Part shown: piece after piece, positions 1 to 54,908 of the stretch | Position numbering within the stretch: the stretch's first letter is position 1 | Layout of the letters: each line of letters starts with the position of its first letter | Assembly (NCBI GenBank): GCA_004431415.1 | Contig: QPMI01000002.1 | Location: 1-54,908 of the forward strand | Direction: 5' to 3' | DNA from: Cyanophora paradoxa CCMP329 | Taxonomy: Eukaryota > Plantae > Glaucophyta | DNA: 54,908 bases | Notes under the pieces: model-generated | Seen by the model: only the letters and a program-made list of their open reading frames with translations | Databases searched by the model: none | Told to the model about the DNA's origin: nothing | Position numbers and translations under genes: made by a program

Positions 1-235
1 TTTTGTTGGTTTCTCCATGGGGGGCTATCTGTAATATTTCGGGAATTTGTGCAATTGCATTTGATCCTTCATTATAGATTCTTAAACCACTCTGATGCCC
101 ACCCTTCTCATTTTGAACATTGAATATTAACCTACCACTATCGAATCGAGTTGGAATATCTGGATGGGTTCACTGGTTTTCAGTTTTCTTGGTCTGCTCC
201 CCACCTGATAATGAGAGAATTACACGAAGGGGCAT
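1..235 (-). pseudogene. Inverted partial copy of the large fibre gene, lacking its ~87-codon N-terminus; runs off the window
   Basis: Minus strand encodes ...THPDIPTRFDSGRLIFNVQNEKGGHQSGLRIYNEGSNAIAQIPEILQIAPHGETNK. The nearest ATG (235, MPLRVILSLSGG) is out of frame as assembled. Confidence 0.55.
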
Positions 236-745
236 CTTTACTTAACTCAAATTTAATAAATCTCTATAAGTAGAGTAAATTGGGATGAGTTTCAATTATC
301 CAGCAAACCTGCAAACCATTCCTTCATCAGGAAGAGGGAAGGCAGATAACAAACATGTAAATTCGATAACTTGACAGCCAGAGGGTCAATCTCAATCGAC
401 CATAGTGCAGATGAACCCTCAAAGACTCACCCAAGAATGCATGCACTTTCAATAAACGAAATGGATCCTGAAAAAGAGGATGTGAGTGTTGCTTTCAGCA
501 TGGGGAATGTGAAATCGAATCAGGTAGCCCAGATTAAAGCAACCAGGAGCAGACCAAGAAAACTGAAAACCAGTGGAACCCATCCAGATATTCCAACTCG
601 ATTCGATAGTGGAAGGTTAATATTCAATGTTCAAAACGAGAAGGGTGGGCATCAGAGTGGTTTGAGAATCTACAATGAAGGATCAAATGCAATTGCACAA
701 ATTCCCGAAATATTACAGATAGCCCCCATGCAGAAACCAACAAAA
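1..745. repeat. Inverted duplication of at least 200 bp (1-200 = reverse complement of 546-745), truncated by the window edge
   Basis: Manual alignment gives 5 substitutions and 2 single-base homopolymer indels over 200 bp. Four substitutions are synonymous in the fibre frame (GGA/GGT, AAC/AAT, TTG/TTA, TAC/TAT) and one is Ala/Gly. Confidence 0.95.
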
Positions 746-3597
746 TCGAGTTCACTAACAATGTTTATCCACGAGATATTGTGGCGAATTCGGCTTCTAA
801 TGCGCAATTCGGTTTCCAACTACCTGGTGATACAGCAAAGAATAAGGCGTCTATCACTGTCAACAGTAGCCCCACTCAACCAGTAACAATTCATTTACAC
901 CCAGACCTTGTCGAAATGGATAGGCACCTTTTACCTTGGTAACCAACACCAAAGATCTTGGTATCAGAACCAGGCAATGGCGAAATATCCATGGAAGCAA
1001 TGTGTATGCAAATGGTGAGAAACTGGTAAGTGAGAAGACCATAAGAGAGATCTTTGAATATTATGGACCTAATGGACCTGTCCCAGTTCCCTTTCCTCTT
1101 CCATGGGATCCACCAGATTTAACACCCAAAAGCAACCAGGAAGAGAGTATACAGCAGATGAGACAGTTCCCTTTGGGCAGCACATTGTGAGTTGGGAGCA
1201 GGTTCGAAATAAACCGATAATTGAACCAAGAAAGCAAATTGATGAGCAATATTTACCTCCCGAAATCGATATATTGGAGCTTGATGATTACTACTTCGTC
1301 CCAGATGAGGAGAATACCTACCAGACGGTTTTGACCCACAGGAATATGAGTATGATCAATATGACCCCAATGAGGAAGAGTATTTACCAGATGGTTTAGA
1401 TCCACAAGAGTATGAATATGAGCAGAATTATGAACCCCATGAGGAATATTTAGCAGATGGTCTCGAACCACCAGTTGTGGATTATGAGCAACCATATGAA
1501 CCCCATGAAGAATTATTACCAGATGGATTTCGCCCAGAGATTTGGGAATTCTTCCCAGATTGGGAGCAGATCAACAATAAACCAGCCAGATTTCCACCAG
1601 AGGATCACAACCATGACTGGGATGAGATATTAGGTAAACCAGACAAATTCCCACCAGAGGATCACAGGCATGACTGGGGTGATATTGATGGAAAACCAGA
1701 AGAGTTTCCACCAGAAGATCACAGACATAAATGGAGCGAAATAGATGAACAACCAAAATTCGCATCAGCAGGTGATGATTTCGACACCTTACATGGTGTT
1801 ACTCTCTACCAAAGTAATATCATACCAGAGAGATTAAGATTAGATGAATATTACCTGAATCTCAAAGGAATAGATGCAGGAACCAAAATGCAGGGTGAAT
1901 TATACATCAGACCCCCTACAAGGATGCAGATAATTGCAGCAGGCGGAAATTTCGGTTTGATGGACACCAAACCAGGTATCTATTTAACCAGTTACTATGC
2001 AGATGACATCCCAATGACAGGAGGATTGATCTCTCTACCATCTGATCCAGCAAACTATGATGACAAAGATGCAGCAATCCAAATTAATGTAACTGATGTT
2101 AGTGACTTAGATAGTTCAAGACCCAAATTAATATTCAGCAGAGAGAGATTGTTACCCAATGCTCTCATTGGAAATCGAGATGACTACAAGAGATGCGAAA
2201 TCTCATGGATAAAAACGAATTATAATGGTGGAGTTGGTGAGGGAGTTTTAGAAATCAATCAAAGGGCAGCAGCAAAGAATATTCACAATGAGACCATATC
2301 AAGAGTGGTAACAAGGATTACCTTCAAGCCCAAACTACATAGATGAAACAGAACTGAATACAATTATTGCAGGTATTAATATTGGTGTGACAGGTGATTA
2401 CCTCCCTCTCACAGGTGGAATAATTGATGAACAGTGACAGCATGTAACTTCTTTGTCCACACTGAAAGTAATCAAACCTTCCCAGTTGTACATCCAGGAG
2501 GTGAGTATGAGATCCCAGATGATCCAGCTATATGCCCATTAAGATTGACCTACCTTCTGATTATGTTGGAAGGGGTGAACTGAAAACGACTCTTTCACAG
2601 GAGATTATAATGATCTCCTCAATAAACCACCCCATCCAATTTACACCTGTTGCATACTCAGGTAGTTTCCTTGATCTGAATAATAGATCACACACCACAC
2701 AAAGGCAGAAATTATAGATTTTGCACACACTCACACCAAATCCCAGATAACAGATTTGCTCACTTCCACACCAGAGCAGATATCACGAATTTCGCTCACA
2801 CTCATTTTAAATCTGAAATCACAAGATTTCGCACACACTCACACAAAGTCACAGATAACAGATTTTGCACACACTCACACCAAAGGAGAGATTACAGACT
2901 TTGCTCACACCCATGTAAAGAGTGAGATAACAGATTTTGCACACACTCACACCAAAGGTGAGATTACAGACTTTGCTCATACTCATACTAAGTCTCAAAT
3001 ACAGATTTGCTCACACACACCTTGGGAGATATTACAGATCGACCTACTCTTGATCCATTCACAGCAACACTATTAGAGCAACAACACGATGTATGTAGGA
3101 TCAGGTCAGATTGTAGAACCAGCAGGACCTATGTTTGAAGAAACATGGTTCTTCCACAATTCGCAGAATTACTTTGATAAACCTTACTTGTTCGTGGAAT
3201 GCATATGCAAGGAATTTCTATGCTATGAACCCTCAATAATGCGACCATCAGTCGATGCATTACAGAAGCAGATCTTTCCAGTCAACTCAATGCATATTTT
3301 AATGGGAAAATTCAAGCAGGTAAGTATGTTTACACTACTCCTGTTTTAAATTACAATAATCTATATGTGTTCAATCTTACTATCTATTTACCAATGCCTT
3401 TGCTTCTCTCCTGTTGTTACAGCAACTGTAAGGCATGAAGGACAAGAACCAAATTATCAAGTAACTCCCGTCATTTTTACTGTGAACCTGTTGAATGTTT
3501 ACAGTAACTATTTCACTTGTGAACTTTTCACTGATCCATATGCATGAATAATTCATCCAAAACTGTAACAATCCATTACATTGCTGTCGCAATTTAA
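285..3597 (+). CDS. Large phage-type tail-fibre / virion fibre protein (~1,100 aa, broken by many 1-bp indels)
   Basis: Pieces joined across frames: MSFNYPANL at 285; HLLPLVTNTKDLGIRTRQWRNIHGS; acidic EEYLPDGxDPQEYEY repeats; KPxxFPPEDHxHxW repeats; DYLPLTGG; FTPVAYSGSFLDLNNR; HTHTKxxITDFA repeats; beta-rich head (PVVTATVRH...). Most of these motifs are typical of tailed-phage fibres. The 3' end is approximate. Confidence 0.75.
1308..1535 (+). repeat. ~66-bp coding repeat x4 (acidic EEYLPDGLDPQEYEYEQxYEPH)
   Basis: Recurrent ccagatgg / gagtatga / tatgaaccccatgagga units. Confidence 0.8.
1561..1755 (+). repeat. 57-bp (19-aa) coding repeat x~3.5, WxxIxxKPxxFPPEDHxH
   Basis: Visible in ORF 1477-2346: KPARFPPEDHNHDW / KPDKFPPEDHRHDW / KPEEFPPEDHRHKW. 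Confidence 0.9.
2688..3020 (+). repeat. 36-bp (12-aa) coding repeat x~9, HTHTKxxITDFA (phage-tail HxH repeat)
   Basis: Repeated acagattttgcacacactcacaccaaa units; ORF 2756-3076 shows FAHTHTKSQITD / FAHTHTKGEITD. Confidence 0.92.
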
Positions 3598-3616
3598 CTA
3601 TTTGATTAATATAAAG

Positions 3617-4657
3617 ATGACCTCTCTATTAGAAATCCAAACTATGAACTTGCAGCCAAATCACTGCACAGCACCTCTCATGGAGTAGTTGATTCAACCC
3701 TGGGTATATTTTACTGAAACTTCAAGTAATACCTCTTTCACAGAGAATAATATACTCAGAGTCAAAAGAAATTCGATGTGATAGGAATGGAGGCAAGATA
3801 AGAACCACAGGAATTATTATCTCGAATAAAATCAGGTTCAAGCAGGTCAAGTAGTCCCAGATTCAGCAATATATGATAATGTAGGTGGATTTACACAGCA
3901 CAGATAGTTTCTTTTGGTAACACAAGTAATACTTCCGCTCTTGTAGTCAAGAGTGGAGGAGCATACTTTGGAGAGCATTAAAGGTGAATGGAACAGTAAA
4001 CAGCATCCATACTAAATGCTGGGAAGTGGAATGTTTGAGAGTCCAATAAATTTTGAGGGTGGATATAATGCGAGTAGTTTTTCAGTTGGTGTTGGTGTCT
4101 TTTCCACAATGTTAAACACACCTGAAATTGAATCATCGAATGCACTCAATATCAAGAGAAATGCAGTGGTTACAGCAACCATAAACAATGTTTCCCCTTC
4201 AATAAATCTAATTAAATATCTGAAAGCTCCTCACCTCGGTTTTGTATTGTAAATTATTCAACATCAGCAGTTACTGTGGGAACCACATCAACAGCAAGAA
4301 GATTCGCTTTTAACAGAACTCTTGTGGATGCAAGCAATAATATCACATTATCCACAGGCACCTTTACAGCACCTGTGTCCGGAATTTATAGATTCTTCTT
4401 CATTGTTCAAATGTCAACAGCTTCATCAACAGGGGAGTGTAGAGTTGCATTTAGAAAGAATGATTTGGCTCTTTCCCCTCAATCGGTTCAAGAATTTTCA
4501 ACTTACAATGGAAGGCGAAGTGTTCATATGGAGGCTTCTTTTGCTGTATATGCGAACGAATTTGTGAATGTTATACAAACCTGGACATCGTCCTGCAATA
4601 TGATGCTACAATACAAGGTATTACCTGTTTTGGGGGCATCTCATCAGTAGATTATAA
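3617..4657 (+). CDS. Fibre paralogue A: shared N-terminal module plus C-terminal C1q/TNF-like head (frameshifted)
   Basis: Joined across frames: N-terminus ...RVKEIRCDRNGGKIRTT...ALVVKSGGAYFG. C-terminus FNRTLVD...GTFTAPVSGIYRFFF...V.V...FGGHL matches the C1q signature. Confidence 0.8.
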
Positions 4658-4677
4658 ACTTTTGTTGGAATTTATAG

Positions 4678-5689
4678 ATGGCTACCCAAATTGCAGTTCC
4701 TGTTTTCTGTTATGCAGCACCTAAATTGCATCAACTGAACCACACAGTTACAGATGCTATTCCCGGTTTATTTGCACAGAAACCACAGGAGCAGATTCGT
4801 TTACTCAAAATTTGATATCAGATGCAAGGAGATTCGATGTGATAGAAATGCTGGAAAAATAAGAACACACAATTAATCGTAAGTAACAGAATCAGGTGTT
4901 AACAGGTGTGTAGTTGCTGATGCAGCTATTTATGATGATGCAGGTGGGGTGACCACACCACAGATGTTACTTTTGATGGGACAGAAAATAATGCAGCACT
5001 TGTAGTTAAATCAGGTGGAGCATGGATAGGTTCGGGAGCTTTTGTGAATGGAACACTCTCAGCTGCAAACGTCTCAATTTCAGGCCAAACGACATTTACA
5101 GGTGTTGTGAATGCAAATGGTGGTCTTTTTGTTCCTACTTATACAGTCCCTGTGATGACCACAACCACAAAGATTCAAACACCTGAAATAGATACAGGAG
5201 CAAATGTAGATCTCATTCTGAAACGCAATAGCACAGAAGTCGCACGAATTGATGCAGGGGTCTTACAATCGCAGCAAACTTTATTTGAAGCAAGAAACCA
5301 ACTCGATTTTGTGTTGGGTTTGGTGTAGCAACAAGAAGTGGAGTATATGGGCGTCTTACTAATTGGTTGCATGAATTCTTTGATAATACCAACTCATTTG
5401 ATGTAGTAGAAGGGAAATTCACAGCGCCTATAAGTGGAGATTATAGATTCTCTCTTAATTCTTATAGTATTGTTACCTCATCTGTGAGTGTAGATCTGAA
5501 AGTAAATGATCAGAATGTTTCAACAGAATTCAATTTCAGGGTAAACAACTCACAAACAGTAACCAACAAAACAATCATTTTGAGCGCATACTCAGACTTG
5601 GAGCCGGGGATAATGTCTCTATTTATGCTGTTGATACTTCCATTTCAGAATTCACAACGTTTAGTGGCGAATTGCTGAGCATAATTTAA
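4678..5689 (+). CDS. Fibre paralogue B: shared N-terminal module plus C1q head (frameshifted)
   Basis: MATQIAVP...KEIRCDRNAGKIRT...ALVVKSGGAWIGSGAFVNG; head FDNTNSFDVVEGKFTAPISGDYRFSLN...TFSGELL. Confidence 0.8.
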
Positions 5690-5708
5690 TTTCTACAAGT
5701 AGTTTAGA

Positions 5709-5970
5709 ATGTCGAATATATACCAAGTAGTTCTGACTGATACCGAAAAGTTGGAATGGAATATTGCGCTGCTTCTGTTCAGGACTGGATTGATAATGCT
5801 GCCCACAACAGGGCAGAATCGCAATTGATGAGATTGTTCAGAAAGAGATCCAATCTTGCATCTCATCAGGAGTTCAGATACCAACCTCAAAGGAAGCGAT
5901 TGTATTACAGGCATTCCAAAGGGGAACTGTAAAGAAAGGCATCGAGTATAACAATGTCACAGAAGAGTAG
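5709..5970 (+). CDS. Small (~87 aa) phage-type protein, probable fibre assembly chaperone (2 frameshifts)
   Basis: Joined frames read MSNIYQVVLTDTEKL.MEYCAASVQDWIDNAAHNRARIAIDEIVQKEIQSCISSGVQIPTSKEAIVLQAFQRGTVKKG. From recall it resembles a small protein encoded directly after C1q tail-fibre genes in marine tailed phages; not verified by search. Confidence 0.6.
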
Positions 5971-6008
5971 TGTACATTATTTTTCTTTCCTTCTTAGTAA
6001 AAGAAGCA

Positions 6009-6846
6009 ATGGGTGAATATAATCGAGTTCAACTTCCAATATATTCCCTTGGATCCCCTGCTATGCACTTTCGCCAGCATGAAGTTAATGATGAGGTTCG
6101 TGGTTTAGAATCCACAGAGAGACCCAATTCCAATGGTAACTCCTTTGATAAGAATTCGATTATTCGAGTTAAAGAACTGAGAGCAGACAAGAATTCGGGT
6201 GTGGTTAAAACAACTCGACTCCTTGTCTCAAATGCGAACTTCTTCCAACCCACTAATGGAGTCCTGATGCTTACAGTGTAGACCTGAAAGCCCTCGATTT
6301 TGACAAGAATTCTGCTGCTGTAACTGTGAGATCAGGTGGAGCATTTATTGGTGGTGGTTGCAGAGTTTCAGGTCAACTCTCCTCATCAATTGCATACAAT
6401 GATGTCCCAGATACTCTTGAACAGAATGTTGAAGACCACAACGAATTCGATTATATATACCAGTTGCACAACAGCCAATTATTCAATTTTACCAAGGTTA
6501 TACTGTCACACTTGAAAACTCTGAATTGATTGAAGGAACCAAAGAGTAATGAGAGGGCTGGTCATTCCTTCTGCAATGCTTTCTTTATGTAGAGCCAACA
6601 ATAACCAGCCAGGTCACAGATACAATTTCAGTGTTCAAGGATATGATCATTTCGGCACAGGGTTCTGTGTTATAATAACAATTTCACCTATGATCTGTTT
6701 GTTACAGATATTGAAAATATACAATTACAGTTATGGGTATCAGAACAGATATAGCTGCTGTCTCAGCTCTAAGAGGTGTTACTCCTGATACTCTTCTCAA
6801 ACAGGGTTTTACCAGGAACCAGATGTGATTGATAACCCAACCCATA
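6009..6846 (+). CDS. Fibre paralogue C: shared N-terminal module plus non-C1q beta-rich head (frameshifted)
   Basis: MGEYNRVQLP...IIRVKELRADKNSGVVKTTRLLVSN...AAVTVRSGGAFIGGGCRVSG. End approximate. Confidence 0.7.
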
Positions 6847-6870
6847 AATTATATATTACTTTAATGTAAA

Positions 6871-7692
6871 ATGGCTGCCCCAGTAGAGCGAATTATTACA
6901 CCCAACTCTCATTAGCAGCACCTGCAAATCACGTTTTGCAGCATGCTACTTTTGATGATGTAGAAGGTCTCCAATCCACAGAAGTACAACCTACAATGAA
7001 TACCTTTGGTTCCACCATAAACTGAGATTGCAGGAACTCAGATGTGATAAAAATAATGGTATAGTTAAGACAACGAAACTCCTTGTGACAAATGCGAACT
7101 TTTCTGCCCATTATGGAGACCAGACAGTTATGGTGATCCTCTTTCTACTTATTCTTTTGAATCTCGGTCGGGAGCTATTAACTGCAAAACGGGGGAGCAT
7201 ATATTGGTGATGGTCTTCGGATTGGTGGAGCTGTTGGTGCGCCTCTTTTCGTAAATGATCAACCCAATCCCATTGATCCAACACCAGAATTCGCACCTAT
7301 GTCCCAGTATGAATGCACCATATATTATCAAGATCTTCCCAATTGTTGTGAATGAGCAGACATCAGTAGTTGATTCTCTTGTTGAGATTGGTGACCACTA
7401 CAAGGTGGTCGTGGATATTCCACCAGATGTTTATGCTGTCTGTCAAGTAGAGGGTGGAACCCCAAATATTGCAGTTGTAATCACTCCATATGACAATTTC
7501 GGGATTGCTTATCATGGAGTGAATTTCGGTCTTGAAGATTACCAGTTTTTGGTGAGAGCCACCAGATTTGGTATCTACAAATGCATTCTCTATGCTGAGA
7601 GAACCGATGCTATTGCAAGACAGAATACATATGCAGAATATTACGGCACAAATCGATACTTCCCCATTTTCGGGCAGGATACTGCTCCATAG
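6871..7692 (+). CDS. Fibre paralogue D: shared N-terminal module plus non-C1q beta-rich head (frameshifted)
   Basis: MAAPVERIITP...LRLQELRCDKNNGIVKTTKLLVTN...GGAYIGDGLRIGG. The head is in ORF 7255-7692 and shares a YDxFG motif with paralogue C. Confidence 0.72.
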
Positions 7693-7717
7693 AAATCTCA
7701 GGTATATATAGAGAGGA

Positions 7718-7989
7718 ATGGATGATAAAACAAAGAAATTCATAGAATCTGCAATGATGGTTCATGGTGATGCTAAATTCGATTATAGTGAGACAGTGTA
7801 TAAGAAAGCACAAGAGAAGGTCTCTGTTAGATGCCTTAAATGCAACAAGATCCTCCAACCTACCCATTTAATCATGTAAGGGGAAGTGGATGCAGAGAGT
7901 GCAACAAGAAATCCTCTCATGCTTACAGAAAAAAGACTACATCAGGAATTGTGATAGATGATAAACCAGTGGTACTGTACTTTGATTAG
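7718..7989 (+). CDS. Stand-alone DUF723-like zinc-ribbon protein (~90 aa, 1 frameshift)
   Basis: MDDKTKKFIESAMMVHGDAKFDYSETVYKKAQEKVSVRCLKC...QPTP.NHVRGSGCREC matches the FIxxAxxVHGDxYDYSxVxY...C..C...NHxxGxGCxxC module of viral homing-endonuclease-associated proteins. No nuclease domain follows. Confidence 0.75.
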
Positions 7990-8135
7990 ATCTTTGAGAG
8001 AGAAATGAGGATCTTTCCCCATTTTCCCTTTGTGATTATGCATGTGTCAAAGCAGTTTGGACAGGTCTTGTGGTAGTGCAGCAGAATGATATCCACCAAC
8101 TCATAAGGTAGCACTCTTGCTAAGATGGTTCGCAT
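7986..8135 (-). CDS. 49-aa ORF with F-box-like LPYELVDIIL motif and CxxC (below the ORF-track cutoff)
   Basis: MRTILARVLPYELVDIILLHYHKTCPNCFDTCIITKGKWGKILISLSKI*. Fills the gap exactly: its stop overlaps the convergent gene's stop, and it is divergent from speD across a 40-bp AT-rich spacer. Confidence 0.55.
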   Translation of the reverse strand: MRTILARVLPYELVDIILLHYHKTCPNCFDTCIITKGKWGKILISLSKI

Positions 8136-8175
8136 TCTACCAATCGCGTTTTTAATTTTTCTAAATTATTCATAA

Positions 8176-8580
8176 ATGAATACTCATCGAGGCTTCCATG
8201 TGATGCTGGATTACAAATTCAGAACCCAATTAGCAGTAGGAGTGGAAGACTTGGAGACAACGACCAGGTGGTTAATGCAGTTCTTACAAACTATTATTCA
8301 AGAGCAAGGTATTCGAGTAGTTCACAAGCATTGCGAGATTTTCGATGGTGGTATTTCTCCTCCTGGTTTTGCAATGGTTCTTCTGCTGGATGAGAGCCAC
8401 TGCACTGCTCATTGTTACTCAAATGAAGGTATGCTGGCGATTGATATATTCAGTTGTGGATTAGAAGCAGAGAGAAAAACCACGAGAGTATCTCATGAGA
8501 TAGATGAGAGAATAACAGGTGTGTTTCAGGGTTGGAGAAATCGGAGAAACATAGAGTATTGCGATTTCCGAGTTAGTTGA
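8176..8580 (+). CDS. speD: S-adenosylmethionine decarboxylase proenzyme (prokaryotic/viral class, pyruvoyl-dependent)
   Basis: GFHVMLD...HCEIF...PPGFAMVLLLDESHCTAHCY...GMLAIDIFSCG: the E|SH self-cleavage site and D.F.CG motif are intact. The last ~15 codons may be frameshifted. Confidence 0.9.
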   Translation: MNTHRGFHVMLDYKFRTQLAVGVEDLETTTRWLMQFLQTIIQEQGIRVVHKHCEIFDGGISPPGFAMVLLLDESHCTAHCYSNEGMLAIDIFSCGLEAERKTTRVSHEIDERITGVFQGWRNRRNIEYCDFRVS

Positions 8581-8597
8581 CACTGAGAAATTCAGAA

Positions 8598-9128
8598 TTT
8601 CAGATGGTCTTACTGAAAATGGTCAGATAATCGGGTGTGACACCTATTTAATTGACTGTGACGCCTGTGACAGGTGTGACACCTATTTTCAAACTTTTTA
8701 AAATTCTCACAAATTACAGACTTCTGAAAACACCTGTCACACCTGTCACACCCGTCACACCCAATTAACAAAAGACTCTATTTCTTACTGAGATATTCAA
8801 GAATTTATTGTTGTCTTACTGAAAACAGTCTATGTGACAGGTGTGACACCTTCAAAATCCACCCAACAATAGTCGATTTCATGAATACCTTTCTGTCTTA
8901 CTGAAAATGGTAAGGAGACCAGGTGTGACAGGTAGTTTAATTGAGTGTGACAGGTGTGACAGGTGTGACACCTATTTTCAAACTTTCTAAATTTTTCAAA
9001 AATGACAGACTTCTGAAAACACCTGTCACACCTGTCACACCTGTCACAGACATTCTACCCCTCTTACTGACTTTCTCAAAACAAATATATCTATTACTGA
9101 ATATCATTTGAATACTACCTGTCACACT
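8598..9128. repeat. Two ~289-bp units, each with (TGTGACAGG)x3 facing (CCTGTCACA)x3 across a ~50-bp AT-rich spacer, plus ~6 CTTACTGA boxes
   Basis: tcttactgaaaatgg at 8608 and 8896; cttctgaaaacacctgtcac at 8721 and 9010; further half-sites at ~8833-8850 and ~9117-9128. Confidence 0.92.
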
Positions 9129-9160
9129 TGAATTCAATTATTCTGTTTTATAGAACATAT

Positions 9161-9418
9161 GCAATCTAATCGATTGTTCAATTGGAGACCATGCAACTCT
9201 GTGACACTTTTTCGATCTAAAATATAAATCCGCAATCTCATCGATTGTTTAATTGGACATAATGCAGTTCCGATATATTCCAATAGAAAATCCCGCAATC
9301 TAATCGATTGTTTAATGGGAGATAATGCAACTCTGTGACACTTTTTCGGTGCAAAAATGTACATCAGCAATCTCATCGATTGTTCAATTGGACACAATGC
9401 AACTCTGTGACACTTTTT
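9161..9418. repeat. Four-copy tandem repeat (63-72 bp period) with ~35-bp core GCAATCTMATCGATTGTTYAATTGGA...ATGCA
   Basis: Copies start at 9161, 9232, 9295 and 9367. Three continue ACTCTGTGACACTTTTT, reusing the TGTGACA heptamer. Confidence 0.92.
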
Positions 9419-9738
9419 GCGTTTTTCGATACAGAATGGGCGGTGGTCTACTTCAATACATGAGAGATATATCGAGTTTATGCGAATTTATGCAATTTAA
9501 TCGCAATTATATCGATCTTTAAGCAGTTTAATGTTAATCTATCGCAGATTTGTATGTAAACAACAAAGTACATAATCAATCGATATAAGATCAATTGAAT
9601 CTATCGAAGTTTAATCGAAAATATGCATTTTGGTAAACGCGTTTTCATTTTTAATACAAAGTTTGCATTATTTTATACAAAGTTTGCATAAAAAGTTTAA
9701 GAAATTAATCGAAAAATATGTATTTTAGTATTAAATTA

Positions 9739-9832
9739 ACACATATTGAAAAACGAATTTAAATCCAGAGTGAATCGAGATCGCGAAGCGATCGAGATGA
9801 ACGAGGGATTTAAATTCGTTTTCAATATGTGT
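9739..9832 (+). other. 94-nt terminal DNA hairpin (27-bp outer stem, three tandem G-A pairs, C-GAA-G triloop) at the virus/host junction
   Basis: acacatattgaaaaacgaatttaaatcc (9739-9766) pairs with ggatttaaattcgttttcaatatgtgt (9806-9832) with one bulged A. The inner part is symmetric about 9786, and every non-Watson-Crick apposition is G-A. Confidence 0.9.
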
Positions 9833-10379
9833 GCCGCGCGCGCTGGGCCGGGTCAATCTACATCTGCCCGTGCATGTTCGTGCCACTACTACTCTTTCAT
9901 TAGATCCAGATTCCCCCCTTGCACCCCGGCGCGCCAAAACGCGGCCGGGCCACTAGTATTATATCTGCGGTTATTCTGACGGCCGCGGGCGGGGAACGAT
10001 GGGAAATCGGAAAACAGGGGCGCACTTGGTGATCCAATTGTGCGGATAGCGAGGAGAAGGGCGGTGCAGCCACTTTTATATGCGACGCAGCGGGTTTCAC
10101 ACCATTGATAAAAATCTGAGTTAATGTTCGAATTTAAAATGGAAGGCAGACCTCGGGCGTTGATGATGCCGGGGTGGGCGGCGAGGATTTCGCGCACCGC
10201 CTGGGGGCGCCCGAAGCAGCAGCGATGTGCAGCACCGACCGGCCGCGGGCGTCGGTCTTGGATTCGTCGGCGCCCAGCGCTAGGAGCACTTCGCGCGGGG
10301 AAATCGATCTTGCAAGAAAGATCCTGAGAGGGATGAGACAGGCGGCTGCGCGAGGCTCGTGAGCGCGGAGCGAAGGGGA

Positions 10380-11300
10380 GACCTAAGGGAGGCCGGCTCA
10401 CTCTGTCGCCAAGAAGGCGTGGAGGGGGGGAGCCCCGCTCGCCCCAGGTCGCCTCATTAACGAGGCGGGCGGCACCCCAGTCCCGGAGCAACTGATTGAT
10501 GACGGGTTAGAGGCCGGAGAAGCCCACCTGCAGCTGGCAGCTGCAGGGGATGCATATATACACTCACGTTCGGAACCTGGCCGACGAGCTGTCGGTCTGC
10601 AGCGCGTCTTGGCGCACTCCGCAGCTGAAGTGAACTTGGGCTGCGATATTCCCGCTCAAACTGGATTGGAAACTGCAAGTAACACCAAGAAAAGGTATCT
10701 AGCTAGAGTGCTATAGCTAGCGCTGTACATGTGCGCACCCTCTTTTTGGGCGAAAAGATGGAGCACCGATGCGCCAGGCATGACAATCGCGGACGCGAAT
10801 TGATCATGAAAAGCTGTGGCCCTGATATCACGAGCGAAATCGATACGCTCATGGGAGCCTCGGAAACGGGCTGACCGATTTCCGCTTCGCGCTTCAAGCT
10901 GAAGTGCCCCGTAGTCGGGTAGGGCGGAGACTGTGGATCGGAGCCGCGGCCATGGAGGGCGGCAGGAATATGAGGGATCGATGGTGGCGAGAAGATCAGA
11001 TAGAGGACGCGTGCATGCGCACCCAGGGGTCTTCCTGTGCCGAAAGCGAGTCGCCGGCACCGCGCGAGCGGTCCGCCCGAACTCCTCCACGAGCCGCTGC
11101 GCCGCCGCAAAGTACTGCCAAGCGCGGCGCTCGAGTCAAAGCGGGGACCGATGAGCGAATTCAACAAAGCATATATAGCGGGGAGCAAATGTGCAAAGGT
11201 ACCCCGAATACATAGCGGAGAGAAGAGCGTGGATCCGTCTTGGAGGCGAGCGTCGATGCCCGCGCAGCGCTGGACCACCGGCAGAAGCTTCATGACCTGG
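10380..11300 (-). CDS. Possible additional 3' exons of the F-box/LRR gene, or a separate small gene
   Basis: GC-rich exon-like blocks with minus-strand splice signals (e.g. acceptor ttatgccag at ~11297 before VMKLLPVVQRC). No recognisable domain. Confidence 0.3.
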
Positions 11301-11360
11301 CATAATAAATAATGCGCGCCGCACGATTTTGATGCGCGCGCGCATGAAATCGAAGGTGCA

Positions 11361-12880
11361 TCAAAATATCGATGCTAGGATTTTATACAACACGTACAAA
11401 CCTTCGCGTAGACTGCTCGCGCTCGCGGGGAGTTCGAGTAGGGTGGCGTCGACAGGACAACGAGTTCTGTCATCTACAAGGACTAGAAAATAAATACACA
11501 TGTACATACGGCGCGGATCCCGGGCCCGGATCTGGAAAACATGTGGGCCCAACGTTCACGCACCAGCTTGAGGAAGTTCTTTCGAGTAACGGAGACACCG
11601 CGTGCCTGCAGCGTTGCCTTCAGGCCCTTGGCGCTCCTGCGAGGCGAAGTCGAAGGTGTGCAAACGGACGTGAAGCTCTACAAGGCAAACTTGACATGAA
11701 AAGTCACGCGCACCAGTGGCGTAGCTTGCTCAAGTGGGTTCGAGCGAGCGTGAAGTGCCAGTCCGAAGGCGGCTCCTTTAACGGATGGACCTGTTCGCAG
11801 ATGCGAGCTCGCTTAAACTGGACGAGTTCTTAAAGTTCAGAGAACGTTAGCCCACAAGGAAAAGCTCTTTGAGAGACGGAAGGCGGGCGAGGAATTGCGA
11901 CAGATTCCGCTCGTCGCAGATGGTGCGGGACAGATCTAGCTCCTCAAGCCGCGGAGCCTGCGCCTGGTTTAAGTAAAGTACGCAACTAGCTATAATATAT
12001 ATCTGTTCGAATTCTGAAAACGGAAAACTCGCACTCGATGTCGGCGAAAGCATGCAGAATGCTCGAAGCGTGCGCTGCAGGCCAGCTCTCCTCCGGAGTG
12101 CTATCTCGGGCCTTCCGAGAGAACTCGTCTGCAACGAGGAAGGTGTCGCTGCGCGTGGCGAGGCATCAGCAGCGGGAAATCCAGCGGCCATGCGCATGGG
12201 GCACAAGCGGCGAGTGCCGCGCCTTAGGTACAGCTTGGTGAGCTTCTCGCTGCAGGACTTGAGCACCGAGGCGAGGCAGCTCGCCGTGATGGAGACGTCC
12301 GACGCGTTCAGGTGAATGAGGTTCTAGGGACCGTTGCATAATATAATAGAAATTCGAAGAAGCTCGATATCAAATCGTAGCGCACTGGCATCTGAGGGAG
12401 GGTCTTCCAAACGTAGGAACGCACGAGCATCGTGCGATTAATATTCGAAATCAAGTGTTCGTTCGTCTCCTCGTAGCGACAGCTCTCCATATGTCCGAGA
12501 AAGCTCGATATGCTGAGATGGGTCAGGTTCGGGCAGTACGAAACGCCTCTGACCGCGTCCCGCCCCGACAAATGAGCGAGTCCCGAGATGCAAAGGCGGC
12601 GAAAATGCCGCCCGTGCCGTCTGCACGAGCCGACGAAGAAAGACGGCGGATCGTCGTGGCGAAAGCGAGGGCTATCCCACAGCGAGGGATCTCCGCTCAG
12701 CGCGCGTAGTCTCCTGTTCACAAGTGCCACTGGAGCGAGGCCCCGCGCCGCTTCCTTCACTAAATTCGACATGATAGCGAGGAGGACTTCATCTGCGCAC
12801 GAAATGTGCCATGTATGATCGCGAGCACCGAAATGTGCCATATGCATTAAATGCGAAAGCCGTCGGCGCATTGCAATCAT
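11361..12880 (-). CDS. F-box / leucine-rich-repeat protein (multi-exon; 3' end uncertain)
   Basis: F-box: ISCADEVLLAIMSNL...LAPVALVNRRLRALSGDPSLW. LRRs: CPNLTHLSIS, MPNLIHLNAS (in frame across GT-AG intron 12324-12385), KLTKLYL, APRLEELDLSRT, LPSLKELFL. Confidence 0.8.
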
Positions 12881-13200
12881 GATCACCAGCGGGAGATTTT
12901 CGATTACCAGGGAAGGAGTCCATCGATATCGATGCCGCGCTAGCGCTTGAAGCGGACATGGGACCGACTGACAGGCTTCTTTCTCTGCCCTGGAGCTAGG
13001 CCGGCCTGTGGAGCTCTTCCGGAGCTCGATCGAGAGGAGTGGATCGAGTTCGAATTCGAGGGGAAATTTATAGCGAATGAAAGAAAAAAGAGGGAAATTG
13101 CATGGGAGTTGATATCGATTACAAAATTCAAAATCATTTGGAGGGGACTTCTTAGGACTTCTTCTTGAAAAATTCAGAGCGAGGGGAATTAAATTAGTGG

Positions 13201-13303
13201 AGGCCGTGGGGGCCAGGAGGGGGGGGGGGGGGAGCGGGAGGAGGTGGGGGGAGGGGAGCGGGAGGAGGTGGGGGAGGAGGTGGAGGGGAGGAGGTGGAGG
13301 GTG
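13201..13303 (+). repeat. G-rich low-complexity tract (GGAGGAGGTGGGG-type units), G-quadruplex-prone
   Basis: Run of ~13 G followed by gagcgggaggaggtggggg x2 and variants. Lies ~320 bp upstream of the F-box gene start. Confidence 0.8.
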
Positions 13304-13845
13304 GCTCATCGATATCATCCTGCATTAGGCTAATTATATAATGTTGGTTAATAATGGGGCACAGCCGCAGCATCTAGAATTTCTCCCGCAGCATCCCTGC
13401 GCATGCTGCAACCTTCAGCTGCTTGCCCTTGAATGCTCGCCAGAAATATTAATGGACACGATGAATAATCTCAGAATAGAATACAGTCGGTTAAGAATAT
13501 GATTGAATATACAAGTCACACAGAGTAGTCGAGCTCATCAGAAGCGAATCGAAAGCTGACTGAAGATATTGGACAGATATTGATGCAGATCTCAGTCTGA
13601 GTCTAGACATGCCTCATCGCGCATGCGCGAAATACAAATAATAGAACAGATGAAGGCTAAATACATCATTGAAATGGCTAACACAGACACTGGGGCTGTG
13701 CGCACACTTTCCTGACCTAGGGCCTGCAATGCGCACACTGCAAGGCTACCGCTACGTGTGAGCCTCTGCCTACATCAATATATCTATATCTAGTTATATA
13801 TAATTATATCTTATCTGTAACGGTCTCGAATTTGAAAGGCTGCGC

Positions 13846-16800
13846 CTATGATGACCCCGGGGCCTTCCAGGTCAGGACGCAGGAGGCCCGCTTCGGGTCA
13901 TGCCGATCCTGCGCGACCTTGTTCAGCTCCAGCTCGAGGTCACCCGGGGCCGCCACGCTCGGGGCCTCCTCCTCGCCTTTGTCACTTCGGGCCTTGCTGT
14001 CGTAGGGCTGCAACTCCACAACGCGGCTCGCGGCGACCGGCACTGGCCCGGAGCGAGACGAGAATGCCATCACTTGGAAGGCGGCAGTGGGTGGGACACT
14101 GTCGACTGAGAACGTGTTGAGCGCGGCTCCTTGTTTGCCGACCGGAGCCGGAGCCGCAGCAATGCGGTTCCCGTTCAGGAAGATTTCGAAGCTGCAGAAT
14201 GGGCATCATAATCAGCCCCGCTAACGAACGCGAGCAGCAATCAATCAATGCACCTCGTCAAGCGGTCCTTGGACGTCACCTTCGGAGTGTTCCAGAGCAG
14301 CTTTGCGCGGGATCCGTTGACTCGCGTCGGCCGCGCAGTCAGGTGAATCCCTGTGGCAGTATTCGAAGCCACACCCATAGAGAGGCTGTACGACGGGGGG
14401 CCAGAGGCGCCGCCAGCATTCACTGCATAAACATCAAGGATGGCGTTCGCATCGAACTCCACATCGGTGATCTCGAAAGAATGCTGCGTCCGCGGAACCG
14501 TCCCAATATTCTCGCCGTTCCGACGGATTACGTAGTAGGCAGGAAGAAGCGGGAAAAGCGACAGCGCCGGCGCTGCAGGTGCCGGAGTCGGAATTGCCGC
14601 TGCAGCCACAACCGTCGCAGCAGTGGCGGATTCTCCCAATAGAAGTCCTGCACCGTTGAAGGATGTCGAGGAGCGACGGTGTCTGGATCCATTGAACGCC
14701 CCGTCATGGACGCTATGGCCGGCTGAAGTACTCATTGTCCAACCGGGACCGGAGAGCGAGCCACTACGGGCGCCCAAGATCCGCGAGCCCGAGATCGGCA
14801 CAGGCGTGCTCGACAGCGTGGCGCCTGACGCGAACACCGCCACCACCTCCGCCACCGCACCCGACGGCAGGCTCTTTGCCTCGAAACCGTTCATCGCGAT
14901 TCCCGACGGCGGCAGCGTCGCGACGACCTGGCCGTTCACCAGCAGCTTGTAGAGAGTCACTGTATCAGACGCAGCAGGCGTGTTCCACGAGAGCTGCGCT
15001 GACGAGCCGTTCGACGCGGTAGGCACCGCCTTAAGGGTGATGCCACTGTTCGGGTCCCGGGCGATGCCAGCGATGAGCGGCTTCGACTCGGCTCCGCTGG
15101 CGCCGTCCACTGCCACCACGACAAATGTCGACACCAAGCCCTCGCAAGGTCCGGCACCTCCACCGACGTTTGCGTCCCCGGCACCCTCGCAATCTCAACG
15201 CCGTCGCGCAGCACACGGTGCGCAAGCGGCGGGCCCGTCGTCGGCAGCGACCACGAGAGCGTGCCCGTCGTGCCGCCGAACATGCCGGACGCGACATCCA
15301 CCAGCTGCAGGTTCGTGGGCGCCGTCGACTTGCGGGCGGCCCGAACGCCAAACCCGCTGCCGCCGCCTCCCGCCGAGATCGGCACAGGCGTGCTCGACAG
15401 CGTGGCGCCTGACGCGAACACCGCCACCACCTCCGCCACCGCACCCGACGGCAGGCTCTTTGCCTCGAAACCGTTCATTGCGATTCCCGACGGCGGCAGC
15501 GTCGCGACGACCTGGCCGTTCACCAGCAGCTTGTAGAGAGTCACTGTATCAGACGCAGCAGGCGTGTTCCACGAGAGCTGCGCTGACGAGCCGTTCGAAG
15601 CGGTAGGCACCGCCTTAAGGGTGATGCCACTGTTCGGGTCCCGGGCGATGCCAGCGATGAGCGGCTTCGACTCGGCTCCGCTGGCGCCGTCCACTGCCAC
15701 CACGACAAATGTCGACACCAAGCCCCTCGCAAGGTCCGGCACCTCCACCGACGTTTGCGTCCCCGGCACCCTCGCAATCTCAACGCCGTCGCGCAGCACA
15801 CGGTGCGCAAGCGGCGGGCCCGTCGTCGGCAGCGACCACGAGAGCGTGCCCGTCGTGCCGCCGAACATGCCGGACGCGACATCCACCAGCTGCAGGTTCG
15901 TGGCGCCGTCGACTTGCGGGCGGCCACAATTGCAACGCCAAACCCGCTGCCGCCGCCTCCCGCCGAGATCGGCACAGGCGTGCTCGACAGCATGGCGCCT
16001 GACGCGAACACCGCCACCACCTCCGCCACCGCACCCGACGGCAGGCTCTTTGCCTCGAAACCGTTCATTGCGATTCCCGACGGCGGCAGCGTCGCGACGA
16101 CCTGGCCGTTCACCAGCAGCTTGTAGAGAGTCACTGTATCAGACGCAGCAGGCGTGTTCCACGAGAGCTGCGCTGACGAGCCGTTCGACGCGGTAGGCAC
16201 CGCCTTAAGGGTGATGCCACTGTTCGGGTCCCGGGCGATGCCAGCGATGAGCGGCTTCGACTCGGCTCCGCTGGCGCCGTCCACTGCCACCACGACAAAT
16301 GTCGACACCAAGCCCCTCGCAAGGTCCGGCACCTCCACCGACGTTTGCGTCCCCGGCACCCTCGCAATCTCAACGCCGTCGCGCAGCACACGGTGCGCAA
16401 GCGGCGGGCCCGTCGTCGGCAGCGACCACGAGAGCGTGCCCGTCGTGCCGCCGAACATGCCGGACGCGACATCCACCAGCTGCAGGTTCGTGGGCGCCGT
16501 CGACTTGCGGGCGGCCCCAACGCCAAACCCGCTGCCGCCACCTCCCGCCGAGATCGGCACAGGCGTGCTCGACAGCGTGGCGCCTGACGCGAACACCGCC
16601 ACCACCTCCGCCACCGCACCCGACGGCAGGCTCTTTGCCTCGAAACCGTTCATCGCGATTCCCGACGGCGGCAGCGTCGCGACGACCTGGCCGTTCACCA
16701 GCAGCTTGTAGAGAGTCACTGTATCAGACGCAGCAGGCGTGTTCCACGAGAGCTGCGCTGACGAGCCGTTCGACGCGGTAGGCACCGCCTTAAGGGTGAT

Positions 16801-19800
16801 GCCACTGTTCGGGTCCCGGGCGATGCCAGCGATGAGCGGCTTCGACTCGGCTCCGCTGGCGCCGTCCACTGCCACCACGACAAATGTCGACACCAAGCCC
16901 CTCGCAAGGTCCGGCACCTCCACCGACGTTTGCGTCCCCGGCACCCTCGCAATCTCAACGCCGTCGCGCAGCACACGGTGCGCAAGCGGCGGGCCCGTCG
17001 TCGGCAGCGACCACGAGAGCGTGCCCGTCGTGCCGCCGAACATGCCGGACGCGACATCCACCAGCTGCAGGTTCGTGGGCGCCGTCGACTTGCGGGCGGC
17101 CCCAACGCCAAACCCGCTGCCGCCGCCTCCCGCCGAGATCGGCACAGGCGTGCTCGACAGCGTGGCGCCTGACGCGAACACCGCCACCACCTCCGCCACC
17201 GCACCCGACGGCAGGCTCTTTGCCTCGAAACCGTTCATCGCGATTCCCGACGGCGGCAGCGTCGCGACGACCTGGCCGTTCACCAGCAGCTTGTAGAGAG
17301 TCACTGTATCAGACGCAGCAGGCGTGTTCCACGAGAGCTGCGCTGACGAGCCGTTCGACGCGGTAGGCACCGCTTTGAGGGTGATGCCACTGTTCGGGTC
17401 CCGGGCGATGCCAGCAATGAGCGGCTTCGACTCGGCTCCGCTGGCGCCGTCCACTGCCACCACGACAAATGTCGACACCAAGCCCCTCGCAAGGTCCGGC
17501 ACCTCCACCGACGTTTGCGTCCCCGGCACCCTCGCAATCTCAACGCCGTCGCGCAGCACACGGTGCGCAAGCGGCGGGCCCGTCGTCGGCAGCGACCACG
17601 AGAGCGTGCCCGTCGTGCCGCCGAACATGCCGGACGCGACATCCACCAGCTGCAGGTTCGTGGGCGCCGTCGACTTGCGGGCGGCCCCAATTGCAACGCC
17701 AAACCCGCTGCCGCCGCCTCCCGCCGAGATCGGCACAGGCGTGCTCGACAGCGTGGCGCCTGACGCGAACACCGCCACCACCTCCGCCACCGCACCCGAC
17801 GGCAGGCTCTTTGCCTCGAAACCGTTCATCGCGATTCCCGACGGCGGCAGCGTCGCGACGACCTGGCCGTTCACCAGCAGCTTGTAGAGAGTCACTGTAT
17901 CAGACGCAGCAGGCGTGTTCCACGAGAGCTGCGCTGACGAGCCGTTCGACGCGGTAGGCACCGCCTTAAGGGTGATGCCACTGTTCGGGTCCCGGGCGAT
18001 GCCAGCGATGAGCGGCTTCGACTCGGCTCCGCTGGCGCCGTCCACTGCCACCACGACAAATGTCGACACCAAGCCCCTCGCAAGGTCCGGCACCTCCACC
18101 GACGTTTGCGTCCCCGGCACCCTCGCAATCTCAACGCCGTCGCGCAGCACACGGTGCGCAAGCGGCGGGCCCGTCGTCGGCAGCGACCACGAGAGCGTGC
18201 CCGTCGTGCCGCCGAACATGCCGGACGCGACATCCACCAGCTGCAGGTTCGTGGGCGCCGTCGACTTGCGGGCGGCCCCAACGCCAAACCCGCTGCCGCC
18301 ACCTCCCGCCGAGATCGGCACAGGCGTGCTCGACAGCGTGGCGCCTGACGCGAACACCGCCACCACCTCCGCCACCGCACCCGACGGCAGGCTCTTTGCC
18401 TCGAAACCGTTCATCGCGATTCCCGACGGCGGCAGCGTCGCGACGACCTGGCCGTTCACCAGCAGCTTGTAGAGAGTCACTGTATCAGACGCAGCAGGCG
18501 TGTTCCACGAGAGCTGCGCTGACGAGCCGTTCGACGCGGTAGGCACCGCCTTAAGGGTGATGCCACTGTTCGGGTCCCGGGCGATGCCAGCGATGAGCGG
18601 CTTCGACTCGGCTCCGCTGGCGCCGTCCACTGCCACCACGACAAATGTCGACACCAAGCCCCTCGCAAGGTCCGGCACCTCCACCGACGTTTGCGTCCCC
18701 GGCACCCTCGCAATCTCAACGCCGTCGCGCAGCACACGGTGCGCAAGCGGCGGGCCCGTCGTCGGCAGCGACCACGAGAGCGTGCCCGTCGTGCCGCCGA
18801 ACATGCCGGACGCGACATCCACCAGCTGCAGGTTCGTGGGCGCCGTCGACTTGCGGGCGGCCCCAACGCCAAACCCGCTGCCGCCGCCTCCCGCCGAGAT
18901 CGGCACAGGCGTGCTCGACAGCGTGGCGCCTGACGCGAACACCGCCACCACCTCCGCCACCGCACCCGACGGCAGGCTCTTTGCCTCGAAACCGTTCATC
19001 GCGATTCCCGACGGCGGCAGCGTCGCGACGACCTGGCCGTTCACCAGCAGCTTGTAGAGAGTCACTGTATCAGACGCAGCAGGCGTGTTCCACGAGAGCT
19101 GCGCTGACGAGCCGTTCGACGCGGTAGGCACCGCTTTGAGGGTGATGCCACTGTTCGGGTCCCGGGCGATGCCAGCAATGAGCGGCTTCGACTCGGCTCC
19201 GCTGGCGCCGTCCACTGCCACCACGACAAATGTCGACACCAAGCCCCTCGCAAGGTCCGGCACCTCCACCGACGTTTGCGTCCCCGGCACCCTCGCAATC
19301 TCAACGCCGTCGCGCAGCACACGGTGCGCAAGCGGCGGGCCCGTCGTCGGCAGCGACCACGAGAGCGTGCCCGTCGTGCCGCCGAACATGCCGGACGCGA
19401 CATCCACCAGCTGCAGGTTCGTGGGCGCCGTCGACTTGCGGGCGGCCCCAATTGCAACGCCAAACCCGCTGCCGCCGCCTCCCGCCGAGATCGGCACAGG
19501 CGTGCTCGACAGCGTGGCGCCTGACGCGAACACCGCCACCACCTCCGCCACCGCACCCGACGGCAGGCTCTTTGCCTCGAAACCGTTCATCGCGATTCCC
19601 GACGGCGGCAGCGTCGCGACGACCTGGCCGTTCACCAGCAGCTTGTAGAGAGTCACTGTATCAGACGCAGCAGGCGTGTTCCACGAGAGCTGCGCTGACG
19701 AGCCGTTCGACGCGGTAGGCACCGCCTTAAGGGTGATGCCACTGTTCGGGTCCCGGGCGATGCCAGCGATGAGCGGCTTCGACTCGGCTCCGCTGGCGCC

Positions 19801-22800
19801 GTCCACTGCCACCACGACAAATGTCGACACCAAGCCCCTCGCAAGGTCCGGCACCTCCACCGACGTTTGCGTCCCCGGCACCCTCGCAATCTCAACGCCG
19901 TCGCGCAGCACACGGTGCGCAAGCGGCGGGCCCGTCGTCGGCAGCGACCACGAGAGCGTGCCCGTCGTGCCGCCGAACATGCCGGACGCGACATCCACCA
20001 GCTGCAGGTTCGTGGGCGCCGTCGACTTGCGGGCGGCCCCAACGCCAAACCCGCTGCCGCCACCTCCCGCCGAGATCGGCACAGGCGTGCTCGACAGCGT
20101 GGCGCCTGACGCGAACACCGCCACCACCTCCGCCACCGCACCCGACGGCAGGCTCTTTGCCTCGAAACCGTTCATCGCGATTCCCGACGGCGGCAGCGTC
20201 GCGACGACCTGGCCGTTCACCAGCAGCTTGTAGAGAGTCACTGTATCAGACGCAGCAGGCGTGTTCCACGAGAGCTGCGCTGACGAGCCGTTCGACGCGG
20301 TAGGCACCGCCTTAAGGGTGATGCCACTGTTCGGGTCCCGGGCGATGCCAGCGATGAGCGGCTTCGACTCGGCTCCGCTGGCGCCGTCCACTGCCACCAC
20401 GACAAATGTCGACACCAAGCCCCTCGCAAGGTCCGGCACCTCCACCGACGTTTGCGTCCCCGGCACCCTCGCAATCTCAACGCCGTCGCGCAGCACACGG
20501 TGCGCAAGCGGCGGGCCCGTCGTCGGCAGCGACCACGAGAGCGTGCCCGTCGTGCCGCCGAACATGCCGGACGCGACATCCACCAGCTGCAGGTTCGTGG
20601 GCGCCGTCGACTTGCGGGCGGCCCCAACGCCAAACCCGCTGCCGCCGCCTCCCGCCGAGATCGGCACAGGCGTGCTCGACAGCGTGGCGCCTGACGCGAA
20701 CACCGCCACCACCTCCGCCACCGCACCCGACGGCAGGCTCTTTGCCTCGAAACCGTTCATCGCGATTCCCGACGGCGGCAGCGTCGCGACGACCTGGCCG
20801 TTCACCAGCAGCTTGTAGAGAGTCACTGTATCAGACGCAGCAGGCGTGTTCCACGAGAGCTGCGCTGACGAGCCGTTCGACGCGGTAGGCACCGCTTTGA
20901 GGGTGATGCCACTGTTCGGGTCCCGGGCGATGCCAGCAATGAGCGGCTTCGACTCGGCTCCACTGGCGCCGTCCACTGCCACCACGACAAATGTCGACAC
21001 CAAGCCCCTCGCAAGGTCCGGCACCTCCACCGACGTTTGCGTCCCCGGCACCCTCGCAATCTCAACGCCGTCGCGCAGCACACGGTGCGCAAGCGGCGGG
21101 CCCGTCGTCGGCAGCGACCACGAGAGCGTGCCCGTCGTGCCGCCGAACATGCCGGACGCGACATCCACCAGCTGCAGGTTCGTGGGCGCCGTCGACTTGC
21201 GGGCGGCCCCAATTGCAACGCCAAACCCGCTGCCGCCGCCTCCCGCCGAGATCGGCACAGGCGTGCTCGACAGCGTGGCGCCTGACGCGAACACCGCCAC
21301 CACCTCCGCCACCGCACCCGACGGCAGGCTCTTTGCCTCGAAACCGTTCATCGCGATTCCCGACGGCGGCAGCGTCGCGACGACCTGGCCGTTCACCAGC
21401 AGCTTGTAGAGAGTCACTGTATCAGACGCAGCAGGCGTGTTCCACGAGAGCTGCGCTGACGAGCCGTTCGACGCGGTAGGCACCGCCTTAAGGGTGATGC
21501 CACTGTTCGGGTCCCGGGCGATGCCAGCGATGAGCGGCTTCGACTCGGCTCCGCTGGCGCCGTCCACTGCCACCACGACAAATGTCGACACCAAGCCCCT
21601 CGCAAGGTCCGGCACCTCCACCGACGTTTGCGTCCCCGGCACCCTCGCAATCTCAACGCCGTCGCGCAGCACACGGTGCGCAAGCGGCGGGCCCGTCGTC
21701 GGCAGCGACCACGAGAGCGTGCCCGTCGTGCCGCCGAACATGCCGGACGCGACATCCACCAGCTGCAGGTTCGTGGGCGCCGTCGACTTGCGGGCGGCCC
21801 CAACGCCAAACCCGCTGCCGCCGCCTCCCGCCGAGATCGGCACAGGCGTGCTCGACAGCGTGGCGCCTGACGCGAACACCGCCACCACCTCCGCCACCGC
21901 ACCCGACGGCAGGCTCTTTGCCTCGAAACCGTTCATCGCGATTCCCGACGGCGGCAGCGTCGCGACGACCTGGCCGTTCACCAGCAGCTTGTAGAGAGTC
22001 ACTGTATCAGACGCAGCAGGCGTGTTCCACGAGAGCTGCGCTGACGAGCCGTTCGACGCGGTAGGCACCGCTTTGAGGGTGATGCCACTGTTCGGGTCCC
22101 GGGCGATGCCAGCGATGAGCGGCTTCGACTCGGCTCCGCTGGCGCCGTCCACTGCCACCACGACAAATGTCGACACCAAGCCCCTCGCAAGGTCCGGCAC
22201 CTCCACCGACGTTTGCGTCCCCGGCACCCTCGCAATCTCAACGCCGTCGCGCAGCACACGGTGCGCAAGCGGCGGGCCCGTCGTCGGCAGCGACCACGAG
22301 AGCGTGCCCGTCGTGCCGCCGAACATGCCGGACGCGACATCCACCAGCTGCAGGTTCGTGGGCGCCGTCGACTTGCGGGCGGCCCGAACGCCAAACCCGC
22401 TGCCGCCGCCTCCCGCCGAGATCGGCACAGGCGTGCTCGACAGCGTGGCGCCTGACGCGAACACCGCCACCACCTCCGCCACCGCACCCGACGGCAGGCT
22501 CTTTGCCTCGAAACCGTTCATTGCGATTCCCGACGGCGGCAGCGTCGCGACGACCTGGCCGTTCACCAGCAGCTTGTAGAGAGTCACTGTATCAGACGCA
22601 GCAGGCGTGTTCCACGAGAGCTGCGCTGACGAGCCGTTCGACGCGGTAGGCACCGCCTTGAGGGTGATGCCACTGTTCGGGTCCCGGGCGATGCCAGCGA
22701 TGAGCGGCTTCGACTCGGCTCCGCTGGCGCCGTCCACTGCCACCACGACAAATGTCGACACCAAGCCCCTCGCAAGGTCCGGCACCTCCACCGACGTTTG

Positions 22801-25800
22801 CGTCCCCGGCACCCTCGCAATCTCAACGCCGTCGCGCAGCACACGGTGCGCAAGCGGCGGGCCCGTCGTCGGCAGCGACCACGAGAGCGTGCCCGTCGTG
22901 CCGCCGAACATGCCGGACGCGACATCCACCAGCTGCAGGTTCGTGGGCGCCGTCGACTTGCGGGCGGCCCCAATTGCAACGCCAAACCCGCTGCCGCCGC
23001 CTCCCGCCGAGATCGGCACAGGCGTGCTCGACAGCGTGGCGCCTGACGCGAACACCGCCACCACCTCCGCCACCGCACCCGACGGCAGGCTCTTTGCCTC
23101 GAAACCGTTCATCGCGATTCCCGACGGCGGCAGCGTCGCGACGACCTGGCCGTTCACCAGCAGCTTGTAGAGAGTCACTGTATCAGACGCAGCAGGCGTG
23201 TTCCACGAGAGCTGCGCTGACGAGCCGTTCGACGCGGTAGGCACCGCTTTGAGGGTGATGCCACTGTTCGGGTCCCGGGCGATGCCAGCGATGAGCGGCT
23301 TCGACTCGGCTCCGCTGGCGCCGTCCACTGCCACCACGACAAATGTCGACACCAAGCCCCTCGCAAGGTCCGGCACCTCCACCGACGTTTGCGTCCCCGG
23401 CACCCTCGCAATCTCAACGCCGTCGCGCAGCACACGGTGCGCAAGCGGCGGGCCCGTCGTCGGCAGCGACCACGAGAGCGTGCCCGTCGTGCCGCCGAAC
23501 ATGCCGGACGCGACATCCACCAGCTGCAGGTTCGTGGGCGCCGTCGACTTGCGGGCGGCCCCGGCCGACATAGACACAGGCCGATCAGTCGATGGCTGCG
23601 ACGGGCCGATCGTAACAACTTCAACCCGCCCCGCAGGACCGAGGGGCTTCTGGGACAAAGTAGTTGCCCGTCCCATGTTTCTTGTGTAGATGATTGCCGC
23701 GGCAAGGAGTGCAATCGTAATGCTTCCCACCACCACCGGGACTGCCACAGCTGCTGGATGCACGCCCGAGCCTTCTGGCTCCGTTGTCTGCCAGTTGAAG
23801 TAGGAACCTTGCGCGGCTGCACCCGTCGGCGGCAGAGCTGCGCCTGGAGGAGACTCTTGCACTGCCTGCGTGATCACCTCCCCAATGCCAACTGCGGTGT
23901 CGATTGTCAGCTCGTCGGTAATTATAATATAAACCCATGCTTATGAGGGAATGTCGCACTTGCGAAAGGCGTGAGATGATTGCATGAGGCAACGGCGGTG
24001 ATGACCGCCATGTCGAGGATCATGGTGACATTTCCGCTGTGCGGACAGAAGGCATTAGAACTGTGCTTGCTGCATATTGCGAAAGCAAAGCAGGCGACAG
24101 TTACCAGCTGATCCAGATTTTGTTGATCTTGTCGTAATATATTAGATCTAGCTTTTGGTTGGGGTTGATGAGCTCTCCATTTGGCATCCGCAGAGGGATT
24201 TGGAACTGCGCTCAAGATCACAAATGGTTCGCAAATCAAAGGACCGTAATCTAGATCTAGTTCGCTTTTTAATGATATAAAATCATCACACCGTGATAGG
24301 CTCGGAAAGGTTGGACACTTCGAGCCCTACAACATCCACCTCCATCACATAGCTTGAGACATTGCTGCGCGGTAAACGCGTAGCGCTTAGAGCGTGCCTT
24401 CCACTTGACTTTGCATGCGGCGCCGGCGCACTACTTTACGACGGAGTTTGTGCCGTTGAGAGTGCCCTCCGTGGCCTCCGGGTATGGTCCGCGTGGGTAG
24501 ACGTACACGGTCAGTTGCGTACCATCGGTGCCGTTCAGAGATCTCGAGAGCTTTTGGAGCTCAGGAGGCACGACCAAACCGGCGGTCTCATTGCGGGATC
24601 CGCCGACATTGAAGTCGCCCTGGCCCTCTTGGTTGTGACAAACTTGGCCGGTGAAGATGGCGACGCGGAGGCCCGAGCTGACGGACGGGCTCGCGCCGCA
24701 CACGCCGCAGCGGACCGCCTTCGACGCGAAGGTCTTGAACATGCGCATGACGGAGTCGGCGAACTGGGATGTGTCAGTTCCGTTTGCATTCTCAGCAAGC
24801 CACCACGAAGAGCCAACGAAGGTGTCTGCACAGCTCTCGCATGAGCACACAAAGCGCTAGCGGGTATGATAGCGATTCTCGCCTTCACTTCACGCACCGG
24901 CTCCAGCAATGAGGAGCTCGTTGACATCAGCGGAATCGTCACAAGGATTTAAAGCGCTGTACAAAGAGTGCATCGCATCAGCCAGCCCGGTCTGGAGCTC
25001 CGACGAACCAGTGCTGGAAGTTGGAAAAATGAGACGGTGCCCAAAGCGGCCGTGTCGACGTCACGTTCAGTGAAGACGAACCGTGTGACGACGCGCGTCA
25101 GCGCGGTGCTGACCGAGACGGCCTGGACGAGCTGAAACTTGGAGGAGCGGTTGTTCGCCCCGACAGCTGCAGGTGCCACGGTGCAGCCCCATGATCAGCT
25201 GCAGGTTCGGCAACCCACGCACAGAGCAATGAACTGGCGCACAGCTAATAACCTTGAGCATCGGTGCCAGAGTCTCTTCTATTTTTCTGCAATCGATTAT
25301 TAGTGGCTGAAAGTATTATCAAAGAAATCGCTGTCCGCAAAACGTGCGGACTTCGTAGAGTCGGGGTCCCGATCCAGGTGCGACACCGTTCGATAAGCGG
25401 TGTCTGTGCCGGCCCCGATGTAACTGTCCAAAATGTCTGCGCGAAATCAAACTCCATTCGAGACCCCTGGCCAGCAGCCGCAGCTTCGATTCTCATGCTT
25501 TCAAGTGCGCACCGGAAATCGTGACCGCGGTGTTTCCGATGGCGGCGAGAGATGCCTCCAGGTCGCCGTCGCTGTCGGTGACGGCGATGGACCTCGAGCC
25601 GATGCCCAGGATGTCGAGCACGGAGGATTTCAGCTGGACCGGGTCCAGCCCCTCCACGCTCTGCTCCAGATCGGACGTCGCGTTCAAGTAATACTCTGCA
25701 GCAAGGGTGTGAGAATGTGATCGAAAATCGGAGCGGGGATTGGTGTATTCTACCCGTAGAAGCGTTGTAGATGTCTTTCACGATAATCACCATGCGAACT

Positions 25801-28800
25801 GTGCGGTCTTCGCCCTCTCCGCGAGGCAGCACGGCGCGCACGACCGGGGCGGAGTTTGGCTGGCTTTGTGTCACGAAAACGCCGGGGCGGCTCGCGGGGG
25901 AATAATCTGAAAGCTCATGATCAGTCATCAAGGCGCTTTGTTTTCTACCCAAGGCCAGACAGAGTGCAGAAATTCAGTCGCAGACCTGCAATTTGTACAG
26001 CAACGGGTCCGATGTATACTGGGATATCCAATTCGTGCACGTGACAACGAACTGCCAAAAGGTGCGATTGACGTCAACGGATCTCGATGCGTTTGCAAAA
26101 TTTAAACGAGCGTCCGATCTCGCACCTGCGTCTGGAGAGCGATGCCTACCGGGGGTTGACTGTGCATTCGCCCGGATTGGTCCCGAGATGACGCGAATCG
26201 ACGTATCTTGTGAGGCTGCGCAGAAGCGTTGGCAGTTTAGAGACAGCGACGTCGAAGTTGCTAATCATAAATTCAATGCAAGCCGTGCACCGCTCCGCGT
26301 AGGACCCTGGTCCTTGGCGTACGCGCTGCACCGAATTCTGATATCGATAGTGAAGTGTAAGACATAAGCTCGGAGTAAGCTACCAGAATTAGAAGATGTG
26401 CACCGGTATAGCCGATCAAGCGAGATGAAAGACGCTGAAGAAAGTTTCTTGTTTATAATGAGAGTGGAAGAGTTCGCCGAAGTTCGGACGGCAAGGCTGC
26501 GCAGAAATACTTCAATTTAATATTCTGGGTTGTTTTCTTTACGCGTACGACTTCTCCGGACGTACCTGGAGATATTGGCGATCGTTTCGTCTCCGTCGGC
26601 GCTCGACCAAACGAAGACGAGGTCGTCCGCAGAGCTCTCGGGCCTATCCGGCTGGGAGGCCTCGCATCGGATCTGCGTCCGCAGTTGAGGGCTTCGAGCA
26701 ATGCGCGCGCTCTTAATGTAAGTTCCGAGCTCAGAATTTAAAGCGCACCCAAATGCCGAGCTCCTCGATTGCGTAGGTCGGGTCAGCGGGGAACGTTGAC
26801 TGCAGATATCGATGTTCAGCTGGCAAAACGATAAATTTAAACGCGATCCGCGGTCTCGAGCGCACCGTGATGAAGACGACAGGAACGCTTTCCTGAGCAA
26901 GCGTAATGATCACGGAGGTGCTGTCCGTCGCGTTGCCCTCGGGCACGCCCACGCGGAAGCGCGCGGAGAAGAGGCTCAATGTAACGGAGTACGCGGTGCC
27001 TGCCTCGAGGCCCAGCTCTTTCGGATCGACTGTGAGAGTTGGCTGTGCCGCCTCAATTGTCGCCATGAGCTCATCGGGGCTGCCCTCGACCGAGGCGGCC
27101 GCCGCGGCTGCTGCATCCGTGGCGACCTTTTGGAACTCCCACCGATACTTGAAAACGCTGCTGACGAGCGCGATGCCTCCCTCGTCTGCGGACGCCGTGT
27201 AGTCCGGATCTCGGCTCAGGCTTGCGTCCAAAATGAAGGTGCGGGTGGGCGAGACGACGCGATTCCCGCCAGCAATCCGAGCATCCAGGTCTTCGCTCAA
27301 TATCACAAGCGTCACATTGATAAATGCCTGAGTCATTCGTAGCACGCGCATCAGAACTCGGCTAAATTCACGACGTCAAGCGAGTTCACCGATGGCGTGT
27401 CGGGCTGCTGCAGATCGCGGGCTGTCATTGTCATCGTGAACTGGCTGTTGGGCTGCAGCGTATTTTTCGGCTGCAGTGCGATGATGATGAGTTAATTTCA
27501 AAAAGCATTTGTAAATATCAGTACGCCGATACAAACGGTTCGCACGATAAGCAGCGTCGGATTGTCCAGCTCGACAGTGCTGGGCAAGAACTCCAGTGCG
27601 GAGTCAGGCAGGTGCCATTGCGCCTCCATGTCCGATGCGCGGAGCCACTGGAAGCCACGGAGGATGACAACTGCGCCGCAGCACACCGTAAATATTTCTC
27701 CGCAAAGAAAGAACACGTTAACGAAAGAGCGCGAGGGCCTTACATGCTTCAGGGTCGTCGAGTTCCTTGTTGCAAGTTGTCCGCTGCGAGATTTGAATTC
27801 ACGGAACGGTGCACAGGATCCGGAATTGGAATGAATTGTTAGGCGAACCTGTACTACGACCTTAATGGTGGTTAGGGTCGATGCCTTCGAGTAAACGGTC
27901 GTGCCTCCGTCGACCTCCAGGAACGGCGGCTGCAATGTTGCGTGACTTATTGAGCAAGAAGCTAACGCTTTGAATTTAGTACTGGTACACCAGCTCAGTG
28001 GCGCACGAATAGTCCGGACTTGTATAATTTGACCTGGACGGTGTTGGACTTCGCGCCGAGGTAGTTCCGGGCGTACACCGAGAGCCTGTAGTCACGCGTG
28101 TGCGGAACGTCGTCCGGTACAATCAAAGTGTCGTTGTGCGTAGTGTTGACGGTCACGGAACGCTCTGCCAGCGAGCTGCATGTGGCCTCGTCGACGCACG
28201 ACCAGTAGTAGGTCAGAGGCCGGCGACCCGTTCCAGAGATCGGGAAGGCGACAATGCGGGCCCTACGGCAGACCGCTACGATTTCGGGGAACGTGGCTGA
28301 GATGACGGGAGCAAAATTGTCGCCAACAGAGACCTGGGAAGCAATGAGCGCAAGCAATTCCAGAGCTCGAAATGCGCACGATGAAGAAGCCTCTGAAGCG
28401 CTCGTCAGTGGCAGTGTCGCCCGGTAGATCGGAATGCGGAAGAAGAGAAGGTCGCCAATGACAACGGTCGAGTCCGGCATGATGGAAAACACAATAGTGT
28501 CCTGGCCGGACCAGAAAGCGGTCGCCCCTGAGCGAGCGCGTTCAGAAATACGCGTATGATGGAATATGAAGCTGCAATTGCAAGAGAAGAAATGACTCGC
28601 CGGTTCCGAGCTTGGCGGCCGACTCATCGGTCAGATAGAAGGTCGCTGGCAGTCTCTCGGGCTCGCGGCGTGCTGGATAATTAAACGTCACGGCTACTTG
28701 AATGCCTGATAACACATTTAGCACTCTGCAAAGCGCAAGTGGGTGAATTCGAATTGCGAGGGCTGCGGGCACCGTTGTCCAGAACATAGGACGAAATGAT

Positions 28801-31800
28801 GGTCATTGAGCCTTGAACCTACGTATGCGCATGGATAAATGAGAAATTGAAGGCCAAATGCAGAAAAGGGCGTGAGTGCTTGCCTGGAGCGGCTGGGGCG
28901 CGTCCGTCACGAAGGGTGTCGGTGCATCGAGGACGCTATTCCGAAGCGCGTAGCGCACAAAGATCTTCAAGTTGTCTCCCTGGTCAGCGAGGTCATCAGT
29001 GATCCGAAGCCCCTTGACGTCAACGTAGATGCCCGTGCCGTTCGCGTTAAGGGCTTGCACAGCGGAGGGCTCCGCGTAGGGAATTTGGCCGGCCGGAATG
29101 GTGGGGAGGATGAACGCTGCAGGGTCGAGGTCCGACAGCACCGCTTCCGACGAGCCCGTGAGCCGGGTCACAACGCACCGCACGGAGGTGAGCACGAAAA
29201 TGCTGCGCGATGGGCACGAAAGACGGGCGCCGATCACGTCGACCGGAGCTGGGCGCACGAAGCCATTCCCAACCAGCAGACTCCACTGCGGACGAAGCCA
29301 CACCTCGCCCACTTCGAAAAGCTGCAGCGAAAGCACGCCGATGGCCGGAACGGTCGCCGAGCCACTAGCAGCTGGTGCGAGATAAACACTTCATTCATGC
29401 TTGTGGCAACTGGTGTTCCGGAGCCCTCAGTGTCCGGATCCGCAGGCGAGAGGCGTCCAAGGTCCGCAAAGTCACTTGGAAGGAGCGGAGCTGAGCCCGT
29501 TGGCGAAACAAGCACACATGAGAAATTGGACGCGAGGCCAACACGGGGTGGGCAGCGCAGGGTCGCGTTAATAACAACGACGACGTTGGCTAGCACAGCG
29601 TTCACACTCGGTTCGGCAGTCCGCCCGTCAACGATGAGTGCCACTGAATCTGCAATTGCGAGGGCGCGATCATGAGTGCCGCCCATGACAAAAAGCAGGC
29701 GCGAGTTGCGATTACCTCAACGCGCTCTCCGTTAGGCCCTGTGGGCGTTGTCGCTGTGAAGTTAAATTGCAGGGATCCGTTGATGGTTGGAAGGGGCCCA
29801 ATCGCGCCGCCGGTACCCGCTGGAGAGGAACGAATGACGAAGTCGGAAGGGAACAGGTCGCCACCGGTCGGGCCTTCGTGACGTTGCACCAGGATTCGGC
29901 GCCCACGTGGCGGCGCAGCGGGCTGCACCGCAGAGTCGCGTTTAGGGAAGTGAACCGTACGGGGCTTCCGTTGATGTGCTGCGTAGAAGGATCCACAAGC
30001 GGCGCGTAGCGCACGTTGATGCTGCCCAGTACAGGCTGGCTGGGTACAAAGGTGAACTCCCACTGATGCGGCTTCCCCGTGACTGCGATAAGCCCGCTGG
30101 CATTGCCCGCACTCGTGGTGACACGGAAACAGTCAGGTCGGACGCCAGGAGGGCCGGTGATGACTCCGTGCGCGAGACGAGGCATGTAATGACTGCGCCG
30201 ATGACGACGCGGATGGGCGAGCAGGAAACCGTTGCCTCCAGCACGATGACGTTTACGTCGTTCACAAGGCCGCCACCAACGATGCTGCTATAGTTTGCCC
30301 ACAGGCGCACCGGCTCGCCGGCATGGTCGGTCTCACAAGGAACTTCAGGAATTCGCTGGTCGTTTCGACTGGGACGAGGGCCGAGGTCGGGGAGACGCTG
30401 CCCCAGAGCCTGGGTTCTGGAACCAGATCCCCTCGAAATCGGTGGAAGGAGAGGCTCTGAACCATTCTTCCGGGCAAGAGTGACGCCGACAGGGGCACCG
30501 ACGGTCACGCGGGTCACGTTTGTGGAAAGGACGGCGGCAATTAGGAAGACCGTCGAGGGTGACTGGTCGACGTGGGGCGATGCGGGATGCAGACTCGAGT
30601 TGTAGTGGACCGAGATGGCGATTCCACCCAGCCGGAGGCCCGCAGGCTGAATGCTGAGAGAGACGTTTCCAAGCTGCTGGACATGCGGTTGCGGCTGCAG
30701 CACGGTGGCCGAGTCCTCCGGCAGTGCAGCGTCGGGCAGAAAGTCCGTCGTCAGAAGCGGGGGGCGCCGGCCATACGCCCCAAGGTGCACAGTACATCGA
30801 TGTTCTCGCGCACACGCTCTGGGCAGTGCAGGACGGCCCGCACCACGTCCACAAGATGCTGGACCAGGTCCCCGCCTCCGATCGACTGCGACCATTTGAA
30901 TGCGACTGGGACGGCGCTCTCCGCCCGCACGCCGACAGCAATGAGCGTCGGGTTGCCACTTTTCACGAAAGGTACTCCGGTCTGGATGGCTCCGCCGGGA
31001 ACGGACGCCCCCGAAAAATCGAGGTCTGAAATCAGAATCGGTGGGGAGCCCGCGACGCCCTCCGCCAAGCACTCGACAGCGGCGCCAACGGCGATGCGCG
31101 TCAAGTTGCAGCGGGCGGCAGCGTCGATGACCGTCAAGTTCGCGCGGCCGATAAGACCACCCCCGACGATCTCTTGGTACAGGGCGTTGATAGGACCGTT
31201 CGTGACAAGTGTGGTTGCGTTGACCTCGGCAATAATCTTCGAGCGATAGCGAGTGTAAGTATGGCAAAAAATAAAGAAATTGCTGTTGCAAAATTAAAGA
31301 CGGCGCACGATGCCAGGCTCCGATGGAGGACCGACCGACAGGCCTTTCAGGACCTGAGTGTTGTTTGACGTGGGCAGGGCGACGTCCGAGGGGTCCATCG
31401 GCCAAGGCGTGGGGTGACACGGCAGGGCACGATCGAGAATCGCCGCGCGCGGGTCCGGTTGCAGCTGAACGTTGCGGAGATGAAGTGTATGAGGCTCGCC
31501 CGGGAGGCATACTTGCCCAGGACATCGCCGTTAAATACGACAGAGACGTTGGCAAAGGTGGCGTTGCCCAGGGCATTCAGTGAGGCGAGCTGCGAGGCGG
31601 ACGGGACGGGAACTCGGAATGTGAATCCGTCCACACCAGAGGTCGTCTGCAGGGCGTTCACGAAGGACTGCCCGCGTCCGATGACATAGACCGCGCGGAA
31701 GAAGTCGCTCAGCTGCAGGGCCGGGGAGTTACCGGCTCGCGTGACATTGCAGGGCACGAGGCGGCCGGGGATCGTTCGCGGTACGCAGTTCAGCACAGCA

Positions 31801-34800
31801 TCGACGATCGTCACTGGCAAGCTCGTGAGGGTTCCGTTCCCGAGCTACGCACGAGGTTCAATATTACTGTACATATGACAGCAAAGGATTATACGTATTA
31901 AAGTGCTTGCTTCTTCAGACCACTGCGCCAGCATGCCCGTCGTCGGCGTTGCCATCAGAGCAGTTGCGGATAAAAGGATGGCGCCGTCGGTGCCCTGGAT
32001 CGAAATCGGAGTCTCGGACCGGAGCAGGCTGGGGTTGCTTGCTGTCAGGCGGAGGTCCGTCACTTGCAGGGGGGCGCTGTTTGCAACAGGCGAAACTTGG
32101 CACGTGGCTGCGGACCGCAGCGGACGGTTTGAAAAGTGCACGCATAGGGGCGAAATTACTTTAAAGTCACTATATCATTGACCGCTCACCCAGCGCTGCC
32201 GGGTTGCGCCTCGAGTTGCTGCACTGCACACTGGCAGAAATCACGAACAGAGGTGTGGCTCCTGCAGTCCCCGCCACGAGTTCGGGGCCCAGCGAAGGCG
32301 GAACTCGAATGCAGGTCTGCCAAAATCGAATGCGCCGGCTCATTCTCAACTCGATCGCAGAGCTCAAGCACGGTGCGCACCCGTTGACCACAGTTGGCTG
32401 GTACGGGAAAACGAGCCCGTAATCTGTCACATTTGTCGACTCCGAGAGCCGATTGAAGTAGGGTCCTGTCGTATTCGAGATTAGATTTATTTTTTAAAAT
32501 TACAGATCATTATAGATCAGGCCTAGGGTTTTTTCAACGCACCAAAAAGTCGGTGCGCTGCAACGGAGGAGAGCTGTCCGACTTGAAGACCTCGCAAGTG
32601 ATGATGCTGTTGAGCCCCACGCGCGTCTTGTCGCACGTGATAGGCGTAGTTGCACGCACATCTGCGGGGAAGGCATCATCAACGAGTTCAGCGCGCTTCA
32701 TTTTGCTTCGAAGTTGAAGTGCGCATGCGGACCGACGACATCGAGGGGTGGCGTGCCGGGAACGGCGCCTCCGCCGCCGATTACGTTAGAGGAGTAATCC
32801 ACCGAAAAGTTTTCGCCCTCGCCGGTAATTGTAGCTCGGGCGGTGAAGTTCACATTGCCTGTTGCGTTGCTCGCAATGTAGGTAGTGTAGTTGATTACTG
32901 CGTAGGCGCCGGAAAACGCGAGGTTGGTGAAGTCGCTCAGCAGAAGCGGCGCCGACGGCGGGATGCGGCGGATGTTCCCTACGACGCTCACGCCCTGTCG
33001 CACGCGCTGGCGATCGGTGACAAGCTCTGCGCTGATGAAGCTGACGTTCCGGAGCTCGGCAAGCAGCTGGCCTGCAGTCACGCCGCTGCCCCAGTAGAGC
33101 AAGAGCGAATCGGCGCCACTGGCAGGGGATCCAGGACCGTGTACCTGGGCGAAGAGGTCAAATCAAGCCTGCACCGACAGCAATGTGGACGATGAGTGCA
33201 TGCGTACGTGAACGAGAACTGGTTCGGCAGAGTTGAAGTAAAGTCCGTCACGGTTGCGTGCGAAGCGCTGACCACTGGGGTGGCGATGTCGTTTGCCTCC
33301 AGGTCTGCGGACGTTGCTGTCTTCGGGACGACGCAGCTCACAACCGTCCCGAACAGGATTCTCAGCGTGGGATCCGTCTTGCCGGCGCAAGAGAGCGTAA
33401 CATCAATCTGCGGGAGGCGCGACCAATCTGAGTTGAACCCTGGAGAGGCTTCCTGCTTCATGATCGAATTTAAGTCGCGCACGATGCTAATCGTCGTTTC
33501 TGGGATCATTGACTTGCGTCCCTCGATGACCTCATCCACAACAATGCTTGACCAGAAAATCTGTCAGAGCGCCGGGGACGCGCGATTATCAGAGTTTTGG
33601 TGCATCTTTATGGTCGTGCAGGCACGCACCGTGTATATTCCATTGACTACCCCAGCTGAGGTTCTGAGAGAGACCGTCAGGCCACCCCTGACTTGACTAC
33701 GGGCGTGCCCGAAACCATGAAGTTGCTCGACGACCAGACGGGGGCTACATCCGTTGGAATAAGATTCGGTTGGTTTGCCGTCTTCTCGAACACCGCATCT
33801 TCCACAAACCCGCGCGCCTTTCTGCCCGACGGGTGCGTCTCCGAGCTTATGTCGATGACAAAGAACTTGTTCGACGCCGCCGCCACCGTCGCACCGCCGA
33901 GGTCGGTGGAGTACTGGACATCGAGCGTGCAGCCGGCCGTGCCGCAAAAGGCATCCGCCGTGTATGTGAAGTTCAGAGTTCCGTTGGCACCGGGAATAGC
34001 GGTGCTTAGGGTCATCGTATTCGGGCTGGGCGCGTATGAAATGTCCGTGGGAAGAAGGTCCGCCGAGGTGGCAGATTTCAGGTACGAGCAGCTCGCGCGC
34101 GTGTTATAAAGCAGGCGCGTGTTCTTGACCGAGGGCCTGCAGTGGATGTTCACGATCTCGACAATTGGCAGATCCAGCGGAAGAACATGATCGTTGTTCG
34201 GCAAGAGGACCGCAATCTGGTGCGGAGACGCGCCCTTTGTCCCAGTGACAGGCAGGCTGAGCTGGCCGGCACTGGCGGTGACGGTTCCAAACGTCAGGGC
34301 GCCCTTCGACGAGTACCCGCCCTTGATGTCGGAGGCGATAAGAGCCGTGTTGGCGGAAATTGTGCATGTCATGCTCTGCCCGGCGGCCATTCGGCTCTTC
34401 GGGCAGTTCAGAGCCAAGTTTGTTGTGACGGTCAAGTCCCAGTCTTTGAAGCGGTCGTCGCCAGAAACGACCGCCCGCACTTTGCCGACGCCCTCCAGCA
34501 CGAGGGCCGTGACGTCAAAGTCGACGATGCTCAAAGCGGTGTCGACCGGCGCGCCCAGCGACACGGTGCCGTTCGGCCCCACCCACGAAATGTCGATATC
34601 GCCAGAAGTGAAATCGTCGATCGAATTAGCATTCTTGGTGACCTAATAATAACCATGTCAGGTCGATTGAGGCGGCAAACGTGCACGTGCTTGCAATATT
34701 AATAACGCCAGACTCACGTGGCAGGTTGTCGTTTGGCGTAGCGCCCTCGTCGTGTGATCGCAGGCGAGCTCGATCATGATGTTTGGGGGTATGTACTCTG

Positions 34801-37800
34801 TGCCTACGTTGCCACCGCCGACTGCTGGGCTGTACGGCACAGTGACGATGATGACTCCTGGCACGCTGCCCGTGTTTGGCAGGGAGAAAGTGACCTGCTA
34901 GTTCTTAGTAAAAGCGTGCAGAACAGACTCTGCAGATCTAGAACTCGCACGTTTCCACCAGCCATGATAACGTAAGGTGTTGGCGAAGACGAGTAAGTGC
35001 CCTTCGGCGTCACGATAACGGGGGCTAGGAAGTCCGAAGGCAAAAGCGGCTTGCTCTGGCCGATGCGGATGATGGTGCAGTCAACCAGATTCCGAGGGAT
35101 GGTCTTGTCGTAGAAGCACCACAGCCGCGCCGCTGCGCAAAGAAAGTTCGAATTTGCTTATAGATTAATAATATTTTGATACAAAAGAGCGCGCACAGAT
35201 GAACGTGAGATCCGCGGGCCCGGCAGCGAGCGCCGACTGGAACTGCAGAGGTTCAATCCAATTCATCCAGATGGTGATGTTCGGCGTCAGTGGAATATCG
35301 TGAGCACGAATGGGAATCGTAACGACGTCGCCCAACGCGTCAGTGGTAATATTCGGAAGCGGTTCCAGCTGAGGAGGGAACGTGTTGGTCCAGATAAAGT
35401 CCGGGGGTATACCGGAGGGGAGTTCGGGAGGGTCAGAGCCGTGCAGTTGGCGACCCGGGCATGGGCGAGCCGGGTTGGTGCGCAGACGAGCCCGCGGGGC
35501 TCGTCCAGCAGCACGACCTCGATGACTTGGTTGGCGAGGTAGACGCCGTCCAGAGGCTTCACGTCTGGATCGGACAGGTCGGACGAGGCGGTGATGAAGA
35601 GGCGGGAAGGGTCCGTGTCGTTCGTGTCGAGGCCGCCAAAGATGATCGTGAACTTTCCGGTCGCGCTTTCGCGCGCAACAAAGATGAGCTCGACCAGGTC
35701 CGGTCGCGTGACATTCACGACGCTCTGGATCTGGATATTCGTTGTGAACTCGATGGGAAGGAGGAACGGCTCACGCTGTGACGGCAGTCAGCAAGGTACC
35801 GGTGCTCTAACAGAAGACTTCCACAGACCGACACATCGAAGCGCGAGAAGCTGCCTTTCGCAACGCGACAGCGGTCGCCGCGCTTCACGTTGCACTCCAC
35901 CTCAAACGGCTGCAGTGTAATCCTCTTGGGGCTCGACGGGATGTGCTTGCCGCCAACGTAGTACCGCACGTCGATGACGAGAGCGTTCGAGCCGGGGACG
36001 GCGCTGGCGAGATCGCCCTGCAATCCATCCGTCAGTCCCTAGATTGCAACACACGGAGCTCAAAGCCCGCCTGAATGTCCAGGATGACGTTCGACCCGTC
36101 GCTTGTCGCTTTGAATATTTTTCCTGAGAACGCGGACACGCAAGATCAGCAAAAGAAGAGAAACTATCTGCTAGCGGAAAACGTCAACACCTCCGGAGAT
36201 TGTTATGTTGAAATCGTCCGGGAGGAGCCCAACCTTCATAAAGGGCTGCCCAAAAACGCATCAAATCGATTTTTTGTTCCGCAACAAAATTAAAGCGAAG
36301 CGCAAGCGTGAGCCACAAGACGCACAGGAGAAATGATGCAGCGGACATAGCAGGTGGCGCTGACGGGAAAGTGGCGTTAGCAACGACGAGAGCATCCGCA
36401 GCAGAACCACCTCGATTCCAACACGAACCAGATGAGCACTCTGGAGCATTCGAACGTCTCAACTTGAAACACTACCAGCTGCCTGGAGAATGCCGTCCTC
36501 TCGGGCTCGGAGGGCGGCTTCAGGAACCAAGCTTTGTCCTTGCAAGAGCGGCACATGTCTCCCCATACCGCGAGGTATGCGTTCGTGTCATTGTTCGCGC
36601 GCTGCCCGTTCAGCTCTATCGAATCGTACATCTGCACACCCGTGTTAATCAAAACAGAGAAGGACAAGGCAGATGAATGTGGTCGCGCGCAAAATACGTG
36701 CATGCACGTGTAATTATAGAGCGAAGAGGTTGCATGAGCATTCACGTGATCATGGTCATAAGCGCACCTTATGCGTGTATAAAAGTTGGACATGCTGCAC
36801 AATATCCAGTCCTGTTCAGCGGTCAGTTGACCTAACGGGCAAATCTAGACGCTCCGTGCGTACCCATGACAACTGTGCCTCGCATCTCGAAGGTCGTGCT
36901 CCTGACCGGCTTGCCGGGGTATAGCGTATAGTAGGCGGGCGGGGTACGTATTGTGAGGCTTCCCAGAGATGAAAGTGTCGCGTACTCTTCCGCGGGCTCC
37001 ACCAGACCCTCCGCGCTCAGAACGCCCATGAGGGGGTGGTGTACGAGGTCAGGTCCAGGCTGTTGGGTCCGAGTTCTCGAACGGCACCATGTAGAACAGG
37101 GCGGTCTCTCCCACGGGGATTCGAATGCCCGCCTTGGGTGTGCTGAGCCCACCAAGGACAACCCGGAAGGTGAACGAAGCGAAGGTCGACATATCCGATC
37201 TGGAGTTCCGGGATCAAAGGTCGCGATCGAAGAAAACCCGCTGCAGCACGTTGATATGCAAACCCGTATTTGAAGTCGATCCTAACGTTTCCGGTCTTCC
37301 CTGGTATAGCTCGAACGGACCAGACCATCTGAACCGAAAATCAAACCGAACTCTTGTATTCAGCCAAACGTGTTTATTGCAGCTAAGGACTACCGTGTCC
37401 TGGAAAGTTGTCCCTTGCAAGAAATTCATTGGCCAGTTGGCGATGACAGAGGTATCGTTTCTGGAAGGTATCCGTATACGTAGAGTGTCAGCACAAGTGT
37501 TAAATCGAAAATTTAGAATAGCCAAAAAATGCAAGCCGCACGAATTGAGGTAGACGTCAGTTCCACCTAAAGGAGAGCTGACTGCAGTCTTCCGCACCTG
37601 CAAATGACGGTTCAGTGTGTATGAGTAATTTTCATGACCATGCGCAAGCGCTTGATCACACTCTGATTCAAAAGTGCGCACCCAGCACGCTGCATAAAAG
37701 TTGCTGCGCCTGCGCAAGTTGATTATGTGTAACTTCGTGATCGACGATCCTGTACAAAGATCTAGAGCTCGAGGATTTTGCGAATTCAAAGGCGCTCACG

Positions 37801-40800
37801 CAGCCAGAACTTGCGGATAGCACCCCCACGACTGAGCCGCCACAATGTTGAACGTCACCTAATGATGTAACGGGCGGGTTTAAGTTGGGACAGAGAAATG
37901 AATCGCAACGGGGGCTCACGTCTTTTCCAGCATCAGTCTGCAGCGGGATGCATCAATCAAATGGAGGGTGCATTGTATGTGTTGAAGAACGCACCTGGAA
38001 CCCATCGCTATATGGTGCGTATGTGCTGTTGAACACGATGCGAATAACGTTCTCTCCCCTTGTCGGATTCGCAAGACTCTGGTATCTGCTCCGTTGCAAC
38101 GCGCGATGAAAAAAATGAGTTTGGAAATCGAGCAACATGTACAGTACACTGTATACAACGCACTCAAAACTGAATCGCGGGAAGCATCCAGATGGTGTCT
38201 GGTAGGACGAACAGCAGAACGCTCTCGTGTTATTCTCGCAAGTCAGGGGGCTTGTTTCAACAGGCTCGGGTAGTTTCAAAGCGGCTAGTGTTGAATTTTT
38301 GTAGTAGGTAGTGGAATTGAAGCAGCTGTACGCCGCTGTCGCGGTGATGACCGAGTTCGCACAATCGACCCTCTTGTACCTTGTACCTATAGGATCGACG
38401 TACAAGAGGTCGAATTCCTCGCATCTGGTGACATTGATGGGGAGCGTCTGCCCCGCCATGCTGCGGCACGGCGCGTCCGGGGGGGAGCGCATCACGTCCG
38501 TCGAGTTCACCGCCAGATTTGTGAACGTTCCCTCAAATATCGTTGCGTTTGCTTTGATGGGGCCGATGATCTGGCCGCGGGGCAGAATCGGCGACTCGTT
38601 TTGCGCCTCCAGGTAGCACGAAAGCTTCGCTCCAGCTGCGCGGCAGTCGCACATCAAAGAAGCGTTCATCGAAAGACACTCTGATTAATAATTTAATTCG
38701 TGCCGCACCGCCAATGCGGAAAGGCTTGGCCACCGAGTTGTAGACTACGGGTTTCAGCGTCCCGTGGTCAAGTCTAATAAAAAGCAAAACGTTCGGTACT
38801 CCAGCACGCTGTTAACCGCCCACCCGTCCCTACAAATGGATCATATTATTTTTGCGAGAGCTACCAGCACTTCTTGAAGTGATGGGCTTGTAATTACCAG
38901 AGAACCTTTCCGAGAGACGTTCCAAAGGGTCCAGGAAACCCAACCTGCGGTCGCCAGACGAATAACATAATATAAATATCCACAACTTGGAGAAGCGTCG
39001 CGAGCGAGGAGCATACCGTGATTTTGTCGTATCTCCACGTTCCTCGCGCAGCGATCTGCACGAGTCCGTCTCAGAAAGCGTATGGTATACGTTGGAATTG
39101 AAGGATCAATGCCAGGATGAAGCAAGGGTAAACGCACCATCTGGAAACTGGGGTTATCACGCCAGCTGTCGCCGGTCGGTATTTCGAATTCGGTGGTCCC
39201 CCTGTCCCCTCCGATCCAATCGAAGTCTCTCTCAGCGAGCTGGAAGTTCGGTGTGTTTTCTGGCGGGGTCCAAGCCACCCGGTTCATGCGGCACTCCTGG
39301 GGGCCGTGTACGGTTAGACATGCGCAGAGCCCGATTGAGGATGCGGAGCGCCTGCGCACTCCTCTTCCGTAGCCCGTCACAAGATCCCAGGTTCCATTGT
39401 AGCAGGGGTGGTGGATGGTGAGGGGGTGATCTAGAAGGGAAAGCGTCGTAGATGGTGTACGTGTTGGAGAACCACAAACTGTGACCCGCAGAGGCTGGGT
39501 ACAAGGACGTTTTAGGTCGAATACAGAACGCGTAAACCCCCATGACAAGAGGCCGTATAAGGAACTGCGCAGGCAACCAAACATCAGAGCACTGCCGGCA
39601 AACTTCAATATTAATGCAGCGCAATTGCGAAAAAGCCCAGACCGTGGGGGGCGACCGTGAGCTTGCTGCATCGGTTGCGTTCGGCAGCACCAGCATACCA
39701 GCTGGTGGGGGTTCCACCATGTAGATCCTGTCGCGCCATCCGGCACGCAGCGCTGAGGAGCTGTCCAGTTGAAGTCGTTCATAACAAAACTCGAGACGCT
39801 CTCTGAAAGCAGGCCGCCGCTCCCCTTCTGGAGCCCGGCTCCGGTGGTATCTTGCCGCAGGACGCACGTGTGGTTATAAATAGAGTTCAACCAATTGCGC
39901 CTACGGTGCACATCCGTCTCCGGTCGATTGAATTTCGGTCTCGGCTGTCAAACGGGGACCTTCAGCCACCATGCAGCTGCAAACTACAAATCTCAGGATG
40001 GTGGCGTCCTCACCTCCGGCGTGCACTCAAAGTTCACCCCGTGGGCTGTTCACGAAGGGCAGGCGCGCTCGTGAGTTCAGCGGCGTTGCAGGACATTGCG
40101 ATGCCTGTCTCGCTCACCGTAAAGCAATGAGATATTGAATGTCAGAGGCTGCGCCCAGATCTGAAGCGACGTTGAGCCTCCGTTAGTAACGTATTGTGTG
40201 TGATTTCATTCACTTGCATACCGTGTCCACATCAGGGCCGGCGACGGCGGCAGTCCACCCGACGGCAATAACAGTGACGGCGATTTTCTTCGGAACTCCC
40301 AGCGTGACGGTCACGCTGTTTGTTTTTCCCGATACGATGGACGTAAAATTGCGTCGAGGGCTTGCGCCTGCACTCATAGACTCTCGATTAGACGTTTCCT
40401 ATGCACCTTGCAAGGCACGCAATCGTAATATAAGAAGTCGAACCTTCGTTCGTCGTCGCTCCGCCTGCGCAACCGCGCCCCAGATAGAAGACACCGTCGC
40501 CCAAAGTGTTCGGACCACGGCAGTTCGTGTCCCCAAAAGATCGCTGCGACGTGCTCCGCCGTCAGCGAAGTATTATCGTCAACAACATAACGAGTATAGT
40601 TCTAATTTTACCAGGATGCTAGAGTAGTACGTCCCGGTGAACCACGAAAGCTGCAGCGTAGGAGCGCCGGCGTCTGCGCCAAAGATGTCATTCTTCCGCA
40701 AACCTGCAAAGTATTCGAGGCGGGCACCTGGCTCAATCCAGCATGTCACGTTATCAGCTGCACACGGAAGGTGGAATCCGGAATCGTAAGTGGCAGACGC

Positions 40801-43800
40801 GAGCTTGAGCTCGAGAGAAAACTTAACGTGCACGCACCGACGTAGACGCGAGTCTTGTCGCACACGAGGCGGGCCGAAACAACAATGAGGGTCCGCGGTG
40901 AGTTGGTAACATGCATCGGGTTTGAATTTGCCGCATATTTTCCCCGCGTGATGGTGTAGTGCACATTCAGTTGCGCGTTCGTTGACCCGTTCCTTGGACC
41001 GAATATAGTGTAGGTAATCTGGGCGGGAAAAAGCGAAGGGAATATTTTGAATGTTATAATTAATCGCGTCAAGATACTAAAACGACAGAATTCTGAGACT
41101 CCAACTGCTCATGTTCACCAGATGATCGGACACACGCTCGACAAGGTACTCCTCGTAGCGAGTGCCTTGCGCATCAGAGAACCTGGGTATGTTGCCGTAA
41201 GTTGGAGACAGGAATAAACTCAGCCTTTGTGGAGAAAAGATAATACCAGAAGTCCGCCCTGTCCAGGGATCCTCCCGCCGTCGAGCCGGTGACATTGCAC
41301 ACCAAGCGCGTCCGAGCCTGGCGAAGAAAAGAAAACTAAGCTATGCGCGCAAGGCTGCGCTTGCAGCTGGACGAGCAGGAAATGGCACCAGCAGGGAACT
41401 TCTGTCGCACGTTACCGAAGCCGCTGCGGGGCCGGGCGGGTTTTTAGCTTGCAAATACTGACAACTAGAACCGAAATTCGACGCGCGAGCGGACCGATGA
41501 TTGACGTATTCGTGGGAGAGGAAAGGACGGGGAACTCTCCAGCACCTGGGGAGAGTGCGCTGGACGCGAAACGCATGCGGAATAGCACCCAACGGGCCGC
41601 CGGCGTTGCTTGCGACACGACCGAGAAGCGCAAGTTGGTAGGCCCGTCGTTGGCGAGAGAGCCAATCGTCAGGCCCAGCTGCAGCAGGGAGCGGCGGGAA
41701 GAGCTTGGGCCGGTCAACACGACGTCCGTGGGCAGCAGTCTCGACCCGTCCGTCAAAACCTGGCAGAAGATGCCGGGCTCCGGTCGGGATCTTCGGCGGG
41801 CAATCCAGCAGAACATCTGGAGAAAACAGCGGATCATAACATCAGAAAGAGGCTTTGGAAGCGAACAAAGTCGTGATCATGACACGCACCGCCAAGGACG
41901 GTGACGCGAAGGGGAGAGTTGGCGAGCGGAGCGCCGAGCAGGGAGACGGTGAAGTTGACCGCCTTGCCATTGTAGATGGCAAAATCCTCTGCCAGCGCGG
42001 AGAACTGCAGGTTTCCATTGTTCACGCTCGATACAGGTGAGCGTTTCGCGATGCGCTACGAGCGCGACGCGCGCAATCAGAAATCAATCCCTGTGTCGCT
42101 GAAATAGGAAAAGCAAAGGAGAGGGCACCGGGATGCGGACGTTGTACGCCGTTCCATCTTCCATAATCAGGGAGCGAGGGTTATGTCGGACGGGATGAGG
42201 TCGGCAGAGCTCGCGCCCTTTGTAACTGCGACGAGAGTGTAAGCGCAGAGTGGTCACGAGATGCGGGACATTACAAGCAGCACCGGTGCAATTGAAGGAG
42301 TTCTTCATGCGGATGCGGCACTCCGATGGGCTTAGTCCTGCTTGATTGCATGTGCATGACATGGTAGCCGAGACCTGACCATGACAAGAGGCGCGCGATG
42401 CCGCTCGGCCGTGAGTCGAAATGTAAAGCATGCGTAGACAACGGTTTCGTACGCACCACGCCGACGAATAGTTTTGCAGCCTTTGCGTTGTCCTGGGGTG
42501 TGCCTGGCTGCAAGTACCTGATTCCGACCTCGGGGCCGGACGCCCCTCCAAACGCCGTCGTGTACGAGAAGGTGATCCCTCCACCGCTTGCAGCAGCCGC
42601 AACGGGCGACGAAATAGTTCCGGTCGAAGCGTAAGCGGAGAAGACGGATGGATCGAGATCCGGCAACCCTGAGACAAAAGCGACAAGTTCGGTTTCAGAA
42701 TTCGGTCACGTGCACGTGCACGCGATTCAGATTCGGACCGTTGCCCTTGTCAGCGAGCATTGCAGGACTTGTCCGGGCGGGGCTCGAGGAGGGGTGCACC
42801 GCAGGTTGTTCACACCTAGCAAGGTCGATCGAGCGCGGCACAGGCGCTGGTATGATGCATATATATATATACTGAGGGCGCTCACCTGTGACCGACGCCG
42901 AGACCGAGGGCCCACCTCCAGATATGAAGGGGGCGAAGATAGGGCGGATGCCGGCCCGCGTCGGATAGGCGTAGAAGCTCACGCCGCTTCCGGAGGCCGC
43001 GACGTTCGAGTACGTGGATTCCGGCGGCCCGCCGATGGCGGCGTCCATATCACTCACTTGAATCGACGGAGTGCCGCCGGAGGGCTGCTGGTGCACTCCG
43101 CGTACACTGGCGCATCCACCAGAAGCACGAGGGACGTTGGTGTGCAGGTGATAGTGGAGACGATAATGTCGAAGGACAGGGGCGAGCCCTGGACGGCGCC
43201 CCTCCGATGGCCGTGGCGTACGAGAGCGTGACTTGCTTGCCGGTGGTGTACGTAGCGAGGTTCGCGGCTGTGACTTTGAACTCCGCCTGCGCGTGCACCG
43301 CAGGCCGACATCAAATTGTTTGTTCCAAAGCCGCTACATGAGGTAAGAGCCTGCGTTTTGTTCTTACCTTAGAGCCGTCTGCATTGACGGAGAACGAGCC
43401 AATGGTGAGTGCAGACGTGTCAGCCGAATTAATAATGAAAAGATCTGAAGCGTCTTGCGGGATCGGCCCACTGCCCAGAAGCACTTAGTCAGGACTGCAG
43501 CTGCTTCTACTGAACCAGGACGTTAAATGCGCACGAATCCGCTGTTGGCGTGAGTGTGCAGGTCGCGCTACAGTCGCGTGGATTCTGCGGCAGGAATTAG
43601 GTGCCGGCAAGATGCTGACATGATCATTGATTGTTTGCTTGCCTCATTGTGTTGCAACTGATCTGAACGCCTGCACATTATCATGCGCGTGCGCAGCGCG
43701 AGCAGTGCAGTCGGTCATCGAGATCGATTATAAACCGCATGCGCAGCAATCGCGACTGCGCACGGAGGAACGAGATGAGGACGCTCGCGACTGACGCGAT

Positions 43801-46800
43801 GGTGTTATCCCAATAGCGGATAACGTTGAAGTCGTACGGGAAGCGTATCAGTGCCCCCCGGTGCTCGAGACGTCCGCCGCGCGAGTGGGCGTGAAGGTGA
43901 AGGACACGAACTGCGTGACGCCCGCAGTTGTGCACGGGCCGAGCAAAAGAGCGTGGAGTCGTCGGTTGCAGTCGGACAGTGCGTTGCGCAGGTCTTTATC
44001 AAAGTGGTGGACGCCGTCCGGCCCCAGCCGGTTCCACTGTTAAAGCTGGCAGGCTAGAGAAGTCGACCGGAATCGACGGCTTCTGCCAGACGGAGCACTT
44101 GTACGTGGGGTTTCCGGTCTGCGTGAGCTCGGAATGTCAGGATCGCATTAATGAATACGCGCACGGCCATACGCCGGTTTTCGATAGTGCCTCGTAGTTG
44201 CATCCATATTAGCTTGCACAAACTGCGCGATTCCACGCCAAATAAAGGGGCGCACGTGCACGCAGGCAGACAATTGTTTTTTCTAATTTGACTCCGCACC
44301 TCGGGAAAGACAGCCGTGAACACAGGCCTCGGCGGCGTGGGATGCGTACCCATCACGTTCGTCCAGAAGAAGCTGACCGACCAGCCGGGTGTGTAATCGC
44401 TCCGAGACTCGATCACGATATCGTACTAAGGAGCAGCCGTACGCGTTCCGTCAGACGCGGCGCTCAACCAAGCCAGCAAGTGAACGAACGAGGTGTTTTC
44501 GGCCGATGTAGTAGGCTCAAAAATGTTCGGTACTGGAAGGGGAACGTCCCATTGTAGTTGAAATCGTCCTTAGAGAGAGGACCTCTAAGCCCGGTGCTGT
44601 CAACGCGGACACCAGAGAGCACACGCCTCGCTGCTCACTGTGTCAGCGATAGCAACGTGCAGACGGGCATAAGATGCTTTCGGACCATGTTCAGAGAGAC
44701 CCAGCCGGGTCACAGCGAGCGCGCAGAAGCTCGCAGAGGTGTCTATATCCACGATCTGCGGTCTCAATCAGTTGGTTCCTCAGACAAGCAACCGCGAAGC
44801 AGCGTCGAAAGAGCACGCCTTCACAGAGGTCAGCGCTGCGGGATTCAGTTCGCTCTCGATTCCGTAGTCTTCAGCCCAGAAATCAGCCAGAGTACTCTGA
44901 CGTTCTGCACCGTTCCCGATTGCAACTGCAGAAATCCCGATTCAATTGAATCTAGATCTGAAGCGAATAAATTCAAAAGCGCCTGTGATCGAGCTTACCT
45001 CTGTCTCGTTAGCGAAGAAAGCGAAGGAGCCGTTGCAGGATGCCGACTCCCGGAAATTGGCGCCTGTCCACAGCTTCTCAGTTGCAAGGTCGCTTGCAGT
45101 CCATGTGTACCCGAGCGCATTGCTGTCGTAATCCCTTGAAAGAAGCACTCGCCATAGGCATTTCGAGCCAAGCGATCAGGGCAGCGAAGATTGGCTTCAA
45201 AACGCTAATGCGGTCATACGAATCGATTTCCGCGTCGGTAGGCCTGAGGAGCGGGAGATTGCGGGAGCCCAGCGCATGTTTATCTCGCCGCTGATGCCCC
45301 CAGTCGTGCAATGAAGTACCACAAAATGTGGCTCCCGGCTGCGTTCACGACTGGAGGAGCAACGTATCCTAGCCCGGCGTTGTCGTGTTAACGCTGCGAT
45401 GAAACCGTGAATATGTCGTTGACGGCGCTCTGGAGCTCAGTGTAACTGGAGCTCACATAAGTCGGACGGCATGAGAGGGGGATTGTCGTACGGAATAGCG
45501 GAGGCTGGCTGCCAAGGCCAACTTGCTTCACAGGCGGAAAACTGCAGTACGATCCATCAATTCAAATTGAGGAGATCTAGAGCATATGAACTCTTGTAGC
45601 TCACTCCGATGTTGTTCCAAAGCGTTTCGCCACCCCAGCAATATGCCGAAGTGCGTAGACGATCAAATCAAAAATCCCGAAAGAGTGCAGTGGATAAACA
45701 CTGTAAACCATTTGCGAAACCCGAGCCGGACACTAACTGGCTGAGAGAAGGGCTCTGCCGAAGAGACTCAACGAAAAGAATTGGCAAGAGAGCGTTATTG
45801 GCATCCCTGACCGTTTCACTTTGATACTAGCTCCATCGCCGCGACATTGGCGCGGGATCCCTCGGCGCCACAACCGTTGCTGGCGAGTGAACCCGGCTCA
45901 AATCAGCGCCAATTAGTTTCGCCAATTAGTCTTTAATGCGACCTTTAAAGTCTTGCTTAACAATGTAGGGCTGCCTGGTGCCAGATACAGATAGAATCCA
46001 GCAAGCTTGTTCATCACAACGCGCATGGGGCGCTGCTCAGACAGCCAAACGGTGAAATTGTAGCCTTTCACGACGTCTGGACGCTGAGGAACAAGCACGC
46101 GGAAATTACATTCAGCAAGAAAATGAAATGCATGTTCATCCGGACGTGCGCGGGGCTTGCTGGAGTAGATTGCCTGCTCGGAATGTATAAATATAGATAG
46201 CGAAAGTTGTGGCTCCTCTGATAATTATAAATACATCGCTGCATAAGTAAAGACGCACCGATGGGAGTAAAGGTCAGCAATGATGGTTCTATTTCCGACT
46301 GCGGCAGAGATGGATCTGGCAGAAATCAAGGGATTTGGCAGAGAATGAGTGCGTACGCCGTCATCGGTCTTGAACACGAAATTGTATATCTTGCTGCCTT
46401 AAGCTTGTCGTGCGTCAGAGGAAGTTTCCCTGGGAGACTTCAACGCTGTCCAGCTGCTCTGGGGCGCCGCGACGCGCATCCACAAGCGGAAATAGTCGCC
46501 TGTAGAATCGATTTTGAAGGGGTACGAAATGTGCTCGGCGATCGAAACAGATCGAATCGCGCTCATGTCGCGCCGCCACCAGCATAGTGAAGACATGCAC
46601 GATGTAGACGCTCGTATTCTTTGTGTTGCCACTCTGCGTCTCAATTACGAACTCGAATCTGCGTCCGTGCACGTACGCGTGCGAGGGTATCCAGTTATAA
46701 TTACTCATGTGGTCACCAAATCACGGGTTTCGAGATTTCTGAGCGCGTACCGTCAGAGGCGAACCCCACGTTCGCGAGGAAGACTGCTGTGACGTTATAC

Positions 46801-48837
46801 CAGGGACCCGATCTGCACAGACGTATCTCAGAGATCTCGACGAGCGTTCCGGGATCCAAGACCCAGTTGCGTGTCAGGCGTACATTCGGCTGTAGTCCGT
46901 CCTCTCGCATACGCGAACGCGTATGGCTGGCCATCCGCTTGGAGGCGGAGCGGCCGGTGCTTCACACGGTACTCGGCGAGAGAGCCTCCCGGTCGACGGA
47001 GAGCATTGCGGAAGAGTACGTGAGGTTCCCATTCGCGGTCCGGTCTGCAAGCGCAAGCGCAGTCGGCAACGGCGCCGGCGCGGATCTGGAGCCGCAATCG
47101 CATGCGCAATCGCATGCGCGCACTGAGGCGATGTAAAGGCGGTACGGTCCCGGGTGGTCGGCTCGGAAAGCCTGCACCTGCAGCGGTGACGAGTCGGGCC
47201 AGGCCTAGGGAACAACATGTACATGTACAGCGAATGAAACCAACCGAGGGATGCAAGTCGAGCCGATTCGGATCGATCACGTCTGTGCGCCGTAATCAAA
47301 TCGTATTCACACAGACCGACTTCGGAGGGAAGCGCGGACCCGCGACCACATAGGTCCCGTGCAGGCGAATGTTGTCCACGCTCGCATTCTTGCCGCCGGG
47401 TAAAGTGCAGCGTGAAGTTAAAAGCCGCGCCGTTCATGGTCGCGAGCGTGAGGTTTGGGGACGGGACCAGCGATGTAGCAGTTGGCAAGTGCTGCGTACG
47501 TATACGTTAAAGTCGCGTGATTAGCGCTGATGTATTGGAAGTTTCATGACGTCGGAATGGTCTTGATCTAGAATCTATCTGAAAGGACGCACAGAACCGC
47601 AAAGTCACGTGTGGATCCCCTTGAGAAGTTGAGGGCGGCGTGTGATTGACTGTAAACCTGCAGATACAATGAAGCGGAGATTCGGAGTCAGCCCAACAAC
47701 AGAGTCAGTATATATACTGACGCCGAAGCCGAATTGATCGCAATTTAAATCACGGTAAACGTGGTAGAAACGCCCTGTTAGGTTTTGAAAAAAGTGAAAA
47801 TGGCACAGGTTAGGTCGAACGATTGAGGATTGGAGTGCCATTTGAACGAGAGTTCAAAAGCACCGGAAAAGCGGGGTCCGCGTCGACAATCCGGGTGAGC
47901 GTTGGGGCCACGTCGTACTGACCTGCACGGAAGCGGCATTCGTAATCAATTGATGAATACCGGACATGAACACTCAATTACTCGGACGAATTCGAAATGC
48001 GCGTAGTGAGACTCACCAGGCGTCAACCGGGCGTCCTCGTGTAGAGACTTGGCCCGCCGATCAGAGCGAGCTGTATGCTGCCGCAGAACGCTGGATCTCC
48101 GCACATCCAATACAGCTCACATTCGCCGTCCGCTCGGATCAGTGTCTGCGCGGTGGCCTTCGTTGAGAGCTAGAACGTCACAGCACACCCAGCATGCAGT
48201 CACAGCATGCAGATAAAATGACACTTTGCGGCACCTCGGAAGATGGGGTCTGCCGACGACTGGCCCTGATCTGCGCGCGCATGCGATCTCGAAAAATTAA
48301 GAGGCGCCGCCGAATACGTAAAACTGAAGCTCGACCAAACTGGCACGGTAAAATGGGGAGCAAACCATGTGCATATCAGCCGGTCTCCATATATACACGC
48401 ACCGCACGTTACACCACGCGGTCTGGAGTGATAACGCCGCCAAGCAGGAAGCTATCGGCGGAGGTGGCGACACGGTCAATGGTGTGAAAACTGGGGCGAT
48501 CAGACGAGTCAACTACGGGCGATGGCGATTGCGCATGCGCAGGACAGTCGGTCCAAACAATAACCATAACCAGTCTAGCTGTAGCTATAGGCCCGCACCC
48601 AGCCGATATTACGAAGCAGTTGCAATCGCGACAGCTTACCTTGGCAGCGCCCAGCAGGATGCTTGAAGAACACAGACTAGCAAGAGCACAGCAACAAATC
48701 GCCTGTGCATCCGATGCAGCACAGGCCCTCGCGGTCGCCCGCCTGATCACCTGATCCTGATCCGCCGCTGTGCGGGGCACAGTACTAGTACTAGTGCCCC
48801 CTTGCGGATTTGAAGGTTGGCGCGTAAGGATGCTCAT
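13846..48837 (-). CDS. Giant multi-exon single-pass membrane protein, polycystin-1/REJ-like: N-terminal Cys-rich region, ~20 filamin-like Ig modules, REJ, GAIN/GPS, TM, ~30 FnIII
   Basis: Continuous minus-strand exon-like blocks separated by ~55-80 bp GT/GC-AG introns. Hydrophobic leader (..LVMVIVWTDCPAHA) near 48520-48660 and many NxS/T sequons. In-frame splices checked at introns 23892-23959 and 14192-14253; stop TAG at 13846-13848. That everything 5' of ~36 kb belongs to the same transcript is inferred. Confidence 0.7.
14789..23562 (-). repeat. 15 near-identical 585/591-bp coding repeats (195/197 aa, two FnIII-like domains each) with a 1761-bp higher-order trimer
   Basis: Unit markers at 14980, 15564, 16154, 16739, 17324, 17915, 18500, 19085, 19676, 20261, 20846, 21437, 22022, 22607, 23198. 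FnIII motifs APTNLQL..GTLSWSLP..HRVLRDG..VPDL..FVVVAVD and ITLKAV..AQLSWNTP..YKLLVNG. Two 1-bp deletions (~15140, ~15902) break the frame. Confidence 0.97.
23686..24360 (-). other. GAIN/GPS autoproteolysis motif followed by a single transmembrane helix
   Basis: VSNLSEPI (~24295-24320), YYDKINKIW (~24112-24140), SCNHL|TPFA (23961-23987). Splices in frame to AAVAVPVVVGSITIALLAAAIIY (23686-23754), which is followed by basic residues (TR..R). Confidence 0.85.
25700..28330 (-). other. REJ domain-coding region
   Basis: SGTGRRPLTYYWSC; YRLSVYARNYLG; FILDASLSRDPD; FKYRWEF; RAVLPRGEGEDRTVRMVIIVKDIYNAS. These are typical REJ signatures. Confidence 0.8.
29000..43300 (-). other. ~20 divergent ~100-aa Ig-like modules, pattern (A/V)xLxCxxxRxxxGxxxxCxVxxxxxSPxLLxSDF ... 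H(I/V)xGSPxxV
   Basis: Starts include EATVSCSPIRVVIGAVITCLVSRTESSPALLASDL, NATLRCPPRVGLASNFSCVLVSPTGSAPLLPSDF and DAVLNCVPRTIPGRLVPCNVTRAGNSPALQLSDF. Ends such as IDVRYYVGGKHIPSSPKRITL and HINGSPVRF resemble filamin-type Ig. Most lie in 29000-36000, a few in 41400-43300. Confidence 0.75.
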
Positions 48838-50108
48838 TGCTTTCAAGTGAGGCTGCGACTATAGCTAATTCAATCCGACCGGCTGCGGGCTCGCCAGCTG
48901 AAGGAAACGGCGCACTCGCGCGTGCGCGGCGAGTGCTGCGCGTGCCGTTGATTCGACTTGCGCGGAAGCTGATAGCCCTAGCCTTATGTTTCGATTCTAG
49001 GCCTTCACGCCTATCATCTATACGTATATACGTATACGTGCACGCTCAGCGACTGCGTGCGCGGCGCTGGTTAACGTTGCTGCAGGATTCGCAATTCCGA
49101 AGCTCGCTAGGCCAGGCTGCGGTGCAAACACGAAACCTGCAGCAAGCGCAAGCAGCCGATCAACCTCCCAGGTCGGTGCGGTTTGCGCATGCTGCTGCCG
49201 CGCGCTGCTGCTGCTGCTGCTGGCTCACTGCTGCTGCTCCAGTCACGAGTCAGTGCTGCCTGCGGCGGTGTGCTTTATTAGAGTTATTTACTACCAGGGT
49301 ATCATACTGGCACGCTGCTCACTGAGTCAATATGATGTCAATCATGTCATTACTCACGGAGTCACGGTAGACTCTCAGTCTGAGTCTCAGAGTCTGAGAG
49401 TCGGGGCCGGGGCTGGCCGGGAGCCTGGCCCAGCTGCCAGGGGCCTGGGCGGCAGGCCGCGGGCTGGCCGGCGCGCGGTGGGCCGCGGTGGCCCGGCGGC
49501 CGGCGCCGGCCCGCGGCGCCGGGAGCCAGGCGGCGGCCCGGCGGCCGGGCGCCGGCGCCGCCGCGCACTGCCCGCCGGCGCCAGTGCCGCGCCACTTATA
49601 TAATTACGTACTGCGGCGTCTGCCGCGCCAGCCAAAATATGTTTTTGCAAAACTTACGAAGTTAGCCGGTAGACTCTGAGATGTCGTCAATGAGGCCGAG
49701 AATTCTGAGGGTAGCTCGTGAGCCTCCGTCTCCGCCATAAAATTGAAAGCCCGCGAAGACGACCTACTAAAGTATTACCAGCTGCTAATGTGGCAAAGTA
49801 CTAATTATTTTCCTGTACTAAATTAACCAGTTCTAAGTATGCATTTCCGAGTCATTCCGAAGTTCGACTCGGCTAGCGCTTCGGCCCGGAATCGGCCGGT
49901 CCCGGGCCCGGGACCGGCGGCGGACCGGGAGTCGGGACCCCGGCCCGATCCGGTCCCCGGAGTCCCGGCGGCCGGCCGGGATCCTCCGACTCGCCGGAGT
50001 CGGAGCTCGCCGCGGAGCGACTCACTGGACTCGGAGTCATAACTTTGATTCAGAAGTCCGGGAGTCCGGACGACCGGGAGACTGGCCCAGTATAGTACTG
50101 TACTACTA

Positions 50109-50346
50109 CGTAGAACACTTAAGTAATGCGCGCACTTAATTAATGCGCCCCGTATTAATGCGTTCTCCGCAGGCAGACGCATTAATTCGGGGGCGCATTA
50201 TATTGAACGCTAAGAAACTGCGGTACGTACCCCCTAACGCAGGCAGAAGCTCCAAAACGCATTAATTTGGCGGCGCATTATTAGCCATACGAGGGTCCGG
50301 GTCCAAAACGCATTAATATCGAGCGCATTAATTAAGTGTTTTACGG
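50109..50346. mobile_element. MITE 1 (~240 bp), TA-flanked, Tc1/mariner-pogo type
   Basis: TA|CGTAGAACACTTAAGTAATGCGC ... GCGCATTAATTAAGTGTTTTACGG|TA; internal TAATGCG/CGCATTA repeats. Confidence 0.8.
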
Positions 50347-51008
50347 TAGTACCTAGTGGGCTGGACCGGAGTCCAGGTACCGCCGTACGGGTGAGCCAGC
50401 CAGTCGCTGTAGTTTCTTTGTGAATCTTCACTCAGGCTGGTCCGATCGGCGATCTTCTTGAGTCACTGAGTCATGCATATATTGAAACGTGCATGCAGCG
50501 GCATTGCAGCCATGATGCAGGCATGCACTGATTTATTTATTATGCCAGGCTGCCTATAGCCAGGCATCACGGAATCATGACACGGATCGGATTCACTGTA
50601 CATGTGCCATCACACACTGATTCGTCAATTCGAATTCACCAGTGCAGCAGCCGCTGAGCCGCGCGAGCTGAGCGTGACACTGACCAGCACTGGTCCAGCA
50701 GCGGCCTCCATTACGCAGGGCCGCTAGTAGCCCGCTACTACTAAGTAGTAAGTAGCCTCGCGGCTAGTACTAGGCTAGCCGCCTATAGGGCGGCAGGCCC
50801 GGCGGCTCCGGATCGGAGTCCGACGGTCCGGGTATCCGCGGCGGAGTCCGGACTCCGGACTCCGGAGTCCGGACTCCGAGTCCGGGCTCCGAGAGTCCCA
50901 GCTGCAGCCTCCCACAGTCCCACTAGCCATGCCATGGCCGTGGCAGTGCCAGCCAGTGGCAGCCACTGCCAGGGCCAGTGGGCGATCCAGACTCCAGATC
51001 TACGTATA

Positions 51009-51261
51009 CGTGTAACAGGAAAATACAGATCGGAAATTAGTGGATCATAAAACTTGCCCTCTCATAGGCGAATACTGGAGCCGAAATTAGTGGACCAAAA
51101 CCTGTTCAGGCTTGTATGGGCGGTAATTTTGGGGGGTACTGTACGGGCAGCTTAGCAGCAGAGAAATACTGGAGCGGGAAATTAGTGGACTGAGTCAAGA
51201 TTTCGGTCCACTAATTTCGGCTCCACTAATTTTCAGCGTCCAGTATTTTCCTGTTACACGG
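51009..51261. mobile_element. MITE 2 (~250 bp), TA-flanked
   Basis: TA|CGTGTAACAGGAAAATAC ... GTATTTTCCTGTTACACGG|TA; internal GAAATTAGTGGA x3 and inverted CCACTAATTT x2. Confidence 0.82.
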
Positions 51262-51306
51262 TAGATCACTCGAGCTCGAGCTCGGAGAGTCGATCCAGGA
51301 ACGCTA

Positions 51307-51616
51307 CCGTAGAACACAATATTATGTCATGCAAATTTATGTCGTTTTAAAACCCGGCCTTTTCCATGCGAAATATGTCGTCCCAAATTATGTCGGCATG
51401 AAATTTTCAGGCTTGTATGGGCGGTAATTAGACTAGAGCTGTGGCCGGTAATTCACCAAAAAACAATTGTATGGGGCGGTAATTTTGGGGGTACTGTAGG
51501 GCGACTTAGCGAGCCCGTATTATGACGTCCACAAATTATGTCGTTTTGTCCCGTCCAAGGCGAAATAATTTCGGGACGACATAATAAATTACAGACCTTA
51601 ATATTGTGTTCTACGG
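51307..51616. mobile_element. MITE 3 (~310 bp), TA-flanked
   Basis: TA|CCGTAGAACACAATATTA ... TAATATTGTGTTCTACGG|TA (perfect 18-bp TIR); internal ATTATGTCG repeats. Confidence 0.88.
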
Positions 51617-52366
51617 TAGCGCTCTGACCGTCGGATCCGGAGACTCGGAGTCTGAGGATCGCAGTTCGCAACTTCGCATAACCATGAATCGCAGTCATAT
51701 GGTATCCATATATGCTTTTTTTCAATAATGGTGAACAGCAATAGTAGTAGTAGCTGCAAATTGCCCTGCAATACCCGATCTTCCGAGTTCAACGGTTCGC
51801 GATCTCTATGTGTGCGAATTTCGAATTCGTCGCGAAATATCAGAGTCTCAGTGACTCTCACGGACTTAAACTTGAAACAGCCAGAATATTAATTATAATG
51901 TCGAACAGTACTAGTGTGTTCGCCCTAGCTGCGAGTGTGTAAATTCAGAGTGTAATTGCAATTGCCACGTGCACAACTAATTGGTTCATCATCGATGGCA
52001 TGATCAGCTCGCAGCTTTTCAAAGTTTTCTTCGAATTCAGCTGCTAATTTCAGCATCGATATCACTGAGTCATTCATGAAGGTTGCAATTGACGTTCCGT
52101 CGTTCACGGCAACTTATAATTAACGCTAGCGCAGCAGATTCAGGGGCCGGTTCATGGGCCGAATCATGGCATGCCACCGATGAAATCAGTGATGATGCCA
52201 GGCATTGCCACTGTTTGCCAGCCATTGGCCCGCGGCCGAGGGCCGACTCTCCCGGGCCTGATATCGATCATGAGTAGAGCTGTGCTCGCTGGGGGGGGGG
52301 CGGGCCCAGCGGCCGCTGAAGCCCGGCGAGCGGCGCCCGTCGCTGGCCCGTCGCTGAGGTGGGGGT

Positions 52367-53330
52367 ACCGCCAAAACCTGTCGAAAAACTGCTGAAGACC
52401 AACCGAAAATCTATGTGTTCCGTGTAGTTTATTTCGTACAAGCTTTTAAGATGCGCCGCGGCGCGCGTACGCAAATGCAGATTTAATGCTTAGTTCCGCG
52501 AGCCATCTGTCAATTAAAAATATTTCTGCGAGACTCTGAGATAGAGGCCAGCTGCAGGCTGCTTTAAATTTTGGGCGAAGCGGAGCGCCTGGATGCTCGA
52601 AAACAGTCGAAATTTAGCAAGATTGATCGGCTACGCCGACCTACGTCGACCTTCAGATGAGAAAAAAGCGGGATGGAGCTTTTTTTGGCGCCTGTCAGCC
52701 TTAAAAAACGCTGAGCGAGGAGGTGTCGCTGGCGGAAAACGCCAAGCGTAGCGGCCGCTGGAACCTCGCGAAGCGACCACCAGCGACCACAGCCCTAATC
52801 ATGAGTCGACGTCCCGGACTCCCGGCCGAGGCCCGACTCACTGGCCCAGTGGCACTGACCGTCGGACGACTCACAGCTGCACGCGGCAGTGACTCCGCCC
52901 GACGTCGACAGTCCCGACTCCCGACTCCCGACTCCCGAGTCCCGACTCCCGACTCGCGGGCCGCGGCCGGGGCCGCCGGGCCTGAGGGCCGACCCGGCCG
53001 AGGTCCGACTGGGGCCGACTCCCGAGGGCCGGGACTCGGGGCCGGGACTCCCGGGAGCCGAGGGCCAAGCGAGGGCCCCCGGCCCCAGGCCCCCAGCCTC
53101 CCCTCCCAGGGCCTCTCGGGGTGGCCGGCCTAGCGACCACTTTCAAAAAGTTTGGCGCCGCGAGCGACCGTCGGACGCCCGTCGACCGTCGACGTCGCTC
53201 GCTCGTCGCTCAGCTGGGAGTACCCGGACCATATACGTACATAACCCGGTGACCGTCAAAACCTGACGAAAAAATGCTGAAAACCGCTCGAAGTCCTATC
53301 TGTTCCTTTCAGTTCGTTTCGTACTAGCCT
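52367..53330 (+). repeat. Degenerate ~80-bp direct repeat pair (52367-52445 and 53252-53330)
   Basis: accgccaaaacctgtcgaaaaactgctgaagacc...tttcgtacaagc vs accgtcaaaacctgacgaaaaaatgctgaaaacc...tttcgtactagc. Confidence 0.7.
52800..53130. repeat. GC-rich CCGACTC/GAGTC low-complexity tract; similar tracts at 49370-49590, 49860-50080 and 50810-50900
   Basis: (cccgact)n at 52912-52955; ggagtccgggactccggactccggagtccggactcc at ~50843-50878. Confidence 0.75.
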
Positions 53331-53824
53331 AGTAGTACCGTACGCGTAGTAGTACGTATACGGTATACGTATACGTATACTCCGGATCGGAATCCGGATC
53401 CGAGCCGGGCGCCTGCCACCGTGGCACTGCGGCACGGCACTGGCCCACTGGGCCTGGCACTGGCTGCCAGGGCCTGCTCTCAGACTAGCTAGACTCAGAG
53501 TCTAGAAATTCCAAGTTCATGGTAAAATTCATGGTCCGCGCGCGCATGCTGGTAAAATTCATGAATGTACCCCGACCCTGGGACTCAGGGGAGGGTCAAA
53601 GGCTGGGAGTCGTACGTATACTACTGTCACTGTCTGTCAGCGTCTTTTTGCATTTGTCATAACGTTGACTCAGTGCCAGAGTCGGGACTTGAACGTACTA
53701 CGGTAACATGTACATATGCATGCCTCGCAATTCTCACACTCGATCGCACTCACGGCGTCTCGCGAGTTTCGGCGTCTCGACCGCACGCGGGGCGCGGGCT
53801 GCGGCCACCCGGCAGCAGCGCGGG

Positions 53825-54908
53825 CTACTCCATGGAGCCGCGGGTGACGCCGAGCTGGGAGAGGAGCTTGAGCTCGCGCCAGAGGTCGGCGCCGGAGAGC
53901 TCGCCGCGGGCGAGGGCGCCGTAGCACTCGAGGGTGCGCCGCACGCGCCCGGGCCCCTCGTCCACGAACTCGACCCGGAAGGCCCGCGCCCCGGCCCCGC
54001 CAGCCGCCCGAAGTGCTCCGCCCCCGTCTGCGCCCTCCGTTGTACACCGTGTTCCGGCACCCCGCGTCCCCCTGCGCGCGCGCGACGGCGAGTCGGGTCG
54101 AGTTTCGCGGCAGAGGCGGAGGGGCGCGGGGGCGGGGCGGGCGGGCCTTGAGGGTGTGGCGGGTGCCGACGCGGTCCTCGAGCTCGACGGCGTGCGCCTC
54201 GCAGGGCCGCCCGCAGTCCCGGAAGTCCTTCCCCTCGCTCAGGAACGCGCAGAAGACGCTGCGAGACGCGAAGGCACGTGAGCGGGGGCGGGGGTGGGGG
54301 TGGGAGGGAAGAGGGGCGGGGAGGGGAGGGCGCCAGTGCTCCATGTGGAACATGGGGATGCGCTGGTGGAGGGTGACCTCGAGGACCCCCGGGGGGCACG
54401 CCTCCAGCAGCGGCACCAGCTCCGCCGCGCTTAGGTCGTAGCTCGCCGTCAGCCGCTCCAGCGCCCGCGCGCCCTCCCCTCCCTCCCCGCCCCCAAGCGG
54501 GTCGGCCCGCGGCAGGCCCAGGAAGTGCGCCGCCGAGAGCGGGTTCGCCACGTTGAACGAGAAGTCCGCCACCTGCGCGGGGTAGAGGGATGAGGGCTTT
54601 CGAAGAGAGACGGGGGTACGGGCAGGGACGCGCCATGCGGGCCCCGCGCTCGGCGCCGAAGAAGCGCAGGTGCTCGTAGTTGCGGACGAGGTACCCGTCC
54701 GCCCCCCCGCGCGCCACCTGAAGGAAGCGGGGTCAGGCGGGGAAAGGAGGGGGAGGCGGGGGCGGGGGGCGGGCCTGCTCGAGGATCCAGCGCTCGTTGG
54801 GCTTGAAGATGCGGGGCGGGGCGACGAAGACCTCGGTGCCGGGGGAGATCTCGCGCGCCTCGGGCACCAGCGCCGCGTACGCCCGCGGGTCCTCCACGTC
54901 CAGGTACA
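53825..54908 (-). CDS. 3' part of a peptidase-U32 family protein (RlhA-like 23S rRNA hydroxylase, cyanobacterial type); 4 introns, 5' end beyond the window
   Basis: Spliced product: VFVAPPRIFKPNERWILEQ|VARGGADGYLVRNYEHL..M|VADFSFNVANPL..RLTASYDL..EVTLHQRIPMFHMEHC|VFCAFLSEGKDFRDCGRPCE..LEDRVG..HTLK|GDAGCRNTVYNG..FRVEF..LWRELKLLSQLGVTRGSME*. Introns 54718-54774, 54573-54633, 54259-54333 and 54072-54146. Two homopolymer frameshifts near 53985-54035. Confidence 0.9.

Follow-up and report, generated by a model that had tools for sequence, protein, structure and literature searches.

Organization of the locus

The window, that is, the whole stretch of 54,908 nucleotides that was analysed (Cyanophora paradoxa CCMP329, contig QPMI01000002.1), carries on its minus strand a REJ/GAIN/helix/FN3 gene whose stop codon lies at 13848-13846. 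Read in the direction of transcription, the following features were annotated:

48641..48710, minus strand: candidate first exon with ATG 48710, signal-peptide-like MHRRFVAVLLLVCVLQASC.., GTAAGC donor at 48640; the link to downstream exons is modelled
40749..42705, minus strand: two copies of the ~410-aa family ectodomain module, found with an iterated profile from paralogue P0005
28806..35157, minus strand: ectodomain modules, colinear with P0006 and P0007 (tblastn E down to 1e-41)
25513..28531, minus strand: REJ domain in many short exons (Pfam), colinear with paralogues, exons confirmed by RNA
23960..25013, minus strand: GAIN-like region of five exons (25013-24898, 24825-24432, 24364-24292, 24205-24105 and 24036-23960), four introns confirmed by RNA, exons colinear with paralogues
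23961..23984, minus strand: GPS motif C-N-H-L|T-P-F-A, expected cut between 23973 and 23972
23892..23959, minus strand: phase-1 intron of 68 nt that separates the GPS exon from the helix/FN3 exon, GT..AG with CTGAC as branch site, joint present in RNA runs X5 and X6
23686..23754, minus strand: single transmembrane helix AAVAVPVVVGSITIALLAAAIIY, then TRNMGR (23 residues, Kyte-Doolittle 2.52)
14760..23559, minus strand: 15 tandem units of FN3 pairs in a 591/585/585 bp super-repeat (Pfam, BLAST, fold)
15139..15903, minus strand: two 1-nt deletions, CCC to CC at 15903-15902 (unit 14) and GGGG to GGG at 15141-15139 (unit 15)
13846..14744, minus strand: two diverged FN3 domains, a partial FN3 (..CVLTWKAPGSS) and the stop codon, with a modelled intron at 14253-14192

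Transcription and splicing

The mRNA of this giant gene is made and spliced. Reads were compared with the window over 23450-29400, and 26 minus-strand GT..AG joints were recovered in spliced transcript contigs from the public runs X5 (one contig of 4902 nt) and X6 (contigs of 3260 and 3324 nt); two of these joints are also present in X16, a run from a separate study. A DNA contig of X1 is colinear with the window and retains the introns. The initial annotation had proposed that the intron at 23892-23959 joins the GPS exon in frame to the helix, and exactly this joint (23891|23960) is found in the X5 and X6 contigs and is absent from the X1 DNA contig. In addition, 2176 nt of the helix/FN3 exon adjoin the GPS exons on an X6 contig, so that the array exon is indeed spliced to the GPS exon with more than 2 kb of the array on the same molecule, and one RNA contig links REJ/GAIN-GPS, helix and FN3 array as a single transcript. 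Between 25013 and 23560, reading phases agree across the six exons confirmed by RNA, and spliced RNA crosses from GPS exons to the array at a depth of 42-96. In 17 further runs with the same species label, which were guessed to be RNA, next to none of the words of the stretch occurred. Compared with the short-read DNA and RNA contigs, the window is short of single bases at no fewer than four sites other than those in units 14 and 15.

Ectodomain and 5' end

The REJ domain is recognized by Pfam at 26734-27375 (E=1.5e-10; 40.8 bits, the cut-off being 25), and the colinear paralogue regions match the same family with E values of 1e-26 to 1e-34. Further upstream, the modules at 28806..35157 match no Pfam family, although colinearity with the paralogues is clear and a profile match at 34642-33680 reaches E=1.9e-54. 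When 20 long open frames on the minus strand of the ectodomain region were searched with Pfam, REJ was the only match, and PKD repeats were not detected.

How far the gene extends in the 5' direction was approached with profiles and an exon model. The profile of the family ectodomain module matches at 41108-40749 (E=9e-12) and at 42705-42274 (E=2e-4), both values being those at first appearance, with all matches on the minus strand, and in a crude exon model the coding score climbs steadily from 48.7 kb. The ATG at 48837, at the edge of the stretch first described, has no signal peptide and is an unlikely start, whereas ATG 48710 encodes a candidate signal peptide and is probably the start codon. 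Since the continuity between 43 and 48.7 kb is modelled, the assignment of this signal peptide to the gene depends on the crude exon model. The rough model would yield about 8,000 aa in place of the roughly 10,000 aa first estimated.

It is possible, if somewhat unlikely, that the 35 kb hold more than one gene, in which case 43-48.8 kb, and perhaps 35-43 kb, would encode a separate secreted protein and the receptor would measure ~6,000 aa or less. Spliced RNA contigs extend up to ~31.3 kb and none was seen beyond, direct tblastn yielded nothing significant above 34.8 kb, the exon model requires many tiny exons and frameshift jumps in this part, and a second signal-peptide-like ATG is located at 36348. 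These observations have to be weighed against the same-strand module matches at 41.1 and 42.7 kb, the steady rise of the coding score, the lack of any visible GPS, helix or AT-rich gap between the proposed genes, and the 6,600-7,400 aa that the paralogues carry ahead of their REJ domain. The earlier claim of one gene spanning 13846-48837 is supported only for 42.7 to 13.8 kb, while the part from 43 to 48.7 kb is attached by a modelled link.

GAIN-like region and GPS motif

The GPS exon stops at 23960, one base into a codon, and the spliced join reads ...TPFA-I-GIGEV. The H-L|T cleavage triad is thus intact and is followed by the hydrophobic strand I-G-I-G-E-V across the RNA-confirmed intron, while an upstream W and a split-codon Cys fit the paralogue pattern W..SCGN.T. 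The expected cut site lies ~50 residues from the membrane helix, which places the GPS directly ahead of the first helix, the position described for GAIN domains (PMC3321182).

The GAIN fold was compared via paralogue P0006, to whose region the window exons align colinearly. The model of P0006:2190-2545, a weak one (pLDDT 57), shows six helices followed by strands. GAIN domains make up all of its top seven PDB matches (Foldseek E 1e-3 to 1e-2, VIA Z 14.3 to 9.9), with the latrophilin GAIN at Z 14.3 and 4dlq, 8oek and 4dlo all at about 14; the next unrelated PDB match scores Z 7.8. For the window gene, a GAIN fold is hence suggested by way of this paralogue only. Pfam GPS (PF01825) gave no match at E up to 10 in three GPS-region exons or in intact paralogue regions, and a PDB sequence profile found no GAIN. 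Language-model features pointed towards GPS clusters (0.88 and 0.84), a result that serves as a lead only. The outer part of the protein is polycystin-like and probably self-cleaving.

Membrane helix and orientation

The segment 23754-23686 is the sole strongly hydrophobic one, with acidic residues ahead of it and R, R and K behind. No K or R occurs in the 15 residues before the helix and three follow it (four to six in the paralogues), and the helix core AVPVV(L/V)G is kept in P0005, P0006 and P0009. As previously proposed, only one transmembrane segment is evident: searches of the tail by hydrophobicity and Pfam revealed no second helix and no domain besides fn3, which likewise agrees with the claim that 7TM, 11TM, kinase and channel parts are missing. 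A PLAT domain was not found with Pfam. The two sides of the helix also differ in composition, as 877 residues of the ectodomain contain 14 sequons against 6.3 expected and 10 Cys, whereas one FN3 unit contains one sequon (N-G-S) against 1.2 expected and no Cys. Based on the positive-inside rule, the bias in sequons and Cys and the candidate signal peptide located 25 kb upstream, the FN3 tail most likely resides inside the cell.

Were the orientation reversed, or the segment not to span the membrane, the array would instead form a second extracellular or lumenal rod. Such an arrangement would agree with the usual extracellular position of FN3 arrays in membrane proteins, with the resemblance of the units to secreted actinobacterial FN3 arrays and with the N-G-S sequon retained in every unit, and the signal peptide has no RNA link to the gene. 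It is nevertheless regarded as highly improbable, given that every known GAIN and REJ faces the lumen or the outside of the cell, with GAIN directly ahead of the first helix (PMC3321182), that the helix of 23 residues is strongly hydrophobic and conserved among paralogues with its basic flank on the FN3 side, that enrichment of sequons and Cys is confined to the REJ side, and that no second helix was found that could return the chain to the outside.

FN3 tail

The array units measure 195 aa (585 or 591 bp), are more than 99% identical at the DNA level and each consist of a tandem FN3 pair with Gly-rich linkers between domains. Pfam fn3 matches three units with E=3.6e-20 and half A alone with E=2.5e-4; half B has no Pfam match, and in BLAST searches both halves align to bacterial FN3 arrays. 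An AF2 model of the unit (pLDDT 72) matches tandem FN3 pairs over ~200 columns with probability 1.00, among its other matches being the integrin beta-4 pair 1qg3 and titin tandems. In all, the tail comprises ~32 FN3 domains and ~3,260 aa, close to the ~30 domains and ~3,200 aa initially counted behind the helix. The terminal arrangement is shared by the annotated copies P0015, P0016 and P0017. Tandem Repeats Finder missed the array, the period of which exceeds 500.

As assembled, the two deletions in units 14 and 15 break the frame, and the protein would end at 15544 after about 13.1 units. Together with an X1 DNA depth over the array of ~9-10x that of unique flank, as compared with 15 assembled units, this raises the question of a decaying or mis-assembled copy, in which the frameshifts are real, the array is partly an assembly product and the gene either gives rise to a truncated protein or has its array expressed mainly as a soluble FN3 protein of its own, in line with the public annotation. 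Irregularities occur at both of these positions in the annotated copy on tig00000022, and P0015 and P0017 begin at Met residues just behind the helix. An assembly error at the deletions is plausible, however, because at least four other sites are short of single bases where DNA and RNA contigs agree, and spliced RNA connects the GPS exons with the array at the above depth. Even a truncated protein would keep the helix and 26 FN3 domains. Overall, decay or mis-assembly is considered improbable. Irregular units in annotated models were considered as frameshift markers and rejected, as they also occur where the window frame is open. The copy number of the array is uncertain, with 15 units in the assembly and about 9-10 by read depth.

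Paralogues and public annotation

The paralogues P0005, P0006 and P0009 each possess REJ, CDHLTPF, one helix and a tail of 80-115 aa. The short-tailed Cyanophora paralogues in EukProt (g10756, g442 and g14231) have tails of 80-115 aa with a conserved hydrophobic C-terminus and no FN3. Since family members with REJ, GPS and one helix carry short tails, the FN3 tail can be viewed as an add-on; it appears to have been added within this lineage to an older REJ, GAIN, one-helix, short-tail family, and the tail was amplified very recently. A self-BLAST of P0005 gave the identity match only.

The EukProt Cyanophora models g12976 and g12978 match the window at 100%, and the public annotation cuts the gene into pieces. 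A word-based protein search with the helix and first units retrieved only bacterial FN3 proteins; with the whole exon, annotated array fragments were found, and no model joining GPS, helix and FN3 was among them. As the public Cyanophora annotation splits genes, comparative studies relying on it miss the architecture.

Comparison with known systems

The sea urchin receptor for egg jelly 1 (suREJ1) carries a GPS. Similar to the window protein, it combines a large ectodomain, a REJ module and a single helix (PMC10855541), but its cytoplasmic tail is short and it includes EGF/C-type lectin modules, whereas the window protein has ~3,260 aa of FN3 and ectodomain modules without Pfam match. Polycystin-1 and PKD1-like proteins show the same succession of REJ and then GAIN/GPS, in which H-L|T immediately precedes the first helix, and differ by their 11-TM body, PLAT domain, channel-like end and PKD repeats, none of which were detected in the window protein. 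With adhesion GPCRs (latrophilin, BAI, GPR126) it has in common a giant modular ectodomain and, going by the paralogue model, a putative GAIN fold, with a hydrophobic strand after the expected cut that would act as a tether; in contrast to these receptors, it lacks a Pfam GPS match, has only one Cys pair in the GPS and has no 7TM part, and thus no G-protein route.

For the tail, integrin beta-4, titin and other intracellular FN3 arrays, in which cytoplasmic FN3 domains act as cytoskeletal linkers, represent the closest likeness, which presumes the proposed sidedness. The tail of integrin beta-4 contains four FN3 domains and titin lacks a membrane anchor, whereas the window protein would display ~32 domains, near-identical copies among them, behind its helix. 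Compared with the short-tailed Cyanophora paralogues, finally, the ectodomain modules, REJ, C(D/N)HLTPF and the AVPVV(L/V)G helix are shared and FN3 constitutes the difference.

Among the papers searched, none describes GAIN, one helix and an FN3 tail. Because REJ with one helix also occurs in suREJ1 (PMC10855541) and in the short-tailed paralogues, the novelty lies in the FN3 tail and not in the single pass; the architecture initially called undescribed is so with respect to the former, while the latter has precedent.

Proposed model and implications

The preferred reading, with a probability of about 70%, is that a single gene encodes a giant type-I membrane protein with a REJ/GAIN ectodomain, one helix and ~32 FN3 domains behind it. 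The signal peptide of the candidate exon at 48710 would direct an ectodomain of ~4,800 aa, presumably heavily N-glycosylated and comprising repeated 410-aa modules, the REJ domain and the GAIN domain, into the ER lumen. The GAIN domain would cut itself at the intact H-L|T site, 50 residues ahead of the helix, and the TPFAIGIG strand would keep hold of the outer fragment without a covalent bond, a mode known from adhesion GPCRs and polycystin-1. Transfer would then stop at the single helix, leaving the FN3 pairs and Gly-rich linkers cytoplasmic. More speculatively, the FN3 chain could form a flexible rod of ~100 nm linking the surface receptor with cortical structures, for which the flattened vesicles beneath the glaucophyte plasma membrane are a conceivable anchor; the tail would serve as a spacer or anchor and not as an enzyme or channel. 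The initial interpretation of a self-cleaving, force-sensitive tether is thereby partly supported: the joined transcript and the single helix agree with it, whereas cleavage, the cytoplasmic position of the tail and force sensing are predictions.

A broader proposal is that GAIN signalling in glaucophytes represents an ancient form that predates 7TM. Here, a self-cleaved single-pass receptor would couple the cell surface to cortical vesicles or the cytoskeleton through an elastic, titin-like cytoplasmic FN3 rod of ~100 nm, with force on the tail or its release, in place of a G protein or channel, as the readout of pulling on the ectodomain and rod length tuned by rapid tandem amplification. 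As a whole, this proposal is doubtful and is put forward tentatively.

GAIN is known for gating 7TM adhesion receptors and 11TM polycystins. Its link to 7TM has been placed in stem holozoans, with GAIN itself being older (PMC12716839, PMC3321182), and an archaeplastid GAIN family with a single helix would show to what the domain was joined outside animals. If the tail is cytoplasmic, a membrane-anchored FN3 chain of such length would be unprecedented and could explain the tie between cortex and plasma membrane in glaucophytes. The expressed version with ~32 FN3 domains would open GAIN function to study without a GPCR or channel.

Transcript structure across the GPS, the helix and the array

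The REJ-GPS-helix-FN3 architecture of the receptor gene, which is modelled on the minus strand between ~48.7 and 13.8 kb, is real at the RNA level. The main features of the gene and of its neighbourhood are the following.

Features of the receptor gene and its surroundings (window coordinates)
ATG 48710, minus strand: candidate signal-peptide exon, MHRRFVAVLLLVCVLQASC.., with a GTAAGC donor; start of the crude splice-aware model
23984-23961, minus strand: C-N-H-L-T-P-F-A motif (sequence)
Between 23960 (exon end) and 23891 (next exon start), minus strand: intron of 68 nt, GT..AG, CTGAC branch (sequence and RNA joint)
15903-15902, minus strand: frame-breaking deletion in unit 14, CCC to CC (unit comparison)
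15141-15139, minus strand: frame-breaking deletion in unit 15, GGGG to GGG (unit comparison)
13848-13846, minus strand: stop codon of the receptor gene (frame reading)
10137-13324, minus strand: downstream neighbour gene with an F-box-like motif (E=4e-6), LRRs (E=1.6e-5), a Pro-rich start and an ankyrin-like stretch
8176-8580, plus strand: S-adenosylmethionine decarboxylase-like ORF (E=6e-11)
4276-4650, plus strand: C1q-domain ORF (E=4e-6)

Contigs of four public sequencing runs were compared with window positions 23450-29400: X1 (DNA, 2012), X5 and X6 (2020, same study, library kind not recorded) and X16, from another study. The X5 and X6 contigs (4902, 3260 and 3324 nt) omit 26 short segments relative to the genome, all of which end in CT..AC on the plus strand, corresponding to GT..AG on the minus strand. 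Since the 26-kb contig of X1 is genome-colinear with zero joints, X5 and X6 are spliced RNA; two of the joints are also present in X16 at low depth. The joint 23891|23960 is among the 26, and splicing across this intron yields ..TPFA-I-GIGEV.., with agreeing exon phases and one fitting stop-free frame per confirmed exon. The in-frame joining of the GPS exon to the helix/array exon, as proposed in the initial annotation, is thereby borne out, and the option that these exons are not spliced together is refuted. One X6 contig carries the GPS exons plus 2176 nt of the helix/FN3 exon (332 unique nt and about three units), while an X5 contig spans the array start, GPS, GAIN and REJ and continues for 841 nt of contig past 29400. 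The 3324-nt X6 contig extends 1287 nt past 29400, reaching ~31.3 kb by the exon model.

The FN3 array and the 3' end

One open frame on the minus strand, 23940-15544, encodes a single hydrophobic helix and, behind it, a long repeat. The array comprises 15 units, organized as five copies of a 1761-bp super-repeat (591 + 585 + 585 bp) from 23559 to ~14760, and escapes detection by Tandem Repeats Finder because its repeat period exceeds 500. The units are more than 99% identical to one another at the DNA level and differ only in nine single-base substitution columns, junction variants (591/585 bp) and two single-base deletions. Array units match Pfam fn3 with E=3.6e-20; the first half of the unit alone gives E=2.5e-4 and the second half had no match in the Pfam search. 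Both halves align with consecutive FN3 repeats of one actinobacterial protein, and an AlphaFold model of a single unit forms two beta-sandwiches (pLDDT 72) that match tandem FN3 pairs of fibronectin, tenascin, titin and the integrin beta-4 tail over ~200 columns with a probability of 1.00. Because of these alignments and the match of the model to FN3 pairs, the array is a series of 30 FN3 domains. It is followed by two diverged FN3 domains and the beginning of another, ending in ..TWKAPGSS, and the neighbouring F-box/LRR gene forms the 3' boundary of the receptor gene. The sequences closest to the FN3 units are actinobacterial arrays with a Y-R-V-L-R-D-G-V-E pattern (37-47% identity; P0001, Klenkia terrae), and a bacterial origin of the tail module is conceivable from these sequences.

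Assembly accuracy and copy number

At four sites, after 26150, 26173, 28419 and 29361, all runs including DNA have an extra base relative to the window; the window therefore carries single-base deletions, about one per 1.5 kb. Position 25895 also lacks a single base that the DNA and RNA short-read contigs have. Frameshifts on this contig do not safely indicate a pseudogene without reads. The deletions in units 14 and 15 may be assembly errors like the other missing bases, or genuine; if they are real, the protein stops at 15544 after ~13.1 units, which leaves 26 full FN3 domains and a few residues from unit 14. DNA depth is 80-99 in the array versus 9.4 in the unique flank, which confirms a multi-copy array and suggests ~9-10 units rather than the assembled 15, although GC bias may be behind part of this discrepancy.

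Two EukProt models of Cyanophora paradoxa in the public annotation match the gene with 100% identity: tig00020685_g12976 (269 aa) over the REJ exon, and g12978 (2121 aa) over the array. The latter begins at a Met past the helix and has the same C-terminus as the receptor gene. Each model matches one part; the annotation therefore splits the receptor gene. FN3 units with 100% identity also occur in models tig00020687_g12980/g12983 and tig00000022_g4805 (P0004, P0016, P0015). The copies on tig00020687 and tig00000022 share the C-terminus of the receptor gene and are haplotigs or very recent duplicates.

Ectodomain, paralogues and 5' extent

Pfam REJ matches at 26734-27375 (E=1.5e-10). A HMMER scan of the REJ exon against 1.84 billion representative proteins returned only 12 matches with E values no higher than 1e-3, of which seven are Cyanophora models, its own g12976 included. 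In three short-tailed paralogues, P0005 (7652 aa), P0006 (2699 aa) and P0009 (2242 aa), a full REJ (E 1e-26 to 1e-34) precedes ..C-D-H-L-T-P-F.., which is followed by a single helix sharing the AVPVV(L/V)G core of the receptor gene and by a tail of 80-115 aa. Between 33129 and 23952 the window aligns colinearly with residues 41-2526 of P0006; its colinearity with another paralogue, P0007, starts at 34834. Residues 190-6380 of P0005 (tig00020553_g10756) are made up of a 410-aa module repeated in tandem ~15 times, with most copies sharing 80-97% identity, an instance of rapid tandem amplification in this family on the outer side as well. An iterated profile of this module matches the window in minus-strand frames only, and its uppermost matches, at 41108-40749 (E=9e-12) and 42705-42274 (E=2e-4, each at first appearance), therefore support the gene from ~42.7 kb downward. 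Above this position a crude splice-aware model would extend the gene, with a coding score that climbs steadily from 48.7 kb. For the single gene initially drawn from 48837 to 13846, the RNA contigs exclude the multi-gene option from ~31.3 to 21.6 kb, family support reaches ~42.7 kb, and the part above follows the crude model.

The start at ATG 48837 was not retained: it encodes no signal peptide, whereas the exon at ATG 48710 has a convincing signal-peptide-like sequence. A second signal-peptide-like ATG (MSAASFLLCVLWLTLAL..), at 36348 on the minus strand within the modelled ectodomain, may represent an alternative start or have arisen by chance. The modelled exons sum to ~4,800 aa outside the membrane and ~3,300 aa from the helix on, so that the protein is near 8,000 aa in place of the ~10,000 aa first estimated.

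Identity of the pre-helix region

Pfam GPS had no match in the receptor exons or the intact paralogue regions, and a PDB sequence profile search found no GAIN. A W, two Cys and H-L-T-P-F all align between the receptor gene and the paralogues (the codon of the first GPS-region Cys being split by the 24105|24036 intron), and by this motif the region is assigned to GAIN. By fold the assignment holds by proxy only, through P0006, of which residues 2190-2545 were folded with two window exons as alignment rows. The resulting model, which is weak (pLDDT 57), predicts six helices then strands, the defining GAIN pattern (PMC3321182). Among 350,542 PDB chains searched with Foldseek, its best seven matches are all GAIN domains. 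VIA-align Z-scores are 14.3 for latrophilin-1, 14.1 for BAI2, 13.8 for BAI3 and 9.9 for CELSR1, the lowest GAIN, each GAIN match covering 224-255 residues, versus 7.8 for the next, unrelated match. Language-model features point to GPS clusters at 0.88, which is taken only as a lead.

Topology

The receptor gene has a single strongly hydrophobic segment, and those short-tailed paralogues that possess one have one each. The 15 residues before the helix contain no K/R and the 15 after it three (four to six in the paralogues). The 877 RNA-confirmed ectodomain residues hold 14 N-glycosylation sequons versus 6.3 expected, and 10 Cys; the 197-residue FN3 unit has one sequon versus 1.2 expected, and zero Cys. 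To our knowledge, GAIN is extracellular wherever its location is known. Because of these four features, we infer that the FN3 array lies in the cytoplasm. From the topology first proposed, the single helix with FN3 domains behind it and no second hydrophobic segment stands, while the cytoplasmic side is to be read as probable.

Comparison with known systems and proposed role

Membership in the polycystin-1 family was rejected because the protein lacks both the 11-TM body and a PLAT domain, and an adhesion GPCR was rejected for want of a 7TM. Studies of GAIN evolution trace the GAIN-7TM link to holozoans and assign GAIN an older origin (PMC12716839, PMC3321182). For REJ combined with one helix the nearest precedent is suREJ1 (PMC10855541), whose tail is short, whereas that of the receptor gene is an FN3 array. 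The cytoplasmic tail of integrin beta-4 contains four FN3 domains, and titin FN3 arrays, unlike this one behind its helix, are not membrane-anchored. No description of this architecture was found in the literature searched on Cyanophora polycystin/FN3 and on single-pass GAIN or REJ-GPS proteins, and the domain arrangement REJ-GAIN-one helix-FN3 array is new.

The product is proposed to be a type-I receptor; cleavage at H-L|T is predicted to take place in the ER and would leave the outer fragment attached to the TPFAIGIG strand. The inner part would consist of FN3 pairs on Gly-rich linkers, ~100 nm when extended. Because this chain comes without a catalytic or channel module, it is suggested to act as a structural spacer or tether from the surface to the cortex; both the cleavage and the mechanical role are proposals. 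Glaucophytes have flattened vesicles immediately beneath the plasma membrane (PMC4593968), and these might, speculatively, be the natural partner of the tail.

The C-termini of P0005, P0006 and P0009 carry a conserved hydrophobic motif (ITVHF, VTIAI, LHIVV). Since this resembles R-V-E-V-V-T-I-G in the receptor gene (23640-23617, 27 residues past the helix and directly before the array), the sequences fit the addition of an FN3 array to an older short-tailed receptor, as would result from read-through of a former C-terminus. Very recent amplification or homogenisation of the array is evident from how nearly identical its units are.

Beside the gene, positions 1-9800 form an AT-rich block (GC 38-41% versus 54-69% elsewhere) with plus-strand ORFs, among them the C1q-domain and decarboxylase-like ORFs; it had been flagged as viral from the sequence alone, with a junction near 9739-9832.
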